A program made the position numbers and the translations under genes. A DNA stretch of 64,000 nucleotides, taken from the IMG/VR virus record IMGVR_UViG_3300009008_000005, positions 32,001 through 96,000 of that record; one strand, written 5' to 3'. Below are positions 1-64,000 of this stretch, piece by piece. The notes under the pieces were generated by a model, which ran no database searches, was not told where the DNA came from, and saw only the letters and a list, made by a program, of their open reading frames with translations. Each line of letters starts with the position of its first letter. Within the stretch, counting starts at the first letter, position 1. The DNA is from a virus.

Positions 1-337
1 TGGAGATCCCGGATACAGGTCTCAGAGCAGTCAGGTCAAACTCGATCTTCGTGTTCTCCGTCAGCGTCTGTGTATCCCCAAGGACTACGACTCTCTCGAT
101 GACCGTCTCCCACAGAAGCTCGGGAACGTCGATCAAGATGTTGTTGTCCGAGATGATGGTGAATCCATAGGCCGAGCCTGCTGTGGCCTTCGGGAAGAGC
201 TGGGTGGCGTTGATGTACACCGAGGTTGCGTTCATGAATCCCGCACCCTTCAGCTCTACTTGGAAGGGGAGCACCGAGATGAGGTCGATGTTCGTAACGG
301 GTAGGATGTCGATGGCGTTGATGATCCGTATATCCAT
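1..337 (-). CDS. Putative baseplate/virion protein, partial (runs off window edge)
   Basis: Hand-translated open frame from ATG 337 (MDIRIINAIDILPVTNIDLISVLPFQVELKGAGF...); ATGA overlap with the upstream gene; lies in the late block. Confidence 0.55.
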   Translation of the reverse strand, partial: MDIRIINAIDILPVTNIDLISVLPFQVELKGAGFMNATSVYINATQLFPKATAGSAYGFTIISDNNILIDVPELLWETVIERVVVLGDTQTLTENTKIEFDLTALRPVSGIS

Positions 338-594
338 CAGTCTTCCTTTACCTCATCGATCAGCTTATCTAGCTCCTCCCGCATAGCCTTCAAGCGGTCG
401 ATCTGGGTAGGTCCGAACTCTGTCTCGAAGCCGAAGTATGTCGTGGCTTCAGAGTCCCCTCCAAGCAGAGCCAGGTATTCGTCAACAGCCGTGGTCAGGG
501 AGTACTTTTCGACGAGATCCCGGTTGATGATGATGCCCAGGAGGCTCTCGTATATGCCCGAAAGTGTAGACCTCTGCTTGTCTGTCAGCGCCAT
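337..594 (-). CDS. Hypothetical protein (85 aa)
   Basis: ORF with GGAGG RBS, coupled to the next gene. Confidence 0.7.
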   Translation of the reverse strand: MALTDKQRSTLSGIYESLLGIIINRDLVEKYSLTTAVDEYLALLGGDSEATTYFGFETEFGPTQIDRLKAMREELDKLIDEVKED

Positions 595-645
595 AACCGC
601 CTCCCGAGAGAATATCTTACCACAGCATCTTAGGCTAAGGGATGG

Positions 646-3039
646 TTACAGGAGAAGGTCTCGGGTCTTCTTGGACGCTTTGTCAGCCCTTGATGCCTCC
701 TCCACAAGCAGCCTTAGGAAGGTATCTACCTCCCCTCTCTGGACAATGTCAGCCGCCTGGTCAAACCCTGATTCCGCTAGGGATTCCACGAAGGAAGCTA
801 TCCGATCCGTGGTGCCATCCAAGTCTCGGAAGTCTGTGGCTAGCTGTGCGATGGCGTCCATATACTGCTGCAGAGAAGTAGTCAGGGACTCCCACCCAGA
901 AGCGTCGAGCTGATTCTTGAACTTCTCAATTTGGGTCCGTATTGCGTCAAGAGCGGTGCTTGGCTCAGAGAGAATCTCTGGGATCTCTACACCAAGGATG
1001 CCCTTCTGCAAACCTGAGATGATGTCCACATCTGTGTCGGCTACAGATATTGGGTCCTCTACCTTCACAGGGGTAGTAGAGCGAAGCTTAGTGCTCGTGG
1101 TTTCCGTCCCGGACAGAGAGCTGGTAACCGCATCCTCGTCCCTGAGAGGGGCGTCGCTAGACACATCTCCACCTAGGGTCAGTGTCGTGCCACTTGCATA
1201 GGAATGGATCGGATACACAGCTGGGGGCACTGGAGGAGCGATCCCGATCTCAGGGGCTGCAGGTGCATTCACACCTAGGTAGTAGTCATCCCACAGAGTT
1301 CTGTCTTCCCTATTGATGTCCACCCGGACACTTTCCACCTCGTCTATGTAGAAGTTGACGAGTGGTGCTGTGACGAGTTCCTGGGGAGGGTCGAAGTAGG
1401 CCACTCCGACAGCTACAGCGTCAATGGTGAAGGACAGTCCAGCATCTGGCCCGGAAGTTATGGCTACAACCTTCCCCACATCCCCCGCTACGAACGGGTA
1501 GAGCTGGGAAGTCAGAGAGTCGTTGACTCCTGGATTGGGCCCGCCCGCATCGTCGTGAACCACATCCCCTATGTAGCGGTTCGTAAAAGGAACTCCGTCG
1601 AAGTACAGAGGATCCGGAGTTGTCGGGTCACCATCGGCACAGGGAGTCAAGGTAAGCGTATGCAGTCCGCCACCTGTAGCGACAGAGAAGACCCTATAAC
1701 CACAGTCCAGAGCAGTAGTGGAACCTGTATACCGCACTGCTATTGCGTCACCTGCCTGGACATCGAAGGTATCTGCAATCTCGATCGTTCCGTTCCCACG
1801 CAGGTCTGCAGCCTCGTCGTCGGCGACAAACGTATACTCCGTACGGAGGGGTGGTGAATCCTCCTTGGGTAGCTCTGCAGTAGCTCCACCGTTCCAGGGT
1901 CCAGCTAACTGTAAGTACTCGTTTATATTAGCTGTGTCACCTGCCCCCGCTAGAACGATAAGTTCATCGAACTGGATCTGCATACCTTCTACAGCGTGAT
2001 CTCCGTCTAGGTCGACTTTGATATAGCTCGAAGGGCCCGCAGAGAAGGTAATACCTGCAGGTAGACCCACTATACCATTGAGGGACACTGCCAAAGTACT
2101 CGTGCTGACGGGTGGTACTCCAGCTGGGGTTACCCCAGAGAACACATAAAATGTGTTGTTCAGCCTGAAGGACAAGGTATAGGGAGGGGCTGTAAGAGGT
2201 GGGGCTAGTGCGAAGGTCCACTGATCCTCTGCAGTATTTCCGCTATCTCCTAGGACACTAGCGGGCGTACTTGCAGGAATGTCCCACAAGAATCCTGTAG
2301 GTACGGTCCCAGAGTCGTAGTCTACAGTAATGTCTGTTGGGATTCGGTAAGGCCCGCAAGGGATCTCAATCTCAGCCGGATTCTCCGGGAGCACAGTGAA
2401 GGCTCCAGAATACTTCGCCAGTGTGTCGCCAGCCTTGAAGTCCTGGTCATAAGCATTGACTGAGTCGAGGACATAGTTCACTACACCTAAGGACTCCACA
2501 GACTCCACGGCGTTAGGATCGGATGCGGCCTTGTCCAGAAGGGACTGGATCATCTCCTGGGCTCCGCCCTTGTACCAAAGCACCTTGTATGAACCTAGGA
2601 TCTTGACGCTACGTACAGCCCGGAGCACGTCTCTAAACTTTCGCTGGAGCCTGTCGAGGTGGGTTAGGGGATCGACGTTGGAGACATTCCTGGGCCCGTA
2701 AGCCCCAATCTTCTCCTTCACAACCGCACCTAGTGTATCTGGGAAGGCTGACACCTCTTCCCCAATGTTCTTCTGGAAGGTGGGGGTCGTGCCCACAGCT
2801 TTGTCGGACTTCATGTAAGCGTCTAGGTCTGCAATAAGGGCGTCTACGTCCGTGTTACTGCGTAGGTAAGACTTAGCAGCCAGCAGTCCGCTCTCCCACA
2901 AGACATCCTTATCGAACACACATAAGGAGCATAAGAGGAGCTTCATTCGATTGAAGCGCTTCTCCTTGTCCTCCCCCAGATCCGCACGATCTGTGGTGGC
3001 CATAGAGTTGAAGAAATCAGTGAGAGCGTTAGTGAACAT
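646..3039 (-). CDS. Large putative virion structural protein (797 aa)
   Basis: Long ORF; beta-rich acidic middle, helical ends; in the minus-strand late block. Confidence 0.6.
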   Translation of the reverse strand: MFTNALTDFFNSMATTDRADLGEDKEKRFNRMKLLLCSLCVFDKDVLWESGLLAAKSYLRSNTDVDALIADLDAYMKSDKAVGTTPTFQKNIGEEVSAFPDTLGAVVKEKIGAYGPRNVSNVDPLTHLDRLQRKFRDVLRAVRSVKILGSYKVLWYKGGAQEMIQSLLDKAASDPNAVESVESLGVVNYVLDSVNAYDQDFKAGDTLAKYSGAFTVLPENPAEIEIPCGPYRIPTDITVDYDSGTVPTGFLWDIPASTPASVLGDSGNTAEDQWTFALAPPLTAPPYTLSFRLNNTFYVFSGVTPAGVPPVSTSTLAVSLNGIVGLPAGITFSAGPSSYIKVDLDGDHAVEGMQIQFDELIVLAGAGDTANINEYLQLAGPWNGGATAELPKEDSPPLRTEYTFVADDEAADLRGNGTIEIADTFDVQAGDAIAVRYTGSTTALDCGYRVFSVATGGGLHTLTLTPCADGDPTTPDPLYFDGVPFTNRYIGDVVHDDAGGPNPGVNDSLTSQLYPFVAGDVGKVVAITSGPDAGLSFTIDAVAVGVAYFDPPQELVTAPLVNFYIDEVESVRVDINREDRTLWDDYYLGVNAPAAPEIGIAPPVPPAVYPIHSYASGTTLTLGGDVSSDAPLRDEDAVTSSLSGTETTSTKLRSTTPVKVEDPISVADTDVDIISGLQKGILGVEIPEILSEPSTALDAIRTQIEKFKNQLDASGWESLTTSLQQYMDAIAQLATDFRDLDGTTDRIASFVESLAESGFDQAADIVQRGEVDTFLRLLVEEASRADKASKKTRDLLL

Positions 3040-3382
3040 TTCCGCCCAGACCTATCTTGCGTAGTCCACGTAGATTCGCTTCGCCGATGAGATCCAACCG
3101 ATCTACTATCTTGTTACCCTCTATCCCTAGAAGGAAGCAGATGGACCGGAAGGATGTAATCGCATCCTCGTCGTCGGAGTTGAACCACTCCAGGAGAACC
3201 TGCATGTCTTTCTTGCTAGAGGGATCATCTGATCCCTGGAGTAGTGCATAGTCCTGGAGGGCCCTCTGGAGTACAGCTAACCATAGCTTAGTAGTTTTTT
3301 CTGTGCTATCTGTGGTGTCAAACAGACTTCGTGTGGAGTAGAACCTAAAGACCTGTCCTGGGAATAGCGTGTCTTGAATCAT
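3029..3382 (-). CDS. Small conserved hypothetical protein (LWLAVLxRAxxD...WF...SFxxICxxLG)
   Basis: ORF overlapping its neighbours; motif resembles a small helical family recalled from deltaproteobacteria-related genomes and phages. Confidence 0.6.
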   Translation of the reverse strand: MIQDTLFPGQVFRFYSTRSLFDTTDSTEKTTKLWLAVLQRALQDYALLQGSDDPSSKKDMQVLLEWFNSDDEDAITSFRSICFLLGIEGNKIVDRLDLIGEANLRGLRKIGLGGNVH

Positions 3383-4311
3383 CAGGTCACCGTGATCTCT
3401 AGGGTTGCGTTCACAGTATTTACATGAGCACTTTGTTCCGGCGTAAGCAAGGCATAATCTGTGGGCATGAAATTTTCTGCAGTTACGTTAGTCGTCCCTG
3501 GAGCGATCCCGGTGATAGTAAACACGGTCCCGTCCATCAAGCCAGTAGCTACAGCATGGTCATCAGTGTCAGTAGCCACACAACCTGAGATATCATCCAT
3601 CACGGCCCACCCGTAGGTGTAAAGCTTCGGGTACAGCTCAATTGTCGCACCTGTGGCTACAGTCACCGTCTCCGTGAGAGATGTGTGCTCTGCGTCGGTG
3701 TAGAACTTCAGATGTCCTGGGACAGGGAAGATAACTGCCGGAAGATTCGCCCCTATAGTCTCAGGTGTGCGAACCTCCCAAGCCGTGTCCTGTAGGCCCG
3801 GGAACCATACGTGCACCAACATATCTCTGGGTAGATCGAGCTGGGCGTATCCATCAGAGTCCAGAACTACCTCCACGGACTTGTTAGATAGGCCGATGAT
3901 CTCATCATTACTCGCAAGAGCTACAGGCGAGTCCTTCTTGACGAAGTAGAACTTCATACCCTCCGGAGGTTCCCCAGATATTTCGGTGAAATACCCCGAG
4001 AGACGGGAATACCTAGCATCGTCGGAAGCAGGTTGCACCGGGCTGTAAACCGTGATCTCCACTACAGGGCTTTCTCCGACCCCGATGTTCACCTCAAACG
4101 TAGAGGGGAGACCAACGGTGGCCCCTAAGATTCCAGGAGCACAGCGCAGGTAATACGTACCTAGTGCTAGACCGATGAACTCCACCTCCCCAGTAGCCGC
4201 TGTGATCTGTGTAGACTGGTGAACCATAATAGATGAGTAGAGCTTTACGTAGGCGTTCTCTATGGGGTCTGACGCAACTGAGTCGAGAACCCTTACGATC
4301 ATATCAGGCAT
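3382..4311 (-). CDS. Virion protein with carboxypeptidase-regulatory-like/prealbumin-fold repeats and C-terminal Ig-like domain
   Basis: PIENAYVKLY...TGEVEF.GL..GTYYL and TITGIAPGTTNVTA motifs; shares domains with 7910-9451. Confidence 0.6.
   Translation of the reverse strand: MPDMIVRVLDSVASDPIENAYVKLYSSIMVHQSTQITAATGEVEFIGLALGTYYLRCAPGILGATVGLPSTFEVNIGVGESPVVEITVYSPVQPASDDARYSRLSGYFTEISGEPPEGMKFYFVKKDSPVALASNDEIIGLSNKSVEVVLDSDGYAQLDLPRDMLVHVWFPGLQDTAWEVRTPETIGANLPAVIFPVPGHLKFYTDAEHTSLTETVTVATGATIELYPKLYTYGWAVMDDISGCVATDTDDHAVATGLMDGTVFTITGIAPGTTNVTAENFMPTDYALLTPEQSAHVNTVNATLEITVT
3979..3993. repeat. Dispersed palindrome TATTTCGGTGAAATA (inside CDS)
   Basis: Read directly. Confidence 0.85.
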
Positions 4312-4314
4312 GGT

Positions 4315-6567
4315 CTAGCCTCCGTACAAGGCATCTAGCTCATTGTTCATCTTACTATCCGACTTGGGAATCCTACTAGTAGCAGGTCCCTTGCGGTTAT
4401 TTGCTGGGGCTGGAATGGCTCCGGGCGGATTACCACCACCTACTACAAACGAGCCTGACCTGGGAGCTGCCCCTGTGTCACGCTTGTTGTTCCACTCCAT
4501 GGCCTCGTTCTCTTCCCGGAAAGCTTCGGCTCTGAGCTTTCGCATAGCCCGGTCCCTATCAGACACTCCGGGACCTTCCGGAAGGGGCTTGGCATAACCT
4601 GGGAGTTCCACAGGCTCTTGTCGCTGCTGCTCCTGCCTGAGGCGGTCGGCCTCGTTCGGAGTCTGTGCCACAGGTTGTCCGGAGGAATCAGCCAAGACAG
4701 GTTTCGCTCTGTCACCACCCTGTGCTTCGTAGTAGTCCTCACCCGGGGCACGGCCTCCGGTACCTTCACCTATAAGCTTTGACCCCACTACCAGACCTCC
4801 CGCTGTGAGGAGACCAGCACCTATTAGTTTGGGCGCAGCGCCTAAGGCTCTGCTACCAGCAGCCGCCATGCGTCCACCAAGGCCAACAGCCTGTCCGCCT
4901 GGGGAAGGTACGGGCGGTGGGACATTACTTGGAGGTACATTCGGCGGGGGCTTGGCTGCACCACGGCCTATGTTAGCTGCAGGGTTCGCATTCGGTGAAG
5001 CTGTATCATCTACAAAGGTGGCAGTCCTAGGCTGCTTCTTGACTGGGGTTGTAGGTCTTGGGGGAGGATTCGCCGGGTCATACCGAGGAATCCTTGAACT
5101 CTGAGACGGTGGCGTAGCGCTAGGTGGGGGTGGGTTGTCAAAGATCGACTTGGGTGTTCCTTGTACAGGAGTCTTCGACGCAGGTACAGCTCCTGCAGGC
5201 TCCTTCTTAGTCGTCAAGCGCTGCCACATATTCGGTTCTTCCCTACCGTAGCGCTCCTTGTTGCTCCGCCTAATAGCCTCTTCAGAGGGGCCCTTAGACT
5301 TTGCGGGTTTAGTCTTCAGTTGCTTCTTCGTCAGATCTCTACTGACTGCTTCAACTTCTGCCCTTGCCTCTGCGGATAGAGGGACCTTACCTGAGCGATC
5401 CAGAGCTTTCCGCTCCGCTACTGCTTTGGCGATACCGTCAGCGTCAGGCTTTACTTTCGTCCCTGGACCAGGCGTTGGTTTTACGTGACTCGTACCCGAA
5501 CCTAAGTCCGCAGTGCTACTAGCGGCCGATGTTCCCTTGGGACTCTTCGTTGGGTTCGGGGCAGGTGCCCTAGGAACGCCACCTCCGCCACCTCCAGCTC
5601 CTACCCTTACGGGGACTGGGGGGCGCTTCATGGTCTCAGCACCACGTAAGGCATCGTCCCAAAGACCCTTAGCCTTACCCGCTACGTTCTTGACCGCCTG
5701 TACAGGGCTCGAAGATATACCGGATCTCGCAAGCCTAGATACGCCGGGGGCCACCACCATGGATGCGTCCAGAGCTTGCCCAGCTGTTGCACCCAGAGTG
5801 GCGGGCCTCTCCCTGAACTTCTTTACTTGATCGTCAGTTACATTAGGGTCGAGCGCCTGTGCAATCTCCGGAGCGGCGAAGAATGATCTGTCCTGGCCCT
5901 TGAAACCCGGATGGAATGTCCGCTCTTGTCCTGTACGCTTCAGCTTCGCTTTGTACGCCGTGTCCTGCTTAGTGTCGCCGAACTCCTTCTCTCGCATCGT
6001 ATTGACATAACCACCCGGGCCGTCCACGTTCATCCCAGTGGCCCGGATAGGAGCCGTTACAAAATCACGCACAAACTTCTTAGATCGCTTCGCACCCCGG
6101 TCCATAACACGATCGTGGGCTCCAGCTAAGCCGCCACCCTGCGAATGAGCGCTCTCATTGAAGCGCTTCGCACCGGCCCGATTACGTGCCCGCACACGCT
6201 TGAACTTGTCTGCAGCTCCCTGATATGCGCCCTGGACCTTAGACCCGAGATTTTTACCGAGAGCGACCTGCAATCCTGTGGCCTTGGGAGGGGGCGCTTT
6301 ATAGTCCAGCTTTGACTTGAATCCTTTTTGGTGCCAGGGCTGATTCAAAGGAGGGTTCACAGCCTTTGTTGAGTCCTTCGGCCCATAATCAGCTGTGACC
6401 GGGTCCTTGAACGTAGCTGTAGATGACCTTCCGCTGGGTGAGGGCAGTGTCCGCTGGAGCTTTGGATCGACCTTGGTCTTAGGTTTGGGTGCAGTCGTCT
6501 GCCCAAAACCTTTTAGCTGCGGGTCGAAGGCCAGCTTACGTAGGTGCTCCTCTAATCTCTGTCTCAT
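4315..6567 (-). CDS. Basic Pro/Gly/Ala/Lys-rich low-complexity protein with one hydrophobic Gly-rich segment (putative internal virion protein)
   Basis: 750-aa ORF; N-terminal KLAF motif; LIGAGLLTAGGLVVG segment. Confidence 0.6.
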   Translation of the reverse strand: MRQRLEEHLRKLAFDPQLKGFGQTTAPKPKTKVDPKLQRTLPSPSGRSSTATFKDPVTADYGPKDSTKAVNPPLNQPWHQKGFKSKLDYKAPPPKATGLQVALGKNLGSKVQGAYQGAADKFKRVRARNRAGAKRFNESAHSQGGGLAGAHDRVMDRGAKRSKKFVRDFVTAPIRATGMNVDGPGGYVNTMREKEFGDTKQDTAYKAKLKRTGQERTFHPGFKGQDRSFFAAPEIAQALDPNVTDDQVKKFRERPATLGATAGQALDASMVVAPGVSRLARSGISSSPVQAVKNVAGKAKGLWDDALRGAETMKRPPVPVRVGAGGGGGGVPRAPAPNPTKSPKGTSAASSTADLGSGTSHVKPTPGPGTKVKPDADGIAKAVAERKALDRSGKVPLSAEARAEVEAVSRDLTKKQLKTKPAKSKGPSEEAIRRSNKERYGREEPNMWQRLTTKKEPAGAVPASKTPVQGTPKSIFDNPPPPSATPPSQSSRIPRYDPANPPPRPTTPVKKQPRTATFVDDTASPNANPAANIGRGAAKPPPNVPPSNVPPPVPSPGGQAVGLGGRMAAAGSRALGAAPKLIGAGLLTAGGLVVGSKLIGEGTGGRAPGEDYYEAQGGDRAKPVLADSSGQPVAQTPNEADRLRQEQQRQEPVELPGYAKPLPEGPGVSDRDRAMRKLRAEAFREENEAMEWNNKRDTGAAPRSGSFVVGGGNPPGAIPAPANNRKGPATSRIPKSDSKMNNELDALYGG

Positions 6568-7913
6568 GGCCGCCCCATCCTTGGAGGCTTCGGGACCCGG
6601 GTCTTCATGGGCTTAGGCATACCTCGCATCGTATTCCTACGCTGTCCACCTGCTCTGTGCTGACCGATTTGTGTCATTCGACCGGGCTTCGCCAACCCTC
6701 CACGACCTGCGCCTCCGTAAGGGTTGACGTTGCCCTTAGTGTAGCCCGAGAAGTGCAACTTCTTAGGTCCACGCTGGCTTATAGGTAGCGCTGACCTACG
6801 CTTAGCCGCTGCTCCGGCTGCAGCCGCTGACTGCTGGTAGGAAGGTACCTTAGGTTTACTCCTAGGCGACGGGACACGAGGCTTCTTATCATAAACATCT
6901 GCAGAAGCTACAGGCTTACGTGTATCCGTATCTCTGTGCGGACCGAAGGGCTTGTTCGTCTTAGGATCAACCTGCTGGAACGTGGTCTTTGACGTGGTAT
7001 ATTTACCCTTCCACTTAGAACCTTTGGGAGCTTCACCGGGCAGACGCCCAGGATCTGGCTTCGCAGGCAGGCCTCTACCTGTCCTGAACTTTTCAAGCCT
7101 TTTCTGACGAGCACCTGGATATAACTTATCTTCGGCCGTCCCTGCTCGGCCCAGATTCACCCTCATACCTTTGAGGGGGTCCATACCAGTCTTGCCAGTG
7201 ACCGCCAGCCCCTTGTCCATAGTGGCCAAGAATTTCTGGTCCATGGGATCCTTGCTACGCTTCATGAGAGCTGCGCCATGCGCCCTGAAGTCCGCCATGA
7301 ACTTAGCTGGATCTTCTCCCTTATCGATAGCTCCTTGGACCTGAGTCAGTAGGGTGTCTCTAGTTAGTGCCTTATCCGGATTCTTCGCATCCAGCTGCCA
7401 CTGCGCACCTACGCCCGTACCTGTCTCAAAACCCGGCTTCTGGTAGAACCTGGAGTTAGGATCCTTTCTCGCCGCCTCCAGAGGGGAAGGACTGGTCCCA
7501 GAACCACGGAGTACATGTTGCGGTGCTTCTGCTTGTGGTGCGGGTGCAGCAGGCTGCTGGGCATTACCGTCTGGCCACTGGTCATTACCTTCTGGCCAAT
7601 TCTCAAAGAACCTCGGAATCTTCGCTGGTTCCGTCGGAGCAGGAGCCGCTGCTGGGGTTACTTCGGGAGAGGGAGGTCCTCCTTGCCAGCCACCCGTAGG
7701 TCCTGTAGGTGGAGGAGCCGGTACCTGGGTCATGCCTGTAGTCGTGCCACTCAGGTTCTCCTGGGCCTGTGCCCCAGCAGGTTGACCTGCACCCGGGAAC
7801 CAATTCCTAACCCTCGCCATTCCTGCCCGGGCTCTTTCAACAGCAGCTTGTGCGTCCTGGAGCGCTGGAGGCTGGAACGAGGCTGTGAAGCCCTGGGCTA
7901 TCTTCTTTCTCAT
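6564..7913 (-). CDS. Basic low-complexity protein (putative internal virion protein)
   Basis: 449-aa ORF coupled to both neighbours; N-terminal KIAQ motif. Confidence 0.6.
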   Translation of the reverse strand: MRKKIAQGFTASFQPPALQDAQAAVERARAGMARVRNWFPGAGQPAGAQAQENLSGTTTGMTQVPAPPPTGPTGGWQGGPPSPEVTPAAAPAPTEPAKIPRFFENWPEGNDQWPDGNAQQPAAPAPQAEAPQHVLRGSGTSPSPLEAARKDPNSRFYQKPGFETGTGVGAQWQLDAKNPDKALTRDTLLTQVQGAIDKGEDPAKFMADFRAHGAALMKRSKDPMDQKFLATMDKGLAVTGKTGMDPLKGMRVNLGRAGTAEDKLYPGARQKRLEKFRTGRGLPAKPDPGRLPGEAPKGSKWKGKYTTSKTTFQQVDPKTNKPFGPHRDTDTRKPVASADVYDKKPRVPSPRSKPKVPSYQQSAAAAGAAAKRRSALPISQRGPKKLHFSGYTKGNVNPYGGAGRGGLAKPGRMTQIGQHRAGGQRRNTMRGMPKPMKTRVPKPPRMGRP

Positions 7914-9451
7914 GGGAGGTCACTCCTATTCGCATCGACGGTAGCTATGCGGAGAATTCCAAAGGTGTCGTCTGTGTCCAGGTCCAGGGTGGCGAACAAG
8001 TCGAAGGTGGCTGCGTCGGGCGTCGTAAACGTCCTACGAATAGAAGTCCCCTCGATTGCAACGACGATCTCTACCTCTCGCAGAAGCTCTACCTCCAGGA
8101 AACCACGAGCATCAGAGGTGGCCAGGATATTCCTGCCCATGACGCCCAGGGTATCCCCAGAGGATCCTGTAACCGTGAACGGGGTGAAGTTATTGGAGAT
8201 GCAAAGGGTGACACTCTGGATGGGTTGACCTCGTAGGTCTACGAAACGGGCTGACATTGTGGTCAACTGCTCGTCGGTTACGTACTCCTCTACGTCGAAC
8301 TGCGGAACGACTACACCTGTGACGAGGGTGTAGGAGTTCGTGAATAGGGAGCTACCTTCGTCCTCAACGCCGACCCGGAAGTTGTTGTATGTGAAGACCT
8401 CGGTCCCCCGCCGAAGGGTTACCACATAGTCACCGGGGGCTAGAGGGACGCTGAAAGCTCCTGTGATATCTGTGATCTCCTGGGTTACGAACTCACCCGT
8501 GGACTTCACCACAGAGGCCGTAACTCCGACGAAGGGACTTGTGTCCGCATCATCATCTACGACTACGAAGGTCGCAATGGGCTGGTCATAAGGCTCGTAG
8601 ACCCAGATGTCCTCAAGGGGACCTACAGCACCAACGCTGGAGCTGTACCAGAACAGAAGATAGTTCCCTTCAGCTAGCTTGATCGGGTACGTAGTCTGGA
8701 AGAAGCCCTCATCATCCGATACGGCTGCGGGAGAGTCCAGGACTGCCGGTGTATAAGTTCCAGCGGTCAGGAAGAGTGTAGCCAGGTCTGCGCCAACCAG
8801 GACGATCTGGCTACCCTCAGAGCTAGAATCTGAGTAGAACTTGATGGCCCCGCCTGCATTCACAGCCCTGCCGTCGATGATGGACAGGTTGATGGACTCC
8901 ACCACTTCGAACAGGTTTGCGTGTACGCCAGCAGCGATATTTACAGCCTGCGCAGCGCCTCCGTCGAAAGCCACGGTGAATGCTACGGGAACCGCTATAG
9001 GGAACACTACGGGAGCGGTTCCTGTCACCTCTGCCCTTGTGGGAGGCACCACACATTCCGTTACTACTGCGCCGTCTTGGTCAAGGATGTAGAGGAAATT
9101 GATAGCGTCCGCAGGCTCTGAGCCCAGAGCTATGTAACCTGGGATCTCAGGCTGAAGTTCTGCCTGAGGGGTAGCCTCTACCACAATCTCGTCGGTGCTA
9201 ACGACCACAGCGGTATCATCATCATACCAGTGTCCATAGTAGGTCCCAACCTCATCGAATGTGTAGGCCTCATCGGTCTGGTACAGGACTCCAATAGCTG
9301 CAGGGACTGCTAGAGGGTTCACGTCGATGGTGTCGAGGAGAGTTCCCTCATCATCATACAGACGGAACTCTACAGGCCCTACGAGTACGCCAATGTTGGC
9401 TGTAAAAAGCTTAGCCTCGTCCAGCTTCACTCTGTATGCAGTATCGCTCAT
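7910..9451 (-). CDS. Acidic virion structural protein, paralogous to 3382-4311
   Basis: TDITGAFSVPLAPGDYVVTL and FVDLRGQP...SDARGFLEVELLR motifs parallel those of 3382-4311. Confidence 0.6.
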   Translation of the reverse strand: MSDTAYRVKLDEAKLFTANIGVLVGPVEFRLYDDEGTLLDTIDVNPLAVPAAIGVLYQTDEAYTFDEVGTYYGHWYDDDTAVVVSTDEIVVEATPQAELQPEIPGYIALGSEPADAINFLYILDQDGAVVTECVVPPTRAEVTGTAPVVFPIAVPVAFTVAFDGGAAQAVNIAAGVHANLFEVVESINLSIIDGRAVNAGGAIKFYSDSSSEGSQIVLVGADLATLFLTAGTYTPAVLDSPAAVSDDEGFFQTTYPIKLAEGNYLLFWYSSSVGAVGPLEDIWVYEPYDQPIATFVVVDDDADTSPFVGVTASVVKSTGEFVTQEITDITGAFSVPLAPGDYVVTLRRGTEVFTYNNFRVGVEDEGSSLFTNSYTLVTGVVVPQFDVEEYVTDEQLTTMSARFVDLRGQPIQSVTLCISNNFTPFTVTGSSGDTLGVMGRNILATSDARGFLEVELLREVEIVVAIEGTSIRRTFTTPDAATFDLFATLDLDTDDTFGILRIATVDANRSDLP

Positions 9452-9452
9452 A

Positions 9453-9653
9453 TCAATCCTCTTCCAGGAAGACGGACAGGTCGGAGTCGATGTGATTCTC
9501 CATGTTAGGGAGCAGCGTATTCATCGAACCTACTGCGCCCTTGAGCTTCAACTCCTTCAAGAAATCCCGCTCTCTGGTGGCCTTCTCTTCCTCTACATCC
9601 AACCACTCGTCCAGGATGTCTCGTAGCTCCTCAAGCTTTTCCTTAGTTGCCAC
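9453..9653 (-). CDS. Hypothetical protein (66 aa)
   Basis: ORF fills the gap between coupled genes. Confidence 0.65.
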   Translation of the reverse strand: MATKEKLEELRDILDEWLDVEEEKATRERDFLKELKLKGAVGSMNTLLPNMENHIDSDLSVFLEED

Positions 9654-10491
9654 TAGCTATACCTGCCCGCTTCAAATGCTCGCCTAGCTGTGAGGCTACG
9701 TTCTTCCTGATACGGTAGATCTTATGGGTAGTCATGCCCGTCTTCTTTGAGATCACCTTCACGTCCGTAGTCCTGGGTCTCCCTAGGCCTGTTAGGTAAC
9801 GGTATACCTCCTGCTCGTCCTCCTTCAGCTCGTACAGAAACAGCTTCATGATCTCCATCTCCTTAGGAGGAGAGACCGCTGTAGGATCAGATTCAAACTG
9901 AGATGTGGTGAGGTCCTTCCGAAGCTCTGTGCGAAGGAGTGTTACCTGCTTCACTGGCCACTTCAAACCATGAGCCAGTTCCCCATCCGTGGGTAGCCGA
10001 CCCAGCTTATCTGTGAGGCGCTGCCTCTTCATCTCGTAGGTGCGGATCTTGTCGATCCTCTCCTCCGGGATGCGGGCTGCATTCTGGTAGGTCTTGATGT
10101 ACCTTCCTGTCTTCCGCATATACCACGTAGCGAAGGTGGACAGACTCGCACCCTTTGCTGGATCGTAACGCTTCAAGCCCTCGATCAGATGCTTGGTGAA
10201 CTCTGTCCGTATCGCCTCTGGAGGAAGCTGTACGTTCCCGATGTACTCGTTGGCTGCTCTGTTGATAAGTGGTTGGAAGGACTCGACCAGGGGTCGCATG
10301 TCTTCAGGGCGCTCTCCGCTAGTCTTCCACTTGAGCCAGAGAGCCATCTCCCTCTGGCGGCTCTTCTGTAGCGGGGCCTTTTCGGGCTTCTTCTCCTCTA
10401 CATCTTCGGTACGAGTATGGCCCTTGACCAGGACCTTCTTCCCGTCCTCCGTACGATAGTACGGCTTTACTGGAACCTTACGAGTAGCCAT
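9643..10491 (-). CDS. Sigma70-family RNA polymerase sigma factor with an extra N-terminal motif
   Basis: Region 2 YDPAKGASLSTFATWYMR; region 3 LGRLPTDGELAHGL; C-terminal HTH-like region 4. Confidence 0.85.
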   Translation of the reverse strand: MATRKVPVKPYYRTEDGKKVLVKGHTRTEDVEEKKPEKAPLQKSRQREMALWLKWKTSGERPEDMRPLVESFQPLINRAANEYIGNVQLPPEAIRTEFTKHLIEGLKRYDPAKGASLSTFATWYMRKTGRYIKTYQNAARIPEERIDKIRTYEMKRQRLTDKLGRLPTDGELAHGLKWPVKQVTLLRTELRKDLTTSQFESDPTAVSPPKEMEIMKLFLYELKEDEQEVYRYLTGLGRPRTTDVKVISKKTGMTTHKIYRIRKNVASQLGEHLKRAGIASGN

Positions 10492-10493
10492 AT

Positions 10494-10961
10494 CTAGGCC
10501 CCCGGAATCTTCAGCTTGCGAAGACCTGAGTATATGCCATAGCGGAAGCCTGCTGTCTTCTCCATGTTCTCGAAGATCCCGTGCTTGACGGGGTTCTTGA
10601 ACCCCATCTTGTTTCCGAGCTTCCTGCTGCCTTTATTCGTGTGGACGTACTGCCACTTCCAGCGCTTCACTTCAGGGTGCTTCTTCATAAGGAAGGAAAC
10701 GGCTTTCTCACCAAGACCCTGCCTACGGTATTTCGGCGAAATACCTACGCCAACGAAAGCGGATTTGCTGGAATAAACCTTCTGCTTCTTGTAAGGCCTC
10801 GTAAGCTCTACGAAGCCCATCCACTTCCCTCCATCATATAACCCGTAACCCGTCCGGGCACCTTTAGGTGGGGCTGGGATCGTACCATGACCTGGGAAGT
10901 TTCCTGACTTTACCTTTAGGGCGGAAGCTTTCTTCCTGTCATAGGGGCCTATGCGAATCAC
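10494..10961 (-). CDS. GNAT-family acetyltransferase (start reassigned to GTG 10961)
   Basis: Motif A ISPKYRRQGLG and NKGSRKLGNKMGF; GGAGGA RBS before GTG 10961; the longer ORF would overlap a plus-strand gene. Confidence 0.8.
   Translation of the reverse strand: MIRIGPYDRKKASALKVKSGNFPGHGTIPAPPKGARTGYGLYDGGKWMGFVELTRPYKKQKVYSSKSAFVGVGISPKYRRQGLGEKAVSFLMKKHPEVKRWKWQYVHTNKGSRKLGNKMGFKNPVKHGIFENMEKTAGFRYGIYSGLRKLKIPGA
10729..10743. repeat. Dispersed palindrome TATTTCGGCGAAATA (inside GNAT CDS)
   Basis: Read directly. Confidence 0.85.
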
Positions 10962-11076
10962 GTAAAGTCCTCCGTTCTCAGGCTCTATTATGCAAAACAG
11001 TTCAGTGGGTTGTCCACAAAACTCCCAGACTTCCCGGTAGAAGAACTTCGGACCCATCCATACCAAGGAGGAAAGT

Positions 11077-11265
11077 ATGGAAGATTTCAAGATGCCGAAG
11101 AATGGCTTTGTGCTTGTAGTAACGCCGGAAGGTGTACGCACCAGCTGCCGTGGGCACCTGGGGCAGGCATGCAAAAGGAAGCTCCTAGGGAAGCATATTC
11201 CCAACTCCAGGGCCTTCTCCCATGAGGTGTCGAAGCGAGTCGACAACAGGAGCTTCAGGAAGTAG
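11077..11265 (+). CDS. Small basic hypothetical protein
   Basis: GGAGG RBS; 62-aa ORF. Confidence 0.55.
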   Translation: MEDFKMPKNGFVLVVTPEGVRTSCRGHLGQACKRKLLGKHIPNSRAFSHEVSKRVDNRSFRK

Positions 11266-11344
11266 CCCAGAGGACCTAATGGAGAACCAGGCTGCGGCCT
11301 GGTTTTCTTACCCCCTGAAAAGTGCAAAAAACGGCCCACTACCT

Positions 11345-11391
11345 GAGATAAGAATAGTGAACCCCAACCACGTACTAGGAGGTACATCATG
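11345..11391 (+). promoter_or_regulatory. Phage promoter-RBS cassette (GAGATAAGAATAGTGAACCCC...GGAGGTACATCATG)
   Basis: Near-identical copy at 11870-11914 and a similar one at 36030-36075. Confidence 0.75.
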
Positions 11392-11784
11392 GGTGACCAG
11401 ACGAAAAAGGCGAAGATCTATGAGGCGAAGCGCTCCTGCCGGATCGACATCCAGCTGCAGAAGGGCATCATGAAGCTGGCCCGCAAGGCGCTCACCGTGG
11501 ACTTCAAGATCTGGCGGGCGTCTCGCAAGGCGCAGCGCAAGGGCGAGATCTTCGAGGCGAAGGGCAAGACCGCCGAGGCGGCGGCTCTGGCGACGGCGAC
11601 CGAGAAGGCCACCGAGGAGATCAAGGCCAAGGTCGACGAGAAGTTCGCTGCGAAGCGGGCGAAGCTCGACGAGAAGGTGGCGAAGGCCCGGGGGAAGATG
11701 GACGAGAAGATCGCCAAGATCATGACCGTCAAGGAGGAGACTCCGGCCCCGACCCTCGTCCCGGACCCCGAGCCCGCCAAGTAG
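11389..11784 (+). CDS. Lys/Ala-rich helical hypothetical protein (standalone cassette)
   Basis: Own ATAAGAA promoter, GGAGGT RBS and downstream hairpin; GC3-rich codons. Confidence 0.8.
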   Translation: MGDQTKKAKIYEAKRSCRIDIQLQKGIMKLARKALTVDFKIWRASRKAQRKGEIFEAKGKTAEAAALATATEKATEEIKAKVDEKFAAKRAKLDEKVAKARGKMDEKIAKIMTVKEETPAPTLVPDPEPAK

Positions 11785-11808
11785 AGCGGTTCGACGAGAG
11801 ACACGATT

Positions 11809-11835
11809 GGGACAGGGGGCTGCGGCCCCCGTCCC
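11809..11835 (+). terminator. Hairpin terminator after 11389
   Basis: GGGGGC-TGCG-GCCCCC stem-loop. Confidence 0.6.
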
Positions 11836-11869
11836 CGTGTCTTCTTAGTGCAAAAACTAGCCAAAAAAA

Positions 11870-11914
11870 GAGATAAGAATAGTGAACCCCTAGCGTACCT
11901 GGAGGTACATCATG
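11870..11914 (+). promoter_or_regulatory. Phage promoter-RBS cassette, second copy
   Basis: Same motif as 11345. Confidence 0.75.
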
Positions 11915-12388
11915 AAAGAGTCAACGAAAAATTTCTGGAATGGCGTTGGTAGCGTCCTGGGCGGAGCCCTCAGCATGGCAGCTAAGGTCAACCGTGAGGT
12001 CGGTCGGCAGGAAGGGATGCGGACCGTCCGCAACACCCACACCACCGTCCACCACACCACTCCCGTGATCGAGCAGCGCACCGTCATCGTGGGTGGTGGC
12101 CTGGGCTCTGACCTGGCCATGATCATGCAGGCCCGCCAGGACAACATGCGGTCCATCGGCCGGATGTGGGAGGACTCCTGGAGCCACGACTCCGCCCGCC
12201 ACCTGATGCGGGATTCGGCCACCGACCTCAAGGCCCTCCTGCAGAGCCGCCCCGAGTGCAACGCTCTTCTGGCCACCATCAAGGTGCAGGAGATGGATGC
12301 GCTGATCGAGGGTTACGAATCGGCGGGTGGTGACTGGAGCCACGAGAAGCAGTCGCTGCGTCGGTTGTACGAGCGCTGCCACCGGTAG
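11912..12388 (+). CDS. Hypothetical protein (standalone cassette)
   Basis: Promoter/RBS nearly identical to that of 11389; downstream hairpin. Confidence 0.8.
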   Translation: MKESTKNFWNGVGSVLGGALSMAAKVNREVGRQEGMRTVRNTHTTVHHTTPVIEQRTVIVGGGLGSDLAMIMQARQDNMRSIGRMWEDSWSHDSARHLMRDSATDLKALLQSRPECNALLATIKVQEMDALIEGYESAGGDWSHEKQSLRRLYERCHR

Positions 12389-12444
12389 AGAGGGACCCGG
12401 GTGGGGAACGGGGGTGGGCGAAAGCCCTTCCCCCTTCCCTTTAC

Positions 12445-14913
12445 CTAGATGGCATCCCCAAGGGCTTTGTCCACACCTGTAGTCTTGGCCATAGAACGTA
12501 TGGCACGGACTCTCTTGAATCTCTTTATCCGATCCATGAGGGTCTTCTTGGAGAGGAGGGGCTCCTTCCGTTTCTTTAGAGCTGAGTGCACGAAGGGGAT
12601 AGCCGCTGCGCCTGCGGCTGCGGGGAGCGTGTACTTACGGAGCTTCCGTAGGCCCTTGAGCTTCTTGGCTGCACCTCCAGCCGAAGCGAAGTCGACGACT
12701 TTACCCTTGGACTTTGACTTCAAGGATCTCTTGGCCAGGGCCTCTGCACCGAACTGTGCTCCTGCACCGGCCCCACCGATAGCTGCTCCCGTAGCGAGAT
12801 TTTTCTTGAGTGTTTTCTTCTGCTCGGGAGAGGCCTTACGGACCTTCTTCAGGACCTTCTTACCGCCCTTCACTCCCAGGTAACCACCGTACGAACCTGC
12901 CAGGGCCCCGCCCATGGCTCCAAGGGTGGCTCCGCCCACGGTAGGAATCTTTCCTTTCTTGGCCCTGTTCTCCATTACCTTCAAGGCGGTCAATGCACCT
13001 GCAAGGGAACCACCAGTGGCTCCGAACTGCTCACCAAGAGTCGGGTCTGGGGGGCTGGCGGCTGTCTTCTCTAGTGGGAGAAGGCGTGTGGGTCGCCTAC
13101 GAGACGGGTCAAAGTTGGAGAGGGCCTTATTCGACCAACTTTTGAAAGATGACCGGGGGACCAAAATTTCGTTTACCAAACCATCCCCACCACCGAGAAT
13201 CTTGTTCCTTGGAACATTGAATGAGAGAGTACCGCCCCCGGGACGTTGGCCGTATGGAGCGCTGTGGTGGAAAGCATACCCTTTCTTTGGGTTCGCCTCA
13301 AAGGCGTATAGACCGCCCTGGGCAGCACGAGTTTGTCCAGGAATTACATGCTGGGAAGTAAACCTGGTGCCCGGTGTAGATGTCCCAGCTAAACGCAGGT
13401 CTGAGGCTTCGCCACCAGAGACAACACGGACGGGCTCCTTAGAACGTGAGTACGAGCGAGCACTCGGACTGTAAGGACTACCAACCCCGGTGCCCTCTAA
13501 CTCCGGTACCTTCCCTGTTCTTTTCCACGTCTTGTAGGATTCAAGTCTTTGCTTCAACGGTACATAGGGATCGGATTTTGCGTTGACTCTTCTGGTGCGC
13601 CGAACCAGTTTTTTCAGCTTAGGTAAATCCCTCTCCGCTATTACCTTCTTAGCTTGGTGTTGCGTCATAGGGGACGGGGCAGACTTACGTAGCGTGGAGA
13701 CCAAACTGTCAAATAAGTTGAACGCAGCCCTGGGGGCCTTTGCTAGGGAAGCAATCTTGACCTTCTTCCCACGCTTCCGTCCATCATGGACCCAGCGCCA
13801 GAACTGGCCAATGTTCATCACAGAGTGGTCTTGGTAAAATCCTCGGCTGTTGTACTGCTTTCGGTAGGCTTTGAGCGCAGTCTGGACATCATTGAAGCCC
13901 AGCATGACCTTGTCTTCGTCATACTTTTTGGTCTTGGGGTCTTGCTGATGTACAACCACCACAAGGGGCGAATCTGCATTCTTCCCGACGTAGACGTCGA
14001 GCTTGTCCCCATCCTTGCCTTCCGTACCCCGGATCTCACCATAGTGGTGATGCATGAAGGTCTTCCAAGGTTTTCCATCAGGATCCTTTCCGGAGCGTGA
14101 GGAACCACGCTTGTTCTCAACGTCGATCTTCAGTCCTTGGAAATCTACGTAGCCCTGGAAGGGCCACTTCTTCCTCTTGGCTTTTGGCGGAGCAAGAGGC
14201 ACACGTGAGTTACCGGTGGGGACCTTCACAGCAGAGGACTCCTTCTTGAGGAGATTAGCCTTCAGGTCGCTCACTCCCTTCCCTACGAGTGCGGACCCCC
14301 CAGCAAGACCAGCTATGCCTGCACCGAACCTACCCGGCTTCCTCTTGATGTACTTCGGTAGGCCCTTGGCTAGTTCCTTCACGAGACCAAGGCGCTTACG
14401 ATGCTTCGACTTATGGATGTACTTAGGGTCGATAGTTTCCGTCGTAGTAGCTGCGATGTTCTTCCGGACCGACTTGGGAATATCATTAGGAGGTCTCATG
14501 TCCTGATCAAGCTTGAACTTTTCCCACCGGGAGTCCGGTATCGTAGCCGTTATGACTCTCTTATTTGCGGTGGGGTCAAAAGCCTTGAGCAAAGGGAGTT
14601 TGTCCGTAGATTTCTCCTTTTTGAGCTTTTCCGTCAGTCCAGCGAACATCCTAGCAAGGGTTTTGCTCTTGGTTACGTGGACTTTCCCCTTGCTCCTATC
14701 CTTGAAGTACTCGTCTATTGTGGCCGCTCCTGTACCGCCCTTGGCAGGGCTTAGACCCTCAGACAGGATAGAAGGAATGTTCTTACCATCACCCGTACCA
14801 TGATACACCTTGTGCGCCCCTACCGTACGTCGTAAGGACGACGGTAGGAGAGCCGCTCCTGTACCTAAGGCAACAGCGCTGCCTGGAAGGCCTAAACGAT
14901 CCCTCTCGGCCAT
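12445..14913 (-). CDS. Multidomain protein: ART-fold domain + inorganic-pyrophosphatase-like (InPase) domain + second ART-like domain + glycine zippers
   Basis: YHGT..SILSEGL..KVHVT..ARMFA..IDPKYI; GLKIDVEN..HYGEIRGTEGKDGDKLDVYVG..YDEDKVMLGF; GGLYAF..LSFNVP..NEILVP; GxxxG-rich C-terminus. Confidence 0.75.
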   Translation of the reverse strand: MAERDRLGLPGSAVALGTGAALLPSSLRRTVGAHKVYHGTGDGKNIPSILSEGLSPAKGGTGAATIDEYFKDRSKGKVHVTKSKTLARMFAGLTEKLKKEKSTDKLPLLKAFDPTANKRVITATIPDSRWEKFKLDQDMRPPNDIPKSVRKNIAATTTETIDPKYIHKSKHRKRLGLVKELAKGLPKYIKRKPGRFGAGIAGLAGGSALVGKGVSDLKANLLKKESSAVKVPTGNSRVPLAPPKAKRKKWPFQGYVDFQGLKIDVENKRGSSRSGKDPDGKPWKTFMHHHYGEIRGTEGKDGDKLDVYVGKNADSPLVVVVHQQDPKTKKYDEDKVMLGFNDVQTALKAYRKQYNSRGFYQDHSVMNIGQFWRWVHDGRKRGKKVKIASLAKAPRAAFNLFDSLVSTLRKSAPSPMTQHQAKKVIAERDLPKLKKLVRRTRRVNAKSDPYVPLKQRLESYKTWKRTGKVPELEGTGVGSPYSPSARSYSRSKEPVRVVSGGEASDLRLAGTSTPGTRFTSQHVIPGQTRAAQGGLYAFEANPKKGYAFHHSAPYGQRPGGGTLSFNVPRNKILGGGDGLVNEILVPRSSFKSWSNKALSNFDPSRRRPTRLLPLEKTAASPPDPTLGEQFGATGGSLAGALTALKVMENRAKKGKIPTVGGATLGAMGGALAGSYGGYLGVKGGKKVLKKVRKASPEQKKTLKKNLATGAAIGGAGAGAQFGAEALAKRSLKSKSKGKVVDFASAGGAAKKLKGLRKLRKYTLPAAAGAAAIPFVHSALKKRKEPLLSKKTLMDRIKRFKRVRAIRSMAKTTGVDKALGDAI

Positions 14914-14918
14914 GGGGC

Positions 14919-15350
14919 CTAATCCTTCTTGAAACGGTCGATGTACTTCTTCTTCGCTTCAGGCGTGACCTTGCTACGGAATGGGCCCATCTGGATTCCC
15001 TTCTCCGCCAGGAGGTTACGATCTGTGAGGTACTGGCCTACGCCAGCGCCTCCGGACATCCCGAGAAGGCCACCTAGGATTGCACCAACAGCTCCACCCT
15101 TCCCGGAGCCCTTCCCGATTACTGAACCGAGACCGGCACCACCGAGGGCACCTAGGCCCATACCCCCAAAGGTACCCTTGAGTCGTCGCAGGTAGACCTC
15201 TGGGGAAACTACCACCTTCCCGAGACCCTTATCACCAGCACGCATGGCTCTGTTACTAGACAGGAACGAATCCTTTAGTCCTAGCTGCTCCATGTCCTTG
15301 CGGTTCTTCAACTCTTTGTAGGCTTTCGATGCGAGTTTCAGCTTGCTCAT
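14919..15350 (-). CDS. Glycine-zipper membrane-active protein
   Basis: GGMGLGALGGAGLG..GAVGAILGGLLG; GGAGG RBS before ATG 15350; N-terminal KLAS. Confidence 0.7.
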   Translation of the reverse strand: MSKLKLASKAYKELKNRKDMEQLGLKDSFLSSNRAMRAGDKGLGKVVVSPEVYLRRLKGTFGGMGLGALGGAGLGSVIGKGSGKGGAVGAILGGLLGMSGGAGVGQYLTDRNLLAEKGIQMGPFRSKVTPEAKKKYIDRFKKD

Positions 15351-15360
15351 GAGATCCTCC

Positions 15361-16782
15361 TCACTTGATGTTCTTCTCCACATGCCAATCCGAGAAGCTC
15401 GCCTTCGACAAAGCCCCGGACTCGTACTGCTTCTCTGCAGTCACTCGGGCCACTAGACCCACATACCGCTTCTTATTCTGCCATAGATCTTCACGCAATG
15501 CATCATTCAGCCCTGTGCCTACCTTCCCCACAATAGGTCCATGACGGGTCAGGGAATAAGAGAATCCTCCTGCTGCCTTGCCTGCATATTTACCACCACC
15601 TGGGAAGATCTCCCGTACATAGACATCGTGCTCATACCTGAGCTTCGACTTCACAGGACCCTTATCTGTCCAGAGGACAACACCTTCTCTCGTAAGGGGG
15701 TGCTTCCCTGAACCGATGGAATCTAATAGCTTCGACTTGTCCTTCGGTGAGGTAGCTACAGGGGCAACACCTAGGACAGGGTATTTCGCTGAAATAGTAT
15801 GTAGAAGCTGCAGCCTTTCCTTATACGGTAACTTCGTAACATCGTGGCCATTGATCTTCACTGCGTCGAAAAGGAAGATCTTCGTCTTGGCCTTAGCCTC
15901 TGCTTGGATGTGGAGGCTGTTGATGACGGTAGCGTTCAACATACCTCCCACCTTCTCAGGAGGCAGAGGGACTCCGTCTGGACCTATGGCCAGAACCTCC
16001 CCACGGAGGATAGTTGGACCCTTCCCACCCTTGGCCTTCGTAGCGTATAAGTCCTTGATCTTGTGGGTATATTCTAAAAGGTCACCGGTCTTGGACTCCC
16101 TGGTGGAGAAGGCCCGTATCCGCTTCCCAGGTCGCATTAGGACAAGGGCATGCGCCCCATCGAGTTTGGCTCCGACGATGACGTCATCCCTGTTGACGAT
16201 CTCGTCACGCTGAGGTGTCTTCCACCCGATCTCCTTGTACTTCGGCCTGCCCCTAGGGGTTTCCTTCTTGGGGGCCGTCATGTTCACAAGGATCCAATTC
16301 TTCTTCCCTATATGGAGCAGTGCGAAGTCTTCCGTGCTCTTCCCACGGGTCACGGAGAACACGACCTTCTTCTCATCGGACGAATGTATGATGGCGTGGG
16401 AGTACTGCTTCAGGAATACCTTGCCTTGGCCGTACCCTGTCTCAAGCCTCCCCTCGAAGGGCATGTAGTCGTTCTTGTGCGTGAACGTCTGCATGACCAA
16501 TGTGCTCTTCCCTGGGGGAGGGAGAGTGAAGTCCTTCCCCTTCAGGGAGTGCCAGCTATGCGCCTTACCTGAAGGGTCACCCAAACGAAGGTCGAAGTGC
16601 TTCCCGGACTTCTTGGCATGGTGCTCCTGGAGCCCGAAAAGCCACACTTCTCCCCTCGCTGTCGGGATGGGGTGTGTGGTCTTGCTGTAGGGCCCTTCCT
16701 TTAGGTCACGGGTATGCGGCCGGACGTAGACGGTCTTGCCTTTGAGCTTCCGGCTATGCCCATCTACTTGTGTGCGGCCCAT
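15361..16782 (-). CDS. ATP-dependent DNA ligase with N-terminal LigD-type 3'-phosphoesterase domain
   Basis: PE motifs QEHHA..HFDLRL..SW..H..Y..FEG..GYGQG; ligase motifs KLDG, RGEV, FLFDAV, EGVV; OB domain GKVGTG. Confidence 0.88.
   Translation of the reverse strand: MGRTQVDGHSRKLKGKTVYVRPHTRDLKEGPYSKTTHPIPTARGEVWLFGLQEHHAKKSGKHFDLRLGDPSGKAHSWHSLKGKDFTLPPPGKSTLVMQTFTHKNDYMPFEGRLETGYGQGKVFLKQYSHAIIHSSDEKKVVFSVTRGKSTEDFALLHIGKKNWILVNMTAPKKETPRGRPKYKEIGWKTPQRDEIVNRDDVIVGAKLDGAHALVLMRPGKRIRAFSTRESKTGDLLEYTHKIKDLYATKAKGGKGPTILRGEVLAIGPDGVPLPPEKVGGMLNATVINSLHIQAEAKAKTKIFLFDAVKINGHDVTKLPYKERLQLLHTISAKYPVLGVAPVATSPKDKSKLLDSIGSGKHPLTREGVVLWTDKGPVKSKLRYEHDVYVREIFPGGGKYAGKAAGGFSYSLTRHGPIVGKVGTGLNDALREDLWQNKKRYVGLVARVTAEKQYESGALSKASFSDWHVEKNIK
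15782..15796. repeat. Dispersed palindrome TATTTCGCTGAAATA (inside ligase CDS)
   Basis: Read directly. Confidence 0.85.
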
Positions 16783-17067
16783 TTCTACCCCCAGGATCCA
16801 TCGATTATAGCTCTGCAACTACGTATGGACAAGGTGGTATAAGGATATTGCAAGCGAACGGTGATGCTTGTCACCTCCAGCGTCAAGGTTCCGTCCGCTT
16901 GCACACATCCTCCAAGGCAGGAGGGGTTCACTGTGCGGAGAGGTCCAGGGTTGATTCGCCTCTAGGCGTCCCCTGGACCTCTTCTTACCTGGTGTCCGGA
17001 TACCCCTTTCGGCTTCACTATTGCTGTAGTATAATTGACCCCGACCTCGTACCCGAAGGAGAAAGAA

Positions 17068-17499
17068 ATGACAGAGAGGATCCGTCTTCCCGATGAAAGG
17101 TCTGCGGTTGTAAAGAAGCTCAAGTTCGGAGAAGAACTGCATCTATATCTGATCATCGGCCTGTACGAAGACGGAAGTCCTGGCGAAATTCTTATCCGAG
17201 GGTTGAAGGAAGGGTCCATAGTGTCTGGACTCCTGAACACCTTCGCTCGTGTGTTCAGTACAGCACTACAGTTTGGTGTTCCCCTGGAGCAACTCCTCTC
17301 CAGCATCAAACATCTAAGATTCGAGCCTATGGGAATGACTGGTGATCCGGAGACCCCTATGGCCTTCTCTGTGGTCGACTACATAGCTCGATACATGTCG
17401 AGGAAGTTCCTTCCTCAGGAGAATACAAATGATCAAGGAAGCGAGGTTACTAGCCCTGGGACCGTTCCGGAAGGATCTGACGAGGTTCCTACCCCATAA
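17068..17499 (+). CDS. Standalone TSCPD domain (class II ribonucleotide reductase C-terminal/NrdJb-like)
   Basis: LYLIIGLYEDGSPGEI..SxALQFGVP..RFEPxG..SVVDYIARY motif. Confidence 0.8.
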   Translation: MTERIRLPDERSAVVKKLKFGEELHLYLIIGLYEDGSPGEILIRGLKEGSIVSGLLNTFARVFSTALQFGVPLEQLLSSIKHLRFEPMGMTGDPETPMAFSVVDYIARYMSRKFLPQENTNDQGSEVTSPGTVPEGSDEVPTP

Positions 17500-17743
17500 G
17501 TCAGCCTACTATACCAATGCGAAGGAAGGCCTGCTCGTAGAGACCGAACTTTTTGTCTGTACCACAGCACAAGCCAGCCTAGATCTTGCGGAGCTGCTGA
17601 ACGTGGACCCAACAGATTGTAGCACGCACGAGATATCCCCTATGGCTGTCGACGTCCGGGACCTGGGTAAGTTCGAGGACGAGATCGAGAAGTTCATCAA
17701 ACTTGTAGGGGCGGAGTTCTCCTTCGTCTTTTCCTTCCGATGA
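17429..17743 (+). CDS. Hypothetical protein
   Basis: 104-aa ORF, coupled to the next gene. Confidence 0.6.
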   Translation: MIKEARLLALGPFRKDLTRFLPHKSAYYTNAKEGLLVETELFVCTTAQASLDLAELLNVDPTDCSTHEISPMAVDVRDLGKFEDEIEKFIKLVGAEFSFVFSFR

Positions 17744-18183
17744 GCGTGTATGTAGAGGCCTTCGATAGTGAGGAGACCTGGAACGGATTCCGATTCCCCC
17801 TTCAAAGCTACAGCGTATCCAGACCCCTAACAAGAACACTAATGTCCCACAGATCCCAAAAAGCTACTTTAGGTTTTGCACCGATGTCCCTGTCCGCCCA
17901 TGATGCCATGGCAAACACCTTCATGAATAAGGTATATGCAATACGTATCGTGGATGAAGACCAACCCCTGGGGATCTACCTGCGTGGAGTAACCCCAGTT
18001 AGTGCTAGCGCTCAAAACGTCTATGAGTTCTACGTAGACCAGATCTCCACGTATGAACTTCCGGTGCGCACCGAGTCTGCGGAAGTACCTGAACCACCTG
18101 AACCTGTGCCACCTACTAGGCTCGAACGCTTGCGAAGAAGGAGAGAAGGTCATGGGGAGGCTAGAGAGACTAAAGAGACGTAA
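17740..18183 (+). CDS. Hypothetical protein
   Basis: 147-aa ORF with ATGA coupling. Confidence 0.6.
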   Translation: MSVYVEAFDSEETWNGFRFPLQSYSVSRPLTRTLMSHRSQKATLGFAPMSLSAHDAMANTFMNKVYAIRIVDEDQPLGIYLRGVTPVSASAQNVYEFYVDQISTYELPVRTESAEVPEPPEPVPPTRLERLRRRREGHGEARETKET

Positions 18184-18688
18184 CGACCCTTCTGTGTCCT
18201 CTATCCTCAGGGAAGGTAGAAAGAAAGACACACGGCCTACAGAGAAGCAGTTCCATGCAAACGCCCAACTTGAACACTTTGACGATAACTTCCGTGTGAC
18301 CTGCATACGGACGAGAACCCAATTCATTGGGGACACCTACCAGGCCAGGGTTACTCTGTACGAATCCGTGCGTCCCACGTTGTACATGCACCTCCCTGGG
18401 GTTACGTCAGGATTCCTGGTGGAAAGCCTTCACGGGAACAAGATGGGCTTTATCTACACCACACGACCTATCCCCAATGGAAGTGGTAAGGGCTTGTCCA
18501 ACCGGATGCTGTGGTGGGGGAAGTACATCGGGAGAGCAATGCATACATCCATACCCTACTCAAACCAGTACGCACAGGCTTCCCCCGGTAAAGAGCGGGA
18601 GGAAATCCTGGATGACTTTTTGCTGCACCTATCGGATCAAGGTATCTACCCACCCGTACCTATGGACGCTCGACAAACCACCGTGTAA
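18152..18688 (+). CDS. Hypothetical protein
   Basis: ORF; start set at MGRLER after a GGAG RBS. Confidence 0.6.
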   Translation: MGRLERLKRRNDPSVSSILREGRKKDTRPTEKQFHANAQLEHFDDNFRVTCIRTRTQFIGDTYQARVTLYESVRPTLYMHLPGVTSGFLVESLHGNKMGFIYTTRPIPNGSGKGLSNRMLWWGKYIGRAMHTSIPYSNQYAQASPGKEREEILDDFLLHLSDQGIYPPVPMDARQTTV

Positions 18689-18700
18689 CCTTCCACCGAG

Positions 18701-18715
18701 TATTTCGACGAAATA
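18701..18715. repeat. Dispersed palindrome TATTTCGACGAAATA (intergenic)
   Basis: Read directly. Confidence 0.85.
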
Positions 18716-18729
18716 CTTTATGAGGAGCT

Positions 18730-19014
18730 TTGATGAAAGCCAACTGGATATTCATGGACCCCAAGTCGCTACAAGAACTCTTCGGAACAGACGACCTGTG
18801 GGCCCTAGCTCAAACCTGCATAGACAATGAGGAGCTTCCTCCGGTTGGTCTGGTGCAGGACCTAACCTCACCCGACGAGGTGAGCGGGTGGCACATAGGT
18901 GTCGTAGACGCTCTGCAGGAATCTGCTGCCCGTGCGAACTACCGTGCTGTGGACAGTAAGAAGAAGTTGCGGGCGATGAAGACGAAGCTTCTTGGGAAGC
19001 TGAAGGATAAGTAA
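18730..19014 (+). CDS. Hypothetical protein
   Basis: GAGGAG RBS; TAATG coupling to the next gene. Confidence 0.65.
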   Translation: MMKANWIFMDPKSLQELFGTDDLWALAQTCIDNEELPPVGLVQDLTSPDEVSGWHIGVVDALQESAARANYRAVDSKKKLRAMKTKLLGKLKDK

Positions 19015-19697
19015 TGGAGACGGTGTACAAAGCAGTCCTAGAGGACTCATCCGGCGGCGTATGGTCGATGATGAGTGGAGTGTACAAGTACTACAAGAAC
19101 CGCTGGATGATAGCCCCCATCGGTGGTTTCCTGTGCTACTCTTCTCTGGAAGCTGCACAGATGTTCTGGCTCCCCAACAGCACAATCTGGGAGTGTAGGG
19201 CAGAGGAAGAGCTAGATCTTCCTGTACGCATCACCAACTTCGGGGTCGTATCGGAACCGGATGTGGTCGAGGCAGCATGGGACCCGATGCTACATGACGA
19301 GCTGTCCAATGATCTCCTATACAAGAACCCCAGGATCTGGGAAGAAGGGACAGTAGCCTACAAGAGGCTGATCCTGACCAAAAAGGTGTTCCCACCCGAG
19401 GGTGACCACCCAGTCATTGCAGACTTGTACGAAAGGTTCGACAAGAATCCGGAACTTAGTACAACTGACATGACGATGTCTCTGACCTTCACGCTCCTGG
19501 ATGAGGTGGTGAACAACACGGTCGCCTCCTATCTCGCAGAGAGTAGGGATGTCCTAGGACGAACAGTGTCCGACCTCACGAAAAGGCTCATAGCTGGACT
19601 GACCCAGTGGCGGAATGTTCGACGAGAGATTCTTCACATGGAGAACTCAACAGGAGACGACAGCAACGTCGTCCAACTGATCACTCCCGACTCGTAG
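19014..19697 (+). CDS. Hypothetical protein
   Basis: 227-aa ORF. Confidence 0.65.
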   Translation: METVYKAVLEDSSGGVWSMMSGVYKYYKNRWMIAPIGGFLCYSSLEAAQMFWLPNSTIWECRAEEELDLPVRITNFGVVSEPDVVEAAWDPMLHDELSNDLLYKNPRIWEEGTVAYKRLILTKKVFPPEGDHPVIADLYERFDKNPELSTTDMTMSLTFTLLDEVVNNTVASYLAESRDVLGRTVSDLTKRLIAGLTQWRNVRREILHMENSTGDDSNVVQLITPDS

Positions 19698-22600
19698 GCT
19701 CCATAGGAGAGGCGGACCAGCTTCCTGTAGTGGTGAATCCCACTTCAGACAAGCTGCCGATGTAACGGAGGATTGCCTCATGGCGTTCCTTCCTCGGATC
19801 CAGGTCGCCTGGGATCCGCCTCTCCTCACCCTCACCGTCGTACATTCTTAGCTTAGGGTGGTCGAGGATCACCATAGGGTTGTACGAACCACAGGCCCTA
19901 CTATGGAATCCTTCCTCCGCAACCGGGATAGCATTCACACCATCAGTGAATACAGGTGCTGCGGCGCTTCCTTCATCGGGTGTGGTCTTCGTTGCGATGG
20001 GTTGTCTGTACGGGGGACCGAAGATGTCCTCGAAGGTAGCGACCTCCCGCCCAGTGAACTCCCTCACGAACTCGTACAGGAGGCTCTTGTCCCCTGTGGT
20101 CTTGTGCTGGATGTACTGCTTTATTACGTTCATGGCGGACTGCTTCATCGTGAAGCCTCCCATGATGTCCTCCACGAAACGGAGCACCTTGGGTGCCATC
20201 GAGTCATCTGCGCCCTTGAGGAGAGGTATGGGACCCTCCTCCGCCGTGTACAGGGAGAACCACTCAGGATGCGTCGCTAGTTGCCTTACGTACCCGATGT
20301 AGGTGTCAAGTGAGAAGTTGTCGAGCCTATCACAGATGCTGCTGCAGCCGAACATGTTCTGGTAAAAATCCTGCCCGATGCGGAGGTTTGTGAACGTGGG
20401 GCCCATCCAAGGTGGCCGTACGATGTACTCGAAGGGTACGTCTAAAGTCTCCTCCACGTAGATCGGCTTCTTCTCAGTGATCCGCATCTTGGCGGTACCA
20501 CTGGTCAACTCCATGACCTGCCTGTTGTCTTTGGTCACGTAGTCCCCTGTGAGAGCACCTGGGCCGCAGCCGGGATTCTCCGGGTCTATCCCCACGTCTA
20601 GGAACTCCATGGACTCAATCTCATGGCCATTAGGCCCAATCCACTTGTTCCCCCGCTCCGTGACCTTCACCTTCGCCTTGGACCAGGTCCCATCACTGGA
20701 CTGTGAGGAAGCGATGTACTGCGCAGCCCCTACAGGATTTCCCTTGTCGTCTCTGTAGGTATCCAACTTGTCGTTGAACTGCTGCTCGGAGACGTTGGCT
20801 ACGTGTTTCTTCTCTCCTGCTGGGGTCCCCTCTGGGTAGGAGTGGCCTTCCTCGAAGGAAGGTATATCCACAGAGGTATCCGTGATGGAGGGGTCCATCA
20901 GCACACCATTGAGCATTACTTGTGTGACAGTCTCAACAGTCTCGTGACCCACGACACGTCTAATCGTAGGACTGGTAATTCCAGGTATCTCTTCTTTCGT
21001 CGGGAACCATACGTGGGAAACCACATAGCTCGTAACACCACCTTGCTGACTGATCGAGTGCGTCACAGAGGCAATCATCCCTGAGTAAACCATAGGGAGA
21101 TTCTCTGTCTTCAACTGGTCTGCGAACTTCCCTAACTGCCCCAGTGTCGAGGCGGGGTCGTTCGTCATGTTCCGGACTAGCTCGTCACAGTCCTCCAGAC
21201 CCATGGATTTCAGGGCCTGCTCCTGAGTGGCTGTAGGCATCTTCGGGAGGATCAGCGTAGGCATACCCGTGGCGATCGTGGGGTTGAACCTACCCTGGAT
21301 GTTCAAGGAGCGGACTCCTAGCCGAGCCTTCAAGAAGAGGAAGTTCGCCATCTTCTGCATGTACCCGACCTTGGTGGAGGTGATCAGGTTCTGGTCGCTC
21401 TTCTCCTTCTTCAAGTCCTTCTGGATACTCTGGTAGGCTGGCGCATCCATCATCTGGTCAATGATCGGCACGATCCCGGTGAACTTCTCGTGAGGGAACA
21501 GATAGGTCTCCCCCTTCTTCGTCTTCTTGGACGGGTCCATTCCGAACAACGCCTCGATGTCCGGGGCGATATACGTGGACTTATGGCTCTGCTGGACTCC
21601 CTTGCCGTCCCACTCCTTCCTTGAGGTCAGGTGCAGCCTTGTGGTCTCGGCCAAGTAGTTCCTGGACATGGACAGGGATACAATGTGCTCTGGGAAGAGG
21701 ACGTTGCATCGAGGCGGTGGGCACAGGAAGATCTCAGGGTTGAATACATGCGTGTAGAGTCTAGGCAGTTGTAGGACATCTACACGAATCTTCTTCGAAG
21801 ATGTCTTCGTGGCTCTGCGCTTGTAGGCATCGATAGCGGAGTTCGTAGCATCTTTTAGATGCTGTGCAGATATGTTATCGATGTTCGGATAGTAAGGCTG
21901 CTCGTTCGAGCCCATAAGGACAGCGGTTCCTGGTGGATACGGATCAGACTGGGCAGTCTCTTTATGGGTCATAGAGGCCAGCTTATCAATAACCTTCTGC
22001 TCCTCATAAGCTGCCTGAGCGAAGTCCTTATCCTCCTTCAATGCGTCTACTTCAGGACTAACGCCCCCCGGGGAGTCTTGGGAGTAGTCGTACTCCAACG
22101 AGGGGCCCAGCTTCGTGTGTGTATCCTGGTGGGCACGTACAGGGTCTACACCCGCCCTCTCCAGCTTGACGTGACTCTCACCCTTACCAGAGAGGATCTC
22201 GTCGGTTGCATCCCGGATCCCCTCCAGCCGCTTGATACGACGCTTCACAGCATCATTGTCAATGCGAGAGGATGAGCTAACAGTGACCTCGACATCCTCC
22301 ACCAGCTCTTGCTTGGCGAAGTACGGAGCGAGAACAGAGGCGTAGTTATGCTGGATCCTCTGTAGGGACATCGACATGACATCCCTGAAGGAGAGGGTGT
22401 TCGACCTGGCTGTGATCGCCTTCTGGAGCATCTTCTTGAAGCCATAACTCCCCAGGAGCTTCACAGCGGAATCATCCTTCCGTGCGGAGCCCAGCATCCT
22501 GGACATGTGGAGACGCAGCTCCGCCTGGCTGAAGAAGTCGTTCAGACCTCGGAAGGTCTTCTTACCTACGTAGACTCCTCCCATCGTCTCTAGGAGCAGT

Positions 22601-23124
22601 AGGAGGCCACCCATCAGACCTTCGACATCCGGGTGGCCCACAGACTTTCCGGTAAGCATCCTGAGCAGAACATCGGCCGGACTACGAGAGGTCTTGGCCT
22701 GTCCATAGTAGGAGGCGGCTCCAGTGAAGGAAGCGATCTGTGTCTGGGATCCAACAGAGCCTTGTGTCTGTGTCGTGGTGAGACCATCGTCAGTCTTACC
22801 AAAGAAGTTCAGGCGGGCCGTATCCCAGTAGGAAGAGAAGTCCAGGCACTTCAACACTGCAACACGCTGCGTGTGCGACTGCACATAGTCCACAGCTACC
22901 AGCTCCCCTGTGAAGAGGAGCCTGTACTTGTGTGGATCCGCATCGGAATCGAAGTAGAAGATGTGGACTAGGGAGCGTGGAAGGAGATCCATCACCTCGT
23001 CAGTAGGTACGATCTGAGCTGTCGCTGAGCCCGCAGTATTGATACCGCCCGTGCAGATAGCGGACACAACTGGGATCTCGATCCCTTCTACGGTGAGACG
23101 TATCTGAAGAGGTTTCGCTTCCAT
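19681..23124 (-). CDS. Large tail/baseplate hub-like protein (1147 aa)
   Basis: Size and position downstream of the tape-measure-like gene; N-terminal IRLTVEGIEIPV beta pattern. Confidence 0.55.
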   Translation of the reverse strand: MEAKPLQIRLTVEGIEIPVVSAICTGGINTAGSATAQIVPTDEVMDLLPRSLVHIFYFDSDADPHKYRLLFTGELVAVDYVQSHTQRVAVLKCLDFSSYWDTARLNFFGKTDDGLTTTQTQGSVGSQTQIASFTGAASYYGQAKTSRSPADVLLRMLTGKSVGHPDVEGLMGGLLLLLETMGGVYVGKKTFRGLNDFFSQAELRLHMSRMLGSARKDDSAVKLLGSYGFKKMLQKAITARSNTLSFRDVMSMSLQRIQHNYASVLAPYFAKQELVEDVEVTVSSSSRIDNDAVKRRIKRLEGIRDATDEILSGKGESHVKLERAGVDPVRAHQDTHTKLGPSLEYDYSQDSPGGVSPEVDALKEDKDFAQAAYEEQKVIDKLASMTHKETAQSDPYPPGTAVLMGSNEQPYYPNIDNISAQHLKDATNSAIDAYKRRATKTSSKKIRVDVLQLPRLYTHVFNPEIFLCPPPRCNVLFPEHIVSLSMSRNYLAETTRLHLTSRKEWDGKGVQQSHKSTYIAPDIEALFGMDPSKKTKKGETYLFPHEKFTGIVPIIDQMMDAPAYQSIQKDLKKEKSDQNLITSTKVGYMQKMANFLFLKARLGVRSLNIQGRFNPTIATGMPTLILPKMPTATQEQALKSMGLEDCDELVRNMTNDPASTLGQLGKFADQLKTENLPMVYSGMIASVTHSISQQGGVTSYVVSHVWFPTKEEIPGITSPTIRRVVGHETVETVTQVMLNGVLMDPSITDTSVDIPSFEEGHSYPEGTPAGEKKHVANVSEQQFNDKLDTYRDDKGNPVGAAQYIASSQSSDGTWSKAKVKVTERGNKWIGPNGHEIESMEFLDVGIDPENPGCGPGALTGDYVTKDNRQVMELTSGTAKMRITEKKPIYVEETLDVPFEYIVRPPWMGPTFTNLRIGQDFYQNMFGCSSICDRLDNFSLDTYIGYVRQLATHPEWFSLYTAEEGPIPLLKGADDSMAPKVLRFVEDIMGGFTMKQSAMNVIKQYIQHKTTGDKSLLYEFVREFTGREVATFEDIFGPPYRQPIATKTTPDEGSAAAPVFTDGVNAIPVAEEGFHSRACGSYNPMVILDHPKLRMYDGEGEERRIPGDLDPRKERHEAILRYIGSLSEVGFTTTGSWSASPMEPTSRE

Positions 23125-23125
23125 G

Positions 23126-24538
23126 CTACACCGGGAAAAGTCCGCCCGCCCCAGGGATTGTCATCCCGGAGAAGCCAGCAGAGAAGGTTCCTGTAAGCGC
23201 ACCAATACCAAGGATGACTCCCATACTCAAGCCTAGAGCGCCGAAGATCGCAAGAGTGAGTGGACCTGCCTTGCCTCCCATCGCCTTGATGAAGTTGTCC
23301 GGGGTGTAGAAGATCGAATACACCCACTGGGGGATACCCTCCTCAAAGGCGTACTGGTCAATGGTCTTCAGGAGCTTAGTCCCCCAAGCACCTACAGTCT
23401 TCCACCACTCCTCTACGATAACCTCCCCGGACAAGGAGTATGGACGACACTGGTCGTCCATGCCTACATTCATTCCTGACGCACGGGCGATCATTCTATA
23501 GATGGAGTCTGATGCGAACTCTCCGATCTGGCCGATGAAGTCCTTTCCCCTGGACTCCAAGGTATTGGTCTTACCCTGAGCGCCTTCGCCAATAATGGCC
23601 GCTACAGCATCAAAACTCCCTGCAGCCAACATGGAGCCTACGATACCTAGCTTGGCGAGCCTCTGCCTCTGTCGCATACCGATGGAGGAGATCATCACGG
23701 ACTTGCCGTTCGATACCTCAAGCTGCCCGGTGGGCATGTACTCCATGGCTCCACGGACACTCCGAGAAGGCTCCAGCTGCTCCATGATGTTGAAGCTGCG
23801 ATGCATACCAAGGGACACATAGTCCGAGACGAGGAAGGCGAAGTTGAAGTTCACGATGTCGGGCTGACCCGCAGTCTCCGAAGCTTCAGCGTTCAGGATA
23901 TACCCCTCTACGATGATATCGTCCCACCCGAAGTGAGCGGTAGCACCCATCTCGATGAGTCTAGACCCCCGCAAATAACGCTCATAATTCTCCCAGAACT
24001 GCGTGCGCCAGTCGAAGTCCCTAGAGTTGAACAGATGTCCGGTTACTCCAATGATCCTTGGTCTGGAGCCTGTGGCATAGAAGTAACCCTCACCGAAGGT
24101 CTCTACGATCTGGTACTTCTCTGCTCTCTGCTCGGTGACAGATGTGACGATGAAGTCCGTGTAATACTCTGACTTACCTAGGGACTTCTTCTCGCCAGGT
24201 GAGTCCTTCTGGTTGAAGGCGGGAGGCATCACTCCACCGATGCCATTGTACATCGGAATTGGGAGACCCTGCTTGTCATAGATACGGAGGAAGGCCACAC
24301 GCTTCCCCTTCATCTCTAGACCCCACAAAGGTCTACGGACGAACTGTGGACCAGGGTACTTGTCCCTCCAGGCCGGTCCCTTGGCCAGGGTGCAGTCCCC
24401 TCCACGGTCCCAGTTACCGAAGAGCTTCTCCAACAGGGTCTTCTTTGCGAAGGACCCAGCCTTCTTTACCTGGGAGGACACAAACATCTTCGGATTGTTC
24501 GCTGCTCCCTTTGGGATGCTGCCTAGAGAAACTCCCAT
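23126..24538 (-). CDS. Putative baseplate/tail-tube-initiator protein with C-terminal hydrophobic segment
   Basis: EQRAEKYQIVETFGE..RPRI..G.L.N..DF motif; position between tape measure and hub. Confidence 0.5.
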   Translation of the reverse strand: MGVSLGSIPKGAANNPKMFVSSQVKKAGSFAKKTLLEKLFGNWDRGGDCTLAKGPAWRDKYPGPQFVRRPLWGLEMKGKRVAFLRIYDKQGLPIPMYNGIGGVMPPAFNQKDSPGEKKSLGKSEYYTDFIVTSVTEQRAEKYQIVETFGEGYFYATGSRPRIIGVTGHLFNSRDFDWRTQFWENYERYLRGSRLIEMGATAHFGWDDIIVEGYILNAEASETAGQPDIVNFNFAFLVSDYVSLGMHRSFNIMEQLEPSRSVRGAMEYMPTGQLEVSNGKSVMISSIGMRQRQRLAKLGIVGSMLAAGSFDAVAAIIGEGAQGKTNTLESRGKDFIGQIGEFASDSIYRMIARASGMNVGMDDQCRPYSLSGEVIVEEWWKTVGAWGTKLLKTIDQYAFEEGIPQWVYSIFYTPDNFIKAMGGKAGPLTLAIFGALGLSMGVILGIGALTGTFSAGFSGMTIPGAGGLFPV

Positions 24539-24541
24539 CTC

Positions 24542-24754
24542 TTACCTCTTCTGCAGTAGCCGATCTTTCACGTCTCGGCTAATAGGGAGATCGTCGGCTT
24601 CGTCCTCTAGATGAAGGTAGAGGATCTGCTGCCTGACCAGGTGCTCCAAGGCCAGTTCAGGTGACGCCCCAATGGGGTAGAACCTAAGCTCAATCTCGGA
24701 GTCCGCCATGTGCGGCACATTGGCCACCTTCTCGTACGTAGATCTCTCTCGCAT
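24542..24754 (-). CDS. Hypothetical protein (70 aa)
   Basis: ORF fills the gap in the tail operon. Confidence 0.55.
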   Translation of the reverse strand: MRERSTYEKVANVPHMADSEIELRFYPIGASPELALEHLVRQQILYLHLEDEADDLPISRDVKDRLLQKR

Positions 24755-24761
24755 CTTACAC

Positions 24762-27700
24762 CTAGCGCTCTGACTTCATGTTGGCCATGATCTTGAGGGC
24801 AGCAGTGGCCCCCTCCACACCCTTCGTGAACTCTTCCATATCCGGTCCACCACCTGAGCCCTTGCCTGTTCCACCAGGCTTTTGGGTCATGGCAGCATAC
24901 TTCTCCATGAGCATCTGACCCTCGTCCCCGCTTACCTCTCCGTCCTGCATCGCCTTGTAGTACTCGGCTACGAAGGAGTTCGCACTGGAGTCCTCGTAGT
25001 TCATGGAGTTTAGCATTTGCTTCAGCTTGGAGGTCATGTAGTGGTCTACTTTACCCTCCTTGATCTGCTTCCCGAACCTCTTCTCGAAGCGCTGGTAGCC
25101 CTCTGCTCCGCCGAACATCTCTCTGGAAAGGGATAGATTATCCTTGCTGGACAAGGTCCCTCCACCCGACGTGAAGTTGGCGAAGTCCCCGTCCTCTGCT
25201 CCTGTAGCTCTACCCCACCGACCACGAAGTGTAGCCACCCTGCGAGTCATACCGAAGAAGGCCTCTGTACCCTCCGGACCACGCATAGCCCCAATGTCTT
25301 GGAGTTCGGGTAGGGGAATTGACGACAGCCGGTCGATCAAGCCTGTGCCACCCTCGTCCCCGAGGATATGCTCACGCCGCTGAGTCTGACTCATGAGCCA
25401 CCAGCCAACAGACTTCTTGATGTCATCGGACAGGCGTGCTCCCTGGCCACCACCTACAGCACCAAACTGGTTGGTCAATCCGGCGTTGTTCGCCCACCTG
25501 TAGGCCTCTTCCTTCACAGGCGCTAGGGCTGTCTCCAAGCGCTGCCGCACAGGGGCGAGCATCCATTTCTGAGACTCTACGAACCTAGCAGCGCCTGAAG
25601 CAGCCCCACCAGAGAACATCTTCTTTACGAAGTCCGGAGCATCTGCACTCTCTGCACCAAGGACTTCATTCTGCATCTGCTCTGCTAATGCATACCATCG
25701 AGGCGTCCCGGCCTTCTCGCCAGCGAGATGCATAGCTGTCTTTGACGTGTAAACACCTGGGAGGTTGCCCGTGCTGGCTATCCTCTCCATGTCCTCCATG
25801 TCATCTTCACCGATGCCTGCGGGCAACGCTGTCCTGGCGTACGCAGCGGGTCCGCCACTCTCCTCCCCCTTCAGGCCACCTATGTACCCTTCAATACCAG
25901 TGCCTGAGAATTTCTTCTGTAGGTAGTCAACGCCTACATTCCAGCCACGGGTTGCGACGTCGCCTGCCAGTGTCCCAAAGCTCATCTTACCGTCTTCAGC
26001 ACTTCGGACATCCTGGATGTTAATGAACCCTTCTTCGTCCATGAAGTTCCCCATATCCTCTTCGGCTACGCCAGCGGCTATGAGAAGTCCGTGCCTCCTT
26101 GCCTGTCGGGAGTCCCTGTACTTCCTATTAATGGACCGAGCGTCACGCAGGGTCACATCTGTTGCGTAACCCCCAACTCCCATCAGAGCAGCCATGCCTC
26201 CAAGGCCCCTCTTGGTGAACGCATCCGCAGCTCTACCATAACCAGATTCCCGCATGTTCTCTAAGAGATCCTCAGTCATGCGAGTCTCATACTCACCCGG
26301 TCGTAGGCCTCCGTACCTACCGCTGCTCCGCATACCTCCGACCATGCCCCTGATGGCATTGGCCTCTGCTGTGGACAGGTCGTCCTCCATAGTACTCATA
26401 GGCTCCAGGAGACCACGGGTTACGTCGTTGACTGCTTGGTTCGCTGTCTCTCTGGAGGAGAAACCAATCTGGTAACCACCCCCAGACGTATGGCGGGCTC
26501 CGGGCATCAAGTCACCAAGAGAGTCCAACCAGTTCTGCCTACCATAAGAAGTCTCTACGCCAATGTAGCTTCCCTTATTGGCTGGATCGTAGGATCCCAT
26601 ACCTGCATGGGAGAAGGCTTGTGTCATAGCCCCACCCCTGGAACCCTGCCTGAATCCTTCTAGGAGTCTCGCTGGGGCACCTACGACTTCTGGCTCGGCC
26701 CCAAGCACGTCTCCCGTGTAGGGGGCATTGCGCATTAGGTTCGGCATCACATTGAACGCCAGATCGCCTGCCATCAGATATGGGGCAGCACCACGGAGCG
26801 CCGTGGAGGCACCCCTAGCTAGCCACCCGGCACCCGACAAAGCGCCACCAGCGACCATACCCAGGCCACCACGACGCATCATGGCTCCCCCAAGAGCAGT
26901 CGCTCCATAGCCTGCTCCGTATGCAGCGGAGCGGCCACCGATGATCGGCATGAGTGAAGCTGCAGCAGCGGTGGTACCGGGATTCCACTGAGACGTTGCA
27001 AAGCCCGTAACTCCGCCGAACTCACCACCTCGCATTACTCTCCCAAAACCGGAGCCTGCGTAGGTATCAATAGCACTGCCGATCATTCCACCGGGGCTAC
27101 TAAAGGCACTATAAGGCGCTGCACCGAAACCTGGAGGTGCAGCGGGGAGCCCACCGTACAGGCCACCAGCCGCTCCTGTCTGGTATGCGTTCATCACTCC
27201 CTGGGCGACTGGGGCTACGCCTTGACCACCACCGACCAGAGACTCGACAGCATCGGCCGTCCAGTCCTGCATCTTGCCGAGAACATTCCTACCGAAGTCC
27301 TCTAGCTTACGCTCAATGGGACCTACGAAGGCCTCCCGCATCCGGGCTTTGATCGCATAGATGGATCCAGCCCTGGCACCTCTAGCGTCATCCATTCCCT
27401 TCTGCAGGGCTAGACGACCACGCATCTTGATCTGCCCCTGAAGCTCCGGACCGAACTCAGACAAGCTGTTCAGGATATCCATTTCCTGGGTAGGGATGTG
27501 CCCGAACATCTGCGTAAGGAGTTCTTCCGTCTCCGGCCTTCCACCACCACGAGCGCTGACCTTCCCACGTACCTGGCTGGCCCACCAGCCTGGGCCTAGC
27601 TGCTCATTCATCTGCCCAGCCAACTCCGTGGACCTTGCCCGCAGTAGCTGCCGTGCACCTGGGGAACGCATGTTCTCGTTGTAGGCCTGACCTACTTCGC

Positions 27701-28868
27701 TGTAGGACATCATGCTCAGGCGAGCTGCCTTCGTTGGATCGATAGCACCTGTCTCTGGGTCCAGAGCTGCGCCGAGGGCCCTTTGACCTAGACGGGTCCC
27801 TGAGAACCTCATCCCATATCCCATGAGGCGCTGAGCGAGCTGCGGTGCAGCCTGATCCATACCTACGCCACCGAACATGTCTCGGATCCGATTCGAATTC
27901 AGGAGACCCGAGTTGGCCCCTGCTGCGATCTGGGTAGTAAGGTCGGCCATGGCTGTGGCACCGTGGCTTCTGGACAGTCCAGCCTGGCTCCACATGTCCG
28001 CTCCACCGGACATTGAGTTCATCAGAGATTCGTTGGACATACCCACAGCAGAGGACAAGCCACGCACCGTAGCTGCTACCTGGCCAGCTCCTCCTGCCCC
28101 GTAGAATCCCATCCCCTTGATCTGCTGGGATACACTGTAGGCGTCCTGGAGGGATGTGTTGAAGGTGGTGGCTACCTGTCGGACTTCGTTTACTAGGGTG
28201 CGGAAGGTCTGGGCGAACTGCTGCATGTTGCCAGCGCCCTTGAAAGATCCTCCCTGCAGACCTGCTCCAAGAATACCTGCGATATCCCCGAAGCCTTCAT
28301 AAGGGCTCTGCGCAGCCATCCCCGAAATCATATTCCCGAGCTGCTGCTGACCGCCTACACCAGGAGCGGCCATCATCGGCATCGTACTTCTGTTCCAGGT
28401 GGATCCGATCATGTTGCCGAGGTTCTGCTGTTGCTGAACCCCCTGCATAACCTGCTCGGAGCCCCAGTTGAACATCTTCCCCGCAGCATAGTAAGGGAGC
28501 GCTGCCCCGAGACCATAACCTGCAGCGCCAGCTATACCAGCCTGCCCGAAGCCATGTCTGGCTGCTCCGAGGACAGTGCTGAAGGGATCCATAAACCTTG
28601 GGCCGAACCCGAAGCCTCCCGCCAGGGCAGCTGCCCCTATTGCACCTTGAGCCATTCCGGGCATCATCTGTGCGCCCTGGAAGGCTAGAGCATTCGAGAA
28701 TCTCGGATCGTACCCAGGAGCAGCACCCGAGATAGAGGCCTGAGACGACGGAGTCTTCCTCGTACCATATTGATCTGACAGGAAGTTTCCGTAGGACTGC
28801 ATCGAAGCAGCTTGCGACATCTGCTGCTGCGAGAGCCCCATGATAGTAGTGTGCGGAATGCCTGCCAC
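24762..28868 (-). CDS. Tape-measure-like protein (1368 aa)
   Basis: Long Gly/Ala/Met-rich helical ORF with GxxxG hydrophobic segments, upstream of baseplate-like genes; GTG start after GGAGGT. Confidence 0.7.
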   Translation of the reverse strand: MAGIPHTTIMGLSQQQMSQAASMQSYGNFLSDQYGTRKTPSSQASISGAAPGYDPRFSNALAFQGAQMMPGMAQGAIGAAALAGGFGFGPRFMDPFSTVLGAARHGFGQAGIAGAAGYGLGAALPYYAAGKMFNWGSEQVMQGVQQQQNLGNMIGSTWNRSTMPMMAAPGVGGQQQLGNMISGMAAQSPYEGFGDIAGILGAGLQGGSFKGAGNMQQFAQTFRTLVNEVRQVATTFNTSLQDAYSVSQQIKGMGFYGAGGAGQVAATVRGLSSAVGMSNESLMNSMSGGADMWSQAGLSRSHGATAMADLTTQIAAGANSGLLNSNRIRDMFGGVGMDQAAPQLAQRLMGYGMRFSGTRLGQRALGAALDPETGAIDPTKAARLSMMSYSEVGQAYNENMRSPGARQLLRARSTELAGQMNEQLGPGWWASQVRGKVSARGGGRPETEELLTQMFGHIPTQEMDILNSLSEFGPELQGQIKMRGRLALQKGMDDARGARAGSIYAIKARMREAFVGPIERKLEDFGRNVLGKMQDWTADAVESLVGGGQGVAPVAQGVMNAYQTGAAGGLYGGLPAAPPGFGAAPYSAFSSPGGMIGSAIDTYAGSGFGRVMRGGEFGGVTGFATSQWNPGTTAAAASLMPIIGGRSAAYGAGYGATALGGAMMRRGGLGMVAGGALSGAGWLARGASTALRGAAPYLMAGDLAFNVMPNLMRNAPYTGDVLGAEPEVVGAPARLLEGFRQGSRGGAMTQAFSHAGMGSYDPANKGSYIGVETSYGRQNWLDSLGDLMPGARHTSGGGYQIGFSSRETANQAVNDVTRGLLEPMSTMEDDLSTAEANAIRGMVGGMRSSGRYGGLRPGEYETRMTEDLLENMRESGYGRAADAFTKRGLGGMAALMGVGGYATDVTLRDARSINRKYRDSRQARRHGLLIAAGVAEEDMGNFMDEEGFINIQDVRSAEDGKMSFGTLAGDVATRGWNVGVDYLQKKFSGTGIEGYIGGLKGEESGGPAAYARTALPAGIGEDDMEDMERIASTGNLPGVYTSKTAMHLAGEKAGTPRWYALAEQMQNEVLGAESADAPDFVKKMFSGGAASGAARFVESQKWMLAPVRQRLETALAPVKEEAYRWANNAGLTNQFGAVGGGQGARLSDDIKKSVGWWLMSQTQRREHILGDEGGTGLIDRLSSIPLPELQDIGAMRGPEGTEAFFGMTRRVATLRGRWGRATGAEDGDFANFTSGGGTLSSKDNLSLSREMFGGAEGYQRFEKRFGKQIKEGKVDHYMTSKLKQMLNSMNYEDSSANSFVAEYYKAMQDGEVSGDEGQMLMEKYAAMTQKPGGTGKGSGGGPDMEEFTKGVEGATAALKIMANMKSER

Positions 28869-28934
28869 AGCTATACCTCCCGGAATCGTTCCCCCCTATT
28901 GTATAGGAGGTGGGCCCCGGGGAGAAGGGGTACC

Positions 28935-28949
28935 CATTTCTTCGAAATA
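28935..28949. repeat. Degenerate palindrome CATTTCTTCGAAATA abutting a promoter
   Basis: Two mismatches to consensus; followed by CGGTATAAG. Confidence 0.6.
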
Positions 28950-28987
28950 CGGTATAAGGCCGATGTACACCAAAAAGGAGGTACCTA

Positions 28988-29302
28988 ATGGGGCTCAAGA
29001 GAGCTAAAGGACCTGATGACGAACCTACTCTGACCTGTCCGAAATGCGGGGCAGAGGACGAGATCCTGCTTTACCAGCAAGAGAATGCTTACTACTGGGT
29101 TCTCGACATTGACTCCGATGGGTGGGCTGATACCGGGGACGCCTATCCCAAGTATTGGAATGTCGGAGATACACATTTCATCTGCAGGAGCTGTGATGCC
29201 ACCTTGATGGAATCGGACATCCTCAGAAACGGCGTGCCTATACGGGAGGAGATGGAAGATGCGCTAGATGACAACACCTGCTTGGGGAAGCCTAAGAGCT
29301 AG
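28988..29302 (+). CDS. Small Zn-ribbon protein (CPKC...CRSC)
   Basis: Own promoter and GGAGGT RBS; two CxxC motifs. Confidence 0.7.
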   Translation: MGLKRAKGPDDEPTLTCPKCGAEDEILLYQQENAYYWVLDIDSDGWADTGDAYPKYWNVGDTHFICRSCDATLMESDILRNGVPIREEMEDALDDNTCLGKPKS

Positions 29303-29778
29303 GGAAGGGAAGCCACCGGGGCCTTGAGCAGATCCGGATTCCGAAGTTCAAGCTCCTTGGCCATCACAGCCTGGGCTTTCTCTATGGAAGATAGGCGGTC
29401 GCAGTTGCTCTTCACTTCCTTCTTGATCTCAGCGGTATCCTCTTTCACTGTCTGGATAGCCTTTAGGTTCTGCTCGTGGTCTTCCTCTATGGCCTTGTGC
29501 AAGGCATCGAACTGCGCTATCTCGTGGTTCTTGTGAGAATCCAGGAGGTCCTTTACAGCACCAGCTTTAGCGGTACTAGTGGTCTCTGCCTGAGCATTCA
29601 CATAAGCCACGATAGCCCAGGTCGCTCCAACGAGAGCGATGGCTACAACGGCGAAAATCTGCCAGTGCGCTACTGGTATCCCTGTGCGGGCTTTCCTCTT
29701 CGATCTAAGCACGGGGACCTCCTTCACACTAGGAAATTGGTCAGTCTGTACTTCGTCCCGCATTGTAGTGTCCCTCAC
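29299..29778 (-). CDS. Single-TM coiled-coil membrane protein
   Basis: WQIFAVVAIALVGATWAIVAYV followed by a coiled coil. Confidence 0.65.
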   Translation of the reverse strand: MRDTTMRDEVQTDQFPSVKEVPVLRSKRKARTGIPVAHWQIFAVVAIALVGATWAIVAYVNAQAETTSTAKAGAVKDLLDSHKNHEIAQFDALHKAIEEDHEQNLKAIQTVKEDTAEIKKEVKSNCDRLSSIEKAQAVMAKELELRNPDLLKAPVASLP

Positions 29779-29832
29779 AACTAAGCATTTGCACGGCAGC
29801 GTAGAGTAGCTATAACAGGGGGTGGGGGATTC

Positions 29833-30492
29833 ATGTTAGAGAAAGCTCGGCTCTTCAGGTACGGTGATGCGGCTGAATTCCACACCAATGTCATATACCT
29901 ATCCACGACCGACTGCCTCCGCTACAGAACTTCAGAGCATCCTAAGCTTCACAGAATCTCAGGGCCCGCTGAAGGGCCAGTATGCACAAAGTGCCTAAAA
30001 GCACTGCATGTGCAGTCCGTTCACCTATGGAGTATAGACCCCAAAGGTAGGGACAGGCAAGTCGTCGACAGTGTAATCAACGACCTGGAGAATACAATGG
30101 GACCTAGAGAATTCCGAAGAATTCGGGCGGCTATCAGCCTCACACGAAAGCAACTTGCGGAGGTAACTGGACTTGCGTCGTCCACAATAGCTCGATATGA
30201 ATCGGGCTCCTTTGCAATCCCACGGGGCATCGCACAAGCAGTCATGGCTCTTGAAGGAAAGGTGAATCCTCCTACAGAACGATGGGCAGTTCTGACTGAT
30301 CACGAAATCTCCCAGGTGAATGAATCCGCTGGGTGGTACCGCCGTAAGAAGGGTTGGGTAGCTTACAAGTCCCAGGAGGATGCGGAGACGGCGCACGGCC
30401 TGAAGGGTGGGAACGTCGTCCAGGTCATCGTAAGGAAGTGTATAGAAGAATCCATCTTCCGTGAACGGTGGGATACCCTGAAATTGGCGTAG
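29833..30492 (+). CDS. XRE-family HTH protein with Cys/His-rich N-terminus
   Basis: FRRIRAAISLTRKQLAEVTGLASSTIARYESG. Confidence 0.75.
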   Translation: MLEKARLFRYGDAAEFHTNVIYLSTTDCLRYRTSEHPKLHRISGPAEGPVCTKCLKALHVQSVHLWSIDPKGRDRQVVDSVINDLENTMGPREFRRIRAAISLTRKQLAEVTGLASSTIARYESGSFAIPRGIAQAVMALEGKVNPPTERWAVLTDHEISQVNESAGWYRRKKGWVAYKSQEDAETAHGLKGGNVVQVIVRKCIEESIFRERWDTLKLA

Positions 30493-30583
30493 GCCCGGCT
30501 TAGAGCAGAGTGGGAATAAATGAAGACCTGGCCTGAAACGGCCAGAGGAAGAGGCCAGGCAGGAAGCCGGACCGGGGCCTACC

Positions 30584-30997
30584 ATGAGTGTAAAGGGGGA
30601 ATCAAATATGAGTCAAGACGTAAGACACGTGCCGCTGCACTTTGTGATAGCGTCAGTGGTTTGGAATAGGCGTAGAGTTGCAAGAATAAAGCAAGCGACT
30701 GTCTGCCGAGTTCTAGGGCTAGGACAGACGGGGTACTCGAAGTTCGAGCGGGGGCGGACTCAGCTCAATGCAACAAAGTTCTTCCTCCTAGACTACGTCC
30801 TAGGTAGGGATCTGCACCGTGACATCTATACATTGCACCAGGAATTGATCGACAGAGGCTACTACATCACACCGAATGGTGACTGCACGAAAGGTGTAGA
30901 GATAGAAGAGGTCCGAGCCATCGCTTCGGCTATGTCTTCTTCGCCGCAGCCTTCTTCTTCGGAGCAGCAACCTTCTTTGCCGCTGGCTTTGTCTTAG
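30584..30997 (+). CDS. XRE-family HTH protein
   Basis: RVARIKQATVCRVLGLGQTGYSKFERG. Confidence 0.7.
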   Translation: MSVKGESNMSQDVRHVPLHFVIASVVWNRRRVARIKQATVCRVLGLGQTGYSKFERGRTQLNATKFFLLDYVLGRDLHRDIYTLHQELIDRGYYITPNGDCTKGVEIEEVRAIASAMSSSPQPSSSEQQPSLPLALS

Positions 30998-31250
30998 GAA
31001 CGTCCAGCTTTGCCTGGGCTCTAAGTTCCTGGCTAAGGTTAGTGATCCTGTCGTCGATCTCTTGCATCACCTGTTTGATTGATCCTTCCTGTACCATGGA
31101 ATAGAAGTTGTCTGCCACCTCGATCCCTTTACTCGGTGGACCTAGATCCGTGGTGCAGTAGGTGGCCAGGTGCGAGCGAAGAGTAGACCAGACAGCCCTC
31201 TCATGCTGCAGTCCGATATGTTTGTTCAGGAGTTCTTGCAAGTTAGCCAT
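30930..31250 (-). CDS. Hypothetical protein with histone-H1-like K/A-rich tail
   Basis: C-terminal KPAAKKVAAPKKKAAAKKT. Confidence 0.65.
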   Translation of the reverse strand: MANLQELLNKHIGLQHERAVWSTLRSHLATYCTTDLGPPSKGIEVADNFYSMVQEGSIKQVMQEIDDRITNLSQELRAQAKLDVPKTKPAAKKVAAPKKKAAAKKT

Positions 31251-31361
31251 AGTGTTTTCCTCAGCTGATGAGATCGCAATCTAGCACAACCTCCCTTCTA
31301 GTATCACCAAACCTTTGGGTAGAACGCAAGGCGGGAGTATAATATAGACCACGGAGGAGCC

Positions 31362-31685
31362 ATGGAGAGCCCAGATTACTATATAACGATCAATGAAGCT
31401 GTGGCCTTGTACGGTGCCGACCCTAAAGCTATGAGGAGGGAGGCTACGAACCGTGGATGGGGCTACGTAAAATACAACGGGGCCCGGGTCGCCTTTGACC
31501 TCGATGAGTTCCAAGACTGGCTCTGGGGTATCGATGAAAAGACCATACGACGTACGGCCCCACGAGAGACCTGCCTATGCTGTGGTGGGAAGGCTAGGTA
31601 CAAGCGCAGATTTTGCTCTGCCTGTATCTATAAGATGCGTGAAGACTTCGCAGGATCCTTCGACGAGCACTCAGTGGCTATATGA
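31362..31685 (+). CDS. Excisionase-like HTH plus Zn-finger protein
   Basis: YITINEAVALYG pattern; CLCC...FCSAC. Confidence 0.6.
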   Translation: MESPDYYITINEAVALYGADPKAMRREATNRGWGYVKYNGARVAFDLDEFQDWLWGIDEKTIRRTAPRETCLCCGGKARYKRRFCSACIYKMREDFAGSFDEHSVAI

Positions 31686-31686
31686 G

Positions 31687-31701
31687 TATTTCGGTGAAAT
31701 A
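31687..31701. repeat. Dispersed palindrome TATTTCGGTGAAATA
   Basis: Read directly. Confidence 0.85.
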
Positions 31702-32190
31702 GTGGGCGGAATCAACAACAAGCTAGGCTGCGTGACTCTGACCGGGGACGGAACAGGACTGCACATCCCAGATAGCACCTTCTTGGACAACCGGGGTGGC
31801 CGAGCCAAGCTGATATCCATTGGGGATAACGTGACCTTCTCAACCGGAGTCATACTGCTCGTACACGACGCTATGGCGAAGCGTACCGGTGGGAACGTGA
31901 CCTACGGAAGGATCATCATAGAAGACCACGTTTCCATCTCCGCCCGAGTCACTGTCCTCCCCGCTACCAGGATTGGCCGTGGGTCTATTGCAGGTGCGGG
32001 GGCCGTAGTAACAGCTGGAACGGACATTCCTCCTGGTGAGGTATGGGCGGGCGTCCCGGCCAAGAAGATATGTACGATAGAAGAATTCGCCGCACGAAGG
32101 GGTGAGAGGAGGGAGCTGCCTAAGAACTGGCGGTCCCTTCCTTTTTACGGCATAGATCCGCTGGAACTCTGTAGGGCACCTAAGCCTTGA
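31702..32190 (+). CDS. Hexapeptide-repeat (left-handed beta-helix) acyltransferase
   Basis: ISIGDNVTFS..IIIEDHVSI..RIGRGSIAGAGAVV..IPPGEVWAGVPAK; start uncertain. Confidence 0.85.
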   Translation: MGGINNKLGCVTLTGDGTGLHIPDSTFLDNRGGRAKLISIGDNVTFSTGVILLVHDAMAKRTGGNVTYGRIIIEDHVSISARVTVLPATRIGRGSIAGAGAVVTAGTDIPPGEVWAGVPAKKICTIEEFAARRGERRELPKNWRSLPFYGIDPLELCRAPKP

Positions 32191-33999
32191 AGGCTTCTGG
32201 GTCCGGGCCTGTCCAACGTACAGGAACTTCAGATCGTCGTCAATTGTGAAGTGGTAGCCTTCTACGTCGTCAGCCCAGTAGAACTTGCCTGCGTCTCCCT
32301 GGTCCCCAAACTCGCAGGTCTGGCTCTGCCTGACTACGATCCTATCGTGCTTCAAGAACCTTGGGACCTTCTCGTATCCATTCAAATACACATTGAGCTT
32401 GCCTACCTGAGGCAACATCTGTCTGACAACAACCTCAAGCTGTGCCTCCCTGCTGGGGATGGATGCGAGGGAGGCCGTCACCATGTTTCCACAGGACATC
32501 TCTTGTGCGCTCTCGTCCCCGAAGAATCCATCCACCAGATCTATGGTGGGAGGGAATCCTGCCCTATCTGGGTTTAGTAAAGACATGTTCTCTGCGTGCA
32601 GAACGTAAGACTCCTTCGAGCCCAGAAGCTTCAGATCCTTACCATAGAGGAGCTTACTCATCTGCCTACCAGCACCTGAGCTGCGTAGGTGTAACCGAGA
32701 GGGCTTGAACCAACTACCCGGAGGCTCCTGCAACTCCAACATCTCTTCTAGGAATGCATCCTGGAATAGGAATGCGTTGCAATCTAGCCAGCCGAGATCA
32801 TAGACAGGTCCCATGTCTTTAGCCTGGCCTGCCCCAGTCCACCTAACCTCATCCCAACTATTCGTTTTCAGTAGGAATAGGCAGATCTTCTTTGGGTCGT
32901 CTACATCCTCCCACAAGGCCGTTGTCCTCTTGAAGAAGTCCTGGCAGAGTTCGACATCGTCCTGCATGAAGTAGAAGTACCTAGCCTTGTACCTCCGCTT
33001 CGCCTCTAGGAAGATGTCCCGCAGGAAGCGTGTGTACCCACGCTTCCCATAGCGGTTCCGCATTGTTGTGAAGTCCCACCCATAACGAGAGGCAAGGGTC
33101 TTCACCTCGTGATAGGAAGCCTCGCTTGGATCCTCCCACACAGACACGTGAACCTTGTAACCCTTGGAGTCCCTTATGATGTCTCCGAGGACCTTCAGTA
33201 AACCAGGTTCCCTATTGTAGGTCGTGATGAGGACACAGATATCCTGTGCTGTGGCTGTGGCATGGTCTGCATCTGTCCAGCGACTGTAGGAACCTTCCCC
33301 CAAAGATGCGTATGGACGCTCTACTTCTGATAGGACTTCAAAGCTATGCCTACCGTTGCATGCAAAGCACCTGCCGCAAGGGGCACCGTCAGCGCCAGGA
33401 TGCCAGCAGCTCCATGTCTCCAGAAGGATACCGTCGTAACCTCCCTCTAAAGCATCGTCCCATATGTCCTGCTTCGTCTTACGGATCAGAGGAAAACGTA
33501 GGTCCTCGAAAATCGTGACAAGCTCACTCGCAGGAGCACTTACCCTGCAGTTCGAGCCTTCCCCTACCACATGGAAACGGAGCAACTCCTCTGCTCGTCC
33601 TCCCACCTCTATCCCAACTTCGATGGGTTCACCGTAGTGACGGGCGAACGAGCACAAGTACTTGTACTGCTCGCCTATACGCATGTGCCCCTCTGATCCT
33701 AGCTCCAGGGCTACGGCCTTCTCCTCGATATCAGCGTCCAGGATTAGGGGAGCATCGTCTTGCCCACGACCTACGAATAAGGTCGGATGTATACACTTAC
33801 CCGCTTTAGGGTGCCACCGCCCTAGCATAGAGCGGAGAAGATCCATAGAGCGGACTTCGACATCCCTACTCATACGTGTGTCGATCCTGTCCAGGACGTA
33901 AATCGGCTGTACGGTCTTACCTTCTAAGACTAGCTGGCACAACCTAGCCGTAGAATCAAAACCGCCTGTCCAGAATAGATTTACCCTACTTACTGACAT
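31840..33999 (-). CDS. Fusion: QueC-like PP-loop ATPase + GT-A glycosyltransferase + truncated second glycosyltransferase
   Basis: TGGFDS; TWSCWHP..PCGRCFAC; ITTYNR..MQDD; ASIPSR..DAGKF..IDDDL followed by non-conserved read-through into the convergent gene. Confidence 0.75.
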   Translation of the reverse strand: MSVSRVNLFWTGGFDSTARLCQLVLEGKTVQPIYVLDRIDTRMSRDVEVRSMDLLRSMLGRWHPKAGKCIHPTLFVGRGQDDAPLILDADIEEKAVALELGSEGHMRIGEQYKYLCSFARHYGEPIEVGIEVGGRAEELLRFHVVGEGSNCRVSAPASELVTIFEDLRFPLIRKTKQDIWDDALEGGYDGILLETWSCWHPGADGAPCGRCFACNGRHSFEVLSEVERPYASLGEGSYSRWTDADHATATAQDICVLITTYNREPGLLKVLGDIIRDSKGYKVHVSVWEDPSEASYHEVKTLASRYGWDFTTMRNRYGKRGYTRFLRDIFLEAKRRYKARYFYFMQDDVELCQDFFKRTTALWEDVDDPKKICLFLLKTNSWDEVRWTGAGQAKDMGPVYDLGWLDCNAFLFQDAFLEEMLELQEPPGSWFKPSRLHLRSSGAGRQMSKLLYGKDLKLLGSKESYVLHAENMSLLNPDRAGFPPTIDLVDGFFGDESAQEMSCGNMVTASLASIPSREAQLEVVVRQMLPQVGKLNVYLNGYEKVPRFLKHDRIVVRQSQTCEFGDQGDAGKFYWADDVEGYHFTIDDDLKFLYVGQARTQKPSRLRCPTEFQRIYAVKRKGPPVLRQLPPLTPSCGEFFYRTYLLGRDARPYLTRRNVRSSCYYGPRTCNRPTANPGSGEDSDSGGDGNVVFYDDPSVGHVPTGTLRHSVVYEQYDSG

Positions 34000-34212
34000 G
34001 ACTTTCTATGGGCACCCATGTGAGCTTACGCCCCCTGCTGACAAGGATGAATACGGTCGAAAACTTCTTGCACGTAATAACGGATCCAGGCTTGTGAGCC
34101 ATGAAGAGCCACTTGTCCTCTACTAGCTGGGCTACCTTGCCCTCCTCTTTACGTAGGTCCGCCTGGACCTTGAGCTTCGTGGAAGATAGGAGGAGTACTC
34201 TGTAGCCCTCCT

Positions 34213-34404
34213 CTAATTGATAGGTAGGTACGACAGGACATCATCTACAGGCTCTCCCCAGGCCGACAGATCCTCTCCAGTAGAGGGCTTTTGATCGGAC
34301 ATCTGCTCTTCCAAATCACACAGGGAAGCCTGTATGTCCTGGACGAGTTTTACCATCATGCGGTCCTTCCGCATCAACGTGGGAATAACTAGCTTACGGA
34401 CCAT
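34213..34404 (-). CDS. Small hypothetical protein
   Basis: Short ORF with GGGGG RBS; weak support. Confidence 0.35.
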   Translation of the reverse strand: MVRKLVIPTLMRKDRMMVKLVQDIQASLCDLEEQMSDQKPSTGEDLSAWGEPVDDVLSYLPIN

Positions 34405-34453
34405 GAATACCCCCGTCCGTAAAGTGTAGCACACCCCCTTTCGGGACACGTAG

Positions 34454-34468
34454 TATTTCGGTGAAATA
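34454..34468. repeat. Dispersed palindrome TATTTCGGTGAAATA abutting a promoter
   Basis: Read directly. Confidence 0.85.
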
Positions 34469-34516
34469 GCTGGAATAAGAAGATTGGAAAAGGAACCCCA
34501 TAACAAGGAGGGCTCA

Positions 34517-34939
34517 ATGCCTGAAGCTGTGTTCACCTACACCTGGAATGAAGACCTGCAGGTCTCCCTGGAATCCGTCACCGGGGTGGAACTCGAAGTC
34601 CCCCGTGCGCCGGATACCTCTGCGGAGGGCGTCGAGGTCCGCATCACGGCCTCCATCGCCACCATCAAGCTAGGCTGCGAGCCGATCCAGCACCCGAGCT
34701 TGGTGGTCGCTCGACTCAGCCGGGAGCCGATAGGCGTACCAGGGGAGGCCGGAGTGCTGATCTTCCGCCGCTCCGAGCGGGCGTGGACGATCAAGGGCTC
34801 TGCCTCGAACGGGTCCGACGTAGTCCTCTTCCTCCAGAAGATCGGCCGTCTGCCCCAGGGGGAGTTCTTCCTCCGCAAGAAGGGAGCCGTGCTGCCGACC
34901 GAGGAGCCGGTCCCGGCTGACGCCGCACCCACAATGTAG
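34517..34939 (+). CDS. Hypothetical protein (standalone cassette)
   Basis: Palindrome + ATAAGAA promoter + AGGAGG RBS + terminator. Confidence 0.75.
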   Translation: MPEAVFTYTWNEDLQVSLESVTGVELEVPRAPDTSAEGVEVRITASIATIKLGCEPIQHPSLVVARLSREPIGVPGEAGVLIFRRSERAWTIKGSASNGSDVVLFLQKIGRLPQGEFFLRKKGAVLPTEEPVPADAAPTM

Positions 34940-34955
34940 AGAAGGTTGCGGGTAA

Positions 34956-34982
34956 AAGAAGGGGGCTGCGGCCCCCCTTCTT
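34956..34982. terminator. Bidirectional terminator
   Basis: AAGAAGGGGGC-TGCG-GCCCCCCTTCTT between convergent units. Confidence 0.75.
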
Positions 34983-35053
34983 ATGTATGACCGGAAGGTG
35001 AAGACTAGCCCCACAGAAAATCTACAACCTTCCGGAGGTGCAAATGCACCTAG

Positions 35054-35127
35054 TCGGGGCGACTGGATTCGAACCAGCGACTTCGAGTACCCAAAACTCG
35101 TGCGCTACCAGGCTGCGCTACGCCCCG
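35054..35127 (-). tRNA. trnP: tRNA-Pro(UGG)
   Basis: Cloverleaf; loop TTTGGGT; GGTTCGAATCC T-arm. Confidence 0.95.
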
Positions 35128-35190
35128 ATACGGAACTATTATACCGGCTTTTACTGGAATAAGGATATTGTAACAACCAGGAGGTGACAC

Positions 35191-35445
35191 ATGATTTGTA
35201 ACGTGGAGGCAACCAACGCTCAGGTCCAGGCCGTCATGGTCGGGGACGACAAGCACAAGGTTGCGACCTTGAAGAAGGGGGAGGGCCTTTGGACCGAGGC
35301 CGGAGCCCGGATCACCCGGACCGGGGTGACGCAGTGGAAGATCTACGGTCACGGTGGTGGCGACATCATGCTCCAGACCCTCGCCGGGATGGGACTTCTC
35401 CCGAGGAACAGCAAGGTGGCGAAAGTCATGGGAGGTGCGGAGTGA
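35191..35445 (+). CDS. Hypothetical protein
   Basis: Promoter and GGAGGT RBS. Confidence 0.7.
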   Translation: MICNVEATNAQVQAVMVGDDKHKVATLKKGEGLWTEAGARITRTGVTQWKIYGHGGGDIMLQTLAGMGLLPRNSKVAKVMGGAE

Positions 35446-35759
35446 ACGTCTACTTCAAGATCCACATCCACCTGCGGGAGGGCGAGGAGATCACCTACAA
35501 GGAAGGCCAGGAGATGGCCAAGCACCTCATGGCAACACACAGGCTACCGCTCAAATCCGTACCCTCAGGGAACACGGAGGATGGCGTCCACGTAGAGAGC
35601 CACACCACCGAGGTCGAGGGCGACGACGACAAAGCCATGAAGATCGCTCTCGAAATCGCAACCACCATCCGGGACCACCTTGGCAAGCTGATCAAGGTCA
35701 CTCCCGTCATCGTCACAGAGAGATTCATTGGGTACGCAGACATCGGACCGGGGGAGTGA
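35442..35759 (+). CDS. Hypothetical protein
   Basis: GTG start coupled to the upstream stop. Confidence 0.65.
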   Translation: MNVYFKIHIHLREGEEITYKEGQEMAKHLMATHRLPLKSVPSGNTEDGVHVESHTTEVEGDDDKAMKIALEIATTIRDHLGKLIKVTPVIVTERFIGYADIGPGE

Positions 35760-35760
35760 G

Positions 35761-35976
35761 ATGACAGATCTTCTGGAGAAGGACCAGACCCTCGAAGAAG
35801 CGACCTGGTGGCCAGAAGTGCCTGAGGGTACCCCGGTGACAAAGCTCCCGCCCGGTGTCTACGTCGAGCGATGTGCCGTCGAGGAGGTCCTCGAAGAGGT
35901 CTTCAAGCCGCACAGGAAGCCCCGGATCCAACTCTCTGGTATCCTTGGGAGGGCGACACGAAGAGCGGGTAAGTGA
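35761..35976 (+). CDS. Hypothetical protein
   Basis: GGGGAG RBS; followed by a terminator. Confidence 0.6.
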   Translation: MTDLLEKDQTLEEATWWPEVPEGTPVTKLPPGVYVERCAVEEVLEEVFKPHRKPRIQLSGILGRATRRAGK

Positions 35977-35980
35977 ACCT

Positions 35981-36004
35981 GAGGGCGGCTTTGCCGCCCT
36001 CTTT
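35981..36004 (+). terminator. Rho-independent terminator
   Basis: GAGGGCGG-CTTTG-CCGCCCTC-TTT. Confidence 0.7.
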
Positions 36005-36029
36005 ACGTGCAAAAAACCTCCAGGTATGT

Positions 36030-36075
36030 GGGATAAGAAAATTGAACCCTATCCTGTACCAGGAGGTACATCATG
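36030..36075 (+). promoter_or_regulatory. Phage promoter-RBS cassette, third copy
   Basis: GGGATAAGAAAATTGAACCC...GGAGGTACATCATG. Confidence 0.75.
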
Positions 36076-36297
36076 CCAAGGATCCAAATCGTCCGATCCA
36101 CTGACTGGGTCGAAGCCCTTCCACATCCCGGACTCGGTCCGGAAGATATCCTCCTGCAGAAGGAGCACGGAAACGACGTGCCCGAAGTAGGGACCAGCTG
36201 GCGTCCGCCCACCGGGTGTCACGAGATGCTTCTGTCCTCCCCGGACAAGAAGCGGAAGAATCTGGACCAGTACGACGACAGCCCTGACGCCTGGTAG
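36073..36297 (+). CDS. Hypothetical protein (standalone cassette)
   Basis: Promoter/RBS resembling those of 11389 and 11912; terminator. Confidence 0.7.
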   Translation: MPRIQIVRSTDWVEALPHPGLGPEDILLQKEHGNDVPEVGTSWRPPTGCHEMLLSSPDKKRKNLDQYDDSPDAW

Positions 36298-36317
36298 GGT
36301 GTACGAGGGCCACACCT

Positions 36318-36341
36318 GGGAGCCCGTTCGGGCTCCTTTTT
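36318..36341 (+). terminator. Rho-independent terminator
   Basis: GGAGCCC-GTTC-GGGCTCC-TTTTT. Confidence 0.8.
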
Positions 36342-36389
36342 AGCCCAAAATATGGGATAAGAAGAGTGAACCCTAGTATGGAGGTGAGT

Positions 36390-36695
36390 ATGTCTGGATA
36401 CGTTGAGATCATGCAGCTCGGCCAAGAGCCCGTCAAGCTACGACTGGGCATGGGTGTATCGACCGCCCTCGAAGCCTACGAGAAAATCATCGGGATCGAT
36501 GGGGACCACTACCTCCTGTACTCCAGGGGGCTGGACAACATGGTGCCGATCCACTGGGACGACGCCCGGACGTTCCACCTCGAAGACAAGGATCATCTCA
36601 TCATCATGGTGCGGATCATGGGCTACCCGGAGGACTCGGAGAAGTTCGGAAAGACTCCCGCTCTTCGCAGACGGGATAAGGAGGTGATGCCATGA
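36390..36695 (+). CDS. Putative ubiquitin-like (beta-grasp) protein
   Basis: beta-beta-alpha pattern; last strand DHLIIMVRIMG followed by an extension; paralog of the next gene. Confidence 0.5.
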   Translation: MSGYVEIMQLGQEPVKLRLGMGVSTALEAYEKIIGIDGDHYLLYSRGLDNMVPIHWDDARTFHLEDKDHLIIMVRIMGYPEDSEKFGKTPALRRRDKEVMP

Positions 36696-37033
36696 GCGGG
36701 GTAGTCAAAGTCTCGAAGATCGGGTGTCGCCCGATCAAGGTCGTGTGGAAACCGGGGATGACCGTCAGGGATGTCCTCCAGGCCATCCACGATGACCTCA
36801 ACCACCCCATGGACTACCACCTGGAGATCATGGGGCCGGACCGGGACAACCGGGGCCCCGTCCACTGGGACACGGTCGAAGAGCGGCCGGTGGTGGAGAA
36901 TGACCACCTGATCATCCATGGGCGCATGCTCGGGGATGGCCCCGGCGTCACGGAGTTCTACCGGAAGCAGGTCGAAAAGTACGGGCTCACCCCCGCACAG
37001 AAGGCAGACAGGAAGGGAGGGTACCATGCGTGA
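36692..37033 (+). CDS. Putative ubiquitin-like (beta-grasp) protein
   Basis: VKVSKIG..PGMTVRDVL..DHLIIHGRMLG followed by an extension. Confidence 0.55.
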   Translation: MSGVVKVSKIGCRPIKVVWKPGMTVRDVLQAIHDDLNHPMDYHLEIMGPDRDNRGPVHWDTVEERPVVENDHLIIHGRMLGDGPGVTEFYRKQVEKYGLTPAQKADRKGGYHA

Positions 37034-37265
37034 GTTCAAGATCGGCTTCTTCCTCATGGTCACGGCAATGACCATCACGTTCATTCTCCTCAACGCCACC
37101 ACGGGACAACTTGTCCTGGTCACACTCCTCGCCTCCTTCCTCTTCGTTGTCAACCTCGCCACCGGAATGTCGCTCCTTGTGATCGGTGGGTACTCGGGGT
37201 GGGCCTTCGCAACTGTCGTCAGGGCGTTGTGGTTCATGCACACCCTCAACCCACCGGGGGTGTGA
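37026..37265 (+). CDS. Small multi-pass membrane protein
   Basis: Almost entirely hydrophobic. Confidence 0.65.
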   Translation: MREFKIGFFLMVTAMTITFILLNATTGQLVLVTLLASFLFVVNLATGMSLLVIGGYSGWAFATVVRALWFMHTLNPPGV

Positions 37266-37266
37266 C

Positions 37267-37503
37267 ATGGGACGAGCTGAATCCGACAAGAGCGGACACC
37301 ACTGGACCGGGTGGCTTCCGCTCAAGCGCCACGACCCACCGAAGGATTCTGGGTGGTACCTGGCTACCGTGGACCTGGGGACCGGCGAGAAGTACGTCGA
37401 GATCCTCTTCTACGACAAGGACCAGGACCTCTGGACGAGGGACAAGGCCAACCACAACGTCGTGGCCTGGTCCACGATCCCCCCAACCTGGAAGGAGTTG
37501 TGA
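37267..37503 (+). CDS. DUF551-like phage protein
   Basis: W..P..G.YL..W..VVAWSTIP pattern. Confidence 0.6.
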   Translation: MGRAESDKSGHHWTGWLPLKRHDPPKDSGWYLATVDLGTGEKYVEILFYDKDQDLWTRDKANHNVVAWSTIPPTWKEL

Positions 37504-37504
37504 T

Positions 37505-37771
37505 ATGGGCAAGCCAGTACAAGTGAAGCTCTACCCGCTCAGCGGTCCCCCCAAGAAGAGGAAGCGTCCCTTCAAGTGGTTCACTGGTGAGAATCCTACC
37601 AAGAGCGGTGAGTACCTCGTGACGTTCTTGAACCGAGACGGGAGCCGTGAAACCACGTCCGACTGGTTCAGCACCGAAGAAAACATTTGGGACAGCGAAG
37701 GGTACCCATGGAAAGTAATCGCCTGGGCCCCGCTCCCCGCACCATACCGTGGGAAAGGAGTGATCGGATGA
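37505..37771 (+). CDS. DUF551-like phage protein (tandem paralog)
   Basis: P.KSGEYLVT..W..VIAWAPLPAP. Confidence 0.6.
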   Translation: MGKPVQVKLYPLSGPPKKRKRPFKWFTGENPTKSGEYLVTFLNRDGSRETTSDWFSTEENIWDSEGYPWKVIAWAPLPAPYRGKGVIG

Positions 37772-38160
37772 GCAGGAAGAACACCTCCCTTAGTGTAACA
37801 GTTTTAACCACCTACCACTTCGTCATCACAGAGGCGCACTGCGACCACTGCAGGTTCATCCTGGGGGAGGAGACGTCGGAACACTCCACGGACTCCGGCC
37901 ACGCCGGGGCCATGGAGAACAACCAGAACCTCACCGGTCTGTACGGCTGCTACGCCTGCGGTGAGGACATCTGCGACAACTGCGTCGCCGAGGCTCCCTT
38001 CTGCCCCGACGTGGAGGAGCCCCCTACCCGAATCTGCAAGAAGTGTGCGGAGAAGGGGATCCGCTGGGCCTACGAGATGGACGGGGAGCCCACCCACGTC
38101 ATCGACAAGGACAACAACGAAGTTCCCATGGCCAAGAGTGGGCCGTGGGTCAAACAGTAA
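37768..38160 (+). CDS. Cys-rich Zn-binding hypothetical protein
   Basis: CDHC, CYAC, CDNC and CKKC motifs. Confidence 0.65.
   Translation: MSRKNTSLSVTVLTTYHFVITEAHCDHCRFILGEETSEHSTDSGHAGAMENNQNLTGLYGCYACGEDICDNCVAEAPFCPDVEEPPTRICKKCAEKGIRWAYEMDGEPTHVIDKDNNEVPMAKSGPWVKQ
37783..37806. repeat. 24-bp direct repeat, copy 1 (ACCTCCCTTAGTGTAACAGTTTTA)
   Basis: Identical to 41135-41158. Confidence 0.85.
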
Positions 38161-38173
38161 GGAGGTGCGCTAC

Positions 38174-39166
38174 ATGGAACTGAAGCGAGTGATCGACGTC
38201 CCCACCGGGAAGATCGCCGTGGTCGAAGGGGAGAAGGGGCTCTTGGAGCTAGTCTCCCTGGGGGACTACGGCAAGGACAAGAACCTGAAGGCCGACTTCC
38301 TCGGCCTCGCCGAAGCCCCGGAGCGGGTGGTCCACCAGGACATGCTCCCGCTGGAGGAGAAGTGGGTCGTCACCATCTCCACCCAGCACGGCTGCCGGAT
38401 GAACTGCAACTTCTGCGACGTGCCCCTCGCCGGGAACGGGCGGAACTGCTCCCTCGGAGACCTGGTCGAGCAGGTCGACGCCGGGATCGCCCTCTACCCT
38501 GAGGTGCGGGCTACCGAGCGCCTCAACATCCACTTCGCCCGCATGGGTGAGCCTACCTGGAACCCCTACGTCCTCGACGCCGCCATGGAGTTCCTCAACC
38601 GCTACCCCTGGGCCAAGGTCGTCCACCCCGTCGTCTCCACGATGATGCCGAAGTGGAACGAGTGGCTCAGGACCTTCATCCACACCTGGCTCCGGATCAA
38701 GAACCACGCCTACGGCGGACAGGCGGGTCTACAGCTCTCGATCAACTCCACGAACGAGATGGAGCGAGAGATCATGTTCGCCAAGAACGCCCACACGATC
38801 GAGGGGATCGCCAGGGTCATGGACGACATCCGTCTGCACAAGGGCCGGAAGATCACCCTCAACTTCGCCGTGGCTGGCTACGAGATCGACCCCGACATCC
38901 TCCTCAAGTACTTCGACCCCTCCGCCTACCTCATCAAGCTCACCCCCATGCACAAGACAGCGACCGCCATCAAGTACGGCATCGAGACCTGCGGGGACTA
39001 CACCGAGTTCCACCCGTACGAGCTGGACGAGGCTCGTCTCCGTGCGGCAGGTTACGACGTCCTGGTGTTCATCGCCAGCAAGGCCGAGGACGAGGGGCGG
39101 ATCACCTGCGGCAACGCCGTCCTCTCTGGGAACATGCCCTTCGGGGCAGGTCTAATCGAGCCATGA
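38174..39166 (+). CDS. RlmN/Cfr-like radical SAM RNA methyltransferase
   Basis: ISTQHGCRMNCNFC; FARMGEP; LQLSINS; C-terminal ITCG (RlmN AACG equivalent). Confidence 0.8.
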   Translation: MELKRVIDVPTGKIAVVEGEKGLLELVSLGDYGKDKNLKADFLGLAEAPERVVHQDMLPLEEKWVVTISTQHGCRMNCNFCDVPLAGNGRNCSLGDLVEQVDAGIALYPEVRATERLNIHFARMGEPTWNPYVLDAAMEFLNRYPWAKVVHPVVSTMMPKWNEWLRTFIHTWLRIKNHAYGGQAGLQLSINSTNEMEREIMFAKNAHTIEGIARVMDDIRLHKGRKITLNFAVAGYEIDPDILLKYFDPSAYLIKLTPMHKTATAIKYGIETCGDYTEFHPYELDEARLRAAGYDVLVFIASKAEDEGRITCGNAVLSGNMPFGAGLIEP

Positions 39167-39708
39167 GAGAAACGGACGCAAGAGAGATCGGTATTCGTGC
39201 CCACTCGTCCCAGACCTATGGAGAGAAGCACCTCCCCTACTCCCTGCACCTCGATATGGTCGCAGGCGTCCTCGCCGAGTTCCTGGTCGACAGCGACGAG
39301 ATCGACCAGGTGGCATACCTCCACGACATCCTGGAGGACACAGAGTGGACGTCTGAAGACCTGAAGAAGCACGGCTTCTCCGAAGACGTGATCGGTGCGG
39401 TTGAGTTCTGCACGGATGCACCGGGGAAGAACAGGAAGGAGCGGAAGGCTGCGACCTACGAGCGCATGGCGGAGCAGCTGGGTGTGCTTCCCACGCAGAA
39501 GTACGTCAAGCTCGGGGCCCTCGTGAAGGTGGCGGACCGGATCGTGAACCTGCGTGCATGTCACATCTGGCCCAATGCCAGCATGCTCAAGATGTACATG
39601 CAAGAGGACGAGGCTTTCTCCGAAGCTCTCTGGGGGCACGACTGGAGCGGGGTCGTCCCCGATCGCATGTGGAATGCCTACAAGATGCTCGTGGACCCGG
39701 GAGGGTAG
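39163..39708 (+). CDS. HD-domain hydrolase, RelA/SpoT small alarmone hydrolase-like
   Basis: AH..Q..PY..H..V; AYLHDILEDT; VKVADRIVNL. Confidence 0.8.
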   Translation: MRETDAREIGIRAHSSQTYGEKHLPYSLHLDMVAGVLAEFLVDSDEIDQVAYLHDILEDTEWTSEDLKKHGFSEDVIGAVEFCTDAPGKNRKERKAATYERMAEQLGVLPTQKYVKLGALVKVADRIVNLRACHIWPNASMLKMYMQEDEAFSEALWGHDWSGVVPDRMWNAYKMLVDPGG

Positions 39709-39761
39709 GGAGTTGAGGTAGAAGAGTGCGGTGTGGCATCATGGTGGGCAAGGAGGCCATC

Positions 39762-39950
39762 ATGATGCTGCACATCGCCCTGGTCCTTGTATTCACTTTC
39801 ATTAGCCCGGACGATCCACCCCCACCAGACCTACAGATGCAGCACCAGATGCAGCAGCTGGATAATGCCCTACAGGATCTAAACACCTTCGACCTACCTA
39901 CGGACGCACCACATGCAGATCCACCTGGAGACCCTTATGACTCAGAATAA
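39762..39950 (+). CDS. Small secreted/membrane hypothetical protein
   Basis: AAGGAGG RBS; hydrophobic N-terminus. Confidence 0.5.
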   Translation: MMLHIALVLVFTFISPDDPPPPDLQMQHQMQQLDNALQDLNTFDLPTDAPHADPPGDPYDSE

Positions 39951-40461
39951 GAATGAGAAGACAGAGGAGAAGGGGACGATCACCCTTCGCCCTTCTGCAG
40001 TACGCACCTGGTTGCTGATGCTCGTAGGGGTAGCTGGTGTAGGGGGTGGTAGCATCGGTGTGCAACACCTCATCCCAGCACTCACACCGGATAAAGAGGT
40101 TGCGCAGACCCAGGTGAACTCTGCTGTCGAAACCTTGATGTCGAGTGTAGTGACCGCTGCGAAAGCTGACATCGAGAAGGACATGGATGAAAACCTCAAG
40201 GAACTGAAGAAAGACCTTAAGGAGTCCATCGCAGACAAACTGAACACCGTGTCTGTCGCCCTGAAAGCAATGGTGAAGCTGAACGAGGCCGAGATCCTAC
40301 GTGAGGCTCAGGGTGATGCTGCCCTGCGTAGAGAACTAGACGAAATGAATAAGCAAATCAGTATCTTACGTAGTGCTGTCCAATCCATCGAGGAAGAACT
40401 CGACGCTGGGATTGAAATGGCTCCGCTTGTATTTGAAGGTGAGACGTCAGGTCCCCCGTAG
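39937..40461 (+). CDS. Single-TM coiled-coil protein
   Basis: WLLMLVGVAGVGGGSIGV followed by a coiled coil. Confidence 0.65.
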   Translation: MTQNKNEKTEEKGTITLRPSAVRTWLLMLVGVAGVGGGSIGVQHLIPALTPDKEVAQTQVNSAVETLMSSVVTAAKADIEKDMDENLKELKKDLKESIADKLNTVSVALKAMVKLNEAEILREAQGDAALRRELDEMNKQISILRSAVQSIEEELDAGIEMAPLVFEGETSGPP

Positions 40462-40468
40462 GTAAAAG

Positions 40469-40557
40469 AGGAGTGGGGGGGATTCGAACCCCCGGGGGAC
40501 CTCACGGCCCCCACTGCCTTTCCAAGACAGCGCAATAAGCCTCTCTGCCACCACTCC
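40469..40557 (-). tRNA. trnS: tRNA-Ser(GGA)
   Basis: Long variable arm; loop TTGGAAA. Confidence 0.92.
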
Positions 40558-40579
40558 GTGGGCCCCGAAGGGCCCTGAA

Positions 40580-41119
40580 TCACGTCACCTTGATGAAGGG
40601 CTCCAGGTAGTCCTTCCAAAGCTCAGGCATGGACTCATCCCAACTCAAACCTGAAGCTACGAACCCTGGTAGGTTATCCGGCTTCTGGGGTCGCCTGACG
40701 AGATGCATCTTCGCCTCTGCGAGAGAAGCACCACCCTTCTTCTGGTTGCATCCATCGCAGCACGTAACGATATTCCCCCACGCCGTAGTTCCACCGGAAC
40801 ATCGAGGAATGACGTGGTCGACTGTCATGTCCCGCAACAGGATCTTTGTCTTGCAGTACTGACATCGACCCTTGTCCCGTAACCAGATATTCTTCCTGTT
40901 TAGACGTACGCCCCTCTTGAAGAAGAGGTTAGAATGCCTGTTGAACCTAACTACGGCTGGGGTCTTGTAGGTGCGGTCACTGTATGTGCGAATGATCTTG
41001 TCCGGGTCTTCGTACTCCTCCACTACAGAGGCCCTACCGGACAGCACCATAGTGATCGAATCGAACCAACCCACACAGCGGAGTGGAACATAACTACTGG
41101 ACAAGACTAAAGTTTCCAT
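40580..41119 (-). CDS. HNH endonuclease
   Basis: LVLSSSYVPL; RDKGRCQYC; TVDHVIPRCSGG..WGNIVTCCDGCNQKKG. Confidence 0.92.
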   Translation of the reverse strand: METLVLSSSYVPLRCVGWFDSITMVLSGRASVVEEYEDPDKIIRTYSDRTYKTPAVVRFNRHSNLFFKRGVRLNRKNIWLRDKGRCQYCKTKILLRDMTVDHVIPRCSGGTTAWGNIVTCCDGCNQKKGGASLAEAKMHLVRRPQKPDNLPGFVASGLSWDESMPELWKDYLEPFIKVT

Positions 41120-41134
41120 GACTACACCTCTCCT

Positions 41135-41158
41135 ACCTCCCTTAGTGTAACAGTTTTA
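41135..41158. repeat. 24-bp direct repeat, copy 2; reads as extended -10 (TGTTACACT) plus RBS-like GGGAGGT on the minus strand
   Basis: Directly upstream of the HNH gene. Confidence 0.8.
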
Positions 41159-41170
41159 GCCACCACGTAT

Positions 41171-41288
41171 TTCCTGCCCTCAACCCGACGATCCGCCGTG
41201 TGACGTCCCCAGGTTACTTAGGCCCTCCCCGCCGGGAGGGTACAACCCCAGCACCAACCGGCGTACACCCGGCGGTATTAGACAGGAA
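41171..41288 (-). ncRNA. Candidate structured ncRNA (rod-like)
   Basis: Closing stem TTCCTGTC/GGCAGGAA; internal CCGCCGGG/CCCGGCGG stem; no credible ORF. Confidence 0.45.
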
Positions 41289-41289
41289 T

Positions 41290-41383
41290 TGGAGGATAGG
41301 GAGGGATTCGAACCCTCGGAGGACATCGCTGCCCTCACCGCCTTAGCAGGACGGCGCAATAAGCCAGACTCTGCCACCTATCC
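41290..41383 (-). tRNA. trnS: tRNA-Ser(GCU)
   Basis: Long variable arm; loop CTGCTAA; CCA encoded. Confidence 0.95.
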
Positions 41384-41386
41384 AAG

Positions 41387-41460
41387 TAGGGTGAGTGGGA
41401 TTCGAACCCACGATCCTCGGATTAAAAGTCCGATGCCTTACCAGACTTGGCCACCACCCT
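41387..41460 (-). tRNA. trnK: tRNA-Lys(UUU)
   Basis: Cloverleaf; loop CTTTTAA. Confidence 0.95.
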
Positions 41461-41464
41461 GTAG

Positions 41465-41538
41465 AGCCGGGAAGGGGAATCGAACCCCTGACCTGCGGAT
41501 TACAAAACCACTGCTACTACCAACTGAGCTACCCCGGC
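41465..41538 (-). tRNA. trnT: tRNA-Thr(UGU)
   Basis: Cloverleaf; loop TTTGTAA. Confidence 0.92.
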
Positions 41539-41539
41539 A

Positions 41540-41631
41540 TGGAGGAGCAGGAGGGATTCGAACCCCCGGAAGATGCATGCACCTTCGGTGGCTTTCAAGG
41601 CCACTGCGATCAACCGCTCTGCCACTGCTCC
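41540..41631 (-). tRNA. trnS: tRNA-Ser(UGA)
   Basis: Long variable arm; loop CTTGAAA; CCA encoded. Confidence 0.95.
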
Positions 41632-41683
41632 GTAAGGTTCTCCCAGTAAGGTTCTACTATATAGGAAGAACCGGAACCATCAG

Positions 41684-41756
41684 AGCCCGAGGCGGGATTC
41701 GAACCCGCAACCCCCTGCTTACGACACAGGTGCACAGCCAGTTGTGCTTCTCGGGC
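41684..41756 (-). tRNA. trnT: tRNA-Thr(CGU)
   Basis: Cloverleaf; loop GTCGTAA. Confidence 0.88.
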
Positions 41757-41757
41757 A

Positions 41758-41832
41758 TGGGCCCTCAGGGATTCGAACCCTGGATCGACCGGTTATGAGC
41801 CGGTGGCTTTAACCAGACTAAGCTAAAGGCCC
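41758..41832 (-). tRNA. trnI: tRNA with CAU anticodon, Ile2 (lysidine) type
   Basis: Loop CTCATAA; GGGCC acceptor and TTAAAGC D-arm resemble Ile2; elongator Met not excluded. Confidence 0.8.
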
Positions 41833-41833
41833 T

Positions 41834-42562
41834 CTAGACTTCGAGTACCATATCATTCCTGAATCGCTCGTCAATGCGGTGCCTGTACCCTCTTGGGTTG
41901 CAGACCACCAGAGTGTCGTGAATCTCGTACTCTGCGTGGTCGTGCATGTGTCCATGGACCCAGACGTTCGGCTTCAACTCCCGGATCACGCCCTCCAGAG
42001 GTGTGAAATAGAAGGCGTTCATCTCGGAGAACTTGTACCAGGGCATGACGCTCTGCTCTGAAGGGGCGTGGTGTGTGATTACCACGTCACCCTGAGAGAC
42101 ATTCTGCTTCAGGAACTCGACCGCCTCCTTGTTCGCATCGAAGACCCAGGATGCGAAGCGCTCGATGAGGTGGAAGTCGGACATCCCCCGCTGGTTCACT
42201 GGTAGCTCTGCCTGATACGAGGGTGGGAACCATAAGGTCGTCCCGTGGAAAGTTGTACCTTCTAGAGTCACACTGGAATTCTGGAGCGGGTATATCTGGT
42301 CTCCCCACTTGTTCTTTAGCCACTCGAACTTCTCCGCTACAGCCTCCCTGGATGCATGATAGTGCTCGTGATTCCCGGCTACGAGTATGAGGCGATCCCA
42401 CTTCTTCAGGATCTCACGTATAGGGGCTCCCAGCTGGTAGCAGATGCTTAGGTCCCCGGCTGAGATGAGTGTAGGTGCGACCGGCACAATCTCGTTGAAC
42501 GCCTCCCTGCCGGGGGATTTGTAGAACTCGATATGGAGGTCGGATACAGGTTGTACTAACAT
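41834..42562 (-). CDS. Calcineurin-like metallophosphoesterase
   Basis: SDLHIE, AGDL, GNHEHY, ITHHAP, VHGHMH, CNPRGY motifs. Confidence 0.92.
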   Translation of the reverse strand: MLVQPVSDLHIEFYKSPGREAFNEIVPVAPTLISAGDLSICYQLGAPIREILKKWDRLILVAGNHEHYHASREAVAEKFEWLKNKWGDQIYPLQNSSVTLEGTTFHGTTLWFPPSYQAELPVNQRGMSDFHLIERFASWVFDANKEAVEFLKQNVSQGDVVITHHAPSEQSVMPWYKFSEMNAFYFTPLEGVIRELKPNVWVHGHMHDHAEYEIHDTLVVCNPRGYRHRIDERFRNDMVLEV

Positions 42563-42575
42563 GTGGCCTCCTTAG

Positions 42576-42648
42576 TAGGGTGGAGAGGACTCGAACCTCC
42601 AATCGCCGGATTAAGAGTCCGGTGCTGTTCCAGTTTAGCTACCACCCC
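42576..42648 (-). tRNA. trnK: tRNA-Lys(CUU)
   Basis: Cloverleaf; loop CTCTTAA. Confidence 0.95.
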
Positions 42649-42649
42649 A

Positions 42650-42741
42650 TGGAGGAGAGAAGGGGATTCGAACCCCTGGAGGACATCTCTGCCCTCAATG
42701 CCTTTCGAAGACACCGCAATAAACCACTCTGCCATCTCTCC
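42650..42741 (-). tRNA. trnS: tRNA-Ser(CGA)
   Basis: Long variable arm; loop TTCGAAA; CCA encoded. Confidence 0.93.
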
Positions 42742-42746
42742 ACTAG

Positions 42747-42819
42747 CAGGGGTACAGGGATTCGAACCCCGGACATCCGGCTCCAAAGGCCAGCGTTCTA
42801 CCAGCTGAACTATACCCCT
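42747..42819 (-). tRNA. trnQ: tRNA-Gln(UUG)
   Basis: Cloverleaf; loop CTTTGGA. Confidence 0.93.
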
Positions 42820-42833
42820 ATTTCGCCGAAATA
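42819..42833. repeat. Dispersed palindrome TATTTCGCCGAAATA between the two tRNA-Gln genes
   Basis: Read directly. Confidence 0.85.
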
Positions 42834-42837
42834 CTAG

Positions 42838-42908
42838 CTAGGGCGGTAGGACTCGAACCTACGATCCCGGGACCAGAACCCGGAGCCTTACCACTTGGCT
42901 ACGCCCCA
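42838..42908 (-). tRNA. trnQ: tRNA-Gln(CUG)
   Basis: Cloverleaf; loop TTCTGGT. Confidence 0.95.
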
Positions 42909-42914
42909 ATACAG

Positions 42915-42985
42915 AGCGGGTAGACGGACTCGAACCGACGTAACCAGCTTGGAAGGCTGGTGTCCTACCATTGGACGATACCCGC
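42915..42985 (-). tRNA. trnG: tRNA-Gly(UCC)
   Basis: Cloverleaf; loop CTTCCAA; U73. Confidence 0.95.
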
Positions 42986-42989
42986 ATAG

Positions 42990-43061
42990 TGACCCTGGGG
43001 GGAATCGAACCCCTCGTTACCGGGTTGAAAACCCGGCTTCCTACCATTGGAAGACAGGGCC
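42990..43061 (-). tRNA. trnE: tRNA-Glu(UUC)
   Basis: Cloverleaf; loop TTTTCAA. Confidence 0.95.
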
Positions 43062-43063
43062 GG

Positions 43064-43136
43064 AGAGCACGGTGGGCTACGATCCCACGATCTTCGGTTT
43101 TGCAGACCGACGTCTTACCAACTCGACCACGTGCTC
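43064..43136 (-). tRNA. trnC: tRNA-Cys(GCA)
   Basis: Loop CTGCAAA; U73; atypical T-loop ATCGTAG. Confidence 0.88.
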
Positions 43137-43140
43137 GCAG

Positions 43141-43212
43141 AGCCAGGACCGGGACTCGAACCCGGACTACCGCCATACCACAGCGGGGTACTACCATTGA
43201 TACGATCCCGGC
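43141..43212 (-). tRNA. trnT: tRNA-Thr(GGU)
   Basis: Stem CCGCT/GGCGG; loop GTGGTAT; G1-C72 and C2-G71 as in the other Thr genes. Confidence 0.82.
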
Positions 43213-43216
43213 GTAG

Positions 43217-43288
43217 AGCGGATGATGGGATTCGAACCCACAACGTCCTGCATGGCAAGCAGGGACTCTACCATTGAGCTACATCCGC
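43217..43288 (-). tRNA. trnG: tRNA-Gly(GCC)
   Basis: Cloverleaf; loop TTGCCAT. Confidence 0.95.
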
Positions 43289-43623
43289 TTATTCCACTCA
43301 TCCTCGAAGAAGTCTTCCACCCAGTCGTGGTAGTCCAACTTAGCCTCATCTTGCATGGTTTCATAGTAGGCTTCGGATCCTCTGCAGTAGGTGGAAGGAG
43401 TCTTCCTCTTTACTGACAGCCACTGCCATGCACCACAGTTCTGACACTGAGCTTCCTCTACATCCTTGGAGCCGATTACCTTCCCCTCCGAATTGTATTC
43501 GTACTTAGTGCCCCACTGATACTGTGGGAGATCCCCAGCCCCACAAAGGAGGCAGTTGTAATGGATTCCACGGGCCTCTACGGTTCCACCATGAACCGCC
43601 CAGCCGCCACCTTTAGTAGGCAT
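43279..43623 (-). CDS. Zn-ribbon hypothetical protein within the tRNA array
   Basis: AAAGGGGA RBS before ATG 43623; CLLC and CQNC motifs. Confidence 0.65.
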   Translation of the reverse strand: MPTKGGGWAVHGGTVEARGIHYNCLLCGAGDLPQYQWGTKYEYNSEGKVIGSKDVEEAQCQNCGAWQWLSVKRKTPSTYCRGSEAYYETMQDEAKLDYHDWVEDFFEDEWNKRM

Positions 43624-43657
43624 TAGGTCCCCCTTTAGAATACAGTAGCATATAGTA

Positions 43658-43732
43658 TGGTGGGGGTGGAGGGATTCGAACCCCCGTGTGTCGGCGTGTA
43701 AAACCGATGTCTTCCCACTTGACGACACCCCC
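43658..43732 (-). tRNA. trnV: tRNA-Val(UAC)
   Basis: Loop TTTACAC; CCA encoded. Confidence 0.93.
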
Positions 43733-43736
43733 ATAG

Positions 43737-43809
43737 TGGACCCTACCGGACTCGAACCGGTCACCTCCGCCGTGCAAAAGCGGCATTCTCCCAGATGAAC
43801 TAAGGGCCC
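43737..43809 (-). tRNA. trnA: tRNA-Ala(UGC)
   Basis: Loop TTTGCAC; G3:U70 pair. Confidence 0.95.
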
Positions 43810-43812
43810 ATA

Positions 43813-44100
43813 TTATTTTCTCTTCCTGCGCCGAGCCTCCCGCATCCTATCAGCGTTCGCCCTACGGCAGTCCTGGCATCTGCACCCATCACGACTGTAC
43901 CGACCATACTCGCCGTGAGCGTACTCTTTCTTCTTACGAGTAGTCCACCCAGCCAAAGCAGCATGTGACTCAGAACAGAAAAACCTCTCCTGGTCACGGG
44001 GACCGACATCGCAAAGGAGATGCAGAAAAAGGGTAACAAGGTTCGGAAGGGGGCAAGAAAGGGGGCAAGAGCGGAATCCTTTGTCAATACTCGTCCGCAT
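43813..44100 (-). CDS. Small Zn-binding protein with C-terminal HG..GRY..GCRCxxC motif
   Basis: C-terminal motif typical of phage HNH-associated proteins; start uncertain. Confidence 0.5.
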   Translation of the reverse strand: MRTSIDKGFRSCPLSCPLPNLVTLFLHLLCDVGPRDQERFFCSESHAALAGWTTRKKKEYAHGEYGRYSRDGCRCQDCRRANADRMREARRRKRK

Positions 44101-44117
44101 CCATTTGTGCTACATAG

Positions 44118-44193
44118 AGGAAGTGGTGGGATTTGAACCCACGACCTCAGGCTTCGGAGACCTGTGCTCTATTCCAAGCTGAGCTACACTTCC
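44118..44193 (-). tRNA. trnR: tRNA-Arg(CCG)
   Basis: Cloverleaf; loop CTCCGAA. Confidence 0.93.
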
Positions 44194-44195
44194 AA

Positions 44196-44274
44196 TGGTA
44201 GGAGTGGAGGGATTCGAACCCCCGACACCCGGCTCCGTAGACCGGTGCTCTGGTCCAGACTGAGCTACACTCCT
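44196..44274 (-). tRNA. trnR: tRNA-Arg(ACG)
   Basis: Loop CTACGGA; CCA encoded. Confidence 0.95.
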
Positions 44275-44312
44275 ATGCGGCGGGGTGCCTATCCAGACTA
44301 GACTACACCCTC
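44275..44312 (-). pseudogene. 5' half-tRNA fragment
   Basis: GAGGGTG-TA-GTCT-AGTCTGGAT-AGGC D-arm, then ends; no anticodon loop or T-arm. Confidence 0.7.
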
Positions 44313-44313
44313 G

Positions 44314-44391
44314 TGGTCGGAATGGCCGGATTCGAACCCACGATTTCCGCCTTGAGAGGGCGGCGTCCTAAGCCAGCTAGACTACAGGGCC
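44314..44391 (-). pseudogene. Chimeric tRNA: Glu(CUC) body fused at the T-loop to a foreign (Pro-like) 3' end
   Basis: 5' GGCCCTG cannot pair with 3' CATTCCG-ACCA; the mismatch begins right after TTCGAAT. Confidence 0.75.
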
Positions 44392-44395
44392 ATAG

Positions 44396-44468
44396 CACCC
44401 CCGACAGGACTCGAACCTGCATATCCCTGATTAGAAGTCAGGTGCCTGTCCAGTTAGACTACGGGGGT
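44396..44468 (-). tRNA. trnR: tRNA-Arg(UCU)
   Basis: Cloverleaf; loop CTTCTAA. Confidence 0.95.
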
Positions 44469-44469
44469 A

Positions 44470-44562
44470 TGGTGGGGAGAGAGGGATTCGAACCCCCAAT
44501 GTTCACTCATTAGAGAACGGATTTACAGTCCGTCGCAGAACCTCCATCTCTGCAGTCTCCCC
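44470..44562 (-). tRNA. trnY: tRNA-Tyr(GUA)
   Basis: Loop CTGTAAA; long variable region; CCA encoded. Confidence 0.9.
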
Positions 44563-44563
44563 T

Positions 44564-44641
44564 TGGTGCGCTAGGGAGGACTCGAACCTCCAACATCCGG
44601 CCTCTCAGACCGGCGACTCTACCAGATTGGCCTACTAGCGC
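44564..44641 (-). tRNA. trnL: tRNA-Leu(GAG), short variable loop
   Basis: Loop CTGAGAG; A73; 5-nt variable loop; CCA encoded. Confidence 0.88.
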
Positions 44642-44645
44642 ATGT

Positions 44646-44709
44646 GACATGGTGGTGGTGCTGGAGAACCCAGCTCCGGGAAATCCGAGGAAAAGGCCAC
44701 CACCATGTC
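44646..44709 (-). ncRNA. tRNA-like mini-RNA / 13-bp inverted repeat in a tRNA slot
   Basis: GACATGGTGGTGG/CCACCACCATGTC arms enclosing a GCTGG-GTTCT-CCAGC hairpin. Confidence 0.5.
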
Positions 44710-44712
44710 GAG

Positions 44713-44788
44713 TCCCCACGGAGGGATTCGAACCCCCAACATCTGGTTCCTGAAACCAGCGACTCTACCTAAGTTGGCCCACGTGGGG
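44713..44788 (-). tRNA. trnL: tRNA-Leu(CAG), short variable loop
   Basis: Loop TTCAGGA; A73; variable loop ATGTT. Confidence 0.88.
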
Positions 44789-44797
44789 AAAGAGCAG

Positions 44798-44871
44798 TAC
44801 CCGCAGTGGGACTCGAACCCACAACCTCTGGCTCCTAAAGCCAGCGCCTCTACCAGTTGGGCTACACGGGC
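44798..44871 (-). tRNA. trnL: tRNA-Leu(UAG), short variable loop
   Basis: Loop TTTAGGA; A73; variable loop AGGTT. Confidence 0.9.
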
Positions 44872-44875
44872 GTAG

Positions 44876-44949
44876 TACCTAGGGTGGGACTCGAACCCAC
44901 AACTTCCGGATTTTAAATCCGGCACCTCTACCAGTTGGGCTACCCAGGC
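44876..44949 (-). tRNA. trnL: tRNA-Leu(UAA), short variable loop
   Basis: Loop TTTAAAA; A73; variable loop AAGTT. Confidence 0.9.
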
Positions 44950-44953
44950 CTAG

Positions 44954-45028
44954 TAGCCACGGCGGGATTCGAACCCGCAACCTCTGGATTTTGAATCCAG
45001 CGCCTCTGCCGGATTGGGCTACGTGGCC
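44954..45028 (-). tRNA. trnL: tRNA-Leu(CAA), short variable loop
   Basis: Loop TTCAAAA; A73; variable loop AGGTT. Confidence 0.9.
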
Positions 45029-45029
45029 A

Positions 45030-45106
45030 TGGCAGGTGGACCGAGACTCGAACTCGGAATCGCCGGATTTGGAGTCCGGTGCCTTATCCAATTTGGCCAT
45101 CCACCC
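45030..45106 (-). tRNA. trnW: tRNA-Trp(CCA)
   Basis: Loop CTCCAAA; G73; CCA encoded. Confidence 0.95.
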
Positions 45107-45136
45107 TCATTCCATATCCTAGAATATGGAATTTCG

Positions 45137-45210
45137 CACCCCCGGCAGGATTCGAACCTGCGACTTACGGATTAGGAATCCGTCGCCCTATCCAGCTGGG
45201 CCACGGGGGT
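45137..45210 (-). tRNA. trnR: tRNA-Arg(CCU)
   Basis: Cloverleaf; loop TTCCTAA. Confidence 0.95.
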
Positions 45211-45246
45211 ATAGGGAACCTGATTGTCAAAGACCGACTTTCACAG

Positions 45247-45319
45247 CGGGCAAGGTGGGGCTCGAACCCACATACTTCCGGTTAACAGCCGGATGCTGAG
45301 CCTGTTCAGCTACTCACCC
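45247..45319 (-). tRNA. trnN: tRNA-Asn(GUU)
   Basis: Loop CTGTTAA; G73. Confidence 0.9.
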
Positions 45320-45323
45320 AAAG

Positions 45324-45404
45324 GGAAGTGGTCCGGCTTTGAACCGGAATCCCCGAGCTACCTTTCGGTGTTCGCCCGGTGCTCTAACCTTGAGCTACCA
45401 CTCC
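45324..45404 (-). ncRNA. tRNA-like RNA with anticodon loop replaced by a bulged stem capped by a GAAA tetraloop
   Basis: Normal acceptor, D- and T-arms; anticodon arm reads CCGGGC-GAAC-ACC-GAAA-GGT-A-GCTCGG. Confidence 0.75.
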
Positions 45405-45419
45405 ACATCCACTTCCCGG

Positions 45420-45492
45420 GGTGTGCGACGGGGATCGAACCCGCACCCTCCGGCACCACAAACCGGCGCTCTCCCACTTGAGCTTCGCACAC
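45420..45492 (-). tRNA. trnH: tRNA-His(GUG)
   Basis: Loop TTGTGGT; C73; base at -1 appears to be T. Confidence 0.9.
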
Positions 45493-45494
45493 AG

Positions 45495-45565
45495 CGAGGA
45501 TGACGGGACTCGAACCCGCTTTATCGGATAGACAGTCCGATGCCTTTCCTAATGGCTACATCCCC
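45495..45565 (-). tRNA. trnD: tRNA-Asp(GUC)
   Basis: Loop CTGTCTA (U37); G73. Confidence 0.9.
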
Positions 45566-45584
45566 AGAGGTCCTCAAAGAACAG

Positions 45585-45656
45585 TAGCGGGACCGGGATT
45601 TGAACCCGGATGTCCTGGGTTATGGGCCCAGTGAGTTACCAATACTCTACCCCGCT
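45585..45656 (-). tRNA. trnfM: Initiator-type tRNA-Met(CAU)
   Basis: Three consecutive G-C pairs closing the anticodon stem; loop CCCATAA; A1:U72. Confidence 0.85.
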
Positions 45657-45659
45657 ATA

Positions 45660-45751
45660 GACAGCACTGACTTACTTCTCCAGTCAGGTGAGGCCAGACG
45701 TTCGGCCAGTACTGTCAGGCTCCAGTACGTGCCCATGGGAGGCGTACTGGA
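45660..45751 (-). ncRNA. Structured RNA: hairpin plus anticodon-less tRNA-like three-way junction
   Basis: TCCAGTACG/CGTACTGGA hairpin; GACAGTA/TGCTGTC stem enclosing GGCC/GGCC and CTGACT/AGTCAG hairpins. Confidence 0.55.
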
Positions 45752-45755
45752 ACAG

Positions 45756-45829
45756 TGGACCCAGGCGGAATTGAACCGCCGACACCTCGGTCTTCAGCCG
45801 AGTGCTCTACCGAACTGAGCTACAGGTCC
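45756..45829 (-). tRNA. trnF: tRNA-Phe(GAA)
   Basis: Cloverleaf; loop CTGAAGA. Confidence 0.95.
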
Positions 45830-45830
45830 A

Positions 45831-46079
45831 TTACTTACGCATCAACTTCGGCTGCTCCTTCGGATCGAAGGACATCTTTCCGTCCTTATCGAAGCTCCAG
45901 ACATCCGATACCTCACGCATCTCCGGAAAGATCACATCTTCGTCCACCTCATAGGTAAGTTCTCCTAGTGCCTCCTTAACCTTGGAGCGAAGTTTTCTAT
46001 TTGCGAACCTCTTACCCTGCTTATCCGACGCCGCCTTGGTGATGCCGGTGATCGCTGTTTTCTGATAGGACCTACTCAT
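45831..46079 (-). CDS. Small basic conserved hypothetical protein (MSRSY.KT.I.G...)
   Basis: GGAGGT RBS; MSRSYQKT..KRFANRKLR..DVWSFDKDGK pattern recalled from phage and bacterial small proteins. Confidence 0.75.
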   Translation of the reverse strand: MSRSYQKTAITGITKAASDKQGKRFANRKLRSKVKEALGELTYEVDEDVIFPEMREVSDVWSFDKDGKMSFDPKEQPKLMRK

Positions 46080-46093
46080 ATGGACCTCCGAAG

Positions 46094-46167
46094 TTCCTGC
46101 GAGTGGATTTGAACCACTGACCTCTCGGTTATCAGCCAAGGGCTCTACCGGACTGAGCTACGCAGGA
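46094..46167 (-). tRNA. trnI: tRNA-Ile(GAU)
   Basis: Cloverleaf; loop CTGATAA. Confidence 0.93.
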
Positions 46168-46182
46168 TTGTGTGAGAAAACC

Positions 46183-46323
46183 GCCGTGGGCTAGGAAAGA
46201 ATCTGATTGCCAGAGAGCGCACACAACCGTTTACCGGCCTCGGGCCACGATCGCAAATAGCGATCATGAGACCTCCCGGTAAATGACATATGTGTTCTCG
46301 CCAGCAAGCTGACCTCCTACGGC
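46183..46323 (-). ncRNA. Candidate rod-like ncRNA at the head of the tRNA operon
   Basis: Nested stems GCCGT/ACGGC, TAGGA/TCCTA, ACACATA/TGTGTG, TTTACCGG/CCGGTAAA, GATCGC/GCGATC. Confidence 0.55.
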
Positions 46324-46330
46324 TACGCTA

Positions 46331-46358
46331 ATCGTACGGCGTAGATATTCCGTGTCAA
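46331..46358 (-). promoter_or_regulatory. Sigma70-type promoter of the tRNA operon
   Basis: TTGACA-16 nt-TACGAT; a GGTATAAG motif lies just upstream (46366-46373). Confidence 0.7.
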
Positions 46359-46438
46359 CAAGAATCTTATACCAGGAACAAAAAAATTTTAGACCTTGGG
46401 AAAACCTGAGCCCTACACGGCATAAGAGTAGTGTAAGG

Positions 46439-46556
46439 TCAGGCCTCTCCGCCGAGAATGTGCTGTCTTATGCAGTACCTAAACCACCCCGGGGAAGCAC
46501 TAAACCCAGGAGTCGTAGGTGCATACTAGGCAGGCGGAGAGGCGAGGAAGGCCTGA
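46439..46556 (+). ncRNA. Candidate rod-like ncRNA with own promoter and terminator
   Basis: GGCATAAGAG promoter at 46419; stems TCAGGCCT/AGGCCTGA, CTCCGCC/GGCGGAG, TATGCA/TGCATA, ACCTA/TAGGT; terminator 46562-46588. Confidence 0.55.
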
Positions 46557-46640
46557 AAAGGGGAGGGGACCGCAATCCACTCCTCTTTTACCTAGAGACG
46601 AGTGCTGCACTTCCCGCAGAACTTGTTAGCCGAGCTAGAC

Positions 46641-48011
46641 TTATGTCCACAGGATGGGCACGTGGGCAGACCCAGTAGTCTCGAACGTGAGCTTCCTTCG
46701 TGTGGTGAACGGGTACGCAGAGGCACGATCCATCGTCGTAGCAGTTACCCAGGCAGCACCATCCCACAGCTCGCAGATGACATCAGTGTTTGTGTCCTTC
46801 ACCAACGCCGTCACGACCTCCATCTTGATCCCCGGGAAGGGAAGGGGATCTGCGATGTAAATGCAGTCACCCGCCGCAGCACCAGCGGGGAACTGGAACG
46901 TGGATCCAGTCTGACTACGGGCAGCGGCGGTCACACTGGTGAACCTGGACCCGGAAGGCTCCGACGCAGCGTACTGATGGACCTCCATGGCCCAAGCATA
47001 GGAGTCCCCCTCCCCAAAGGTCGACTCGAAGCCCATACCTGGGAGGCCAGTGGCGTTCTCCCCGATAGTACACATCGCCTCGTCACCAGCGATGGAGGTG
47101 TCCATGAAGGACATGTGTACATCGCTTGAAGCATTCAGGGTCAGCTTCGACCGGTCCAAGTCACCACCGGAGATCAGTACGGTATCCCCAGCAGCGGTCA
47201 CCACATGGTTCGTGGATGACCCATCAATCCGGAATCCGATGAGCGCTACCTCAGCCCCATTGACAGTCTGAAGCCCTGTAGTCACGAATCCCGTAGATAC
47301 CGCACTACCATGGATGACACCTCCGTCATTGAAGATGCCTATACCCGCTCCCTGACTACGGAGAATGGCGCTGAAGATATGAACAGTACCGCCTCCGTCC
47401 ACCCAGAGCCCACGGGTGAAGGTGGTGTTTGCGTTCGTATGCACGTTTGTGATGTTGAGGGAGCCGGAGTCGATCTTGATAAGATTCGTCAGAGTAGGAG
47501 ACCCAGTAAACATGAAGTCAGATATCTCCATGATACCGGAAGAGTCGATCTGGATCCCTGTCGTCCCCGTACCGCCTAGTACATTGATCTGCCTACCGAT
47601 GATGCTGCCTGCGTTCGACGAGCACAGGAATCCGATGTCCCCGTTCGTAGAGAAGCAGTCATGAAGCTCAATGTCGTACTTCCCTGCAGGGATGTAGAAG
47701 GAGGCCGTACCCGGATCAGACTGAGCTGCCCACTTCACCCTGAGGCCGATGACCTCACAGTCCTTCCCGATGGTGATCGCATGGGACGATGCATCATTCG
47801 GTACAATCCTGGTAACCTCGTGCCGACCAGGGGCGAAGAGGGTCACGTAGTCAGGGACAACAATTGGGTCCTCAATGTAAGTACCTGGGTAGACTTCGAT
47901 GAGCATCCGATTGTTGGTGTTCACAACCAGAGCTGCTGCGTCGCACGCATCCTTCACGGAGGTGTAGTCACCACCAGCGGTGGCTACCGTATACACCTGG
48001 GCGTACGACAC
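46641..48011 (-). CDS. Beta-helix (pectin-lyase-like) tailspike/tail-appendage protein, C-terminal fragment
   Basis: TVATAGGDYTSVKDA..IEVYPGTY..P motif and repeated beta-helix pattern; joined to 48064-48378 if two G5 tracts were G4. Confidence 0.65.
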   Translation of the reverse strand: MSYAQVYTVATAGGDYTSVKDACDAAALVVNTNNRMLIEVYPGTYIEDPIVVPDYVTLFAPGRHEVTRIVPNDASSHAITIGKDCEVIGLRVKWAAQSDPGTASFYIPAGKYDIELHDCFSTNGDIGFLCSSNAGSIIGRQINVLGGTGTTGIQIDSSGIMEISDFMFTGSPTLTNLIKIDSGSLNITNVHTNANTTFTRGLWVDGGGTVHIFSAILRSQGAGIGIFNDGGVIHGSAVSTGFVTTGLQTVNGAEVALIGFRIDGSSTNHVVTAAGDTVLISGGDLDRSKLTLNASSDVHMSFMDTSIAGDEAMCTIGENATGLPGMGFESTFGEGDSYAWAMEVHQYAASEPSGSRFTSVTAAARSQTGSTFQFPAGAAAGDCIYIADPLPFPGIKMEVVTALVKDTNTDVICELWDGAAWVTATTMDRASAYPFTTRRKLTFETTGSAHVPILWT

Positions 48012-48063
48012 GGCTACTGGATCTTCCCAGCCCGCCCCATCGGCACCATCAGCAGTGAATACC

Positions 48064-48378
48064 TTACCCTCTGCATCCCCCAGTAGCCAGGAGTGTGTCA
48101 GCCTCTACGGGCTCCCAATCTTCCCACGCTGATGACCCATCGCCCTGCCCACGCAGGTATCTTCCATCAGGTACACCTGTACTCTTGATCGCCGTGCCCT
48201 CTGGAGTAGCGGGACCGGCATCTTCAAGGGCCTGTATGCGAGCATCGGCCCCGTCCATCTCACCCTCAAGATTCACGAAGGCGTCATCGGTATCCGCACG
48301 TAAGTCTGAGCCTACACGATCCGCTCTGTTCAGGTGTGGGTACTTCGGTCCGTCTACTAGACTTCTACTTCTGGCCAT
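48064..48378 (-). CDS. N-terminal fragment of the same tail protein (frameshifted)
   Basis: Contains STGVPDGRYLRGQGDGSSAWED repeat; a second copy is restored across the frameshifts. Confidence 0.6.
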   Translation of the reverse strand: MARSRSLVDGPKYPHLNRADRVGSDLRADTDDAFVNLEGEMDGADARIQALEDAGPATPEGTAIKSTGVPDGRYLRGQGDGSSAWEDWEPVEADTLLATGGCRG

Positions 48379-48709
48379 TATTCCTCCTACCCCTTGAGAT
48401 TCGTAGGGCTAGAGCTAGCGCAGCCGCTGATGGTAGTCCTACGGCTGTCCCTGTGGCTATGGAAGCGTTGCGTATGGGGATCTTAGGGAATTTCCCTAAG
48501 GGTCGCTTAGGTACCTTCCCAAAGAGCTTGCGTAATACCCAGCCTTTCAGTCCCTTCTTACGATTTAGCTCGGAGAACGTATCTCCGACGCCGGAGTTGA
48601 TTCCGTCGAAGATGGCTTTAGTCTTGAGGTAGTCCTTTATACCTACCCCTGCACCAATGCCTGCCCCGCCTACGATCCCACCTGCAAGGTCTCTATAACC
48701 GTCTTTCAT
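48365..48709 (-). CDS. Small basic protein with Gly-rich hydrophobic segments
   Basis: LAGGIVGGAGIGAGVG; IATGTAVGLPSAAALALAL. Confidence 0.65.
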   Translation of the reverse strand: MKDGYRDLAGGIVGGAGIGAGVGIKDYLKTKAIFDGINSGVGDTFSELNRKKGLKGWVLRKLFGKVPKRPLGKFPKIPIRNASIATGTAVGLPSAAALALALRISRGRRNNGQK

Positions 48710-49271
48710 ATGCTGGTACCTGGTCCATTTTAGTGACGACCTTCTTCTGCATCTTTGGACGTATCCGAAGTGGGTAGCCAGAAGCTGCTAGCGGGTCGAG
48801 GCCTAGATATTTCTTACCCTTCGCAAGAGCTGCCATACTCGCAAGTCCAGTACCTGGAATACCACCACCCAGCACCGCACCTGGAAGAGAACCTACGTAC
48901 GCATCGGGATGCTGCACTGCGATAGGGATAACATTCTTAGAGAACCCCTTCGCAGCCTTGCGGGCTACCCACGTCCATAGGTTCTCGCCCTGCTGGGTGA
49001 AGTGCTCCTTCGGTATCTTCCGTAGAGCTTTCTCGCTGGCCTCATGACCCAAGCTATGGGCTAAAACCCTACCCGCCAACTCCCTGTCATCAAGTTGCTT
49101 ACTAGTTCTATGCATAGACTTCGGGATAAAAAGCCGCATGTTCTCGGTCCCCTTGAAGGGTACCTGTACGGCCTTTCGTATCAGCTTGTCAGCTCTAAGA
49201 AGAAAGGCTTGCTTCTCTTTCTCCTGATTGTATGTCTGTAAGGCGAAGCCCAGCTTTGTGACCTCTGGCAT
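48693..49271 (-). CDS. Zincin-like protein with degenerate HExxH (HSLGH)
   Basis: VLAHSLGHE; KLGF and KQAF motifs; Gly-rich hydrophobic segment. Confidence 0.55.
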   Translation of the reverse strand: MPEVTKLGFALQTYNQEKEKQAFLLRADKLIRKAVQVPFKGTENMRLFIPKSMHRTSKQLDDRELAGRVLAHSLGHEASEKALRKIPKEHFTQQGENLWTWVARKAAKGFSKNVIPIAVQHPDAYVGSLPGAVLGGGIPGTGLASMAALAKGKKYLGLDPLAASGYPLRIRPKMQKKVVTKMDQVPAYERRL

Positions 49272-49744
49272 TACCTGCTCCTGAACTTAGGGAGTTTCTT
49301 TATGGAATCATCGATGCGATCCGTGCGGAGGGAGGCCATTGATGACATTAGCTTCGTAACAGCATCGTCTACGTTAGTCCCGGGTTCGAGCGGGATCTGG
49401 CCCACCCTACGGGCCTTCAGCACATCATCTAGCACTGCCTGCTGTACGTCTAGAGGAGCAGCCTTGAATGCCGGGGGAGCTTTGAAGGATGGTGGCTTAG
49501 GGGAAGAGCCGAACATGCCCTGCATGAGCTTGCTGACGTCATAGTCGACCTTGTCACGGCTCATGATACGCCCCTTGTCAAATCGGGGTAGAGTCCTAGC
49601 CTCATGATGACCGGCCCTGACGTCCTGGATCAGCGTGTCGTCGTACTTGTTGAGTGCGTCCGTAAGGACCTCGGTCAGCTGCTTTCTCACAGCCTTCCTA
49701 CGGGATCCTCTCCGGAACAGGTCAAAAGCTCTACCGAAGCGCAT
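49271..49744 (-). CDS. Basic hypothetical protein
   Basis: 157-aa ORF with TAATG coupling. Confidence 0.6.
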   Translation of the reverse strand: MRFGRAFDLFRRGSRRKAVRKQLTEVLTDALNKYDDTLIQDVRAGHHEARTLPRFDKGRIMSRDKVDYDVSKLMQGMFGSSPKPPSFKAPPAFKAAPLDVQQAVLDDVLKARRVGQIPLEPGTNVDDAVTKLMSSMASLRTDRIDDSIKKLPKFRSR

Positions 49745-49776
49745 AGCGTTCCCCCTAGATAGTTACCTCGGTGCTC

Positions 49777-50349
49777 TTATACCTCGGTCCCGTAGGCTAT
49801 TAGCTTCAGGTTGGGCCTGTAGAGGGCCCAACCGATCAGCTTGTCCTCGGTCAGATGCACTCGCTCTAACACATCCAATATTGTAGCAGACCTGTCCACG
49901 AAGGGGCCATGTTTGCCCCAATTTCCAGTGTGGAAGTACCCTCCGTCTCTCTCAAAGAGACAGAGGTTATGACCACCAGTACGTTTCTTATCCGACATCC
50001 AGGACACACTAATGACCTTGGGGTGGTACTCAGGGCGGATCGAAGCTGCGCACCATACAGCAAACTCATCGCAGTCTAGAGCGCCCTTAGGTTGTGGCCT
50101 CCCCTTAGAGACCTCACTGATGCAGTACGCAACCCAATGCGGGGAGCCGACCGCATCCCATAGTTCCCTCTTGCCGTCCTTCGTCCAGGTCAGCTTCTTA
50201 GCCATAGCCGTGGCCGTACCAGGTTTCAGGTCTGCAGACACGGTGTAATTCTTGTACTTACGATGATACAGCCACCTGTAGAATCTGGACCACAGAAAGT
50301 ACAGGCGGGTGAACATCAGGAAAGAGTAGCCTTGTTTCCAGAACCACAT
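49777..50349 (-). CDS. Transglutaminase-like cysteine protease
   Basis: GALDCDEFA..GGHNLCLF..TGNWG (Cys-His core); GGAGGT RBS. Confidence 0.65.
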   Translation of the reverse strand: MWFWKQGYSFLMFTRLYFLWSRFYRWLYHRKYKNYTVSADLKPGTATAMAKKLTWTKDGKRELWDAVGSPHWVAYCISEVSKGRPQPKGALDCDEFAVWCAASIRPEYHPKVISVSWMSDKKRTGGHNLCLFERDGGYFHTGNWGKHGPFVDRSATILDVLERVHLTEDKLIGWALYRPNLKLIAYGTEV

Positions 50350-50405
50350 GCGCCACCTCCTACCCAAGAGTATGCCTTACGGCATGCCTCAGAGACAACC
50401 CGAGG

Positions 50406-50420
50406 TATTTCGGCGAAATA
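50406..50420. repeat. Dispersed palindrome TATTTCGGCGAAATA abutting a promoter
   Basis: Read directly. Confidence 0.85.
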
Positions 50421-50461
50421 CGGAATAAGAACTGTGGAGACAACCCACAAAGGAGCTTCCG

Positions 50462-50941
50462 ATGCCACCTGATGAATGGATAATGCGACCGACTGTAGCC
50501 TACCATCCTGCGGAGGAGCCGAGAGTCCGTGAGCGACGAACCTTCGCCGTACAGGCGAAGGAGGTGCTCGACGAATACTTCAAGACCCTCATCACGCCAC
50601 CTTCCCTTGACGACCTGAGCAGGCTGGAGAAGCTGCTGGAGGAGAGGCTCGGACTCCTCTGTAGCATCCAACAATCCAACATCTCCCTTGCTGACAACAG
50701 GATCTCCATGGCTGTGGTGCGCCGGGAGCGGGTCAGTATCTCCGACGAGCATATAACCCTCCGCATGGGTCGCACTCTCAATGAGGGGGAGGTCTCACTG
50801 GTCGTGAACACCAACGCAGGGGTGCGAGGGGCCTCTACCGAGGTCGGCTGGTGCCATAACTGCGACTCCCTGCCCTACAACTGTGGTTGCCGTGGTCAGC
50901 GCTTCTCCCCGAGGGAGACCGGTGTCGCAGCCACTGGGTAG
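50462..50941 (+). CDS. Hypothetical protein with C-terminal WCxxC..CxC Zn finger
   Basis: Palindrome + promoter + AGGAG RBS; GWCHNCDSLPYNCGC. Confidence 0.7.
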   Translation: MPPDEWIMRPTVAYHPAEEPRVRERRTFAVQAKEVLDEYFKTLITPPSLDDLSRLEKLLEERLGLLCSIQQSNISLADNRISMAVVRRERVSISDEHITLRMGRTLNEGEVSLVVNTNAGVRGASTEVGWCHNCDSLPYNCGCRGQRFSPRETGVAATG

Positions 50942-51368
50942 CTTCATTGACTCCAAGGTCCGGAACTTCTTCCGGGCCGTGGACGCTATAGGTCCTACGG
51001 AGTTAGAAGCGCTGCGGAGAGAGCTGCTGGAAGCGTACGGATTGAACGCATTCGTGAGCTTCCTACCTGGAGGCTCGTTCGGGGTCAAGATCACCGGCCG
51101 AACGGGATACTCCGCAAGGCAGCTATCTCTACGTCTAGAGGAGGACGTAGAGATATACAGTGTAAGTCGGCTGGCGCATAACTGGTGTTCTACCTGCGAC
51201 CTTCCTAGGGCGAGGTGCAGCCACAGCAGGGCCTACGGGTGGGGAACCCCATATGGAGCGGCTAACACGATACAGGACACCATAAGGTACTACACGAGCA
51301 CCGCTTCCAATTCGACATTCAACCTGGATCCGATGTGGGGTACTACGAGCGCTACAACATATCGGTGA
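50922..51368 (+). CDS. Hypothetical protein with WCxxC..CxH Zn finger
   Basis: NWCSTCDLPRARCSH; followed by a terminator. Confidence 0.6.
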   Translation: MSQPLGSFIDSKVRNFFRAVDAIGPTELEALRRELLEAYGLNAFVSFLPGGSFGVKITGRTGYSARQLSLRLEEDVEIYSVSRLAHNWCSTCDLPRARCSHSRAYGWGTPYGAANTIQDTIRYYTSTASNSTFNLDPMWGTTSATTYR

Positions 51369-51369
51369 G

Positions 51370-51392
51370 AAAGGGGGCTTCGGCCCCTTTTT
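51370..51392. terminator. Bidirectional terminator
   Basis: AAAGGGGGC-TTCG-GCCCCTTTTT. Confidence 0.8.
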
Positions 51393-51394
51393 AC

Positions 51395-51658
51395 CTAGGG
51401 CTCGGAGACTTCTTTGAGAGCTTCATACCTCGCTCGGAGGTCTTTTATGATCTCCTGTAGGCCTTGCTCATACTCCATGCGGTCAGACATCCAGCCGTCT
51501 GTGACCTCATACCAGCCCTTGTCCTCGTCCTCCTTCACCTCGGCCTTGGTGACGAAAACAGGCTTGTCCCGGTACGGATCCTTCTTGCAGTACGGCTTGC
51601 AGATTCCGTAGCAACCAGAAAGGGAGAGGAGTGCCACCCATAGTAATAGATTTCGCAA
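51395..51658 (-). CDS. Small lipoprotein (o-spanin-like)
   Basis: Signal peptide with LSGC lipobox. Confidence 0.6.
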   Translation of the reverse strand: MRNLLLWVALLSLSGCYGICKPYCKKDPYRDKPVFVTKAEVKEDEDKGWYEVTDGWMSDRMEYEQGLQEIIKDLRARYEALKEVSEP

Positions 51659-51661
51659 GAG

Positions 51662-52348
51662 TCACCTCAGTAGATTGCGAAGAAGCCCTGTTAGTACCTT
51701 CCTACCGTCACGACCTTTTCGGATCCTACGAGCGAAATCCTCCCCGATGTCCATACTAGAGGTGTCCCAAGTAGGAATAGAGGACGGAGCATTATCCCGG
51801 AGTATCTTCATAGCTTGATCGCCAAGACCCCGCTGCTGGGCCGCACGCAACAGCCTCACGTGCTTCTTCGTCAGGTGGGAAGAAACAAGAGGAGGTGCGT
51901 GCTGAAAAGGTTTAGCACCGCCCTCTACTTTTGTTATGAACTTCGCTGGGATTCTCTTCCGCACCACTTTCTCGTCGTGGGTGCCCATTCCACCAAGACG
52001 TAAGGAGTCTTCCAAGGAGTCTGGGATATCAATCTTGATAACCCCACCCGAAGGTTTCCAAGGATTGGGGGCTAGGAAATGCTTCTCCTGTGGTGTCATT
52101 CCCAATGAACCCAAGAACTTGAGCTGTTTTATTCGTGCTTTACTGGGGACAGCATGTCGGTTGTTGCCCTCAAGAATATTGGATGCACCAACCCGGGCGT
52201 AACGCTTAGCGAGATCTGGGTCACCGGTTACGTAAGTGCCCTCTGGGAGCCCTTCCCGTAGAACATCTGCAATGAAAGGCTCACCCATACCACGGTAGTA
52301 TGTCTTAGCGTACTTATAGAGGGCCAAGCCTTCCTGTAGATGCAGCAT
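51662..52348 (-). CDS. ADP-ribosyltransferase-fold protein
   Basis: YYRG..VLREGL..GTYVT..LAKRYA..IKIDIP..DEKVV..IPAKFI. Confidence 0.75.
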   Translation of the reverse strand: MLHLQEGLALYKYAKTYYRGMGEPFIADVLREGLPEGTYVTGDPDLAKRYARVGASNILEGNNRHAVPSKARIKQLKFLGSLGMTPQEKHFLAPNPWKPSGGVIKIDIPDSLEDSLRLGGMGTHDEKVVRKRIPAKFITKVEGGAKPFQHAPPLVSSHLTKKHVRLLRAAQQRGLGDQAMKILRDNAPSSIPTWDTSSMDIGEDFARRIRKGRDGRKVLTGLLRNLLR

Positions 52349-52352
52349 CCCC

Positions 52353-52712
52353 TTACCTCGACCAAATAGAAGCCCTATTCGGCTGCTCGAACCTTGGCTC
52401 CCCGTAGCTGTTCAAGGCTTCTTCAGACAGGTATTTTCTGAGAGATACGTTCCTCTTGTATGCGTCCTTGTTAGCGTACACATTCCCTACGCCACCCGGA
52501 GTACCCTTCGTCTTCAAGAGTGGCCGGTAGTCAGGATCCTGCCCCTGTCTGTAACCACTGCTCCCAGACGTGTAGACATTCCACCTGGGGACTCGCTTGA
52601 AGCTGTATTTCTTGCTCTTGTCGCTCCTAGCACCAGGATCAGCTGCTAACTTGAGCCTACGGGCTAGCTTTAGGAACTCTTTCGGGGACTTTTTTCTCCT
52701 GGGTTCGTGCAT
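52353..52712 (-). CDS. Basic hypothetical protein
   Basis: GGAGGT RBS; tandem KLAR/KLAA motifs. Confidence 0.65.
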   Translation of the reverse strand: MHEPRRKKSPKEFLKLARRLKLAADPGARSDKSKKYSFKRVPRWNVYTSGSSGYRQGQDPDYRPLLKTKGTPGGVGNVYANKDAYKRNVSLRKYLSEEALNSYGEPRFEQPNRASIWSR

Positions 52713-52731
52713 GGCTGCACCTCCTCAGGAG

Positions 52732-52977
52732 TCATTTTGGCATAGAGGGACGCTTCTTGGGAAGAGGGACATTCCGGCCATGCTTGGCGAACGCCGCAGC
52801 AATGGCGTCCGCATCCCCCTTATTGAGAGCCGTGGCAAGATCTGAAAGAGCTCCGTTCTGGGCCTCTTCGAAAGTCTCAGGCTGGTTCTTCTCTGCGGCC
52901 TTATCAGAGATCCAGGTGATGAGGGCTGGTAGGAAGACGGCGAGAATGGAACCAATGATCTGCAGTATAGCTTCCAT
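52732..52977 (-). CDS. Small N-terminal-TM membrane protein (lysis-related?)
   Basis: IIGSILAVFLPALITWI. Confidence 0.6.
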   Translation of the reverse strand: MEAILQIIGSILAVFLPALITWISDKAAEKNQPETFEEAQNGALSDLATALNKGDADAIAAAFAKHGRNVPLPKKRPSMPK

Positions 52978-52986
52978 TAGCTTCTC

Positions 52987-53268
52987 CTAAAGACTAAGCC
53001 CTAGAGTTAGTTCTCGGGGCTTAGGTCTACCTGGGCCCTTGATCCTTCGGCCACCTGGCATGCCTTCAATGGGCTCTTCCCACACACCAGCTCGCCAGTT
53101 AGGCTCATACTTACGTTTGGGTTTACGACTGTTTATGATCTTGTTCAGGTCCCCGCTGTCCGTCATCCGCCTAAAGGTAGTAAGGGTGTTTTTATCTTCT
53201 ACGCCAGCAGCCTGGAGGTAGCCCTTCTCCTTCGCCCGGAAGTCCTGCTGGCGCTTCCCCTTCTTCAC
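52987..53268 (-). CDS. Small basic hypothetical protein
   Basis: 93-aa ORF coupled to the upstream gene. Confidence 0.55.
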   Translation of the reverse strand: MKKGKRQQDFRAKEKGYLQAAGVEDKNTLTTFRRMTDSGDLNKIINSRKPKRKYEPNWRAGVWEEPIEGMPGGRRIKGPGRPKPRELTLGLSL

Positions 53269-54164
53269 ATCACTAAGGAGGGTTGTGCTTCCTTCAACCT
53301 AAAGGCTAGCTTCATGAAGTGCCCAGGTGAGGACTTCTTCACCTTCAGCTGCTTCTTCTTGTCAAAGTGTCTCTTCGCAAACATCCCAGTGCCAATACTA
53401 CCGACCAATGAGGGTAAGAGACTTGAAGCATACGTCCCGAAGGCCGCTGCCAATGGACGATACTTCCGGATCTTCTTGAACTTCGCCGGACCTACCGCCT
53501 TGCGCAGCTTCCGCAGACCTCTGAGAGAAGCTCTACCCTCTTCCCATGCTACCGTTGCAGCTGGGATAGATGTGGCTGCGGTGATACCGCCTGCCGTAAG
53601 AGCCTTCTGCTTGTCTGTCATCTTGTCCGTAGCACCGAGACCTATGAGTGCGGCACCTTGAATGGCCCCCATAGGGAGCCTCCCTAGTGCACCTGTGTTG
53701 AACTTCTGGTAGATCTTTGAGGGTAGCGCACGTCCTCCCAAGTGCCCAAGCTCATGGGAGTAAAGAGCCGGAGAAGGTCCAGTAACGACGGCACCTTTTT
53801 GCTTCGGACCCAGTAGAGACTTTACCTTCTTAGCGAAAGTAGCGATATCAGGGTCGGGATCCTTGCTGAAGTGGTCCACAGCCTCTCGGCTGTAAGAGAT
53901 GCCGCTGAGGGGTACCCCGGTGCTCTTCTCGAACTCCTTCGGGGTGAAGAACCTTACCCTGCCTTTAGGATCCATCTTTTGACGAATCTTTGTGAAGTCG
54001 GCCTCAGGGACAAGGTGATTCCCCATAGCAGCAAGGGACAGACCTCCGCCTGCCATCTGCGCCAATTCCCCTGCACCCAAGAAACCCGCTAGACCAAGAC
54101 CTACCTGCCTAGCGCCAGCCTCATCATCGGAGATGAGTTTTTTCTTTTTCCTGCCCCAGGCCAT
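53265..54164 (-). CDS. Zincin metallopeptidase with hydrophobic Gly-rich segments
   Basis: HELGH plus downstream WEEGRAS third-ligand motif. Confidence 0.75.
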   Translation of the reverse strand: MAWGRKKKKLISDDEAGARQVGLGLAGFLGAGELAQMAGGGLSLAAMGNHLVPEADFTKIRQKMDPKGRVRFFTPKEFEKSTGVPLSGISYSREAVDHFSKDPDPDIATFAKKVKSLLGPKQKGAVVTGPSPALYSHELGHLGGRALPSKIYQKFNTGALGRLPMGAIQGAALIGLGATDKMTDKQKALTAGGITAATSIPAATVAWEEGRASLRGLRKLRKAVGPAKFKKIRKYRPLAAAFGTYASSLLPSLVGSIGTGMFAKRHFDKKKQLKVKKSSPGHFMKLAFRLKEAQPSLVM

Positions 54165-54985
54165 TAGTCCCTGAACCTACCTACGTGAGAGTCGAAGTAG
54201 CCCTTCAGGTCGTTCTCACGAGCCTTCATGTTCATCGTTGGCTTGAGCCGTCCGGAGGAGATCTCCTTCTTTAGGAACTTCGCCCTGTCCTCATTCGAGG
54301 ACAGATTGTAGAGCTTGCGAGCCAGAGGATCCTTCAAACCCTTCCTGATAGAATCTCCGGCCTTGTAGGGAGAGCCTCCCTGGGCCTGGTGGGCGATGTA
54401 GTTCAAGCCTGACATACGCCCGACACGCTGCTTCCGAAGTGCAGACACCTGATCACGGATATGTGGCGCAATGAGCTTTCGGCCTTCCCGACGACCTTCC
54501 CTACGCTTCTTCTTCCCCAGGTGTGATCCTGCAAAACCACCTGCAGCTCCACCAAGGATTGAGAGCGCACCAGCAGCACCTCCGCCTATCCGCTTCTTCA
54601 GGAGCTGTGGTAGGGCCCAGCCCGCTACACCTCCACCCATAAGACCTAGCGCACCCATCCTACCGCCACGGATGTACTTCTTGTGGGCGTCCTTGTACTC
54701 CTGGGAAGACGTAGTCTTCTTGGACTGCTCACGCAGAGCCTCTAGGTGGTCAGCAGGTGACATCTTAGCAGAGTTCTTTTCGATGTATTCCTTACGCTTC
54801 TTCCGCCAAGCCTTCCCCTTCGCATCCTTCCGATAGGCTGCGAAAAGCGGAGCTTTACTGTTCAGGGCGTTATTCTTTTTCGCAAAAGCTGCTGCAGCTC
54901 GCACCTTCGGGTCCTTGGACTTTGAAGGCATAAGCTGGTCCTTTGCCTTCTCCAAAGCTCCCCTGGTCTCGTGCTTCAAACTCAT
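54164..54985 (-). CDS. Basic glycine-zipper protein
   Basis: GALGLMGGGVAG..GAAGALSILGGAAGGFAG. Confidence 0.7.
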   Translation of the reverse strand: MSLKHETRGALEKAKDQLMPSKSKDPKVRAAAAFAKKNNALNSKAPLFAAYRKDAKGKAWRKKRKEYIEKNSAKMSPADHLEALREQSKKTTSSQEYKDAHKKYIRGGRMGALGLMGGGVAGWALPQLLKKRIGGGAAGALSILGGAAGGFAGSHLGKKKRREGRREGRKLIAPHIRDQVSALRKQRVGRMSGLNYIAHQAQGGSPYKAGDSIRKGLKDPLARKLYNLSSNEDRAKFLKKEISSGRLKPTMNMKARENDLKGYFDSHVGRFRD

Positions 54986-54987
54986 AG

Positions 54988-55350
54988 CTACTCCTTAGGG
55001 GCAGCGGTACCCTCACCTGTTGCACCAACACCCGGTGCCCGTGCGACTGCCGCACCAAGGAGGACTTCGACCTGCTTGTCTGTGAGCTTGGGATACTCCG
55101 CCTTCACCGCAGCGATGGCGACCTTCGCCTTCTCCTCACCAGAGGGCTTAGACTCAGGGGCTTCCTTGATCTTCCGTGCGGCCCACTCCTCTACGAAGTC
55201 CACGACAGTGGTGACCCACTGCATGATCTGCTCCTTCTCGATCTTGAGCTTGAGTTTCTTCGCCAGGGCCAGCAGTCCCCATGTAAGGGAAACAGCGATG
55301 AGTCCACCGATAAAAGGCAACATTTCGATGACATTCGTCTTCCAATCCAT
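54988..55350 (-). CDS. LL-H-family-like phage holin
   Basis: One TM, then VEE..SGEEK..A..A..QVEVLLGAAV pattern. Confidence 0.65.
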   Translation of the reverse strand: MDWKTNVIEMLPFIGGLIAVSLTWGLLALAKKLKLKIEKEQIMQWVTTVVDFVEEWAARKIKEAPESKPSGEEKAKVAIAAVKAEYPKLTDKQVEVLLGAAVARAPGVGATGEGTAAPKE

Positions 55351-55428
55351 AAGGACCTCCGTAGTTCAAGCCTAAAGAAAGGATACCCGGAACCCGGGGT
55401 TCGGCGCAAGATTCCTGGCATAAGAAGC

Positions 55429-55965
55429 ATGGAAGAAAACCTGGAGGTGTATATGGTAAGGCTTGAACAACTCGTCGAGGACTGCGTACGGCGCAACGTC
55501 ACCGAGATGAGTAGAAACATCCGGAACTCGTTTTTGATGAAGAGCGAGCTTGGAGAGAACGTGCTCCAAGACCTCGCACTCCTGGGTATCGTAGCAGAGG
55601 CCCATTGGGGTATCGCAGGGTTACGTGTCCACGTTCTCCGGCGAACACTCAATGGAGACATTCTGCAGGTTTACAGATACCATGGCGTCGTATCTAGGAA
55701 TGCTAACCTGGACGAAATCAACTGCCCTGAGGCCGGTGTAGCTGGGCACTACAACTGTGGTTGGTGCCCACGATGTGACACGGACCTGAATCGGTGTGTG
55801 TGCCCACGGAGCAGCCTAGGTGAGAGGAGTAGGTCACTGAGACGAGTCGAGATTAACCAACGCAAGGGTCGACTCTATGGACTCACGAGGGAACCTATGA
55901 CCTTCACGCTTCCGGCTCCGAACTACACGATGCCCAATGGAGTCCCGCTCGCCATGTGTATCTAA
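55429..55965 (+). CDS. Hypothetical protein with WCxxC..CxC Zn finger
   Basis: GWCPRCDTDLNRCVC; promoter upstream; start uncertain. Confidence 0.6.
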   Translation: MEENLEVYMVRLEQLVEDCVRRNVTEMSRNIRNSFLMKSELGENVLQDLALLGIVAEAHWGIAGLRVHVLRRTLNGDILQVYRYHGVVSRNANLDEINCPEAGVAGHYNCGWCPRCDTDLNRCVCPRSSLGERSRSLRRVEINQRKGRLYGLTREPMTFTLPAPNYTMPNGVPLAMCI

Positions 55966-56012
55966 AAAGGAGGGCGTGAGCCCTCCTGGAAGGGCTCTGC
56001 CCTTCTTACCCC

Positions 56013-56270
56013 TTAGAGAAAGGGGTGGTAGTTGCTTCCGTAGTTGTTCCAGTACATCTCTTCCTCCATCTCCTCGATGGTCAGCATGTTGCTGCCAGGC
56101 TGGGAGGAAACAGACGTCGAGCCCGGACCCCAAGAGCGGAGGATCCGACCCCCTGACTCCACAGGAGCCTTGTCCTTGGCCACCGACCCCGGGAACTTCA
56201 TCTTCTCCTTGAGGGTCTCCAAGTCACCCTCGGTCAGAGTGTGTTTCACCGCACCGACGATTCCGCTCAT
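56013..56270 (-). CDS. Hypothetical protein
   Basis: AGGAGG RBS; terminator downstream. Confidence 0.6.
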   Translation of the reverse strand: MSGIVGAVKHTLTEGDLETLKEKMKFPGSVAKDKAPVESGGRILRSWGPGSTSVSSQPGSNMLTIEEMEEEMYWNNYGSNYHPFL

Positions 56271-56284
56271 CCCTTTCCTCCTGA

Positions 56285-56299
56285 TATTTCGTTGAAATA
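56285..56299. repeat. Dispersed palindrome TATTTCGTTGAAATA upstream of the lysin
   Basis: Read directly. Confidence 0.85.
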
Positions 56300-56357
56300 C
56301 TTGTCGAACACCCCCATTCAGGGCTACACTTCCCTTATACCAGTAAGGAGGTGTCCA

Positions 56358-57395
56358 ATGGTTCTGAAGCGAGGTTCCAAGGGAACAGAGGTAGAAAACT
56401 TACAAGACATGCTCAACCGTGCTGGCTACTCCACAGGTATTCCGGACGGTGATTTTGGGCCAATCACGGAAGCCGCTGTAGAGGCGTTCCAGAAGAAGCA
56501 TGGGCTTACGCCTGATGGTATCGTAGGTAAGCACACCTTCACGATGCTGGAGTGTACGCTCAACCAATCCGAACTGCACATCACCGATGACATCGTGGAT
56601 ACCTTCCACGAGGCAGTGGCCCTTGAAGACCAGATGCCTATCACGGAGACGGACAAGCGGATGTCTGCGGCCATCAAGCTCATGCAGACCTGTGACAACG
56701 GCCAGGGTTGTAGGTACGGTGGGTGGCCAAACCCCTACCAGTTTGACAAAGACCCCTTCAAGGAAGGCGATGTGTTCCCACTTCCGAGGGTTAGCCGGAT
56801 CGTGGAGGGGACCAAAGTAGTCCAGCCTGCTCACGGTGGGACGTGCTCCCCTTGGGGTGGCCTATTCTTGGGCTGGTGGCTCTGCACCAACCAGGACTAC
56901 AACTTCCGGATCGGCCGCAACGCCAGGTGGATGGCTACATGGCCCCATGACAAGGTCTATAAGGGCCAGGTAATCCCAGGGTATGGAGACTACTCCGAGG
57001 TTGAAGGAGTTCTCCGTCTGGAACACCACCCGCTGAATCTCCTCTACAAGAGCTGGGAGTGGCTCAACCAGGTGAACATCGTCGAGATGTCTCACCACGT
57101 CATCCTTATCCTCAAGGTCGGAGGGGAAGACGGGCTGCACCTGGAAGATCCCTACCTCCCTGGGACACCCGTCAGGTCAGGTCTTTATAGGCTCGCCGCA
57201 GACGGATATTACCCCCGCAGGGAAGGTAAGAAGTTCTACTCCGGGACCAAGCAGACCTTCCGCCTCGTGAAGAAGGTCGAGAAGACCACACAAGCCTGGG
57301 ATGTCTACAGGATCGCAGACAACCACCCCGACGACTGCTGCCCCACCTCCGGCCCGTGGGCTGGTCGCACACCTAGGACCCTCGGCCTAGAGTAG
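56358..57395 (+). CDS. Peptidoglycan-binding-domain protein, putative endolysin with an unassigned Cys/His catalytic domain
   Basis: LKRGSKG.EV..LQ..L..GY..DGDFGP.TEAAV.AFQ..GL..DGIVG; GTCS and HHV motifs downstream. Confidence 0.75.
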   Translation: MVLKRGSKGTEVENLQDMLNRAGYSTGIPDGDFGPITEAAVEAFQKKHGLTPDGIVGKHTFTMLECTLNQSELHITDDIVDTFHEAVALEDQMPITETDKRMSAAIKLMQTCDNGQGCRYGGWPNPYQFDKDPFKEGDVFPLPRVSRIVEGTKVVQPAHGGTCSPWGGLFLGWWLCTNQDYNFRIGRNARWMATWPHDKVYKGQVIPGYGDYSEVEGVLRLEHHPLNLLYKSWEWLNQVNIVEMSHHVILILKVGGEDGLHLEDPYLPGTPVRSGLYRLAADGYYPRREGKKFYSGTKQTFRLVKKVEKTTQAWDVYRIADNHPDDCCPTSGPWAGRTPRTLGLE

Positions 57396-57482
57396 TCTCT
57401 CCGGCTTCCTCCGTCACTTCTAATCCCGCAGATTCTGGCATAAGAAGACTGTAAGGGATCACCACAAATACGGAGGAACCGA

Positions 57483-58505
57483 ATGCCAATACAGGAAGCA
57501 GTTCAATCATCGAACATGCCTGCGGGCGCAACGGTGGCTTACAAGAGGGCCATCGAACTGCGTGACACCCTCATCGCCAACGGCATGCTCCGCCGTGTCA
57601 ACCTCACCCCGGATACCGATCCGAGGCGAGAAGGCGACAACGTCGGACCAGAGACGAACATGTTCCGCAACATCTACCCTTGGGGGGTTCACGGGACCGT
57701 CTCTGGTGTCGAGACCTACTTCACCCTGCCTAAGCTCCACTTCTTCAGCGCCGATCACGGCATGGTGTCGGACTACCTTCAGGTCATCGTCCTGGACGAG
57801 CTGCAGGGTACGATCACCAGCAAGTATGACTCCCGATGTGGCTTCCGCATCATCGGTGAACAAACCGGCGAGGCTGAGTACGCACACATCCTGAGGGCCA
57901 TCCTGGAAGGCCGGAAGGTAACGTACTCCGCAGGTCGGCGGAAGATCACCATCATCGGACAGGGGTCCTCCCCGGAGAACGAGGATTCCCGGGCCACGAC
58001 AGAGAACTTCGAGCGGAATCTCGTCTGGGTGTCGAGTGACTGCAGCTCCATTATCCGCCTGAAGGCTCCGAACTTCAGCCTAACGCCGGGTCAGCCTCTC
58101 ACGAGACCGTGGGACCGTTACCTGTGCTACAATCGCATGAGCGACCTGCCGAGGTCACGTCTTCCCTCCGAAAGTACCCGCATCGTGGAGCCCTTCCTCG
58201 ACAACGCCATCCCTGGGCGCAAGGGCATCACCGACCATGGATTCCACTGGGTCTGCCTCCCGCTCGTGTCTTGGGACTTCTGTGGGGTGATCGAGACCGA
58301 GCGGAAGGTCGTCTACCTCTGGAACGACTCGACCCGCAGCTTCTACACCCTCAGTGATGCCGCCGTGGCAGCGCCGACCCCCACCACTCCCTTCGACTTC
58401 GCAGGGCTCTACTACTTCCTGCGAGGTGACATCAGAAACTGCTCCATCAGTGGGCCCAGCAGGGACGAGGGCTTCCTCATCTGGAAGAACAGGGGGATAA
58501 GATGA
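57483..58505 (+). CDS. Hypothetical protein (340 aa)
   Basis: Promoter, GGAGG RBS, GC3-rich codons. Confidence 0.75.
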   Translation: MPIQEAVQSSNMPAGATVAYKRAIELRDTLIANGMLRRVNLTPDTDPRREGDNVGPETNMFRNIYPWGVHGTVSGVETYFTLPKLHFFSADHGMVSDYLQVIVLDELQGTITSKYDSRCGFRIIGEQTGEAEYAHILRAILEGRKVTYSAGRRKITIIGQGSSPENEDSRATTENFERNLVWVSSDCSSIIRLKAPNFSLTPGQPLTRPWDRYLCYNRMSDLPRSRLPSESTRIVEPFLDNAIPGRKGITDHGFHWVCLPLVSWDFCGVIETERKVVYLWNDSTRSFYTLSDAAVAAPTPTTPFDFAGLYYFLRGDIRNCSISGPSRDEGFLIWKNRGIR

Positions 58506-59596
58506 ATACGAACATGAACCACGCCGAATTCCACAAGTTCGGCCACAACCTGCTCCGGTACCTCACCAACGCCGGGGTGATGGAGAGGCACGACAGCAAG
58601 TACCCGGTGCCGGGTCCCCAGGAGAACCTGACGAGAAGCCCGTTCATGTCGGAGAACAAACGGCTCTACGGGACCTTCGGGCGGGATAGGAACGGGGTGC
58701 AGTACTTCATCCTCCCGATGTGCACCGTGAAGGACAAGAACGCAGGTTGGAGCCACGCCAACATGCCCGGGTTCATCCAGCTCTTCGTCTTCGACACGCC
58801 CGAATCCCCGCTCGACTGTGCGAGGTTCGACCCCAAGTACGGATACCGCATCCTCGTCGGGCACAACGACCTGTACACCCACGATGACATCTGGGATCTG
58901 GTGGACGTCCTGTCCCTGGGTGGGCAGATGCGCTTTCCTGTCCAGGATGGAAGCATCACGATCGAGAAGTACCTCAAGGAAACGTCGTCGCTGAAGGCGA
59001 AGAAGCCCGTCCTGAAGAAAGGTACGCCGGGGCTGAAGAAGACGAAGGTGCCTGAGATGACGCAGGAGGAGAAGGATGCGGACGAGTACCGGCGTCAGTA
59101 TGAGTTCTTCGCACACCGGAAGAACGAGGTCTACCCGCCCCCGCCCGAGCCCGAAGACGTCCGGGCGTACACCGAGCTTCGGGGGACACTGAGGGACAAC
59201 GTCCCCGACCGCCTCAAGCGGCTCGTCTTCCGTGTCTCCGACATCCTGCCTCCGCTCGGTGAGTTCCACGTGGGCGACTTCCTGAAAACTCCTCCGAATG
59301 GCTTCGGGGAACACCCCAATGGGAGTTCCTCGCTGCTCGTGCTCCCACTGCTCGACGTCACCGAACCCACCGGGAAGTCCTGCTGGAAGAACCTGAAGGC
59401 GTTTGTGAAGTTCAACAACCGGCTGAACGGCGTCGAGTTCTTCTCCGACGACTCTGTGAAGCTGCGGTTCCTCACCCCGGGCGACATGACCGACCTCGAA
59501 CGGGTCCTCCGTGGGACCATCGTCGAGGGGAAGTGCCACGGACTGATCCGGGGCGTGAACACCGCACTGACCTACAAGCTCGCCACATCCCTCTAG
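58502..59596 (+). CDS. Hypothetical protein (364 aa)
   Basis: ATGA coupling; GC3-rich codons. Confidence 0.75.
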   Translation: MNTNMNHAEFHKFGHNLLRYLTNAGVMERHDSKYPVPGPQENLTRSPFMSENKRLYGTFGRDRNGVQYFILPMCTVKDKNAGWSHANMPGFIQLFVFDTPESPLDCARFDPKYGYRILVGHNDLYTHDDIWDLVDVLSLGGQMRFPVQDGSITIEKYLKETSSLKAKKPVLKKGTPGLKKTKVPEMTQEEKDADEYRRQYEFFAHRKNEVYPPPPEPEDVRAYTELRGTLRDNVPDRLKRLVFRVSDILPPLGEFHVGDFLKTPPNGFGEHPNGSSSLLVLPLLDVTEPTGKSCWKNLKAFVKFNNRLNGVEFFSDDSVKLRFLTPGDMTDLERVLRGTIVEGKCHGLIRGVNTALTYKLATSL

Positions 59597-59693
59597 ACCC
59601 GCCAGCTCCCTCCTAAAATGCAGCGTCCGCTGCATTTTTATTACCTAAAACCGGGCATAAGAACAGTAGAGACCAAACCACCGTGGAGGTGCA

Positions 59694-59981
59694 ATGAAGA
59701 AACGTCTCATTTTGACTGCGATCCTGCTTGCGCTGCTGATCCTTCTCAGCTGGATCTGGGGTGCATTCAGAGGTCCGCTCGAAGGCGCTGCCGCTGTCGG
59801 CCAGCTCACGGATGACACGACAACATACGTGGCATCCAGAGCTATGGCGGAGGGTCTCATCGGCAAGGTACTGTTTCTGGTCCTGCTCTGCGGGCTCGTG
59901 GTGATCTGGTTCACCCAGCTCAAGGAAGGGGCCGTCAAGTTGGCTGCGAAGATTCGTGGCCGGAGGAGGAATCTGAAGTGA
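59694..59981 (+). CDS. Two-TM membrane protein, partner of the SPFH gene
   Basis: Two hydrophobic segments; promoter and RBS. Confidence 0.7.
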   Translation: MKKRLILTAILLALLILLSWIWGAFRGPLEGAAAVGQLTDDTTTYVASRAMAEGLIGKVLFLVLLCGLVVIWFTQLKEGAVKLAAKIRGRRRNLK

Positions 59982-60994
59982 AGAAGTACATTCTGCTCGC
60001 CGCCGTGTTCTCCATCGTCATCGCCGGGTGCCTGGGGCCCGCCGAGGTGCAGCCGATCGAGGAGATCGGTGCGAACGAGACCGCCTTCGTCATCCCCCTG
60101 GAGGGTGCGTCGAAGGACTCCCAGGGTCGGTTCATGTCCGAAGAGTTCCTCCAGGAGAACAAGGTGGCGGGCAAGCGAGTCGTGATCCCGGTCCGCAAGC
60201 GCAAGATCGGCCGGGGGTGGTGGAATTACGAGTGGATCCCCACGATCAAGGTGATCCGGGTGGACCGCACCCCGATCACCATGCGAGTGGACATCCCCGT
60301 GGAGAGCCGGGAGAGCATCGGCTTCAAGGTGGGCGTGAACTTCACAGGCGTCATCGAGGAAGACAACGCCGCCACGTATCTGTACTGGTACAACATCAAG
60401 CCGTTGGCGGAGGTGATGCAGACCAACGTCTACGGGCTGTTCCAGAAGGAGCTGTCCGCAGGCTTCGGGAAGCTGACCATCGATGAGTGCCGGGAGCAGA
60501 AGATCGACGTGGTCAACGGAGCCTCCGAGACCGTCAAGACCTTCTTCGCAGGGAAGGGGATCACCATGCTCAACATCGGACAGGCGGAAGGCCTGACCTA
60601 TGTGAGCCAAGATCTCCAGGACTCCATCGACAACGCCTACATCGCCAACCGGAAGCTCGAACGGGCACAGGTCGATGCCGACACGGTGAAGATCCAGGCG
60701 GCAGGTGATGCGGCGGCGAAGATCGAGACTGCCAAGGGCGATGCGGAGGCTGTGCGAATCGCAGCCGCTGCTGAGGCAGAGGCGAACATCAAGGTCGCCG
60801 CCTCGATCACCCCGGAGTTGGCCCTCTGGCATGGCGTGAAGAAGTGGGGTGGCATGCTGCCGATCACCCTCATGCTGAGCGGCGGGATCGACGGGGGCTA
60901 TGACGAGGTGCTGGATATGAGCACCTTCATCCCCGACCACCAGCCGTCTCCCGCACAGCCGGAACCGGAACCGCTAGCAGGTGGCACCCTGTAG
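59978..60994 (+). CDS. SPFH/band-7 domain lipoprotein
   Basis: IAGC lipobox; AIDNAY..Ala-rich AxAEA coiled coil; YxxxxKWxGxLP end motif. Confidence 0.8.
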   Translation: MKKYILLAAVFSIVIAGCLGPAEVQPIEEIGANETAFVIPLEGASKDSQGRFMSEEFLQENKVAGKRVVIPVRKRKIGRGWWNYEWIPTIKVIRVDRTPITMRVDIPVESRESIGFKVGVNFTGVIEEDNAATYLYWYNIKPLAEVMQTNVYGLFQKELSAGFGKLTIDECREQKIDVVNGASETVKTFFAGKGITMLNIGQAEGLTYVSQDLQDSIDNAYIANRKLERAQVDADTVKIQAAGDAAAKIETAKGDAEAVRIAAAAEAEANIKVAASITPELALWHGVKKWGGMLPITLMLSGGIDGGYDEVLDMSTFIPDHQPSPAQPEPEPLAGGTL

Positions 60995-61020
60995 CGACCG
61001 GGTGAACCTGGCGTAACGAG

Positions 61021-61042
61021 AAAGGGGCTTCGGCCCCTTTTT
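61021..61042 (+). terminator. Rho-independent terminator
   Basis: AAAGGGGC-TTCG-GCCCCTTTTT. Confidence 0.8.
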
Positions 61043-61043
61043 A

Positions 61044-61053
61044 GGTATAAGAA
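61044..61053 (+). promoter_or_regulatory. GGTATAAGAA promoter motif
   Basis: Between a terminator and an RBS; same context at 61663, 59654, 57437 and 63275. Confidence 0.7.
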
Positions 61054-61078
61054 GATTGAACCCTAAATAGGAGGTGAC

Positions 61079-61624
61079 ATGGACTTCGAGGAACTTCGCA
61101 AAGACGTGGTCGGCACCATGCAGGTCCGACAACTCACACCAACAACGTCAGGTTTCGTCTTCCAGACGGAACCCCTCTACACGGACTACGAGGGAGTGCT
61201 CTACGACCTCGGAGCCATGACTGTGGACATCAACCTGAAGAATAGCATCGTGCGGGTGTCTTCGGACACTACTCCTGAGGGGGAGAGTCCACACCCCCAC
61301 GCAGATCCCTATGGCGTCCTAGACATGGGATACCACGGAATCGTCCTGTGGGAGTGTATCAGCAGCGGGGAATACAGGTCTGCTGTCCAGCTGCTCCTCG
61401 ATATCCTCACAAATATCACCGACGACATCACATACAGGTCCATAAAAGAGTGGCCCAAGATCGAACCGAACCCGGACGGGCTCAAAATGCTCCGTGTCAT
61501 CCAAGCCCTGGCGAACGTCACAGTGCAGGTCCAGCCTGCCGCCGTTTCACAGGAGGAGTGGGAGGCCATGAGCCGGTATGAGAAATCACAGTGGTGGCTC
61601 AACTGGGCGATGGAGCGGAGCTGA
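61079..61624 (+). CDS. Prokaryotic E2/UBC-fold-like protein lacking the catalytic Cys
   Basis: YDLGAMTVDI..PHPHADPYGVLDMG. Confidence 0.5.
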   Translation: MDFEELRKDVVGTMQVRQLTPTTSGFVFQTEPLYTDYEGVLYDLGAMTVDINLKNSIVRVSSDTTPEGESPHPHADPYGVLDMGYHGIVLWECISSGEYRSAVQLLLDILTNITDDITYRSIKEWPKIEPNPDGLKMLRVIQALANVTVQVQPAAVSQEEWEAMSRYEKSQWWLNWAMERS

Positions 61625-61627
61625 GGG

Positions 61628-61661
61628 AAAAGGTACGGGCCCGTAGGGGCCCTACCTTTTT
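61628..61661 (+). terminator. Rho-independent terminator
   Basis: AAAAGGTA-CGGGCCC-GTAG-GGGCCC-TACCTTTTT. Confidence 0.75.
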
Positions 61662-61696
61662 AGGTATAAGAAGAGTAGTCAATCAGGAGGAAGCAC

Positions 61697-62446
61697 ATGA
61701 ACCGATATAAGATTCAGAGACAACTGCAGAAGGCCTTCAGCGGGAGAGGACCGGTGAAGAGCCTCACGTTCCCCAGTGACAGTCGCATCATCTTCAAGAC
61801 GAAAGTCATTCCCATCGTCGCAGATGGGATCACCCACAAGCTTGGCCCCTACACCGTCGAGATCGACCTAGAATGGAGGGAGGTAAAGCTCCTCACGGAC
61901 AACGACTACGACGGCTACGACTACGTAGGTACGCACCCTCACGACGACGGCGGAGGTATGTGCATGGGGAATGGGACCCACCTCTTCAAGACCCTCCTGG
62001 ATGAGAGAAAGTTCGAAGAGGCTATCCAACTCCTCCTGGTCCACATGCGGACCTGGACTCCGAGTGACGACATGGTACCCCTGTGGGTCTGGGGTGGGGT
62101 CGCACCCATGGACTTCATGACCGACAGGTTCTGCGACGAATACTGGCCCATACCGCTTCATCGCATCCCGAAAATGAATGGGAGTATCGTCTTCCCAAAG
62201 TTGCGCTCGGATCCCAACGATGTCGAGGTGGAGCACTTCACCCTACTCGGCGACGTGAGTGAGGAAGTCTATAGCGGTGGTGACACCGCCTTCATCCGAT
62301 TCGTTCGCAACACCAAAGCACGGAGAGCCACCGCAGAAGTGTTCGACCGGAAGACTCCCGGTGGTCCACTCAAGGCGTGGAAGCGCTTCTGCATGGGTGC
62401 CGAAGCTTGGGGCGAAACCTGGACCTCAAGGAGGGCTTACATATGA
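61697..62446 (+). CDS. Prokaryotic E2/UBC-fold-like protein with putative catalytic Cys
   Basis: LGPYTVEI..HPHDDGGGMCMGNG..L. Confidence 0.55.
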   Translation: MNRYKIQRQLQKAFSGRGPVKSLTFPSDSRIIFKTKVIPIVADGITHKLGPYTVEIDLEWREVKLLTDNDYDGYDYVGTHPHDDGGGMCMGNGTHLFKTLLDERKFEEAIQLLLVHMRTWTPSDDMVPLWVWGGVAPMDFMTDRFCDEYWPIPLHRIPKMNGSIVFPKLRSDPNDVEVEHFTLLGDVSEEVYSGGDTAFIRFVRNTKARRATAEVFDRKTPGGPLKAWKRFCMGAEAWGETWTSRRAYI

Positions 62447-62847
62447 CCGTGTGCAATAAAACTGATCTCACGAAGCTGCAGACCCTCGCACAGGACGTGC
62501 AGCAGCTGGTCGAGCAGTACTTCGATACGTACTGCAAGGCGGGCGATCCCTACACCACTGAGGTAAGGAGCCTTCTGGAGAATTTTCTCACTCTGTACCT
62601 CCAGGATGGCGAAGGCAGCATCTACCTCGGAATCGGACAGGGTCCGGACCCCTCCGTCGTCGAAGTGTGGCCCTCCGGGGATGCGTCCTTCTCGAAGCTG
62701 AACGACCTCTGCGACCTGCCCATCGGCGCACGGTGGGCTTTCCATATTCCGTCCGAACTCTTCAGCCCGAACTGTCGGCCTGGGTACGGGTACACCGATA
62801 ACAAACCGTACATCCCGGCCTGCTACAGTGGAGGAGAAATAGTATGA
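62443..62847 (+). CDS. Hypothetical protein (paralog of the next gene)
   Basis: KLQ..A; P..EVWP; LP..ARW..P shared with 62844. Confidence 0.65.
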   Translation: MTVCNKTDLTKLQTLAQDVQQLVEQYFDTYCKAGDPYTTEVRSLLENFLTLYLQDGEGSIYLGIGQGPDPSVVEVWPSGDASFSKLNDLCDLPIGARWAFHIPSELFSPNCRPGYGYTDNKPYIPACYSGGEIV

Positions 62848-63221
62848 GCAATGAACTCTGCAAACTCCAGGTGTTCGCAGGAGGCCTGCGGCAGCACTTG
62901 AAGGCCTTCGCAGGAACCTTCTCCGCCAAGTACCGACCGTCCAGCTACCAGATCCGAACCTCTGCGGAGGCGTACTTCCGCAAGTCGTTCCCCGGCAACC
63001 TGCTCCCCGCTGTCTGCGGGGTGTCGATGTCCACATATGCTGGTGATCCGAACATGTTCGAACTCTACCCCGCCACCGAGCCAGGGGCGGCGAAAGTCAA
63101 CAAGATCCTCGGCCTCCCCCACGAGGCAAGGTGGACCATCGTGCTCCCCAGGACCATCCTGGAGGCCAACCCGATCCTGGGTGCGCCAAGATCTGGATTC
63201 GGACGGGTGCGTGGTCCGTAG
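62844..63221 (+). CDS. Hypothetical protein (paralog of the previous gene)
   Basis: Shared motifs; downstream hairpin. Confidence 0.65.
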   Translation: MSNELCKLQVFAGGLRQHLKAFAGTFSAKYRPSSYQIRTSAEAYFRKSFPGNLLPAVCGVSMSTYAGDPNMFELYPATEPGAAKVNKILGLPHEARWTIVLPRTILEANPILGAPRSGFGRVRGP

Positions 63222-63307
63222 ACCTCTACTCACGGGTGCCCTTCGGGGTGCCCGTGGGCCCATGAGGTTTTTACGGTATAAGGCTGACGTAGACCACAGG
63301 AGGTAGC

Positions 63308-63607
63308 ATGGCGTCAAAAGTATTGATCTACGGAAAGCCTTGTACGGGGAAATTTACAATGGTGGCGGGCATGGGTTACATGGAGCAGCTAAGGGGTAGG
63401 ACTGTATTTGTCCTAGACCCTGATATCGGAAAGGAGCCCATAGATATCCTAGAGTGGATGTCAGAGAATGCTGACAGGTTCGACACTCTCGTCGTCGTAA
63501 TGCAAGAGCATATGCGGAACCCCGACAAGCTGCAGGGCGAAGATAAATCCAGCATCCTCAAGGAATTCGACACCGCCTTCAGGGTGGAGAGGGTAAAGGT
63601 GAGGTGA
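63308..63607 (+). CDS. Small P-loop-like protein
   Basis: VLIYGKPCTGKF (Walker A-like, lacks S/T). Confidence 0.55.
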   Translation: MASKVLIYGKPCTGKFTMVAGMGYMEQLRGRTVFVLDPDIGKEPIDILEWMSENADRFDTLVVVMQEHMRNPDKLQGEDKSSILKEFDTAFRVERVKVR

Positions 63608-63608
63608 C

Positions 63609-63815
63609 ATGAGAGATCCTGACGAAAGTATGCTCAGGGGGACCTTGCGTTCCACCCTTGAGAAGAGATGTGCCTCCTACTGCATGGATGACCCCGAAGA
63701 CCGGGAGCATGCCGTAGACGAACTGGAGGAGGCCATGCTGAAGTATATCGGTGTCGTCTGCCATAACCTTCGAGTACGCTGGAACGAGATGCGTGACGCA
63801 GAGGAGCTACTATGA
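63609..63815 (+). CDS. Hypothetical protein
   Basis: GAGGT RBS. Confidence 0.6.
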   Translation: MRDPDESMLRGTLRSTLEKRCASYCMDDPEDREHAVDELEEAMLKYIGVVCHNLRVRWNEMRDAEELL

Positions 63816-64000
63816 GCCCTACACCGAACTTCCAAGCACGTTCTTCCATGGCTGCGGAGAACTTCCGTAGCACTGCGGACTTTCTCCTGGAGACTCAGGG
63901 TTGGACTCTGCATGGACCTGATACAATGGTCACCAATGGAGTCCGTATCTCGCAGATCGCCACAGGGAACATCACGAACCCGTTCTACTTCCTGTACCAC
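63812..64000 (+). CDS. Hypothetical protein, partial
   Basis: ATGA coupling; frame open to the window end. Confidence 0.5.
   Translation, partial: MSPTPNFQARSSMAAENFRSTADFLLETQGWTLHGPDTMVTNGVRISQIATGNITNPFYFLYH

Follow-up and report, generated by a model that had tools for sequence, protein, structure and literature searches.

A 15-bp palindrome, TATTTC-N3-GAAATA, occurs in 24 exact copies dispersed through the 180,825-bp genome of this phage. It is a real motif that is selected at the DNA level, and we cautiously favour the reading that its copies are binding or loading sites of the phage's own ParB/Noc/KorB-like protein, resembling the OB sites of KorB. This reading draws on the motif itself, its statistics and its contexts, on the family to which the protein belongs, on a match between one of its residues and the palindrome arm, and on a variant of the motif in a relative. 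The window, a 64,000-nucleotide stretch of the genome, contains nine exact copies and one degenerate copy at the coordinates given by an initial annotation made from the sequence alone (Table 1), and the motif extends beyond it.

Table 1. Copies of the palindrome in the 64-kb window, with their contexts, and two candidate regulator genes.
Feature	Position in window	Strand	Context
Palindrome TATTTCGGTGAAATA	3979-3993		In minus-strand gene 3382-4311 (309 aa); coding strand reads Y-F-T-E-I
Palindrome TATTTCGGCGAAATA	10729-10743		In minus-strand gene 10494-11174; reading frame I-S-P-K-Y
Palindrome TATTTCGCTGAAATA	15782-15796		In minus-strand gene 15361-16647, with a weak DNA-ligase-like match
Palindrome TATTTCGACGAAATA	18701-18715		Intergenic; 12 nt past stop codon, 17 nt ahead of next start codon; adjoins ribosome-binding site
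Degenerate palindrome CATTTCTTCGAAATA	28935-28949		1 nt upstream of GGTATAAG (28951-28958), ahead of gene 28988-29302
Palindrome TATTTCGGTGAAATA	31687-31701		Intergenic, between convergent genes; 1 nt past stop codon of plus-strand gene 31362-31685
Palindrome TATTTCGGTGAAATA	34454-34468		3 nt upstream of promoter-like box GGAATAAG (34472-34479), gene 34517-34939
Palindrome TATTTCGCCGAAATA	42819-42833		In the 17-nt spacer between tRNA-Gln(ttg) 42746-42819 and tRNA-Gln(ctg) 42837-42908
Palindrome TATTTCGGCGAAATA	50406-50420		1 nt upstream of promoter-like box GGAATAAG (50422-50429), gene 50462-50941
Palindrome TATTTCGTTGAAATA	56285-56299		Divergent intergenic region; on the minus strand, between GGTATAAG (56334-56341; opposite strand, 34 nt away) and the ribosome-binding site of gene 56013-56270; gene 56358-57395, with a peptidoglycan-binding domain, on the plus side
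XRE-type helix-turn-helix gene	29833-30492	+	HTH_3 25.6 bits (over cut-off)
XRE-type helix-turn-helix gene	30584-30997	+	HTH_3 19.5 bits

The claim that the motif lies far above chance was borne out by 100 dinucleotide-preserving shuffles, which yielded 0.00 matches. The arms are invariant, variation being limited to G to A or C to T at two central CpGs, and they are found with a 3-bp spacer only; other spacings (0-2 and 4-8 bp) are absent genome-wide. The extended consensus is RG-TATTTCR-N-YGAAATA-CY, and no homology is shared among the flanks beyond about 2 bp. The palindrome accounts for 24 of the 30 TATTTC hexamers in the phage genome; elsewhere the half-site is not significantly avoided, with 18 copies where hexamers of similar composition have a median of 28. 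Sites lie 7.4 kb apart on average, and their spacing is more regular than random (CV 0.63 versus 0.94, P = 0.013). The sites recur unchanged in near-identical strains (99.9%), which are uninformative for this reason.

About 15 of the 24 copies fall between genes, in a genome whose non-coding DNA amounts to 8%, an excess with a binomial P of about 7e-9 even when non-coding DNA is conservatively taken as 12%. The other nine lie deep within long genes, the RNA polymerase gene among them, and together use all three reading frames, so an origin as a protein motif was rejected. Insertion of a mobile element was likewise rejected: the flanks are unshared, and an in-gene copy of a relative aligns gap-free to EYFEDI in this phage. 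It is the 24 copies against none expected, the single spacing, the invariant arms, the use of three frames and the unshared flanks that identify the palindrome as real and selected as DNA.

The contexts proposed earlier for the window also hold, after minor corrections: three copies lie within real minus-strand genes, three (one of them the degenerate copy) abut GGnATAAG boxes, and one separates two tRNA genes. Genome-wide, six copies, including the degenerate one, stand just upstream of a promoter-like element, either a GGnATAAG box at a distance of 1-4 bp or a sigma-70-like -35 element at 4 bp, and palindromes stand directly upstream of ribosome-binding sites at genome positions 7924, 50701, 88285 and 148022. 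Neither distance nor orientation with respect to gene starts is constant among the copies.

The initial annotation had suggested a ParB/Noc-like protein as the binder, and the genome encodes exactly one ParB-type helix-turn-helix (HTH) gene, located by scanning the proteins near a ubiquitin-like block. Its 315-aa product is encoded at genome positions 134403-135350 (+), equivalent to window positions 102403-103350 and thus 38 kb past the window end. An N-terminal ParB fold (ParB/Srx) followed by a ParB-type HTH places it in the ParB/Noc/KorB family; in Pfam, the HTH_ParB score of 28.2 bits exceeds the cut-off and the ParB_N score of 14.4 bits is below it, and a six-frame genome search with PF02195 (ParB_N) gave no match. 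A phmmer search of the PDB matched residues 14-217 to Thermus thermophilus Spo0J (1vz0, E 2e-8) and also found Noc (E 5e-5), the protein being closer by sequence to Spo0J and Noc than to KorB. The best matches of its AlphaFold model (pLDDT 86.6) were structures of Noc, ParB-CTP and KorB; in Foldseek these included Noc 7ol9_B (E 1.6e-9) and the KorB-KorA-DNA structure 8qa9_B.

In Noc a Gln reads the adenine of TATTTC, and in ParB an Arg at the same residue reads a guanine (PMC7383237). By alignment, Gln149 of the phage protein corresponds to Noc Gln158 and ParB Arg173, and it is invariant in 10 orthologs. If the half-site is written T-(A/G)-TTTC with base 2 matched to residue 173, the arm TATTTC and Gln149 agree, again as judged from the alignment. 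ParB and Noc share six conserved DNA-contact residues, of which the phage protein keeps only Ser172 and, conservatively replaced by Lys, Arg204. Gly170 and Lys171 are N and V in the phage protein, and GKSQ is kept in most orthologs. Neither of the permissive Lys residues at 179 and 184 is present; Noc Lys179, Lys184 and Arg201 correspond to L, N and Q.

The nucleotide-binding motifs are unevenly preserved. Box II (the CTP-binding GERRxRA) reads GYLRHKA here: its first Arg has become Leu, while Gly, Ala and the second Arg are retained; most orthologs have G[YF]RR[HY]xA. Loss of the first Arg of GERR makes CTP-dependent sliding by the protein of this phage doubtful. Box III (ENxxRxxL) is present, EENIKRETLN aligning with ENLQREDLS, and E111 and N112 are invariant in 10 orthologs.

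The gene lies in an operon in the order small gene, ParB-like gene, AAA gene. In most relatives, too, the ParB-like gene is preceded by a conserved gene, of 94-98 aa, without a recognisable fold or family; the adjoining gene encodes a classical AAA ATPase (PF00004, E 1e-21), which is tightly linked, and ubiquitin-like conjugation genes are neighbours. One palindrome ends 4 bp upstream of TTGACC-16-TAGATT, the promoter-like site of this operon. A six-frame genome search for a ParA-type ATPase with PF13614, in which controls were positive, returned no match.

A syntenic relative (L113/L343) encodes an ortholog, 37% identical, whose helix reads SQGYISSL in place of SQGYVARL, and carries six copies of TATTTTG-N-CAAAATA (TATTTTGCCAAAATA) in 30.7 kb. 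The relative's motif keeps the 7-1-7 layout and differs by a single transition in each arm, and two of its copies lie directly upstream of ribosome-binding sites (L113 17091 and L343 8097). The two phages do not share site positions, and the upstream region of the L113 ortholog itself contains no copy. Another relative that encodes an ortholog (L114/L115, helix SQSDISAM) had no repeated palindrome in 21 kb, nor was one present for P0044, a protein with a similar helix from an unrelated 63% GC element. The motif was found in 0 of 85 loci of more distant phages that have no ParB-like protein; the co-occurrence of motif and protein comes from two genomes and is confounded with relatedness. A 76%-identical ortholog of the ParB-like protein is P0002. 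Wider searches for close relatives were negative: a window gene compared by megablast with the phage collection had no match, a tblastn search using the RNA polymerase gave only relatives near 30% identity, an IMG/VR search with the RNA polymerase protein gave no close relative, and a metagenome scan with the ParB alignment A3 gave no match. Searching IMG/VR with both motif variants returned single, chance-level matches per contig except on one 347-kb contig, which holds two copies 1.1 kb apart.

On the reading that we favour, a dimer of the ParB-like protein would dock on the palindrome, with each HTH domain reading one TATTTC arm. Copies that abut promoters, including the one at the protein's own operon, would serve as operators, much as KorB uses its promoter-proximal OB sites, while those in the tRNA array or inside long genes would cover regions without intergenic DNA, and bound or sliding protein could thereby reach the whole genome. 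We infer, then, a protein that binds the palindrome, slides and represses. The earlier idea of an operator is compatible with the promoter-adjacent copies, and that of a ParB/Noc-like loading site gains from the candidate protein, the Gln match, the copy at the protein's own operon and the relative's variant; a point against it is the geometry, the N3 core being unlike the N4 of parS and NBS. Of the suggested genome organisation or tethering, tethering found no support, and the absence of ParA leaves no partition system and points to a role in the control or organisation of phage DNA instead. A further step, which we think rather unlikely, is that a ParA-less ParB/Noc-like protein of a large virulent-type phage with its own RNA polymerase coats or marks the whole chromosome from sites about 7 kb apart, even in essential genes. 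Were it so, the coat might provide timed genome-wide silencing, a phage DNA compartment, or recruitment of the products of the AAA ATPase or ubiquitin-like conjugation genes, and a virus would then be putting the ParB switch to a new use.

The main rival explanation makes the palindrome the operator of another dimeric phage factor, either an XRE-type HTH protein or an unrecognised regulator, with the intragenic copies being extra or decoy sites; we regard this as possible but not likely. XRE-type repressors typically bind short palindromes overlapping promoters, the two XRE genes (Table 1), whose products the initial annotation had put forward and which are possible binders, lie 0.9-1.7 kb from copies 28935 (degenerate) and 31687, and the six copies abutting promoter-like boxes would suit such an operator. 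However, nothing ties the XRE proteins to the sequence of the palindrome, nine perfectly conserved, evenly spaced intragenic sites are seldom seen in classical repressor regulons, and the match of the arms to the Noc half-site, together with the Gln of the ParB-like protein, would become coincidence. Arms identical to the Noc half-site could also suggest that the palindrome is bound by a host ParB/Noc-like protein which the phage exploits, and the phage's own fused beta/beta' RNA polymerase (2078 aa) that it is a promoter, pause or termination element. Such a polymerase or host signal seems improbable: a polymerase element sits poorly with nine copies deep in long genes and with the lack of a fixed distance or orientation to gene starts, the 15-bp geometry is unlike that of NBS and parS, and the phage's own ParB-family member could do the job.

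The palindrome could also act in RNA, as a hairpin of 6-9 bp with a 3-nt loop that forms identically in transcripts of either strand and signals processing, stability or translation in mRNAs and a tRNA precursor. The copies directly upstream of ribosome-binding sites and the one between two tRNAs would fit, but the predicted stability of the hairpins is low (-2.6 to -6.3 kcal/mol), the arms show no compensatory changes within a genome, which indicates reading of sequence rather than shape, the variation at the central CpGs leaves the predicted loop unconstrained, and six copies lie upstream of a promoter-like box and are therefore unlikely to be part of its transcript; we judge this account about as improbable. 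Similarly improbable is a site for a DNA transaction, whether nicking, replication initiation, recombination, packaging or sequence-specific base modification. Regular dispersal over the genome is in keeping with it, and modification in particular is hinted at by a QueC-like/glycosyltransferase protein and by the fact that all variation in the palindrome consists of transitions at CpG. No candidate enzyme is linked to the motif, though: a search revealed no C5 or N4/N6 methyltransferase and no Tet/JBP dioxygenase, and neither palindromic symmetry nor promoter adjacency is expected of a nick or packaging site. ParB proteins that activate thymine dioxygenases are without a DNA-binding domain (PMC13229309), unlike the phage ParB-like protein, which has one.

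If the link between the ParB-like protein and the palindrome holds, it provides a simple protein-site pair with a natural specificity variant (TATTTCG versus TATTTTG, helix VAR versus ISS), a site whose odd spacing broadens the known parS/NBS code, and a handle on genome timing or organisation in large RNA-polymerase-encoding phages. ParB-family CTP switches serve chromosome and plasmid partition, nucleoid occlusion (Noc) and the control of plasmid or virulence genes (KorB, VirB and BisD); we found no description in the literature of a ParA-less phage with dozens of dispersed Noc-like sites.

Among phage systems, a close parallel is offered by the stoperators of cluster A mycobacteriophages, dozens of short repressor sites inside and between genes that silence the whole genome. 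The likeness lies in many copies of one short site dispersed through a phage genome; stoperators, however, are asymmetric 13-mers oriented with transcription and bound by the monomeric immunity repressor of a temperate phage, whereas the site described here is palindromic and its candidate binder belongs to the ParB family. The plasmid-prophage N15 has four dispersed SopB sites among its phage genes, and ParABS systems in general share with our phage a ParB-family protein and palindromic sites on a mobile replicon. Unlike these systems, P1 and N15 included, the phage has no ParA/SopA ATPase, its sites number 24 rather than 1-10 and are not clustered near an origin, and the parts of it examined show no sign of the plasmid lifestyle of P1 and N15.

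Noc and its NBS sites, of which Bacillus subtilis has roughly 70, also resemble the phage system. The TATTTC arm is identical to bases 1-6 of the Noc site TATTTCCC, a Gln occupies the adenine-reading residue, and the sites are dispersed, with many in genes and no ParA partner (PMC7383237). NBS and parS, by contrast, are 16 bp long with 4 bp between TTTC and GAAA, as against 15 bp and 3 bp here; no N-terminal amphipathic membrane helix is evident in the phage protein, and its identity to Noc is 22-24%.

KorB differs in its replicon, a plasmid rather than a phage with its own RNA polymerase, and in its partners: in the phage we identified no small KorA/TrbA-like partner of the kind that locks the clamp and has its own operator over the -10, no second operator and no IncC/ParA partner, and Box II is degenerate. 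Its OB site, TTTTAGC-G-GCTAAAA, is a 7-1-7 palindrome, and both systems combine such an odd palindrome with a ParB-family protein made of an N-terminal nucleotide-binding fold and an HTH. The 60-kb plasmid RK2 carries 12 dispersed OB sites, about one per 5 kb (PMC13768133), compared with one site per 7.4 kb in the phage. The proximal ones precede their promoters by 4-10 bp and others are far from any promoter (PMC11790492); the phage has the same arrangement of a KorB-OB type regulon, with many dispersed copies of a putative operator that are either proximal to predicted promoters or distal or intragenic.

All nine window positions that the initial annotation listed for TATTTCGNYGAAATA matched in a pattern search, and 100 dinucleotide-preserving shuffles gave no chance match; the degenerate copy, CATTTCTTCGAAATA, was recovered as the sole addition when two mismatches were allowed. 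The genome-wide count it had proposed came to 24 copies of TATTTC-N3-GAAATA in an IMG/VR virus record of 180,825 bp (55.5% G+C; 99% complete by CheckV), of which the window covers bases 32001-96000. Across the whole genome, TATTTC and GAAATA are paired at no spacing from 0 to 8 other than N3, 24 of the 30 TATTTC hexamers lie within the palindrome, and allowing up to three mismatches added only the degenerate copy and one probable chance match. The arms are invariant among the 24 exact copies; the sole changes, affecting ten of them, are G7 to A or C9 to T in the two central CpGs, while the flanks contribute a weaker symmetric R-G ... C-Y. Every departure from a perfect palindrome is a CpG-to-TpG or CpG-to-CpA transition, with T at position 9 (plus strand) predominant at 8-88 kb and at 172 kb, and A at position 7 found at 120-134 kb; mutation bias, methylation or tolerated wobble are candidate causes.

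Rough gene calls make the genome 92% coding. After reassigning as intergenic the palindromes that had fallen in evidently spurious small ORFs (one located 1 nt behind a stop codon, one in a tRNA spacer, and those directly upstream of promoter boxes), about 15 of 24 are intergenic and nine lie within well-supported genes, a strong intergenic enrichment (binomial P ~7e-9, conservatively assuming 12% non-coding sequence). Spacing is evener than random (CV 0.63 versus 0.94, P = 0.013). The genes bearing copies include those for 1827-aa, 878-aa and 672-aa proteins and a 2078-aa RNA polymerase; every reading frame is used among the in-gene copies (four encode YFxEI, four ISxKY and one FRRN), and we therefore rejected a protein motif. 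The copy described as separating two tRNA genes fills the only long spacer of the tRNA array, 17 nt between two tRNA-Gln genes. Four further copies adjoin ribosome-binding sites.

The phage is myovirus-like: it encodes homologs of tail sheath and baseplate proteins, a beta/beta' RNA polymerase made as a single chain, and 37 tRNAs. Its GenBank relatives are all distant. Elsewhere in the window, a 677-aa protein joins a QueC-like to a family-2 glycosyltransferase segment, a hint that the DNA may carry 7-deazaguanine or sugar modifications; one domain of an 822-aa protein is common to minor head and DarB-like/endolysin-annotated giant proteins, and a 428-aa protein weakly matches ATP-dependent DNA ligase.

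Boxes of the form GGnATAAG(A/G)A... make up a clear promoter-like class, 33-46 nt before many small genes and often right behind terminator-like hairpins, without a -35 element; relatives have the class too. Five exact palindromes lie upstream of such boxes, one of them (genome 113899) with a second copy 27 bp away, and the degenerate copy is 1 bp upstream of another. The palindrome before the operon of the ParB-like gene ends 4 bp upstream of a promoter-like TTGACC-16-TAGATT.

Features of the phage and its relatives (genome, whole-record coordinates)
Feature	Coordinates	Strand	Remarks
GGnATAAG boxes	window 28951-28958, 34472-34479, 50422-50429, 61044, 61663, 63275		many more genome-wide
GGnATAAG boxes, relatives	L113 9938; L114 1429		
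Palindromes 1-4 bp upstream of box	genome 66454, 82406, 113899, 120052		
Palindrome ~27 bp upstream of box	genome 132283		
Degenerate palindrome	window 28935		
Palindrome before ParB-like operon	genome 134044-134058		
Palindromes adjoining ribosome-binding sites	genome 7924, 50701, 88285, 148022		
tRNA array, 37 genes	window 35053-46167	minus, all	mostly 1-5 nt apart
ParB-like gene	genome 134403-135350	plus	315 aa
ParB-like/AAA pair	genome 134403-136988 (window-equivalent 102403-104988)		
ParB-like/AAA pair, relatives	L113 10001-12603; L114 10001-13568		
677-aa protein	window 31840-33873	minus	
822-aa protein	window 12445-14913	minus	
428-aa protein	window 15361-16647	minus	
G005 features	42992-43183, 63161-63655		
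L324 repeats	13876-19950		

A six-frame profile search of the whole genome with ParB_N gave no match. The ParB/Noc-like gene that the initial annotation had suggested seeking nevertheless exists as a candidate binder, a 315-aa protein with HTH_ParB above the Pfam cut-off and a weak ParB_N, and it is the genome's one ParB-type HTH gene. Residues 14-217 align with T. thermophilus Spo0J (E 2e-8), Noc and H. pylori ParB, and the best structural matches to its AlphaFold model (pLDDT 86.6) are Noc, complexes of ParB with CTP, and KorB-KorA-DNA. Box III (EENIKRE) is retained; box II is GYLRHKA, where orthologs mostly have G[YF]RR[HY]xA. ParA is absent from the phage genome, and a classical AAA ATPase gene begins right after the ParB-like stop codon, in an order kept among relatives (small gene, ParB-like, AAA, Fer4_12, DUF1257, sheath). 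A ubiquitin-like E2-JAB-E1 operon precedes the block. The pair is conserved in relatives: in L113 the genes overlap by 4 nt, and in L114 the AAA gene holds an intein.

The first six half-site bases of the Noc site (TATTTCCC/GGGAAATA) are identical to the phage arm TATTTC; the ParB site parS is TGTTTCAC/GTGAAACA. ParB Arg173 reads guanine 1, and a Gln at the same position in Noc reads adenine 1 (Jalal et al. 2020, PMC7383237). Phage Gln149 aligns with this Gln and is invariant in ten orthologs; the other Noc specificity residues, K179, K184 and R201, are L, N and Q, and base 6 is likewise different, with G or A in place of C. We infer that dimers of the ParB-like protein bind the palindrome.

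The main rival is that the palindrome is an operator for another HTH protein, and two XRE genes do lie within the window. An RNA hairpin is unlikely, the predicted fold being weak (-2.6 to -6.3 kcal/mol), the arms lacking compensatory variation and several copies lying upstream of a promoter box. Nothing positive supports a signal for a polymerase or a site for a host factor, for nicking or for modification, and searches for methyltransferase and Tet/JBP genes found none. ParB-fold proteins are frequent in phages (PMC12704722), some of them, without a DNA-binding domain, activating thymine dioxygenases (PMC13229309).

In one relative (L113/L343; 174-kb contig, 46.6% G+C), whose ParB-like ortholog is 37% identical, TATTTTG[C/G]CAAAATA occurs six times in 30.7 kb (five intergenic, one in-gene), keeping the 7-1-7 design with one transition per arm; the ortholog's own upstream region has no copy. 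Its recognition helix is KSQGYISSLIG versus VSQGYVARLIG here, and the Arg-to-Ser difference may accompany the C:G-to-T:A site change. Its in-gene copy (EYFAKI) aligns ungapped to EYFEDI of this phage, from which it follows that sites originate through point changes rather than by insertion. In a second relative (L114/L115; ortholog with helix SQSDISAM), 21 kb of sequence showed no repeated palindrome, and neither ParB-like gene nor motif is present at any of 85 loci, reached via the AAA gene, in more distant phages; co-occurrence of the two is based on two genomes.

Other repeats occur in this material. In a more distant phage (IMGVR_UViG_3300017598_001040, 28 kb), whose AAA protein is 36% identical, another palindrome, TGCAAGCGCTTGCA, occurs seven times, in most cases 5-10 nt before a ribosome-binding site; this fragment, 29% complete, has no ParB-like gene. 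A 124-kb relative (G005, IMGVR_UViG_3300021420_000018) has a distant ParB-like domain in a 519-aa ORF and, 20 kb away, ACGCGT/CGCGTG palindromes clustered in a stretch of under 200 bp, a possible origin or centromere-like array. A separate repeat family is seen in a phage contig of 36% G+C (L324), where AGGGGCTTAAGCCCCT occurs 15 times and is flanked by longer conserved stretches.

If the ParB-like protein and the palindrome are paired, a phage-wide Noc-like site set would be served by a ParA-less canonical ParB, a combination of which literature searches found no description. Dimers would dock on the 24 sites; at promoter-adjacent copies the docked protein would occlude or modulate RNA polymerase, and the copies spaced evenly inside genes would leave no part of the genome beyond its reach. 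Repression and spreading, which we infer, would go a step beyond the observed motif statistics, contexts, family membership, residue-base match and relative's variant, and sliding is doubtful because box II is degenerate. The nearest working model is KorB of plasmid RK2, a ParB-family CTP clamp whose operator OB, TTTTAGC-G-GCTAAAA, is, like the phage site, a 7-1-7 palindrome; twelve copies span 60 kb of RK2 (PMC13768133), 4-10 bp or up to >1 kb upstream of their target promoters (PMC11790492).

Follow-up and report, generated by a model that had tools for sequence, protein, structure and literature searches.

Basic Late Proteins of the Window and Their Domains

The DNA analysed here, hereafter the window, is a stretch of 64,000 nt from the 181-kb genome of an uncultured phage, and its features are collected in Table 1, where proteins are named in the text by the first coordinate of their genes. 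A first-pass annotation had described the basic proteins encoded here as one family sharing a K-x-[AS] motif, and all peptides quoted in its support were found at the genes concerned. The family itself was not borne out, as self-BLAST revealed almost no paralogy among the basic proteins, which, judged by sequence comparison, form a class and not a homologous family; for most of those in the window no homologs were found. The Gly zippers reported in them were confirmed, with Gly-rich hydrophobic, Gly-zipper-like segments present in 13 of the 34 basic late proteins compared to 10 of the 194 others, and 7 of these 13 proteins lying in the window.

Table 1. Coordinates of the window genes and of two head-module genes discussed in the text.
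Feature	Position	Strand	Details
Basic low-complexity protein, 750 aa	4315..6567	-	RKLAF aa 10-14 (DNA 6526-6540), candidate N-terminal tag; Gly-rich hydrophobic segment aa 583-600
Basic protein, 449 aa	6564..7913	-	KKIAQ aa 3-7 (DNA 7893-7907), candidate N-terminal tag
Sigma-70-like factor	9643..10491	-	Sigma70 r2/r3, phrog_351; basic N-terminal leader (DNA 10402-10491)
GNAT acetyltransferase	10494..10961	-	EKTAG aa 134-138 (DNA 10548-10562), directly after domain
Multi-module basic protein, 822 aa	12445..14913	-	InPase PF18823, E 5.6e-39
12445, N-terminal module			No assignment; then Gly-rich segment aa 193-215
12445, InPase domain	13789-14157	-	aa 253-375
12445, VKIAS	13747-13761	-	aa 385-389; then middle module without assignment
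12445, EKTAA	13057-13071	-	aa 615-619; then C-terminal part with two Gly-rich segments
Basic Gly-zipper protein, 143 aa	14919..15350	-	LKLAS aa 4-8 (DNA 15327-15341), candidate N-terminal tag
LigD-type phosphoesterase and ATP-dependent DNA ligase	15361..16782	-	Basic N-terminal leader
Basic protein pair, 114 and 192 aa	48365..49271	-	Gly-rich segments; TKLGF (DNA 49245-49259) and EKQAF
Basic orphan, 228 aa	51662..52348	-	YKYAK
Basic protein, 119 aa	52353..52712	-	LKLAR and LKLAA aa 14-24 (DNA 52641-52673), candidate N-terminal tag
Basic protein, 299 aa	53265..54164	-	Gly-rich segment aa 22-44; HELGH aa 137-141 (within DNA 53733-53765); MKLAF aa 284-288 (DNA 53301-53315), near C-terminus
Basic protein, 273 aa	54164..54985	-	Two Gly-rich segments; no strict tag
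Scaffold-like protein	genome 152609-153529		Eight sites in acidic half, joined to Gly-zipper basic tail
Prohead serine protease gene, intein-interrupted	genome 154277-156913, outside window		T4 gp21/herpesvirus assemblin fold

Among the cargo domains that had been proposed, InPase and GNAT were confirmed, the zincin is indicated by motifs only, and the ART domain is unsupported, the ART profile PF18760 having no match in the genome. The 51662 protein, for which the ART domain had been suggested, has no Pfam match even at E 5 and no homologs were found for it; an atlas comparison gave a weak lead to ART-PolyVal (score 0.82, TM 0.44). Likewise, the view of a polyvalent system spread over many genes retains InPase, GNAT and a polyvalent-type SNF2 helicase encoded outside the window, whereas searches of the genome with the ART-PolyVal and MPTase-PolyVal profiles gave no match. 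The InPase, the GNAT, the SNF2 helicase and the HExxH protein at 53265 are enzymes typical of injected "polyvalent" effectors. The 53265 protein has no Pfam match, and the low quality of its AF2 model (pLDDT 57) precluded a fold search. Its 19 distant homologs place it in a family in which H-E-x-G-H and a downstream EEGRAS block are conserved. For the 4315 protein neither a Pfam nor a PHROG match was obtained, and G001, the closest relative, lacks a homolog by BLASTP, while the 14919 protein matched Gly-zipper_YMGG below cut-off (E 0.0025).

A Tighter Core Is Enriched at N-Termini

As a shared motif K-x-[AS] is too loose. It occurs 129 times in 39 basic proteins compared to 180 +/- 11 in within-protein shuffles, and is thus depleted, and it marks the first 35 residues of 7 of the 17 basic late-strand window proteins where 7.2 are expected. 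An unbiased 4-mer scan of the whole proteome, on the other hand, placed EKVA, EKIA and EKLA at ranks 1, 2 and 4 of the over-represented tetrapeptides (25 observed, 3.6 expected for the three together). The tighter core is K-[LIVT]-A, preceded by E or a hydrophobic residue and followed by S, A or G. K-[LIVT]-A lies within the first 35 residues of 13 of the 34 basic late-strand proteins genome-wide (2.6 +/- 1.6 expected), a number reached in none of 400 resamplings. The controls were flat: 1 of 8 basic plus-strand proteins (0.7 expected) and 10 of 177 among all other proteins (6.1 expected). A PSSM trained solely on the head modules of relatives also scored in the basic late proteins (5 vs. 1.1) as well as in the head module of this phage (23 vs. 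0.6). The core with its flanking preferences is real in the phage proteome.

Restricted to the window, the N-terminal signal becomes marginal (4 of 17 proteins, 1.2 expected, p 0.03), and 13 of the 17 have no strict core at the N-terminus; outside the window it is carried by 9 of 17 (1.4 expected). Nine of the thirteen original examples fit the core (RKLAF, KKIAQ, EKTAG, VKIAS, EKTAA, LKLAS, LKLAR, LKLAA, and MKLAF), whereas KKESS (aa 221-225 of the 12445 protein), TKLGF, EKQAF, and YKYAK fall outside it; Gly or Gln variants like those of TKLGF and EKQAF do occur in the tags of relatives. Summed over the basic proteins, core matches number 30 vs. 25 expected, which is no enrichment, and single internal or C-terminal examples are consequently indistinguishable from chance by counting; EKTAA of the 12445 protein and MKLAF of the 53265 protein may therefore be fortuitous. 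Relative G003 does not keep a K-V-A seen near the RNAP N-terminus, indicating that some core matches are incidental.

Conservation at domain boundaries, proposed earlier as a check, was found for two junction sites, those following the InPase and the GNAT domains. Directly after the InPase domain K-[IL]-[AS] forms an invariant column in all five homologs, beyond which the sequences diverge, and the GNAT ortholog of G001 carries EKVAS at aa 133-137, making this site a module junction there because some 155 basic residues continue past it. Close to the N-terminus of the G001 homolog of the 14919 protein lie KKLAG and EKIAK. In the 53265 family, x-K-[LIT]-[AG] is present in the N-terminal region of about 10 of 17 homologs, and the position of the N-terminal tag is kept for the SNF2 protein and for two basic head-module proteins. 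Two tagged basic Gly-zipper proteins encoded between protease and terminase, inside the head module, are themselves conserved in relatives.

These observations bear on the reading that only the head-module motif is real, the window examples being chance matches in Lys/Ala-rich low-complexity proteins that are not head cargo at all, e.g., late membrane or DNA-binding proteins. The depletion of the literal motif, the unremarkable total of cores, the borderline test in the window and the 4 of 13 examples outside the core all agree with it. We nevertheless consider it unlikely in view of the genome-wide N-terminal enrichment with its flat controls, the tag position kept in conserved orthologs, the two conserved tagged Gly-zipper proteins inside the head module and the N-terminal tags among homologs of the 53265 protein.

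The Core in the Head Module and Around the Head Protease

The core is concentrated in the head module, outside the window, where K-[LIVT]-A was observed 33 times compared to 5.6 expected (z 12). At 33 vs. 31.8 expected, the T4 code [LI]-x-E occurs there at chance level, while [SAG]-x-E is mildly enriched in this phage (z 2.6). About half of the 54 sites matching [EQD]-K-[LIVMT]-[AG] fall in the roughly 3,000 residues of the head module, whose acidic scaffold-like proteins carry many core copies each; three of these proteins are paralogs with a common repeated block containing the motif. Residues 27-29 of the capsid protein form a further core copy, in which K27 and A29 do not vary across 24 homologs with identities as low as 47%; a comparison of this protein with 50,697 phage records gave no match. 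The motif recurs in the same places of the head module in 18 related phage loci, where KVA, KTA, KIA and KLA head the 3-mer ranking; no cultured relative was found.

Identification of the prohead protease, another check proposed earlier, pointed to a protein with the gp21 fold. The best match of the protease domain model was T4 gp21 (5jbl_B; Z 9.0, rmsd 3.0, 131 residues), followed by herpes proteases (Z 5-7.3), and a weak PHROG match to "head maturation protease" was also obtained. In 14 homologs the domain is preceded by F-E-K-T/V-A-S with K and A invariant or nearly so, and in most of them it is followed by K-I/L-A. A gp21-fold protease flanked by the motif is present in every relative examined, and it is likely that this protease, and not the HExxH protein at 53265 as first suggested, acts on the tag.

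A motif that merely docks or targets proteins, as a helix binding scaffold, capsid interior or portal uncut, would turn the scaffold copies into duplicated helical repeats; the repeated block of the three paralogs fits this, as does the finding that targeting and processing functions of the T4 CTS are separable (PMC9026906). We regard this as improbable, since the motif occupies the capsid N-terminal arm and both flanks of the protease domain, the classic positions of capsid maturation and self-cleavage in T4 and SPN3US, as well as borders beyond which homologs diverge completely, and since sites spaced by 7-43 residues in an acidic core protein fit degradation. Processing by the HExxH protein, or by the cargo itself as Iyer et al. 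proposed for autoproteolytic MPTase domains (PMC5512222), appears very unlikely: the 53265 family does conserve HExGH and, downstream, a block with a Glu, but no relation to MPTase-PolyVal is detectable, BLASTP finds no homolog in G001 or G003, both of which keep the motif, and the dedicated protease accompanies the motif in every relative examined. That the invariant Lys, which adjoins an acidic and a hydrophobic residue, is an acceptor for a phage ubiquitin-like conjugation cassette (Ubl, E1, E2, JAB) is highly improbable, as the ThiF/E1 match in G000 has no counterpart in the complete relatives G002, G003, and G004, although protease, scaffold and capsid protein of all three carry the motif.

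A Putative Cutting and Head-Loading Signal

The proposal of a maturation-cleavage or packaging tag thus survives in altered form: the tighter core, in place of the literal motif, saturates the head module, sits in the capsid N-terminal arm, flanks the protease and is kept across a large clade. With moderate confidence, we favor the interpretation that the tag is a cutting and head-loading signal of a T4/herpesvirus-type capsid protease, a new code in a known kind of system. The recognition code would be E or a hydrophobic residue, then K, then V, L, T, or I (with E or Q tolerated), then A followed by S, A, G, or E, with cleavage predicted after Ala from the analogy to assemblins. Acidic scaffold-like core proteins with many sites would be chopped up and cleared from the head, single sites would serve in the capsid arm and on both sides of the protease domain, and proteins with nothing else in common would be recruited into the prohead core by a short leader at the N-terminus (K at residue 4-30) or by a linker between modules, to be trimmed and retained in the head. 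Cargo including InPase, GNAT, the HExxH protein and the SNF2 helicase would then probably be delivered with the DNA. Fast-evolving proteins rich in Lys make up most of the tagged set here and in the nearest relative, and many of them contain Gly-rich hydrophobic segments; one may speculate that Gly zippers aid membrane passage. We infer from these patterns cleavage and its exact position, as well as virion presence and ejection of the tagged proteins.

The Dar antirestriction system of phage P1 (DarA, DarB, DdrA, DdrB; cited in PMC5512222) is likewise a multi-gene set of head-internal, injected proteins with a large helicase-containing member, and is proteolytically processed before packaging; we know of no short tag shared among its proteins. 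The earlier remark that such a system had not been formally described was too strong, since CTS and gp21 of T4 and the propeptides of phiKZ and SPN3US with gp175/gp245 are of the same kind (PMC9026906; PMC10052503). In T4, propeptides measure 7-65 residues, the CTS has 10, and Alt is cut at both ends (PMC9026906). The T4 core system (gp21, CTS on IPI-III, Alt) shares the protease fold with the phage studied here, as well as the placement of one motif in scaffold, capsid propeptide, protease termini and leaders, of similar length, of unrelated basic proteins that are injected in T4 and putatively so here; the processed C-terminus of Alt is a further parallel. In contrast, the code here is K-[VLTI]-A-[S/A/G] instead of (L/I)-x-E, some sites are inter-module linkers, and the cargo set predicted from sequence is far larger, Lys- and Gly-rich and equipped with hydrophobic Gly-zipper segments. 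Many head-internal proteins of phiKZ, 201phi2-1, and SPN3US carry N-terminal propeptides cut at several copies of one motif (PMC10052503; PMC5694885), gp175/gp245 removes its own C-terminal part, and these phages too encode their own multisubunit RNAP; gp245 of SPN3US is a precedent for a head protease with propeptide cargo (PMC10052503). However, they belong to a different clade, their motif ends in Glu (A/S/G-x-E), and RNAP packaging is unsupported by a conserved tag in our phage.

The scaffold-linked herpesvirus assemblin, related in fold, is freed at short R- and M-sites ending in Ala followed by Ser or Thr (YLQA-T, VQA-S; PMC4498786), which x-A-[S/A] resembles, and its specificity may thus be similar, although an invariant Lys at P3 is missing from its sites and they are not known to tag cargo. 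Polyvalent proteins, whose type of InPase was predicted to be virion-packaged (Iyer et al., 2017; PMC5512222), share with our phage the InPase, GNAT, SNF2, and HExxH modules, a fast module turnover and, at 12445, a multi-module architecture. Here the modules are mostly separate small genes instead of one polypeptide with 2-15 domains, and their release would need the head protease instead of a built-in peptidase.

The sigma factor has orthologs in six more distant relatives with a K-x-A-[SAN] leader at the same place, whereas its own leader contains V-K-G-H-T-R in place of a K-phi-A tag. The same second motif occurs, as V-R-P-H-T-R, in the leader of the DNA ligase.

A Lysine-Rich Class of Late Proteins in an Uncultured Myovirus

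The window (bases 32001-96000) belongs to one viral contig of 180,825 bp, for which our own gene call of the whole genome gave 228 ORFs. The phage is a myovirus with genes for a tail sheath, a portal protein, a large terminase and a major head protein, the last with a weak PHROG match. Searches by tblastn with the tail protein and with the capsid protein returned no relative among 50,697 deposited phage records. Metagenomes yielded 570 homologs of the capsid protein as well as 390 related viral contigs, which were retrieved with the capsid-protein alignment as query, the single capsid protein having been unsuccessful as a locus query. Lysine usage is strongly bimodal genome-wide, with 1-2% Lys in tail, fibre and other structural proteins and 8-20% in the candidate cargo; structural proteins are acidic, and 34 late-strand proteins with 8-20% Lys carry a net positive charge.

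The Over-Represented Motif Is K-phi-A

The first-pass annotation had read K-x-[AS] as a maturation-cleavage or packaging tag carried by many basic proteins, and every peptide that it quoted was found in the gene to which it had been assigned. Nevertheless, the literal motif is rarer than expected in the basic proteins (129 occurrences versus 180 ± 11), an outcome that the annotation itself had named as speaking against its reading, and we rejected this definition as too loose. When every tetrapeptide was scored against per-protein composition, with no motif given in advance, EKVA, EKIA and EKLA ranked first, second and fourth (25 seen, 3.6 expected). About half of the 54 sites listed for [EQD]-K-[LIVMT]-[AG] lie outside the window in a dozen genes of the head module, where the core K-[LIVT]-A (K-phi-A) occurs 33 times versus 5.6 expected (z 12), while the T4 code [LI]-x-E occurs about as often as expected (33 versus 31.8) and the phiKZ code [SAG]-x-E is mildly raised (80 versus 63, z 2.6). 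In 18 related loci, KVA, KTA, KIA and KLA likewise take the top four places among over-represented tripeptides, and the motif logo across related loci is [L/phi]-[E>D]-K-[V,L,T,I]-A-[S>A,E]-[A]; in relatives, E or Q is accepted in the middle, and the Ala may be Ser or Gly. Among the peptides quoted earlier, KKESS and YKYAK fall off this core, as do EKQAF and TKLGF, though these two may still be tags, given the Q and Gly variants tolerated in relatives. Strict PSSM thresholds overlook the majority of tags on basic proteins, since the residue before the Lys is there often V, L, R or K instead of E. KQAF-type 4-mers in the complete relative G003 (L102) proved to be the tandem repeat of one fibre-like protein of 1273 aa (>13 repeats of 20 residues with D-K-Q-A-F-R) and are unrelated to the tag.

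The Head Module Carries the Motif in Three Settings

The motif is common to scaffold/core proteins, the N-terminus of the capsid protein and the termini of the protease, and the same three settings were found again in 18 related loci. Acidic scaffold-like proteins contain 2 to 8 copies each, spaced 7-43 residues apart, and the capsid protein has E-K-L-A at residues 26-29, of which K27 and A29 do not vary across 24 homologs, the most distant having 47% identity. The protease gene is interrupted by a Hint/LAGLIDADG intein right after the catalytic V-S-M-G. The alignment of its intein-free homologs shows a domain of ~240 residues in which a His and the Ser of V-S-M-G are conserved; F-E-K-T/V-A-S precedes this domain, and K-I/L-A and then a further E-K-T/V-A-S follow it. 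The AlphaFold (AF2) model of this domain from an intein-free homolog (24 sequences, pLDDT 70.6) matched T4 gp21 best (5jbl_B, Z 9.0, rmsd 3.0 over 131 residues), followed by herpesvirus proteases (Z 5-7.3); on this model, the head module encodes a prohead protease of the gp21/assemblin fold. The identification came from the fold search only, as the intein-free protease had no match by sequence in Pfam or the PDB, and the Peptidase_S78 profile had none in the genome. An insert at this position of the protease was seen in seven or more relatives, and two relatives have one of ~370 residues further upstream (loci with inserts: L045, L049, L050, L054, L055, L061, L065, L008, and L080).

The gp21 protease of T4 processes the scaffold, the capsid propeptide and its own ends, as well as leaders of 7-65 residues on internal proteins and Alt (PMC9026906). 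In SPN3US, gp245 cuts nine head proteins at 14 sites in total and also cleaves off its own C-terminal part (PMC10052503). The motif layout of our phage is the layout known from these two phages, and as in the T4-type system the shared motif also ends short N-terminal leaders on unrelated non-structural proteins. The architecture is the same and the code differs: the head module follows neither the (L/I)-x-E of T4 nor the (A/S/G)-x-E of phiKZ. The preference for Ala and then Ser recalls herpesvirus assemblin, whose sites include YLQA-T and VQA-S (PMC4498786). Less probably, the motif is a docking signal that is not cleaved. The novelty claimed for the system in the first-pass annotation was overstated, the T4 CTS (capsid targeting sequence) and phiKZ propeptide systems being of the same kind, and its proposal of the HExxH protein 53265 as processing enzyme is probably wrong, a gp21-fold head protease flanked by the motif having been found instead. 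What it had caught is the margin of a genuine motif code that extends across the clade and would serve the head protease and head targeting.

The Tag on Basic Proteins

K-[LIVT]-A occurs within the first 35 residues of 13 of the 34 basic late-strand proteins versus 2.6 ± 1.6 expected, and this enrichment persists when two paralog pairs are removed; the controls are at expectation (1/8 basic plus-strand proteins; 10/177 of all other proteins versus 6.1). The strong signal stems from the cluster between terminase and portal, with 9/17 proteins tagged. Among its members are an SNF2 helicase with polyvalent-type PHROG matches, outside the window, and two basic Gly-zipper proteins of the head module, both conserved among the relatives. 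A tag on the RNAP N-terminus was rejected as unconserved, since G003 does not have it. For the window alone the enrichment is marginal (4/17, namely the proteins starting at 4315, 6564, 14919, and 52353; p 0.03), and individual window sites may plausibly be chance matches. The total core count in basic proteins is 30 versus 25 expected, so that a count does not tell internal or C-terminal examples from chance. It is position that supports two of them. Directly after the InPase domain of 12445, five homologs share an unvarying K-[IL]-[AS] column, beyond which their sequences are unrelated, and EKTAG, which follows the GNAT domain, is matched in the alignment by EKVAS of the closest relative, G001, where a further basic module of ~155 residues follows. 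Conservation at module junctions is confirmed to that extent; the majority of the basic window proteins lack a homolog, even in G001 (67% capsid identity), which fits fast-evolving cargo. The idea that the motif Lys is a Ubl acceptor is disfavoured and was rejected, given that three complete relatives without an E1 match retain the motif.

Cargo Domains

Polyvalent proteins combine 2 to 15 effector domains per polypeptide, with InPase, ART-PolyVal, MPTase-PolyVal and SNF2 as hallmarks (Iyer et al., 2017). The InPase hallmark is present here (PF18823 in 12445, E 5.6e-39), whereas the ART-PolyVal (PF18760) and MPTase-PolyVal (PF18818) profiles had no match in the genome at E 10. The 12445 protein consists of InPase as the one recognised domain, two further modules and Gly-rich segments; all other cargo candidates are single modules. 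Ligase/LigD-PE and a sigma-70-like factor share the block with the InPase and GNAT proteins. Of the four cargo domains proposed earlier, InPase and GNAT are firm. The ART assignment, proposed for 51662 and modules of 12445, is unsupported apart from a weak atlas lead (score 0.82; TM 0.44 to an ART-PolyVal/MuF_C cluster), 51662 having no Pfam match at E 5 and no homologs for an alignment. The putative zincin 53265 (window 53265-54164) has a conserved HExGH without profile or fold support: in the homolog alignment H137, E138 and H141 show little or no variation and E209 of the EEGRAS block shows none, and the viral family (H-E-x-G-H ... E-E-G-R-A-S) comprises ~20 distant metagenome homologs and atlas clusters of 50-219 viral members. 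It has no Pfam match and its family no Pfam family, and the AF2 model (18 sequences, pLDDT 57) was of too low quality to be searched by fold. For both 53265 and 51662, word-indexed homolog searches recovered the queries themselves only.

Gly-Rich Segments and a Second Tag

The Gly-zipper segments described for basic late proteins were borne out, as the strict pattern (repeated G-x3-G in an uncharged stretch) is found in 5/34 versus 0.4 expected, and relaxed Gly-rich hydrophobic segments in 13/34 versus 10/194 others; the Pfam Gly-zipper (PF13441-like) match itself is below cut-off. The scaffold-like protein with eight motif copies also has a Gly-rich hydrophobic segment in its basic tail, which ties such segments to the head interior. 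A module made of a Gly/Ala-rich hydrophobic stretch, often with A-W-G-G, and then L-L-K-K-[DE]-S recurs in the genome, and two neighbouring proteins have a near-identical C-terminal tail of 17 residues in common.

Another short tag has the pattern V-[KR]-[AGPS]-[HY]-x-R, often in two copies ~12-15 residues apart. This second tag was seen at 4 sites versus 0.5 expected, at termini of the sigma factor, the DNA ligase and a second GNAT. In six more distant relatives, sigma orthologs have a K-x-A-[SAN] leader where the second tag would sit, and from these sequences the K-phi-A tag and the second tag may therefore be interchangeable.

Coordinates of features in the phage genome and in relatives
Feature	Window	Genome	Remarks
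Basic late-strand proteins, 17/34	4315-7913; 9643-16782; 30930-31250; 48365-54985		three blocks and one at 30930-31250
QueC-like/glycosyltransferase ORF	31840-33999		minus strand
tRNA array	35053-46167		minus strand
Head-module genes with motif		149672-158785	outside window
Prohead protease gene	would be 122277-124913	154277-156913	878 aa; between terminase and capsid protein
L-L-K-K-[DE]-S module	14236-14259		12445, aa 219-226
L-L-K-K-[DE]-S module		118550-119992
L-L-K-K-[DE]-S module		163082-165464
Proteins with common C-terminal tail		163441-163908; 163911-165464
Second tag, sigma N-terminus	10402-10491
Second tag, ligase N-terminus	16693-16782
Second tag, second GNAT C-terminus		116506-117024
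Second tag, G001 orthologs
Fibre-like protein of G003		63148-66969 (G003)

A Possible Early-Infection Kit

As a speculative reading, to which we give a rather low probability, a polyvalent effector may have been dismantled into separately encoded modules that are addressed to the capsid by two terminal tags and injected as an early-infection kit through a Gly-zipper conduit. The set of modules would be large and rapidly turning over in this sub-clade. K-phi-A would be read and cut by the gp21-fold protease with a herpes-like 'cut after Ala' rule, and the hairpin-like V-[KR]-A-H-x-R tag would address the sigma factor, the ligase and a GNAT to the capsid. The phage would then inject a complete kit, for which Gly-zipper tails would form or widen a membrane conduit.

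Should the code hold, sequence alone would suffice to list the injected proteome of a large phage clade that is wholly uncultured, and a gp21-family protease would have a specificity like that of its herpesvirus cousins, unlike the 'cut after Glu' of the studied phages. Dozens of orphan basic proteins would likewise become candidate early-acting effectors against host defence. The T4 CTS has already been used to load foreign proteins into capsids, and the tag described here is a possible tool of that sort.

Two further features of the window are the array of 37 tRNA genes, which jointly covers all 20 amino acids, and a single ORF joining a QueC-like domain to a family-2 glycosyltransferase domain, which hints at a DNA or nucleotide modification pathway.

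What the first reader, a model, noticed from the sequence alone, without database searches (positions are those of the whole stretch)
45324..45404. tRNA mimic with no anticodon: loop replaced by a bulged GNRA-capped stem
Seen: intact acceptor (GGAGTGG/CCACTTC, C73), D-arm and T-arm, but the anticodon arm is CCGGGC-GAAC-ACC-GAAA-GGT-A-GCTCGG, so no triplet is presented. It sits co-oriented between tRNA-Asn and tRNA-His. Known: bacterial and phage Y RNAs mimic tRNA and carry a GNCGAAN(G) Ro60-binding motif; GGCGAAC here partly matches it. Inference: a Y-RNA-like or decoy RNA for anticodon nucleases, synthetases, T-box/RelA sensing or the ribosome.
Basis: partly seen in the sequence, partly recalled or inferred. 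Interest (0 to 1): 0.75.

Follow-up and report, generated by a model that had tools for sequence, protein, structure and literature searches.

The report
Phage tRNA look-alike without an anticodon
Inside the 37-gene tRNA operon of an uncultured 181-kb phage sits one gene with an intact tRNA body whose codon-reading loop is replaced by a closed 17-base loop; it cannot decode, and I could not settle whether it is a working tRNA mimic or a freshly broken tRNA gene.

Summary
Window 45324-45404 (minus strand) matches the Rfam tRNA model at 43.5 bits. It folds as a cloverleaf with intact acceptor, D and T arms. The anticodon arm is a 6-bp stem, a GAAC/A internal loop and an ACC-GAAA-GGU hairpin, so no U33 and no presentable triplet exist. 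The same 81 bases occur in three further assemblies, so this is not an assembly error.

The Y-RNA reading is not supported. The 99%-complete phage genome has no TROVE/Ro60 gene. YrlA model hits are far below threshold and are made by neighbouring tRNA pairs. The GNCGAAN0-1G motif is incomplete. Splicing is unlikely: no 10-base excision gives a canonical loop, there is no bulge-helix-bulge motif, and the phage has no endonuclease, RtcB or RNA-ligase match.

No homologue was found in any collection, and the phage has no diverged relative with readable DNA. Conservation and covariation therefore could not be tested, and expression data were unavailable.

My odds are about 0.45 for a retained non-decoding tRNA mimic and about 0.40 for a young pseudogene. 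A clearly decayed tRNA lies 1 kb away in the same array. This scan has noted similar "sealed-anticodon" phage RNAs on other DNA. The closest published kind is the T5 tRNA-like stable RNAs.

The parts
45324..45404 (-). Whole tRNA-shaped element, 81 nt including discriminator C at 45324
   Evidence: Rfam tRNA 43.5 bits; cloverleaf MFE; identical in L147, L149, L151
45398..45404 (-). Acceptor stem 5' strand, GGAGUGG
   Evidence: Pairs with 45325-45331 in 7 pairs, one of them G-U; probabilities 0.86-1.0
45381..45395 (-). D arm: 4-bp stem and 7-nt loop carrying GG
45353..45379 (-). Remodelled anticodon arm, 27 nt: 6-bp stem, GAAC/A internal loop, ACC-GAAA-GGU hairpin
   Evidence: no U33 and no 7-nt loop
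45360..45369 (-). GAAA-capped 3-bp mini-hairpin, the net 10-nt excess over a normal loop
   Evidence: Pair probabilities 0.64-0.90; chance rate 0.3-1.2%; not a repeated element in the genome
45332..45348 (-). T arm: 5-bp stem and UUCAAAG loop
45325..45331 (-). Acceptor stem 3' strand, CCACUUC, followed by C73 and a C-U-U-U trailer up to tRNA-Asn
   Evidence: same N73-C-U pattern as most working tRNAs of the array
45418..45492 (-). Upstream neighbour tRNA-His(GUG), 13-nt spacer to the element
45246..45319 (-). Downstream neighbour tRNA-Asn(GUU), 4-nt spacer
46331..46358 (-). Promoter-like site TTGACA-16-TACGAT ahead of the tRNA operon
   Evidence: a consensus match only, with no convincing terminator between it and the element
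40468..46167 (-). Main block of the tRNA array (35 of the 37 ARAGORN calls, this element among them) that carries the element

Best explanation
The element is a tRNA-derived gene inside the phage's single-strand tRNA operon. Its nearest paralogue in the array is the initiator-like tRNA-Met(CAU). It is most likely co-transcribed with its neighbours. RNase P and 3' trimming probably release it, because its acceptor, D and T arms and its N73-C-U trailer match those of the working tRNAs. The host CCA enzyme would then finish the 3' end. The product would be an L-shaped RNA of about 84 nt whose anticodon end is sealed by a 6-bp stem, a 4x1 internal loop and a GAAA-capped hairpin. It cannot pair with a codon, and it lacks the identity marks of the synthetases that ignore the anticodon (no G3:U70, no long variable arm, C73 instead of A73, no G-1). 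It is therefore probably an uncharged tRNA look-alike. I think it slightly more likely than not to be kept by selection as a mimic that occupies a tRNA-binding factor without being consumed. The leading candidate target is a host tRNA-directed defence nuclease or another protein that reads the tRNA body. Shown: sequence, fold, operon position, absence of an anticodon, and presence in four assemblies. Inferred: transcription, processing, CCA addition, lack of charging, and any decoy action.
For: The tRNA model scores 43.5 bits, within the 31.3-70.9-bit range of the array's working tRNAs. All four stems are intact, and U8, A14, the GG of the D loop, UUC and A58 of the T loop, the G53-C61 pair and an A15-U48 pair are present. 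The only abnormal part is the loop. That loop differs from any canonical loop by more than a simple insertion, because no 10-nt deletion restores U33 (and direct reading). A GNRA-capped hairpin arises in only 0.3-1.2% of random loops. There is no close paralogue: the best is 39.5 bits against 114 for the element itself, so this is not a fresh duplicate. The 3' trailer follows the pattern of working neighbours. The element lies in the operon behind a promoter-like site with no terminator before it. It is fixed in four assemblies. Context from papers: phage tRNA sets are now read as counter-measures to host tRNA-cutting defences (PMC10264068, PMC12445682, PMC13096335, listed). tRNA-like stable RNAs of unknown role are annotated in the T5 tRNA cluster.
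Against: No homologue of the element was found in IMG/VR, JGI metagenomes, GTDB genomes, cultured phages or E. coli, so there is no evidence of conservation or covariation. The four assemblies are 99.9% identical overall and carry no information on selection. The same array holds a plainly decayed tRNA-Glu(CUC)-like relic with a broken acceptor stem, so dead tRNA genes do persist here. One or two mutational events in the loop would be enough to produce this state. No partner protein was found: no TROVE and no PTH or PTH2.
Confidence: 0.45

Rival explanations
1. It is a young pseudogene. A once-working tRNA gene, possibly the elongator tRNA-Met that the otherwise complete set lacks, had its anticodon loop hit by one or two insertion events. 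It has not yet decayed elsewhere. It is still transcribed and processed, but it does nothing.
For: It is a singleton with no homologue anywhere. A decayed tRNA-like relic and a tRNA 5'-half fragment sit at 44275-44386 in the same array. The array has two CAU tRNAs, one initiator-like and one resembling an Ile2 type (the latter from my memory of E. coli ileX), and no clear elongator Met. The nearest paralogue of the element is the CAU initiator-like tRNA. Any 15-nt loop tends to fold, since 55% of random loops gain 2.3 kcal/mol or more.
Against: There is not one disruptive change in the 64 nt outside the loop. The loop is not one clean insertion away from a canonical loop. A GNRA-capped hairpin is a 0.3-1.2% outcome for random sequence. 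The array is tightly packed, with 1-4-nt spacers between many genes.
Confidence: 0.4
2. It is an interrupted tRNA gene. The 10-nt excess is removed after transcription to give a normal decoding tRNA.
For: ARAGORN in intron mode proposes tRNA-Thr(AGU) with a 10-nt intron.
Against: Every possible 10-nt excision leaves G or A at position 33, and none gives Y32-U33-NNN-R37 (direct reading). The proposed cut lies inside the anticodon. The 4x1 internal loop with a 3-bp helix is not a bulge-helix-bulge motif. Ten bases cannot be a group I intron. The phage has no tRNA splicing endonuclease, RtcB or RNA_ligase-family match. The class II tRNA-Tyr points to a bacterial host, and bacteria are not known to carry this splicing pathway (established knowledge).
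Confidence: 0.04
3. It is a Y-RNA-like partner of a Ro60/Rsr protein, with the remodelled arm acting as the Ro-binding site.
For: GGCGAAC overlaps GNCGAAN0-1G. In YrlA the Ro-binding stem stands where a tRNA's anticodon stem would be (PMC4201824).
Against: There is no TROVE gene in the phage. YrlA model hits are sub-threshold and are artefacts of adjacent tRNAs. The motif lacks its final G. The topology is that of a normal tRNA, not a permuted one.
Confidence: 0.03
4. It is a decoding tRNA with an expanded loop, used for recoding. The unpaired GAA or AAC would be read as an anticodon, or the RNA would promote frameshifting.
For: ARAGORN's default call is tRNA-Phe(GAA).
Against: That call needs a 3-bp anticodon stem with two mismatches, C33 and C37, and it ignores a 6-bp stem with pair probabilities above 0.99. 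A normal tRNA-Phe(GAA) already exists at 45755-45829.
Confidence: 0.04

Closest known systems
Canonical bacterial or phage tRNA (Rfam RF00005)
   Same: Cloverleaf with 7-bp acceptor, D and T arms and the conserved tertiary nucleotides. It scores above the family's gathering threshold and lies in a tRNA operon.
   Different: A 17-nt closed loop stands in place of the 7-nt anticodon loop. There is no U33 and no presentable triplet. The discriminator is C73 without G-1.
Phage T5 RNA1, RNA2 and RNA3, annotated as tRNA-like stable RNAs of unknown function (GenBank AY543070.1); from memory, also T4 stable RNAs species 1 and 2
   Same: They are encoded inside a phage tRNA cluster and co-oriented with the tRNAs. 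They have a tRNA-like fold without a normal anticodon loop. T5 RNA3 sits directly beside tRNA-Asn and has a 6-bp anticodon-type stem.
   Different: There is no sequence similarity. T5 RNA3 has a degenerate D arm, a 6-nt loop and an encoded CCA, and it does not match the tRNA model. This element is a far better tRNA and carries a capped hairpin.
YrlA-type bacterial and phage Y RNAs (Rfam RF02553; PMC4201824)
   Same: A tRNA-like D/T core used for something other than decoding, with a helix standing where the anticodon stem would be.
   Different: YrlA is circularly rearranged, lies next to Ro60 and carries GNCGAAN0-1G. None of these holds here.
Bacillus cereus tRNA-Other, a pseudo-tRNA that acts outside translation (PMC3399842)
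   Same: A tRNA-shaped gene that does not serve in translation.
   Different: It is chromosomal rather than phage-borne. From my memory only, it keeps a loop and can be charged. No sequence relation was tested beyond the searches above.
mascRNA (Rfam RF01684)
   Same: A tRNA-like RNA with a non-decoding anticodon arm, released by tRNA-processing enzymes.
   Different: It is eukaryotic and cut from a long non-coding RNA. The only Rfam hit in this region is a 13-bit chance match at 45496-45520, outside the element.

Membership tests
tRNA (RF00005) | Covariance-model score at or above the gathering score of 29 bits | tested here: met
   43.5 bits, E = 3e-8, model positions 1-71; found only with lax filters and absent
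tRNA (RF00005) | Seven-base anticodon loop with U33 that presents a triplet | tested here: not met
   17-nt loop (15 nt if C31-G47 pairs) holding a hairpin; ARAGORN readings are forced
tRNA (RF00005) | Conserved tertiary-fold nucleotides (U8, A14, G18 G19, U54 U55 C56, A58, G53-C61, R15-Y48) | tested here: met
   Direct reading against the alignment
tRNA (RF00005) | End processing, CCA addition and aminoacylation | not testable with these tools
The phage has no CCA-adding enzyme match, so it would depend on the host.
YrlA / Y RNA (RF02553) | Covariance-model score at or above 69 bits | tested here: not met
   22.5 and 20.1 bits, straddling tRNA-His and the element. Ordinary tRNA pairs score 33.9 and 27.9 bits.
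YrlA / Y RNA (RF02553) | Encoded next to a Ro60/TROVE gene | tested here: not met
   PF05731 finds nothing in the 180,825-bp, 99%-complete record, while the controls respond
YrlA / Y RNA (RF02553) | GNCGAAN0-1G motif near the 5' end, in the stem formed by the RNA's ends | tested here: not met
   GGCGAACA lacks the closing G and lies in the anticodon arm (motif definition from PMC4201824)
Intron-containing tRNA | Excision restores a canonical anticodon loop | tested here: not met
   All 10-nt excisions leave G or A at position 33 (and reading)
Intron-containing tRNA | Bulge-helix-bulge motif, or a group I intron core | tested here: not met
   4x1 internal loop, 3-bp helix and tetraloop; 10 nt is too short for a group I intron
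Intron-containing tRNA | Splicing endonuclease and ligase available | tested here: inconclusive
   None in the phage (PF01974, RtcB, RNA_ligase); the host is unknown
Phage tRNA-cluster stable tRNA-like RNAs (T5 RNA1-3) | Non-decoding tRNA-like gene inside a phage tRNA cluster, co-oriented with the tRNAs | tested here: met
Phage tRNA-cluster stable tRNA-like RNAs (T5 RNA1-3) | Sequence homology to the T5 RNAs | tested here: not met
   No blastn match in 50,697 phage records beyond chance fragments
Phage tRNA-cluster stable tRNA-like RNAs (T5 RNA1-3) | Accumulates as a stable RNA during infection | not testable with these tools
   No expression data
Anticodon-less phage tRNA mimics beside a PTH-like gene (earlier notes of this scan) | Adjacent peptidyl-tRNA-hydrolase-like gene | tested here: not met
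   PF01981 and PF01195 find nothing in the whole genome at E <= 0.1

The most novel reading that the evidence does not exclude
A phage makes, from its own tRNA operon, a fully tRNA-shaped RNA whose anticodon end is deliberately sealed. It binds and blocks a host factor that recognises the tRNA body, such as an anticodon-arm-cutting defence nuclease, without being cut or used. That would add an RNA decoy to the known phage strategy of carrying replacement tRNAs.
Probability: 0.25. Interest if true: 0.75.

Novelty: new variant of a known kind. Interest (0 to 1): 0.4.

Why it matters
Large phage tRNA sets are now seen as answers to bacterial defences that cut tRNAs. A tRNA-shaped RNA that cannot decode, made from the same operon, would be a different kind of answer: a decoy or inhibitor rather than a spare part. 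It would also give a function to a class of phage 'tRNA-like stable RNAs' that I recall being noted since early T4 and T5 studies and that the T5 record still annotates as of unknown function. If it is only a young pseudogene, it is still useful as a warning. ARAGORN labels it tRNA-Phe and inflates the tRNA count, and Rfam's default filters miss it.

Tried and rejected
Searches for homologues of the element:
- The exact 23-mer of the remodelled arm gave 0 hits in IMG/VR and in GTDB genomes.
- The D-arm 18-mer in IMG/VR found only two unrelated normal tRNAs.
- A D-arm/gap/T-loop pattern that allows any anticodon arm gave 0 hits in JGI metagenomes and GTDB genomes.
- An architecture pattern (stem, GAAC, 3 nt, GAAA, 3 nt, A, stem, T loop) gave 0 hits in IMG/VR. 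In JGI metagenomes it gave 51 hits, all chance, with at most 6 of 9 required pairs.
- blastn against phages and E. coli gave nothing significant.

Searches for relatives of the phage:
- The metallophosphoesterase inside the array has IMG/VR relatives of 34% identity or less, none carrying a small-insert tRNA.
- The DNA polymerase has no close IMG/VR relative and at most about 32% identity (about 31% over the full length) to cultured phages.
- The protein database gave one 91% relative (P0001) and one 69% tail-protein relative (P0124), but their DNA is not held.
- The 90% clusters of ten neighbouring proteins hold no diverged members.
- Looking up the spurious ORF that overlaps the element found nothing.
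- Near-identical contigs L082-L086 stop just short of the element. L147, L149 and L151 cover it but are identical.

Other checks:
- Partner or processing genes in the phage, all absent: TROVE, PTH2, Pept_tRNA_hydro, CCA enzyme, RtcB, RNA_ligase, Thg1, tRNA splicing endonuclease.
- The insert is not a repeated or mobile sequence in the genome.

Ideas considered and dropped:
- Kink-turn: no tandem G-A pairs are possible.
- SRP-like asymmetric loop: it lacks the symmetric loop.
- A His-accepting mimic via C73: there is no G-1 and no Thg1.
- Descent from tRNA-Arg(CCG): the shared CCACUUCC string is out of register.

Full report
WHAT IS THERE

The window is part of a 180,825-bp IMG/VR virus record rated 99% complete. 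It is a tailed phage with a tail-sheath gene, a family A DNA polymerase, a helicase and a primase. Nothing cultured resembles it closely: its polymerase is at most about 32% identical (about 31% over the full length) to any phage record.

ARAGORN tRNA genes, all on the minus strand. Thirty-five of them lie between 40468 and 46167. The finding is call number 32 of that list.

On the minus strand, 45404 to 45324 reads as a cloverleaf:
- a 7-bp acceptor stem (one G-U pair) with discriminator C;
- U8 and A9;
- a 4-bp D stem with a 7-nt loop containing GG;
- a 4-nt variable loop;
- a 5-bp T stem with loop UUCAAAG.

Between the D arm and the variable loop stands a 27-nt arm. It consists of a 6-bp stem CCGGGC/GCUCGG, four unpaired bases GAAC on the 5' side, a 3-bp helix ACC/GGU capped by GAAA, and one unpaired A on the 3' side.

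The minimum-free-energy and centroid structures are exactly this (-35 kcal/mol, z = -3.7). Pair probabilities are 0.99 or more for the long stem and 0.64-0.90 for the small helix. The Rfam tRNA model aligns end to end at 43.5 bits, with 16 residues placed against the 6 omitted consensus loop positions, i.e. 10 extra. Working tRNAs of the array score 31.3-70.9 bits. With default or medium filters the hit is lost, which explains why it could be overlooked.

ARAGORN's label 'tRNA-Phe(GAA)' rests on a 3-bp anticodon stem with two mismatches and a 16-nt unpaired 'variable loop'. In intron mode it becomes 'tRNA-Thr(AGU) with a 10-nt intron' cut inside the anticodon. Neither reading has U33.

It is not an assembly artefact. 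The same 81 bases occur in three assemblies from other samples (L147, L149, L151).

IS IT MORE THAN CHANCE?

That it derives from a tRNA is beyond doubt (E = 3e-8 in the local search). The special feature is the closed loop, and here two results point in different directions.
- In a simulation with the outer stem kept, 55% of random 15-nt loops gain at least the observed 2.3 kcal/mol. Being 'structured' is therefore not remarkable.
- A 3-bp helix capped by a GNRA tetraloop appears in only 1.2% of random loops and 0.3% of shuffles of this loop.

The loop also differs from any normal loop by more than one clean insertion. Each of the possible 10-nt deletions leaves G or A at position 33.

CONTEXT

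The element lies 13 nt after tRNA-His and 4 nt before tRNA-Asn. A promoter-like site (TTGACA, 16 nt, TACGAT) precedes the first tRNA of the block, and no convincing terminator intervenes.

Most tRNAs of the array end N73-C-U-(A/G), and eight encode the full CCA. The element ends C73-C-U-U-U, which fits the same pattern. The phage has no CCA-adding enzyme match. From this I infer that the element is co-transcribed, cut and tailed like its neighbours. This inference is not shown.

A covariance model built from the element finds no second copy. It ranks the initiator-like tRNA-Met(CAU) at 45585-45656 as the nearest paralogue, at 39.5 bits against 114.4 for the element itself. The element is thus not a recent duplicate.

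Genes near the array include an HNH endonuclease, a metallophosphoesterase, a radical-SAM protein, an HD-domain protein and a QueC-like fusion protein. None of them is a known partner of tRNA mimics.

THE Y-RNA IDEA

Four defining features of YrlA were tested, and none is met.
- There is no TROVE gene in the genome, while the control genomes respond to the search.
- The YrlA model gives 22.5 and 20.1 bits here against a gathering score of 69.
- Those alignments are composites of the T arm of tRNA-His and the D arm of the element. Ordinary neighbouring tRNA pairs score higher, at 33.9 and 27.9 bits.
- The motif of Chen et al. is GNCGAAN0-1G, placed near the 5' end in the stem formed by the RNA's termini (PMC4201824). 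GGCGAACA lacks the final G and sits in a closed arm of a normally connected tRNA.

SPLICING

No excision gives a canonical loop. The arm is not a bulge-helix-bulge motif, and 10 nt cannot be a group I intron. The phage has no splicing endonuclease, RtcB or RNA_ligase-family match. One protein at 15361-16782 looks like an ATP-dependent DNA ligase with a weak LigD phosphoesterase domain.

The class II tRNA-Tyr points to a bacterial host, where such splicing is not known. I give this reading 0.04.

CONSERVATION: THE DECISIVE TEST THAT COULD NOT BE RUN

I looked for the element in four ways: by exact core, by its D arm, by a pattern that allows any anticodon arm, and by an architecture pattern. 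These were run against IMG/VR, JGI metagenomes and GTDB genomes. Nothing real turned up. BLAST against phages and E. coli also gave nothing.

The reason is probably that the phage is an orphan.
- Proteins next to the element have only identical copies, or relatives of 40% identity or less.
- There are two exceptions, a 91% and a 69% relative in ENA analyses, but their DNA is not held.
- The assemblies that do cover the array are 99.9-100% identical.

The absence of homologues is therefore uninformative rather than negative. Expression could not be tested either.

WEIGHING

For a retained function:
- an unblemished tRNA body;
- a loop change that is more than a single lesion;
- a GNRA cap that is a roughly 1% chance outcome;
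- tight packing of the array;
- precedent for tRNA-like stable RNAs in phage tRNA clusters. The T5 GenBank record annotates RNA1, RNA2 and RNA3 as such. RNA3 lies beside tRNA-Asn and has a 6-bp anticodon-type stem with a 6-nt loop.

For a dead gene:
- singleton status;
- the small number of events needed to produce it;
- a clear relic 1 kb away. This is a tRNA-Glu(CUC)-like sequence at 44323-44386 that matches only model positions 6-65 and has lost its acceptor pairing. A tRNA 5'-half fragment follows it.
- the possibility that the element is the missing elongator tRNA-Met of an otherwise complete set.

I put a retained non-decoding mimic at 0.45 and a young pseudogene at 0.40.

MECHANISM, IF FUNCTIONAL

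The RNA would keep everything that RNase P, the CCA enzyme, body-reading modification enzymes and many tRNA-binding proteins recognise. It would offer a sealed, slightly longer anticodon arm.

It has none of the marks used by synthetases that ignore the anticodon: A3-U70 rather than G3-U70, a short variable loop, C73, and U at position -1. It would probably stay uncharged.

The most economical role is competitive binding to a host protein that grips the tRNA body and acts on the anticodon arm. Recent work places phage tRNA sets in exactly that conflict (PMC10264068, PMC12445682, PMC13096335). This step is inference only.

RELATION TO EARLIER NOTES OF THIS SCAN

The scan has repeatedly noted 'sealed-anticodon' tRNA-shaped genes in other phages. 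Several of those lie beside a PTH-like gene or a Ro60-like gene. I tested both associations here, and neither holds. Those notes gave me the T5 lead, which I checked in the GenBank record. They are not used as support.

VERDICT

This is a real, non-decoding, tRNA-shaped gene. The Y-RNA interpretation is not supported, and function versus recent decay is unresolved. Interest is moderate. Novelty is a new variant of a known kind: phage tRNA-cluster tRNA-like RNAs, or pseudo-tRNAs.

Noticed in passing
window 44564-45028: All five tRNA-Leu genes (GAG, CAG, UAG, UAA, CAA) are only 75-78 nt long and have a short variable loop, although they keep A73 and a Leu-type D loop. The Ser and Tyr tRNAs keep long arms. 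Bacterial tRNA-Leu is normally class II.
   Followed up: partly
window 44275-44386: There is a decayed tRNA-Glu(CUC)-like sequence (Rfam 37.8 bits, model positions 6-65 only, acceptor pairing lost, missed by ARAGORN). A fragment resembling the 5' half of the tRNA-Arg(UCU) gene follows it.
   Followed up: partly
window 45418-45492: The phage tRNA-His has C73 but no encoded G-1; the base before G1 is U. The phage has no Thg1-like gene.
   Followed up: partly
window 45584-45656: The initiator-like tRNA-Met(CAU) has A11-U24 and three G-C pairs in the anticodon stem. However, it has C instead of U at position 33 and an A1-U72 pair.
   Followed up: no
window 43062-43136: tRNA-Cys(GCA) has a non-canonical T loop, AUCGUAG, in place of UUCRANY.
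   Followed up: no
window 45657-45754: Two strong hairpins (-43 kcal/mol, z = -3.9) fill the gap between tRNA-Phe and the initiator-like tRNA. Position 45672 is A in the window and G in three other assemblies. The region did not match the tRNA model.
   Followed up: partly
window 44440-44956: Most differences between the near-identical assemblies fall inside the tRNA array, and contigs of several assemblies end there. This is probably assembly trouble caused by similar tRNA genes rather than true variation.
   Followed up: partly
window 41834-42562 and 40580-41119: A metallophosphoesterase (phrog_1649) and an HNH endonuclease sit inside the tRNA array. The same metallophosphoesterase family recurs in 246 IMG/VR stretches.
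   Followed up: partly
window 15361-16782: This ligase-like protein combines a weak LigD 3'-phosphoesterase domain with an ATP-dependent DNA ligase domain. It also gives a sub-threshold RNA_ligase match.
   Followed up: no
L071 10991-11707, L072 7079-7795, L073 4788-5504: In intron mode ARAGORN predicts a tRNA(UCA) with a 622-nt intervening sequence in three related IMG/VR contigs. This may be a group I intron in a phage tRNA gene.
   Followed up: no
L153 5878-5950 (phage T5, AY543070.1 33877-33949): T5 RNA3 ('putative tRNA-like RNA') lies directly beside tRNA-Asn. It folds with an acceptor-type stem, a 6-bp stem with a 6-nt loop, a T-arm-like hairpin and an encoded CCA end, but it does not reach the Rfam tRNA model.
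   Followed up: partly
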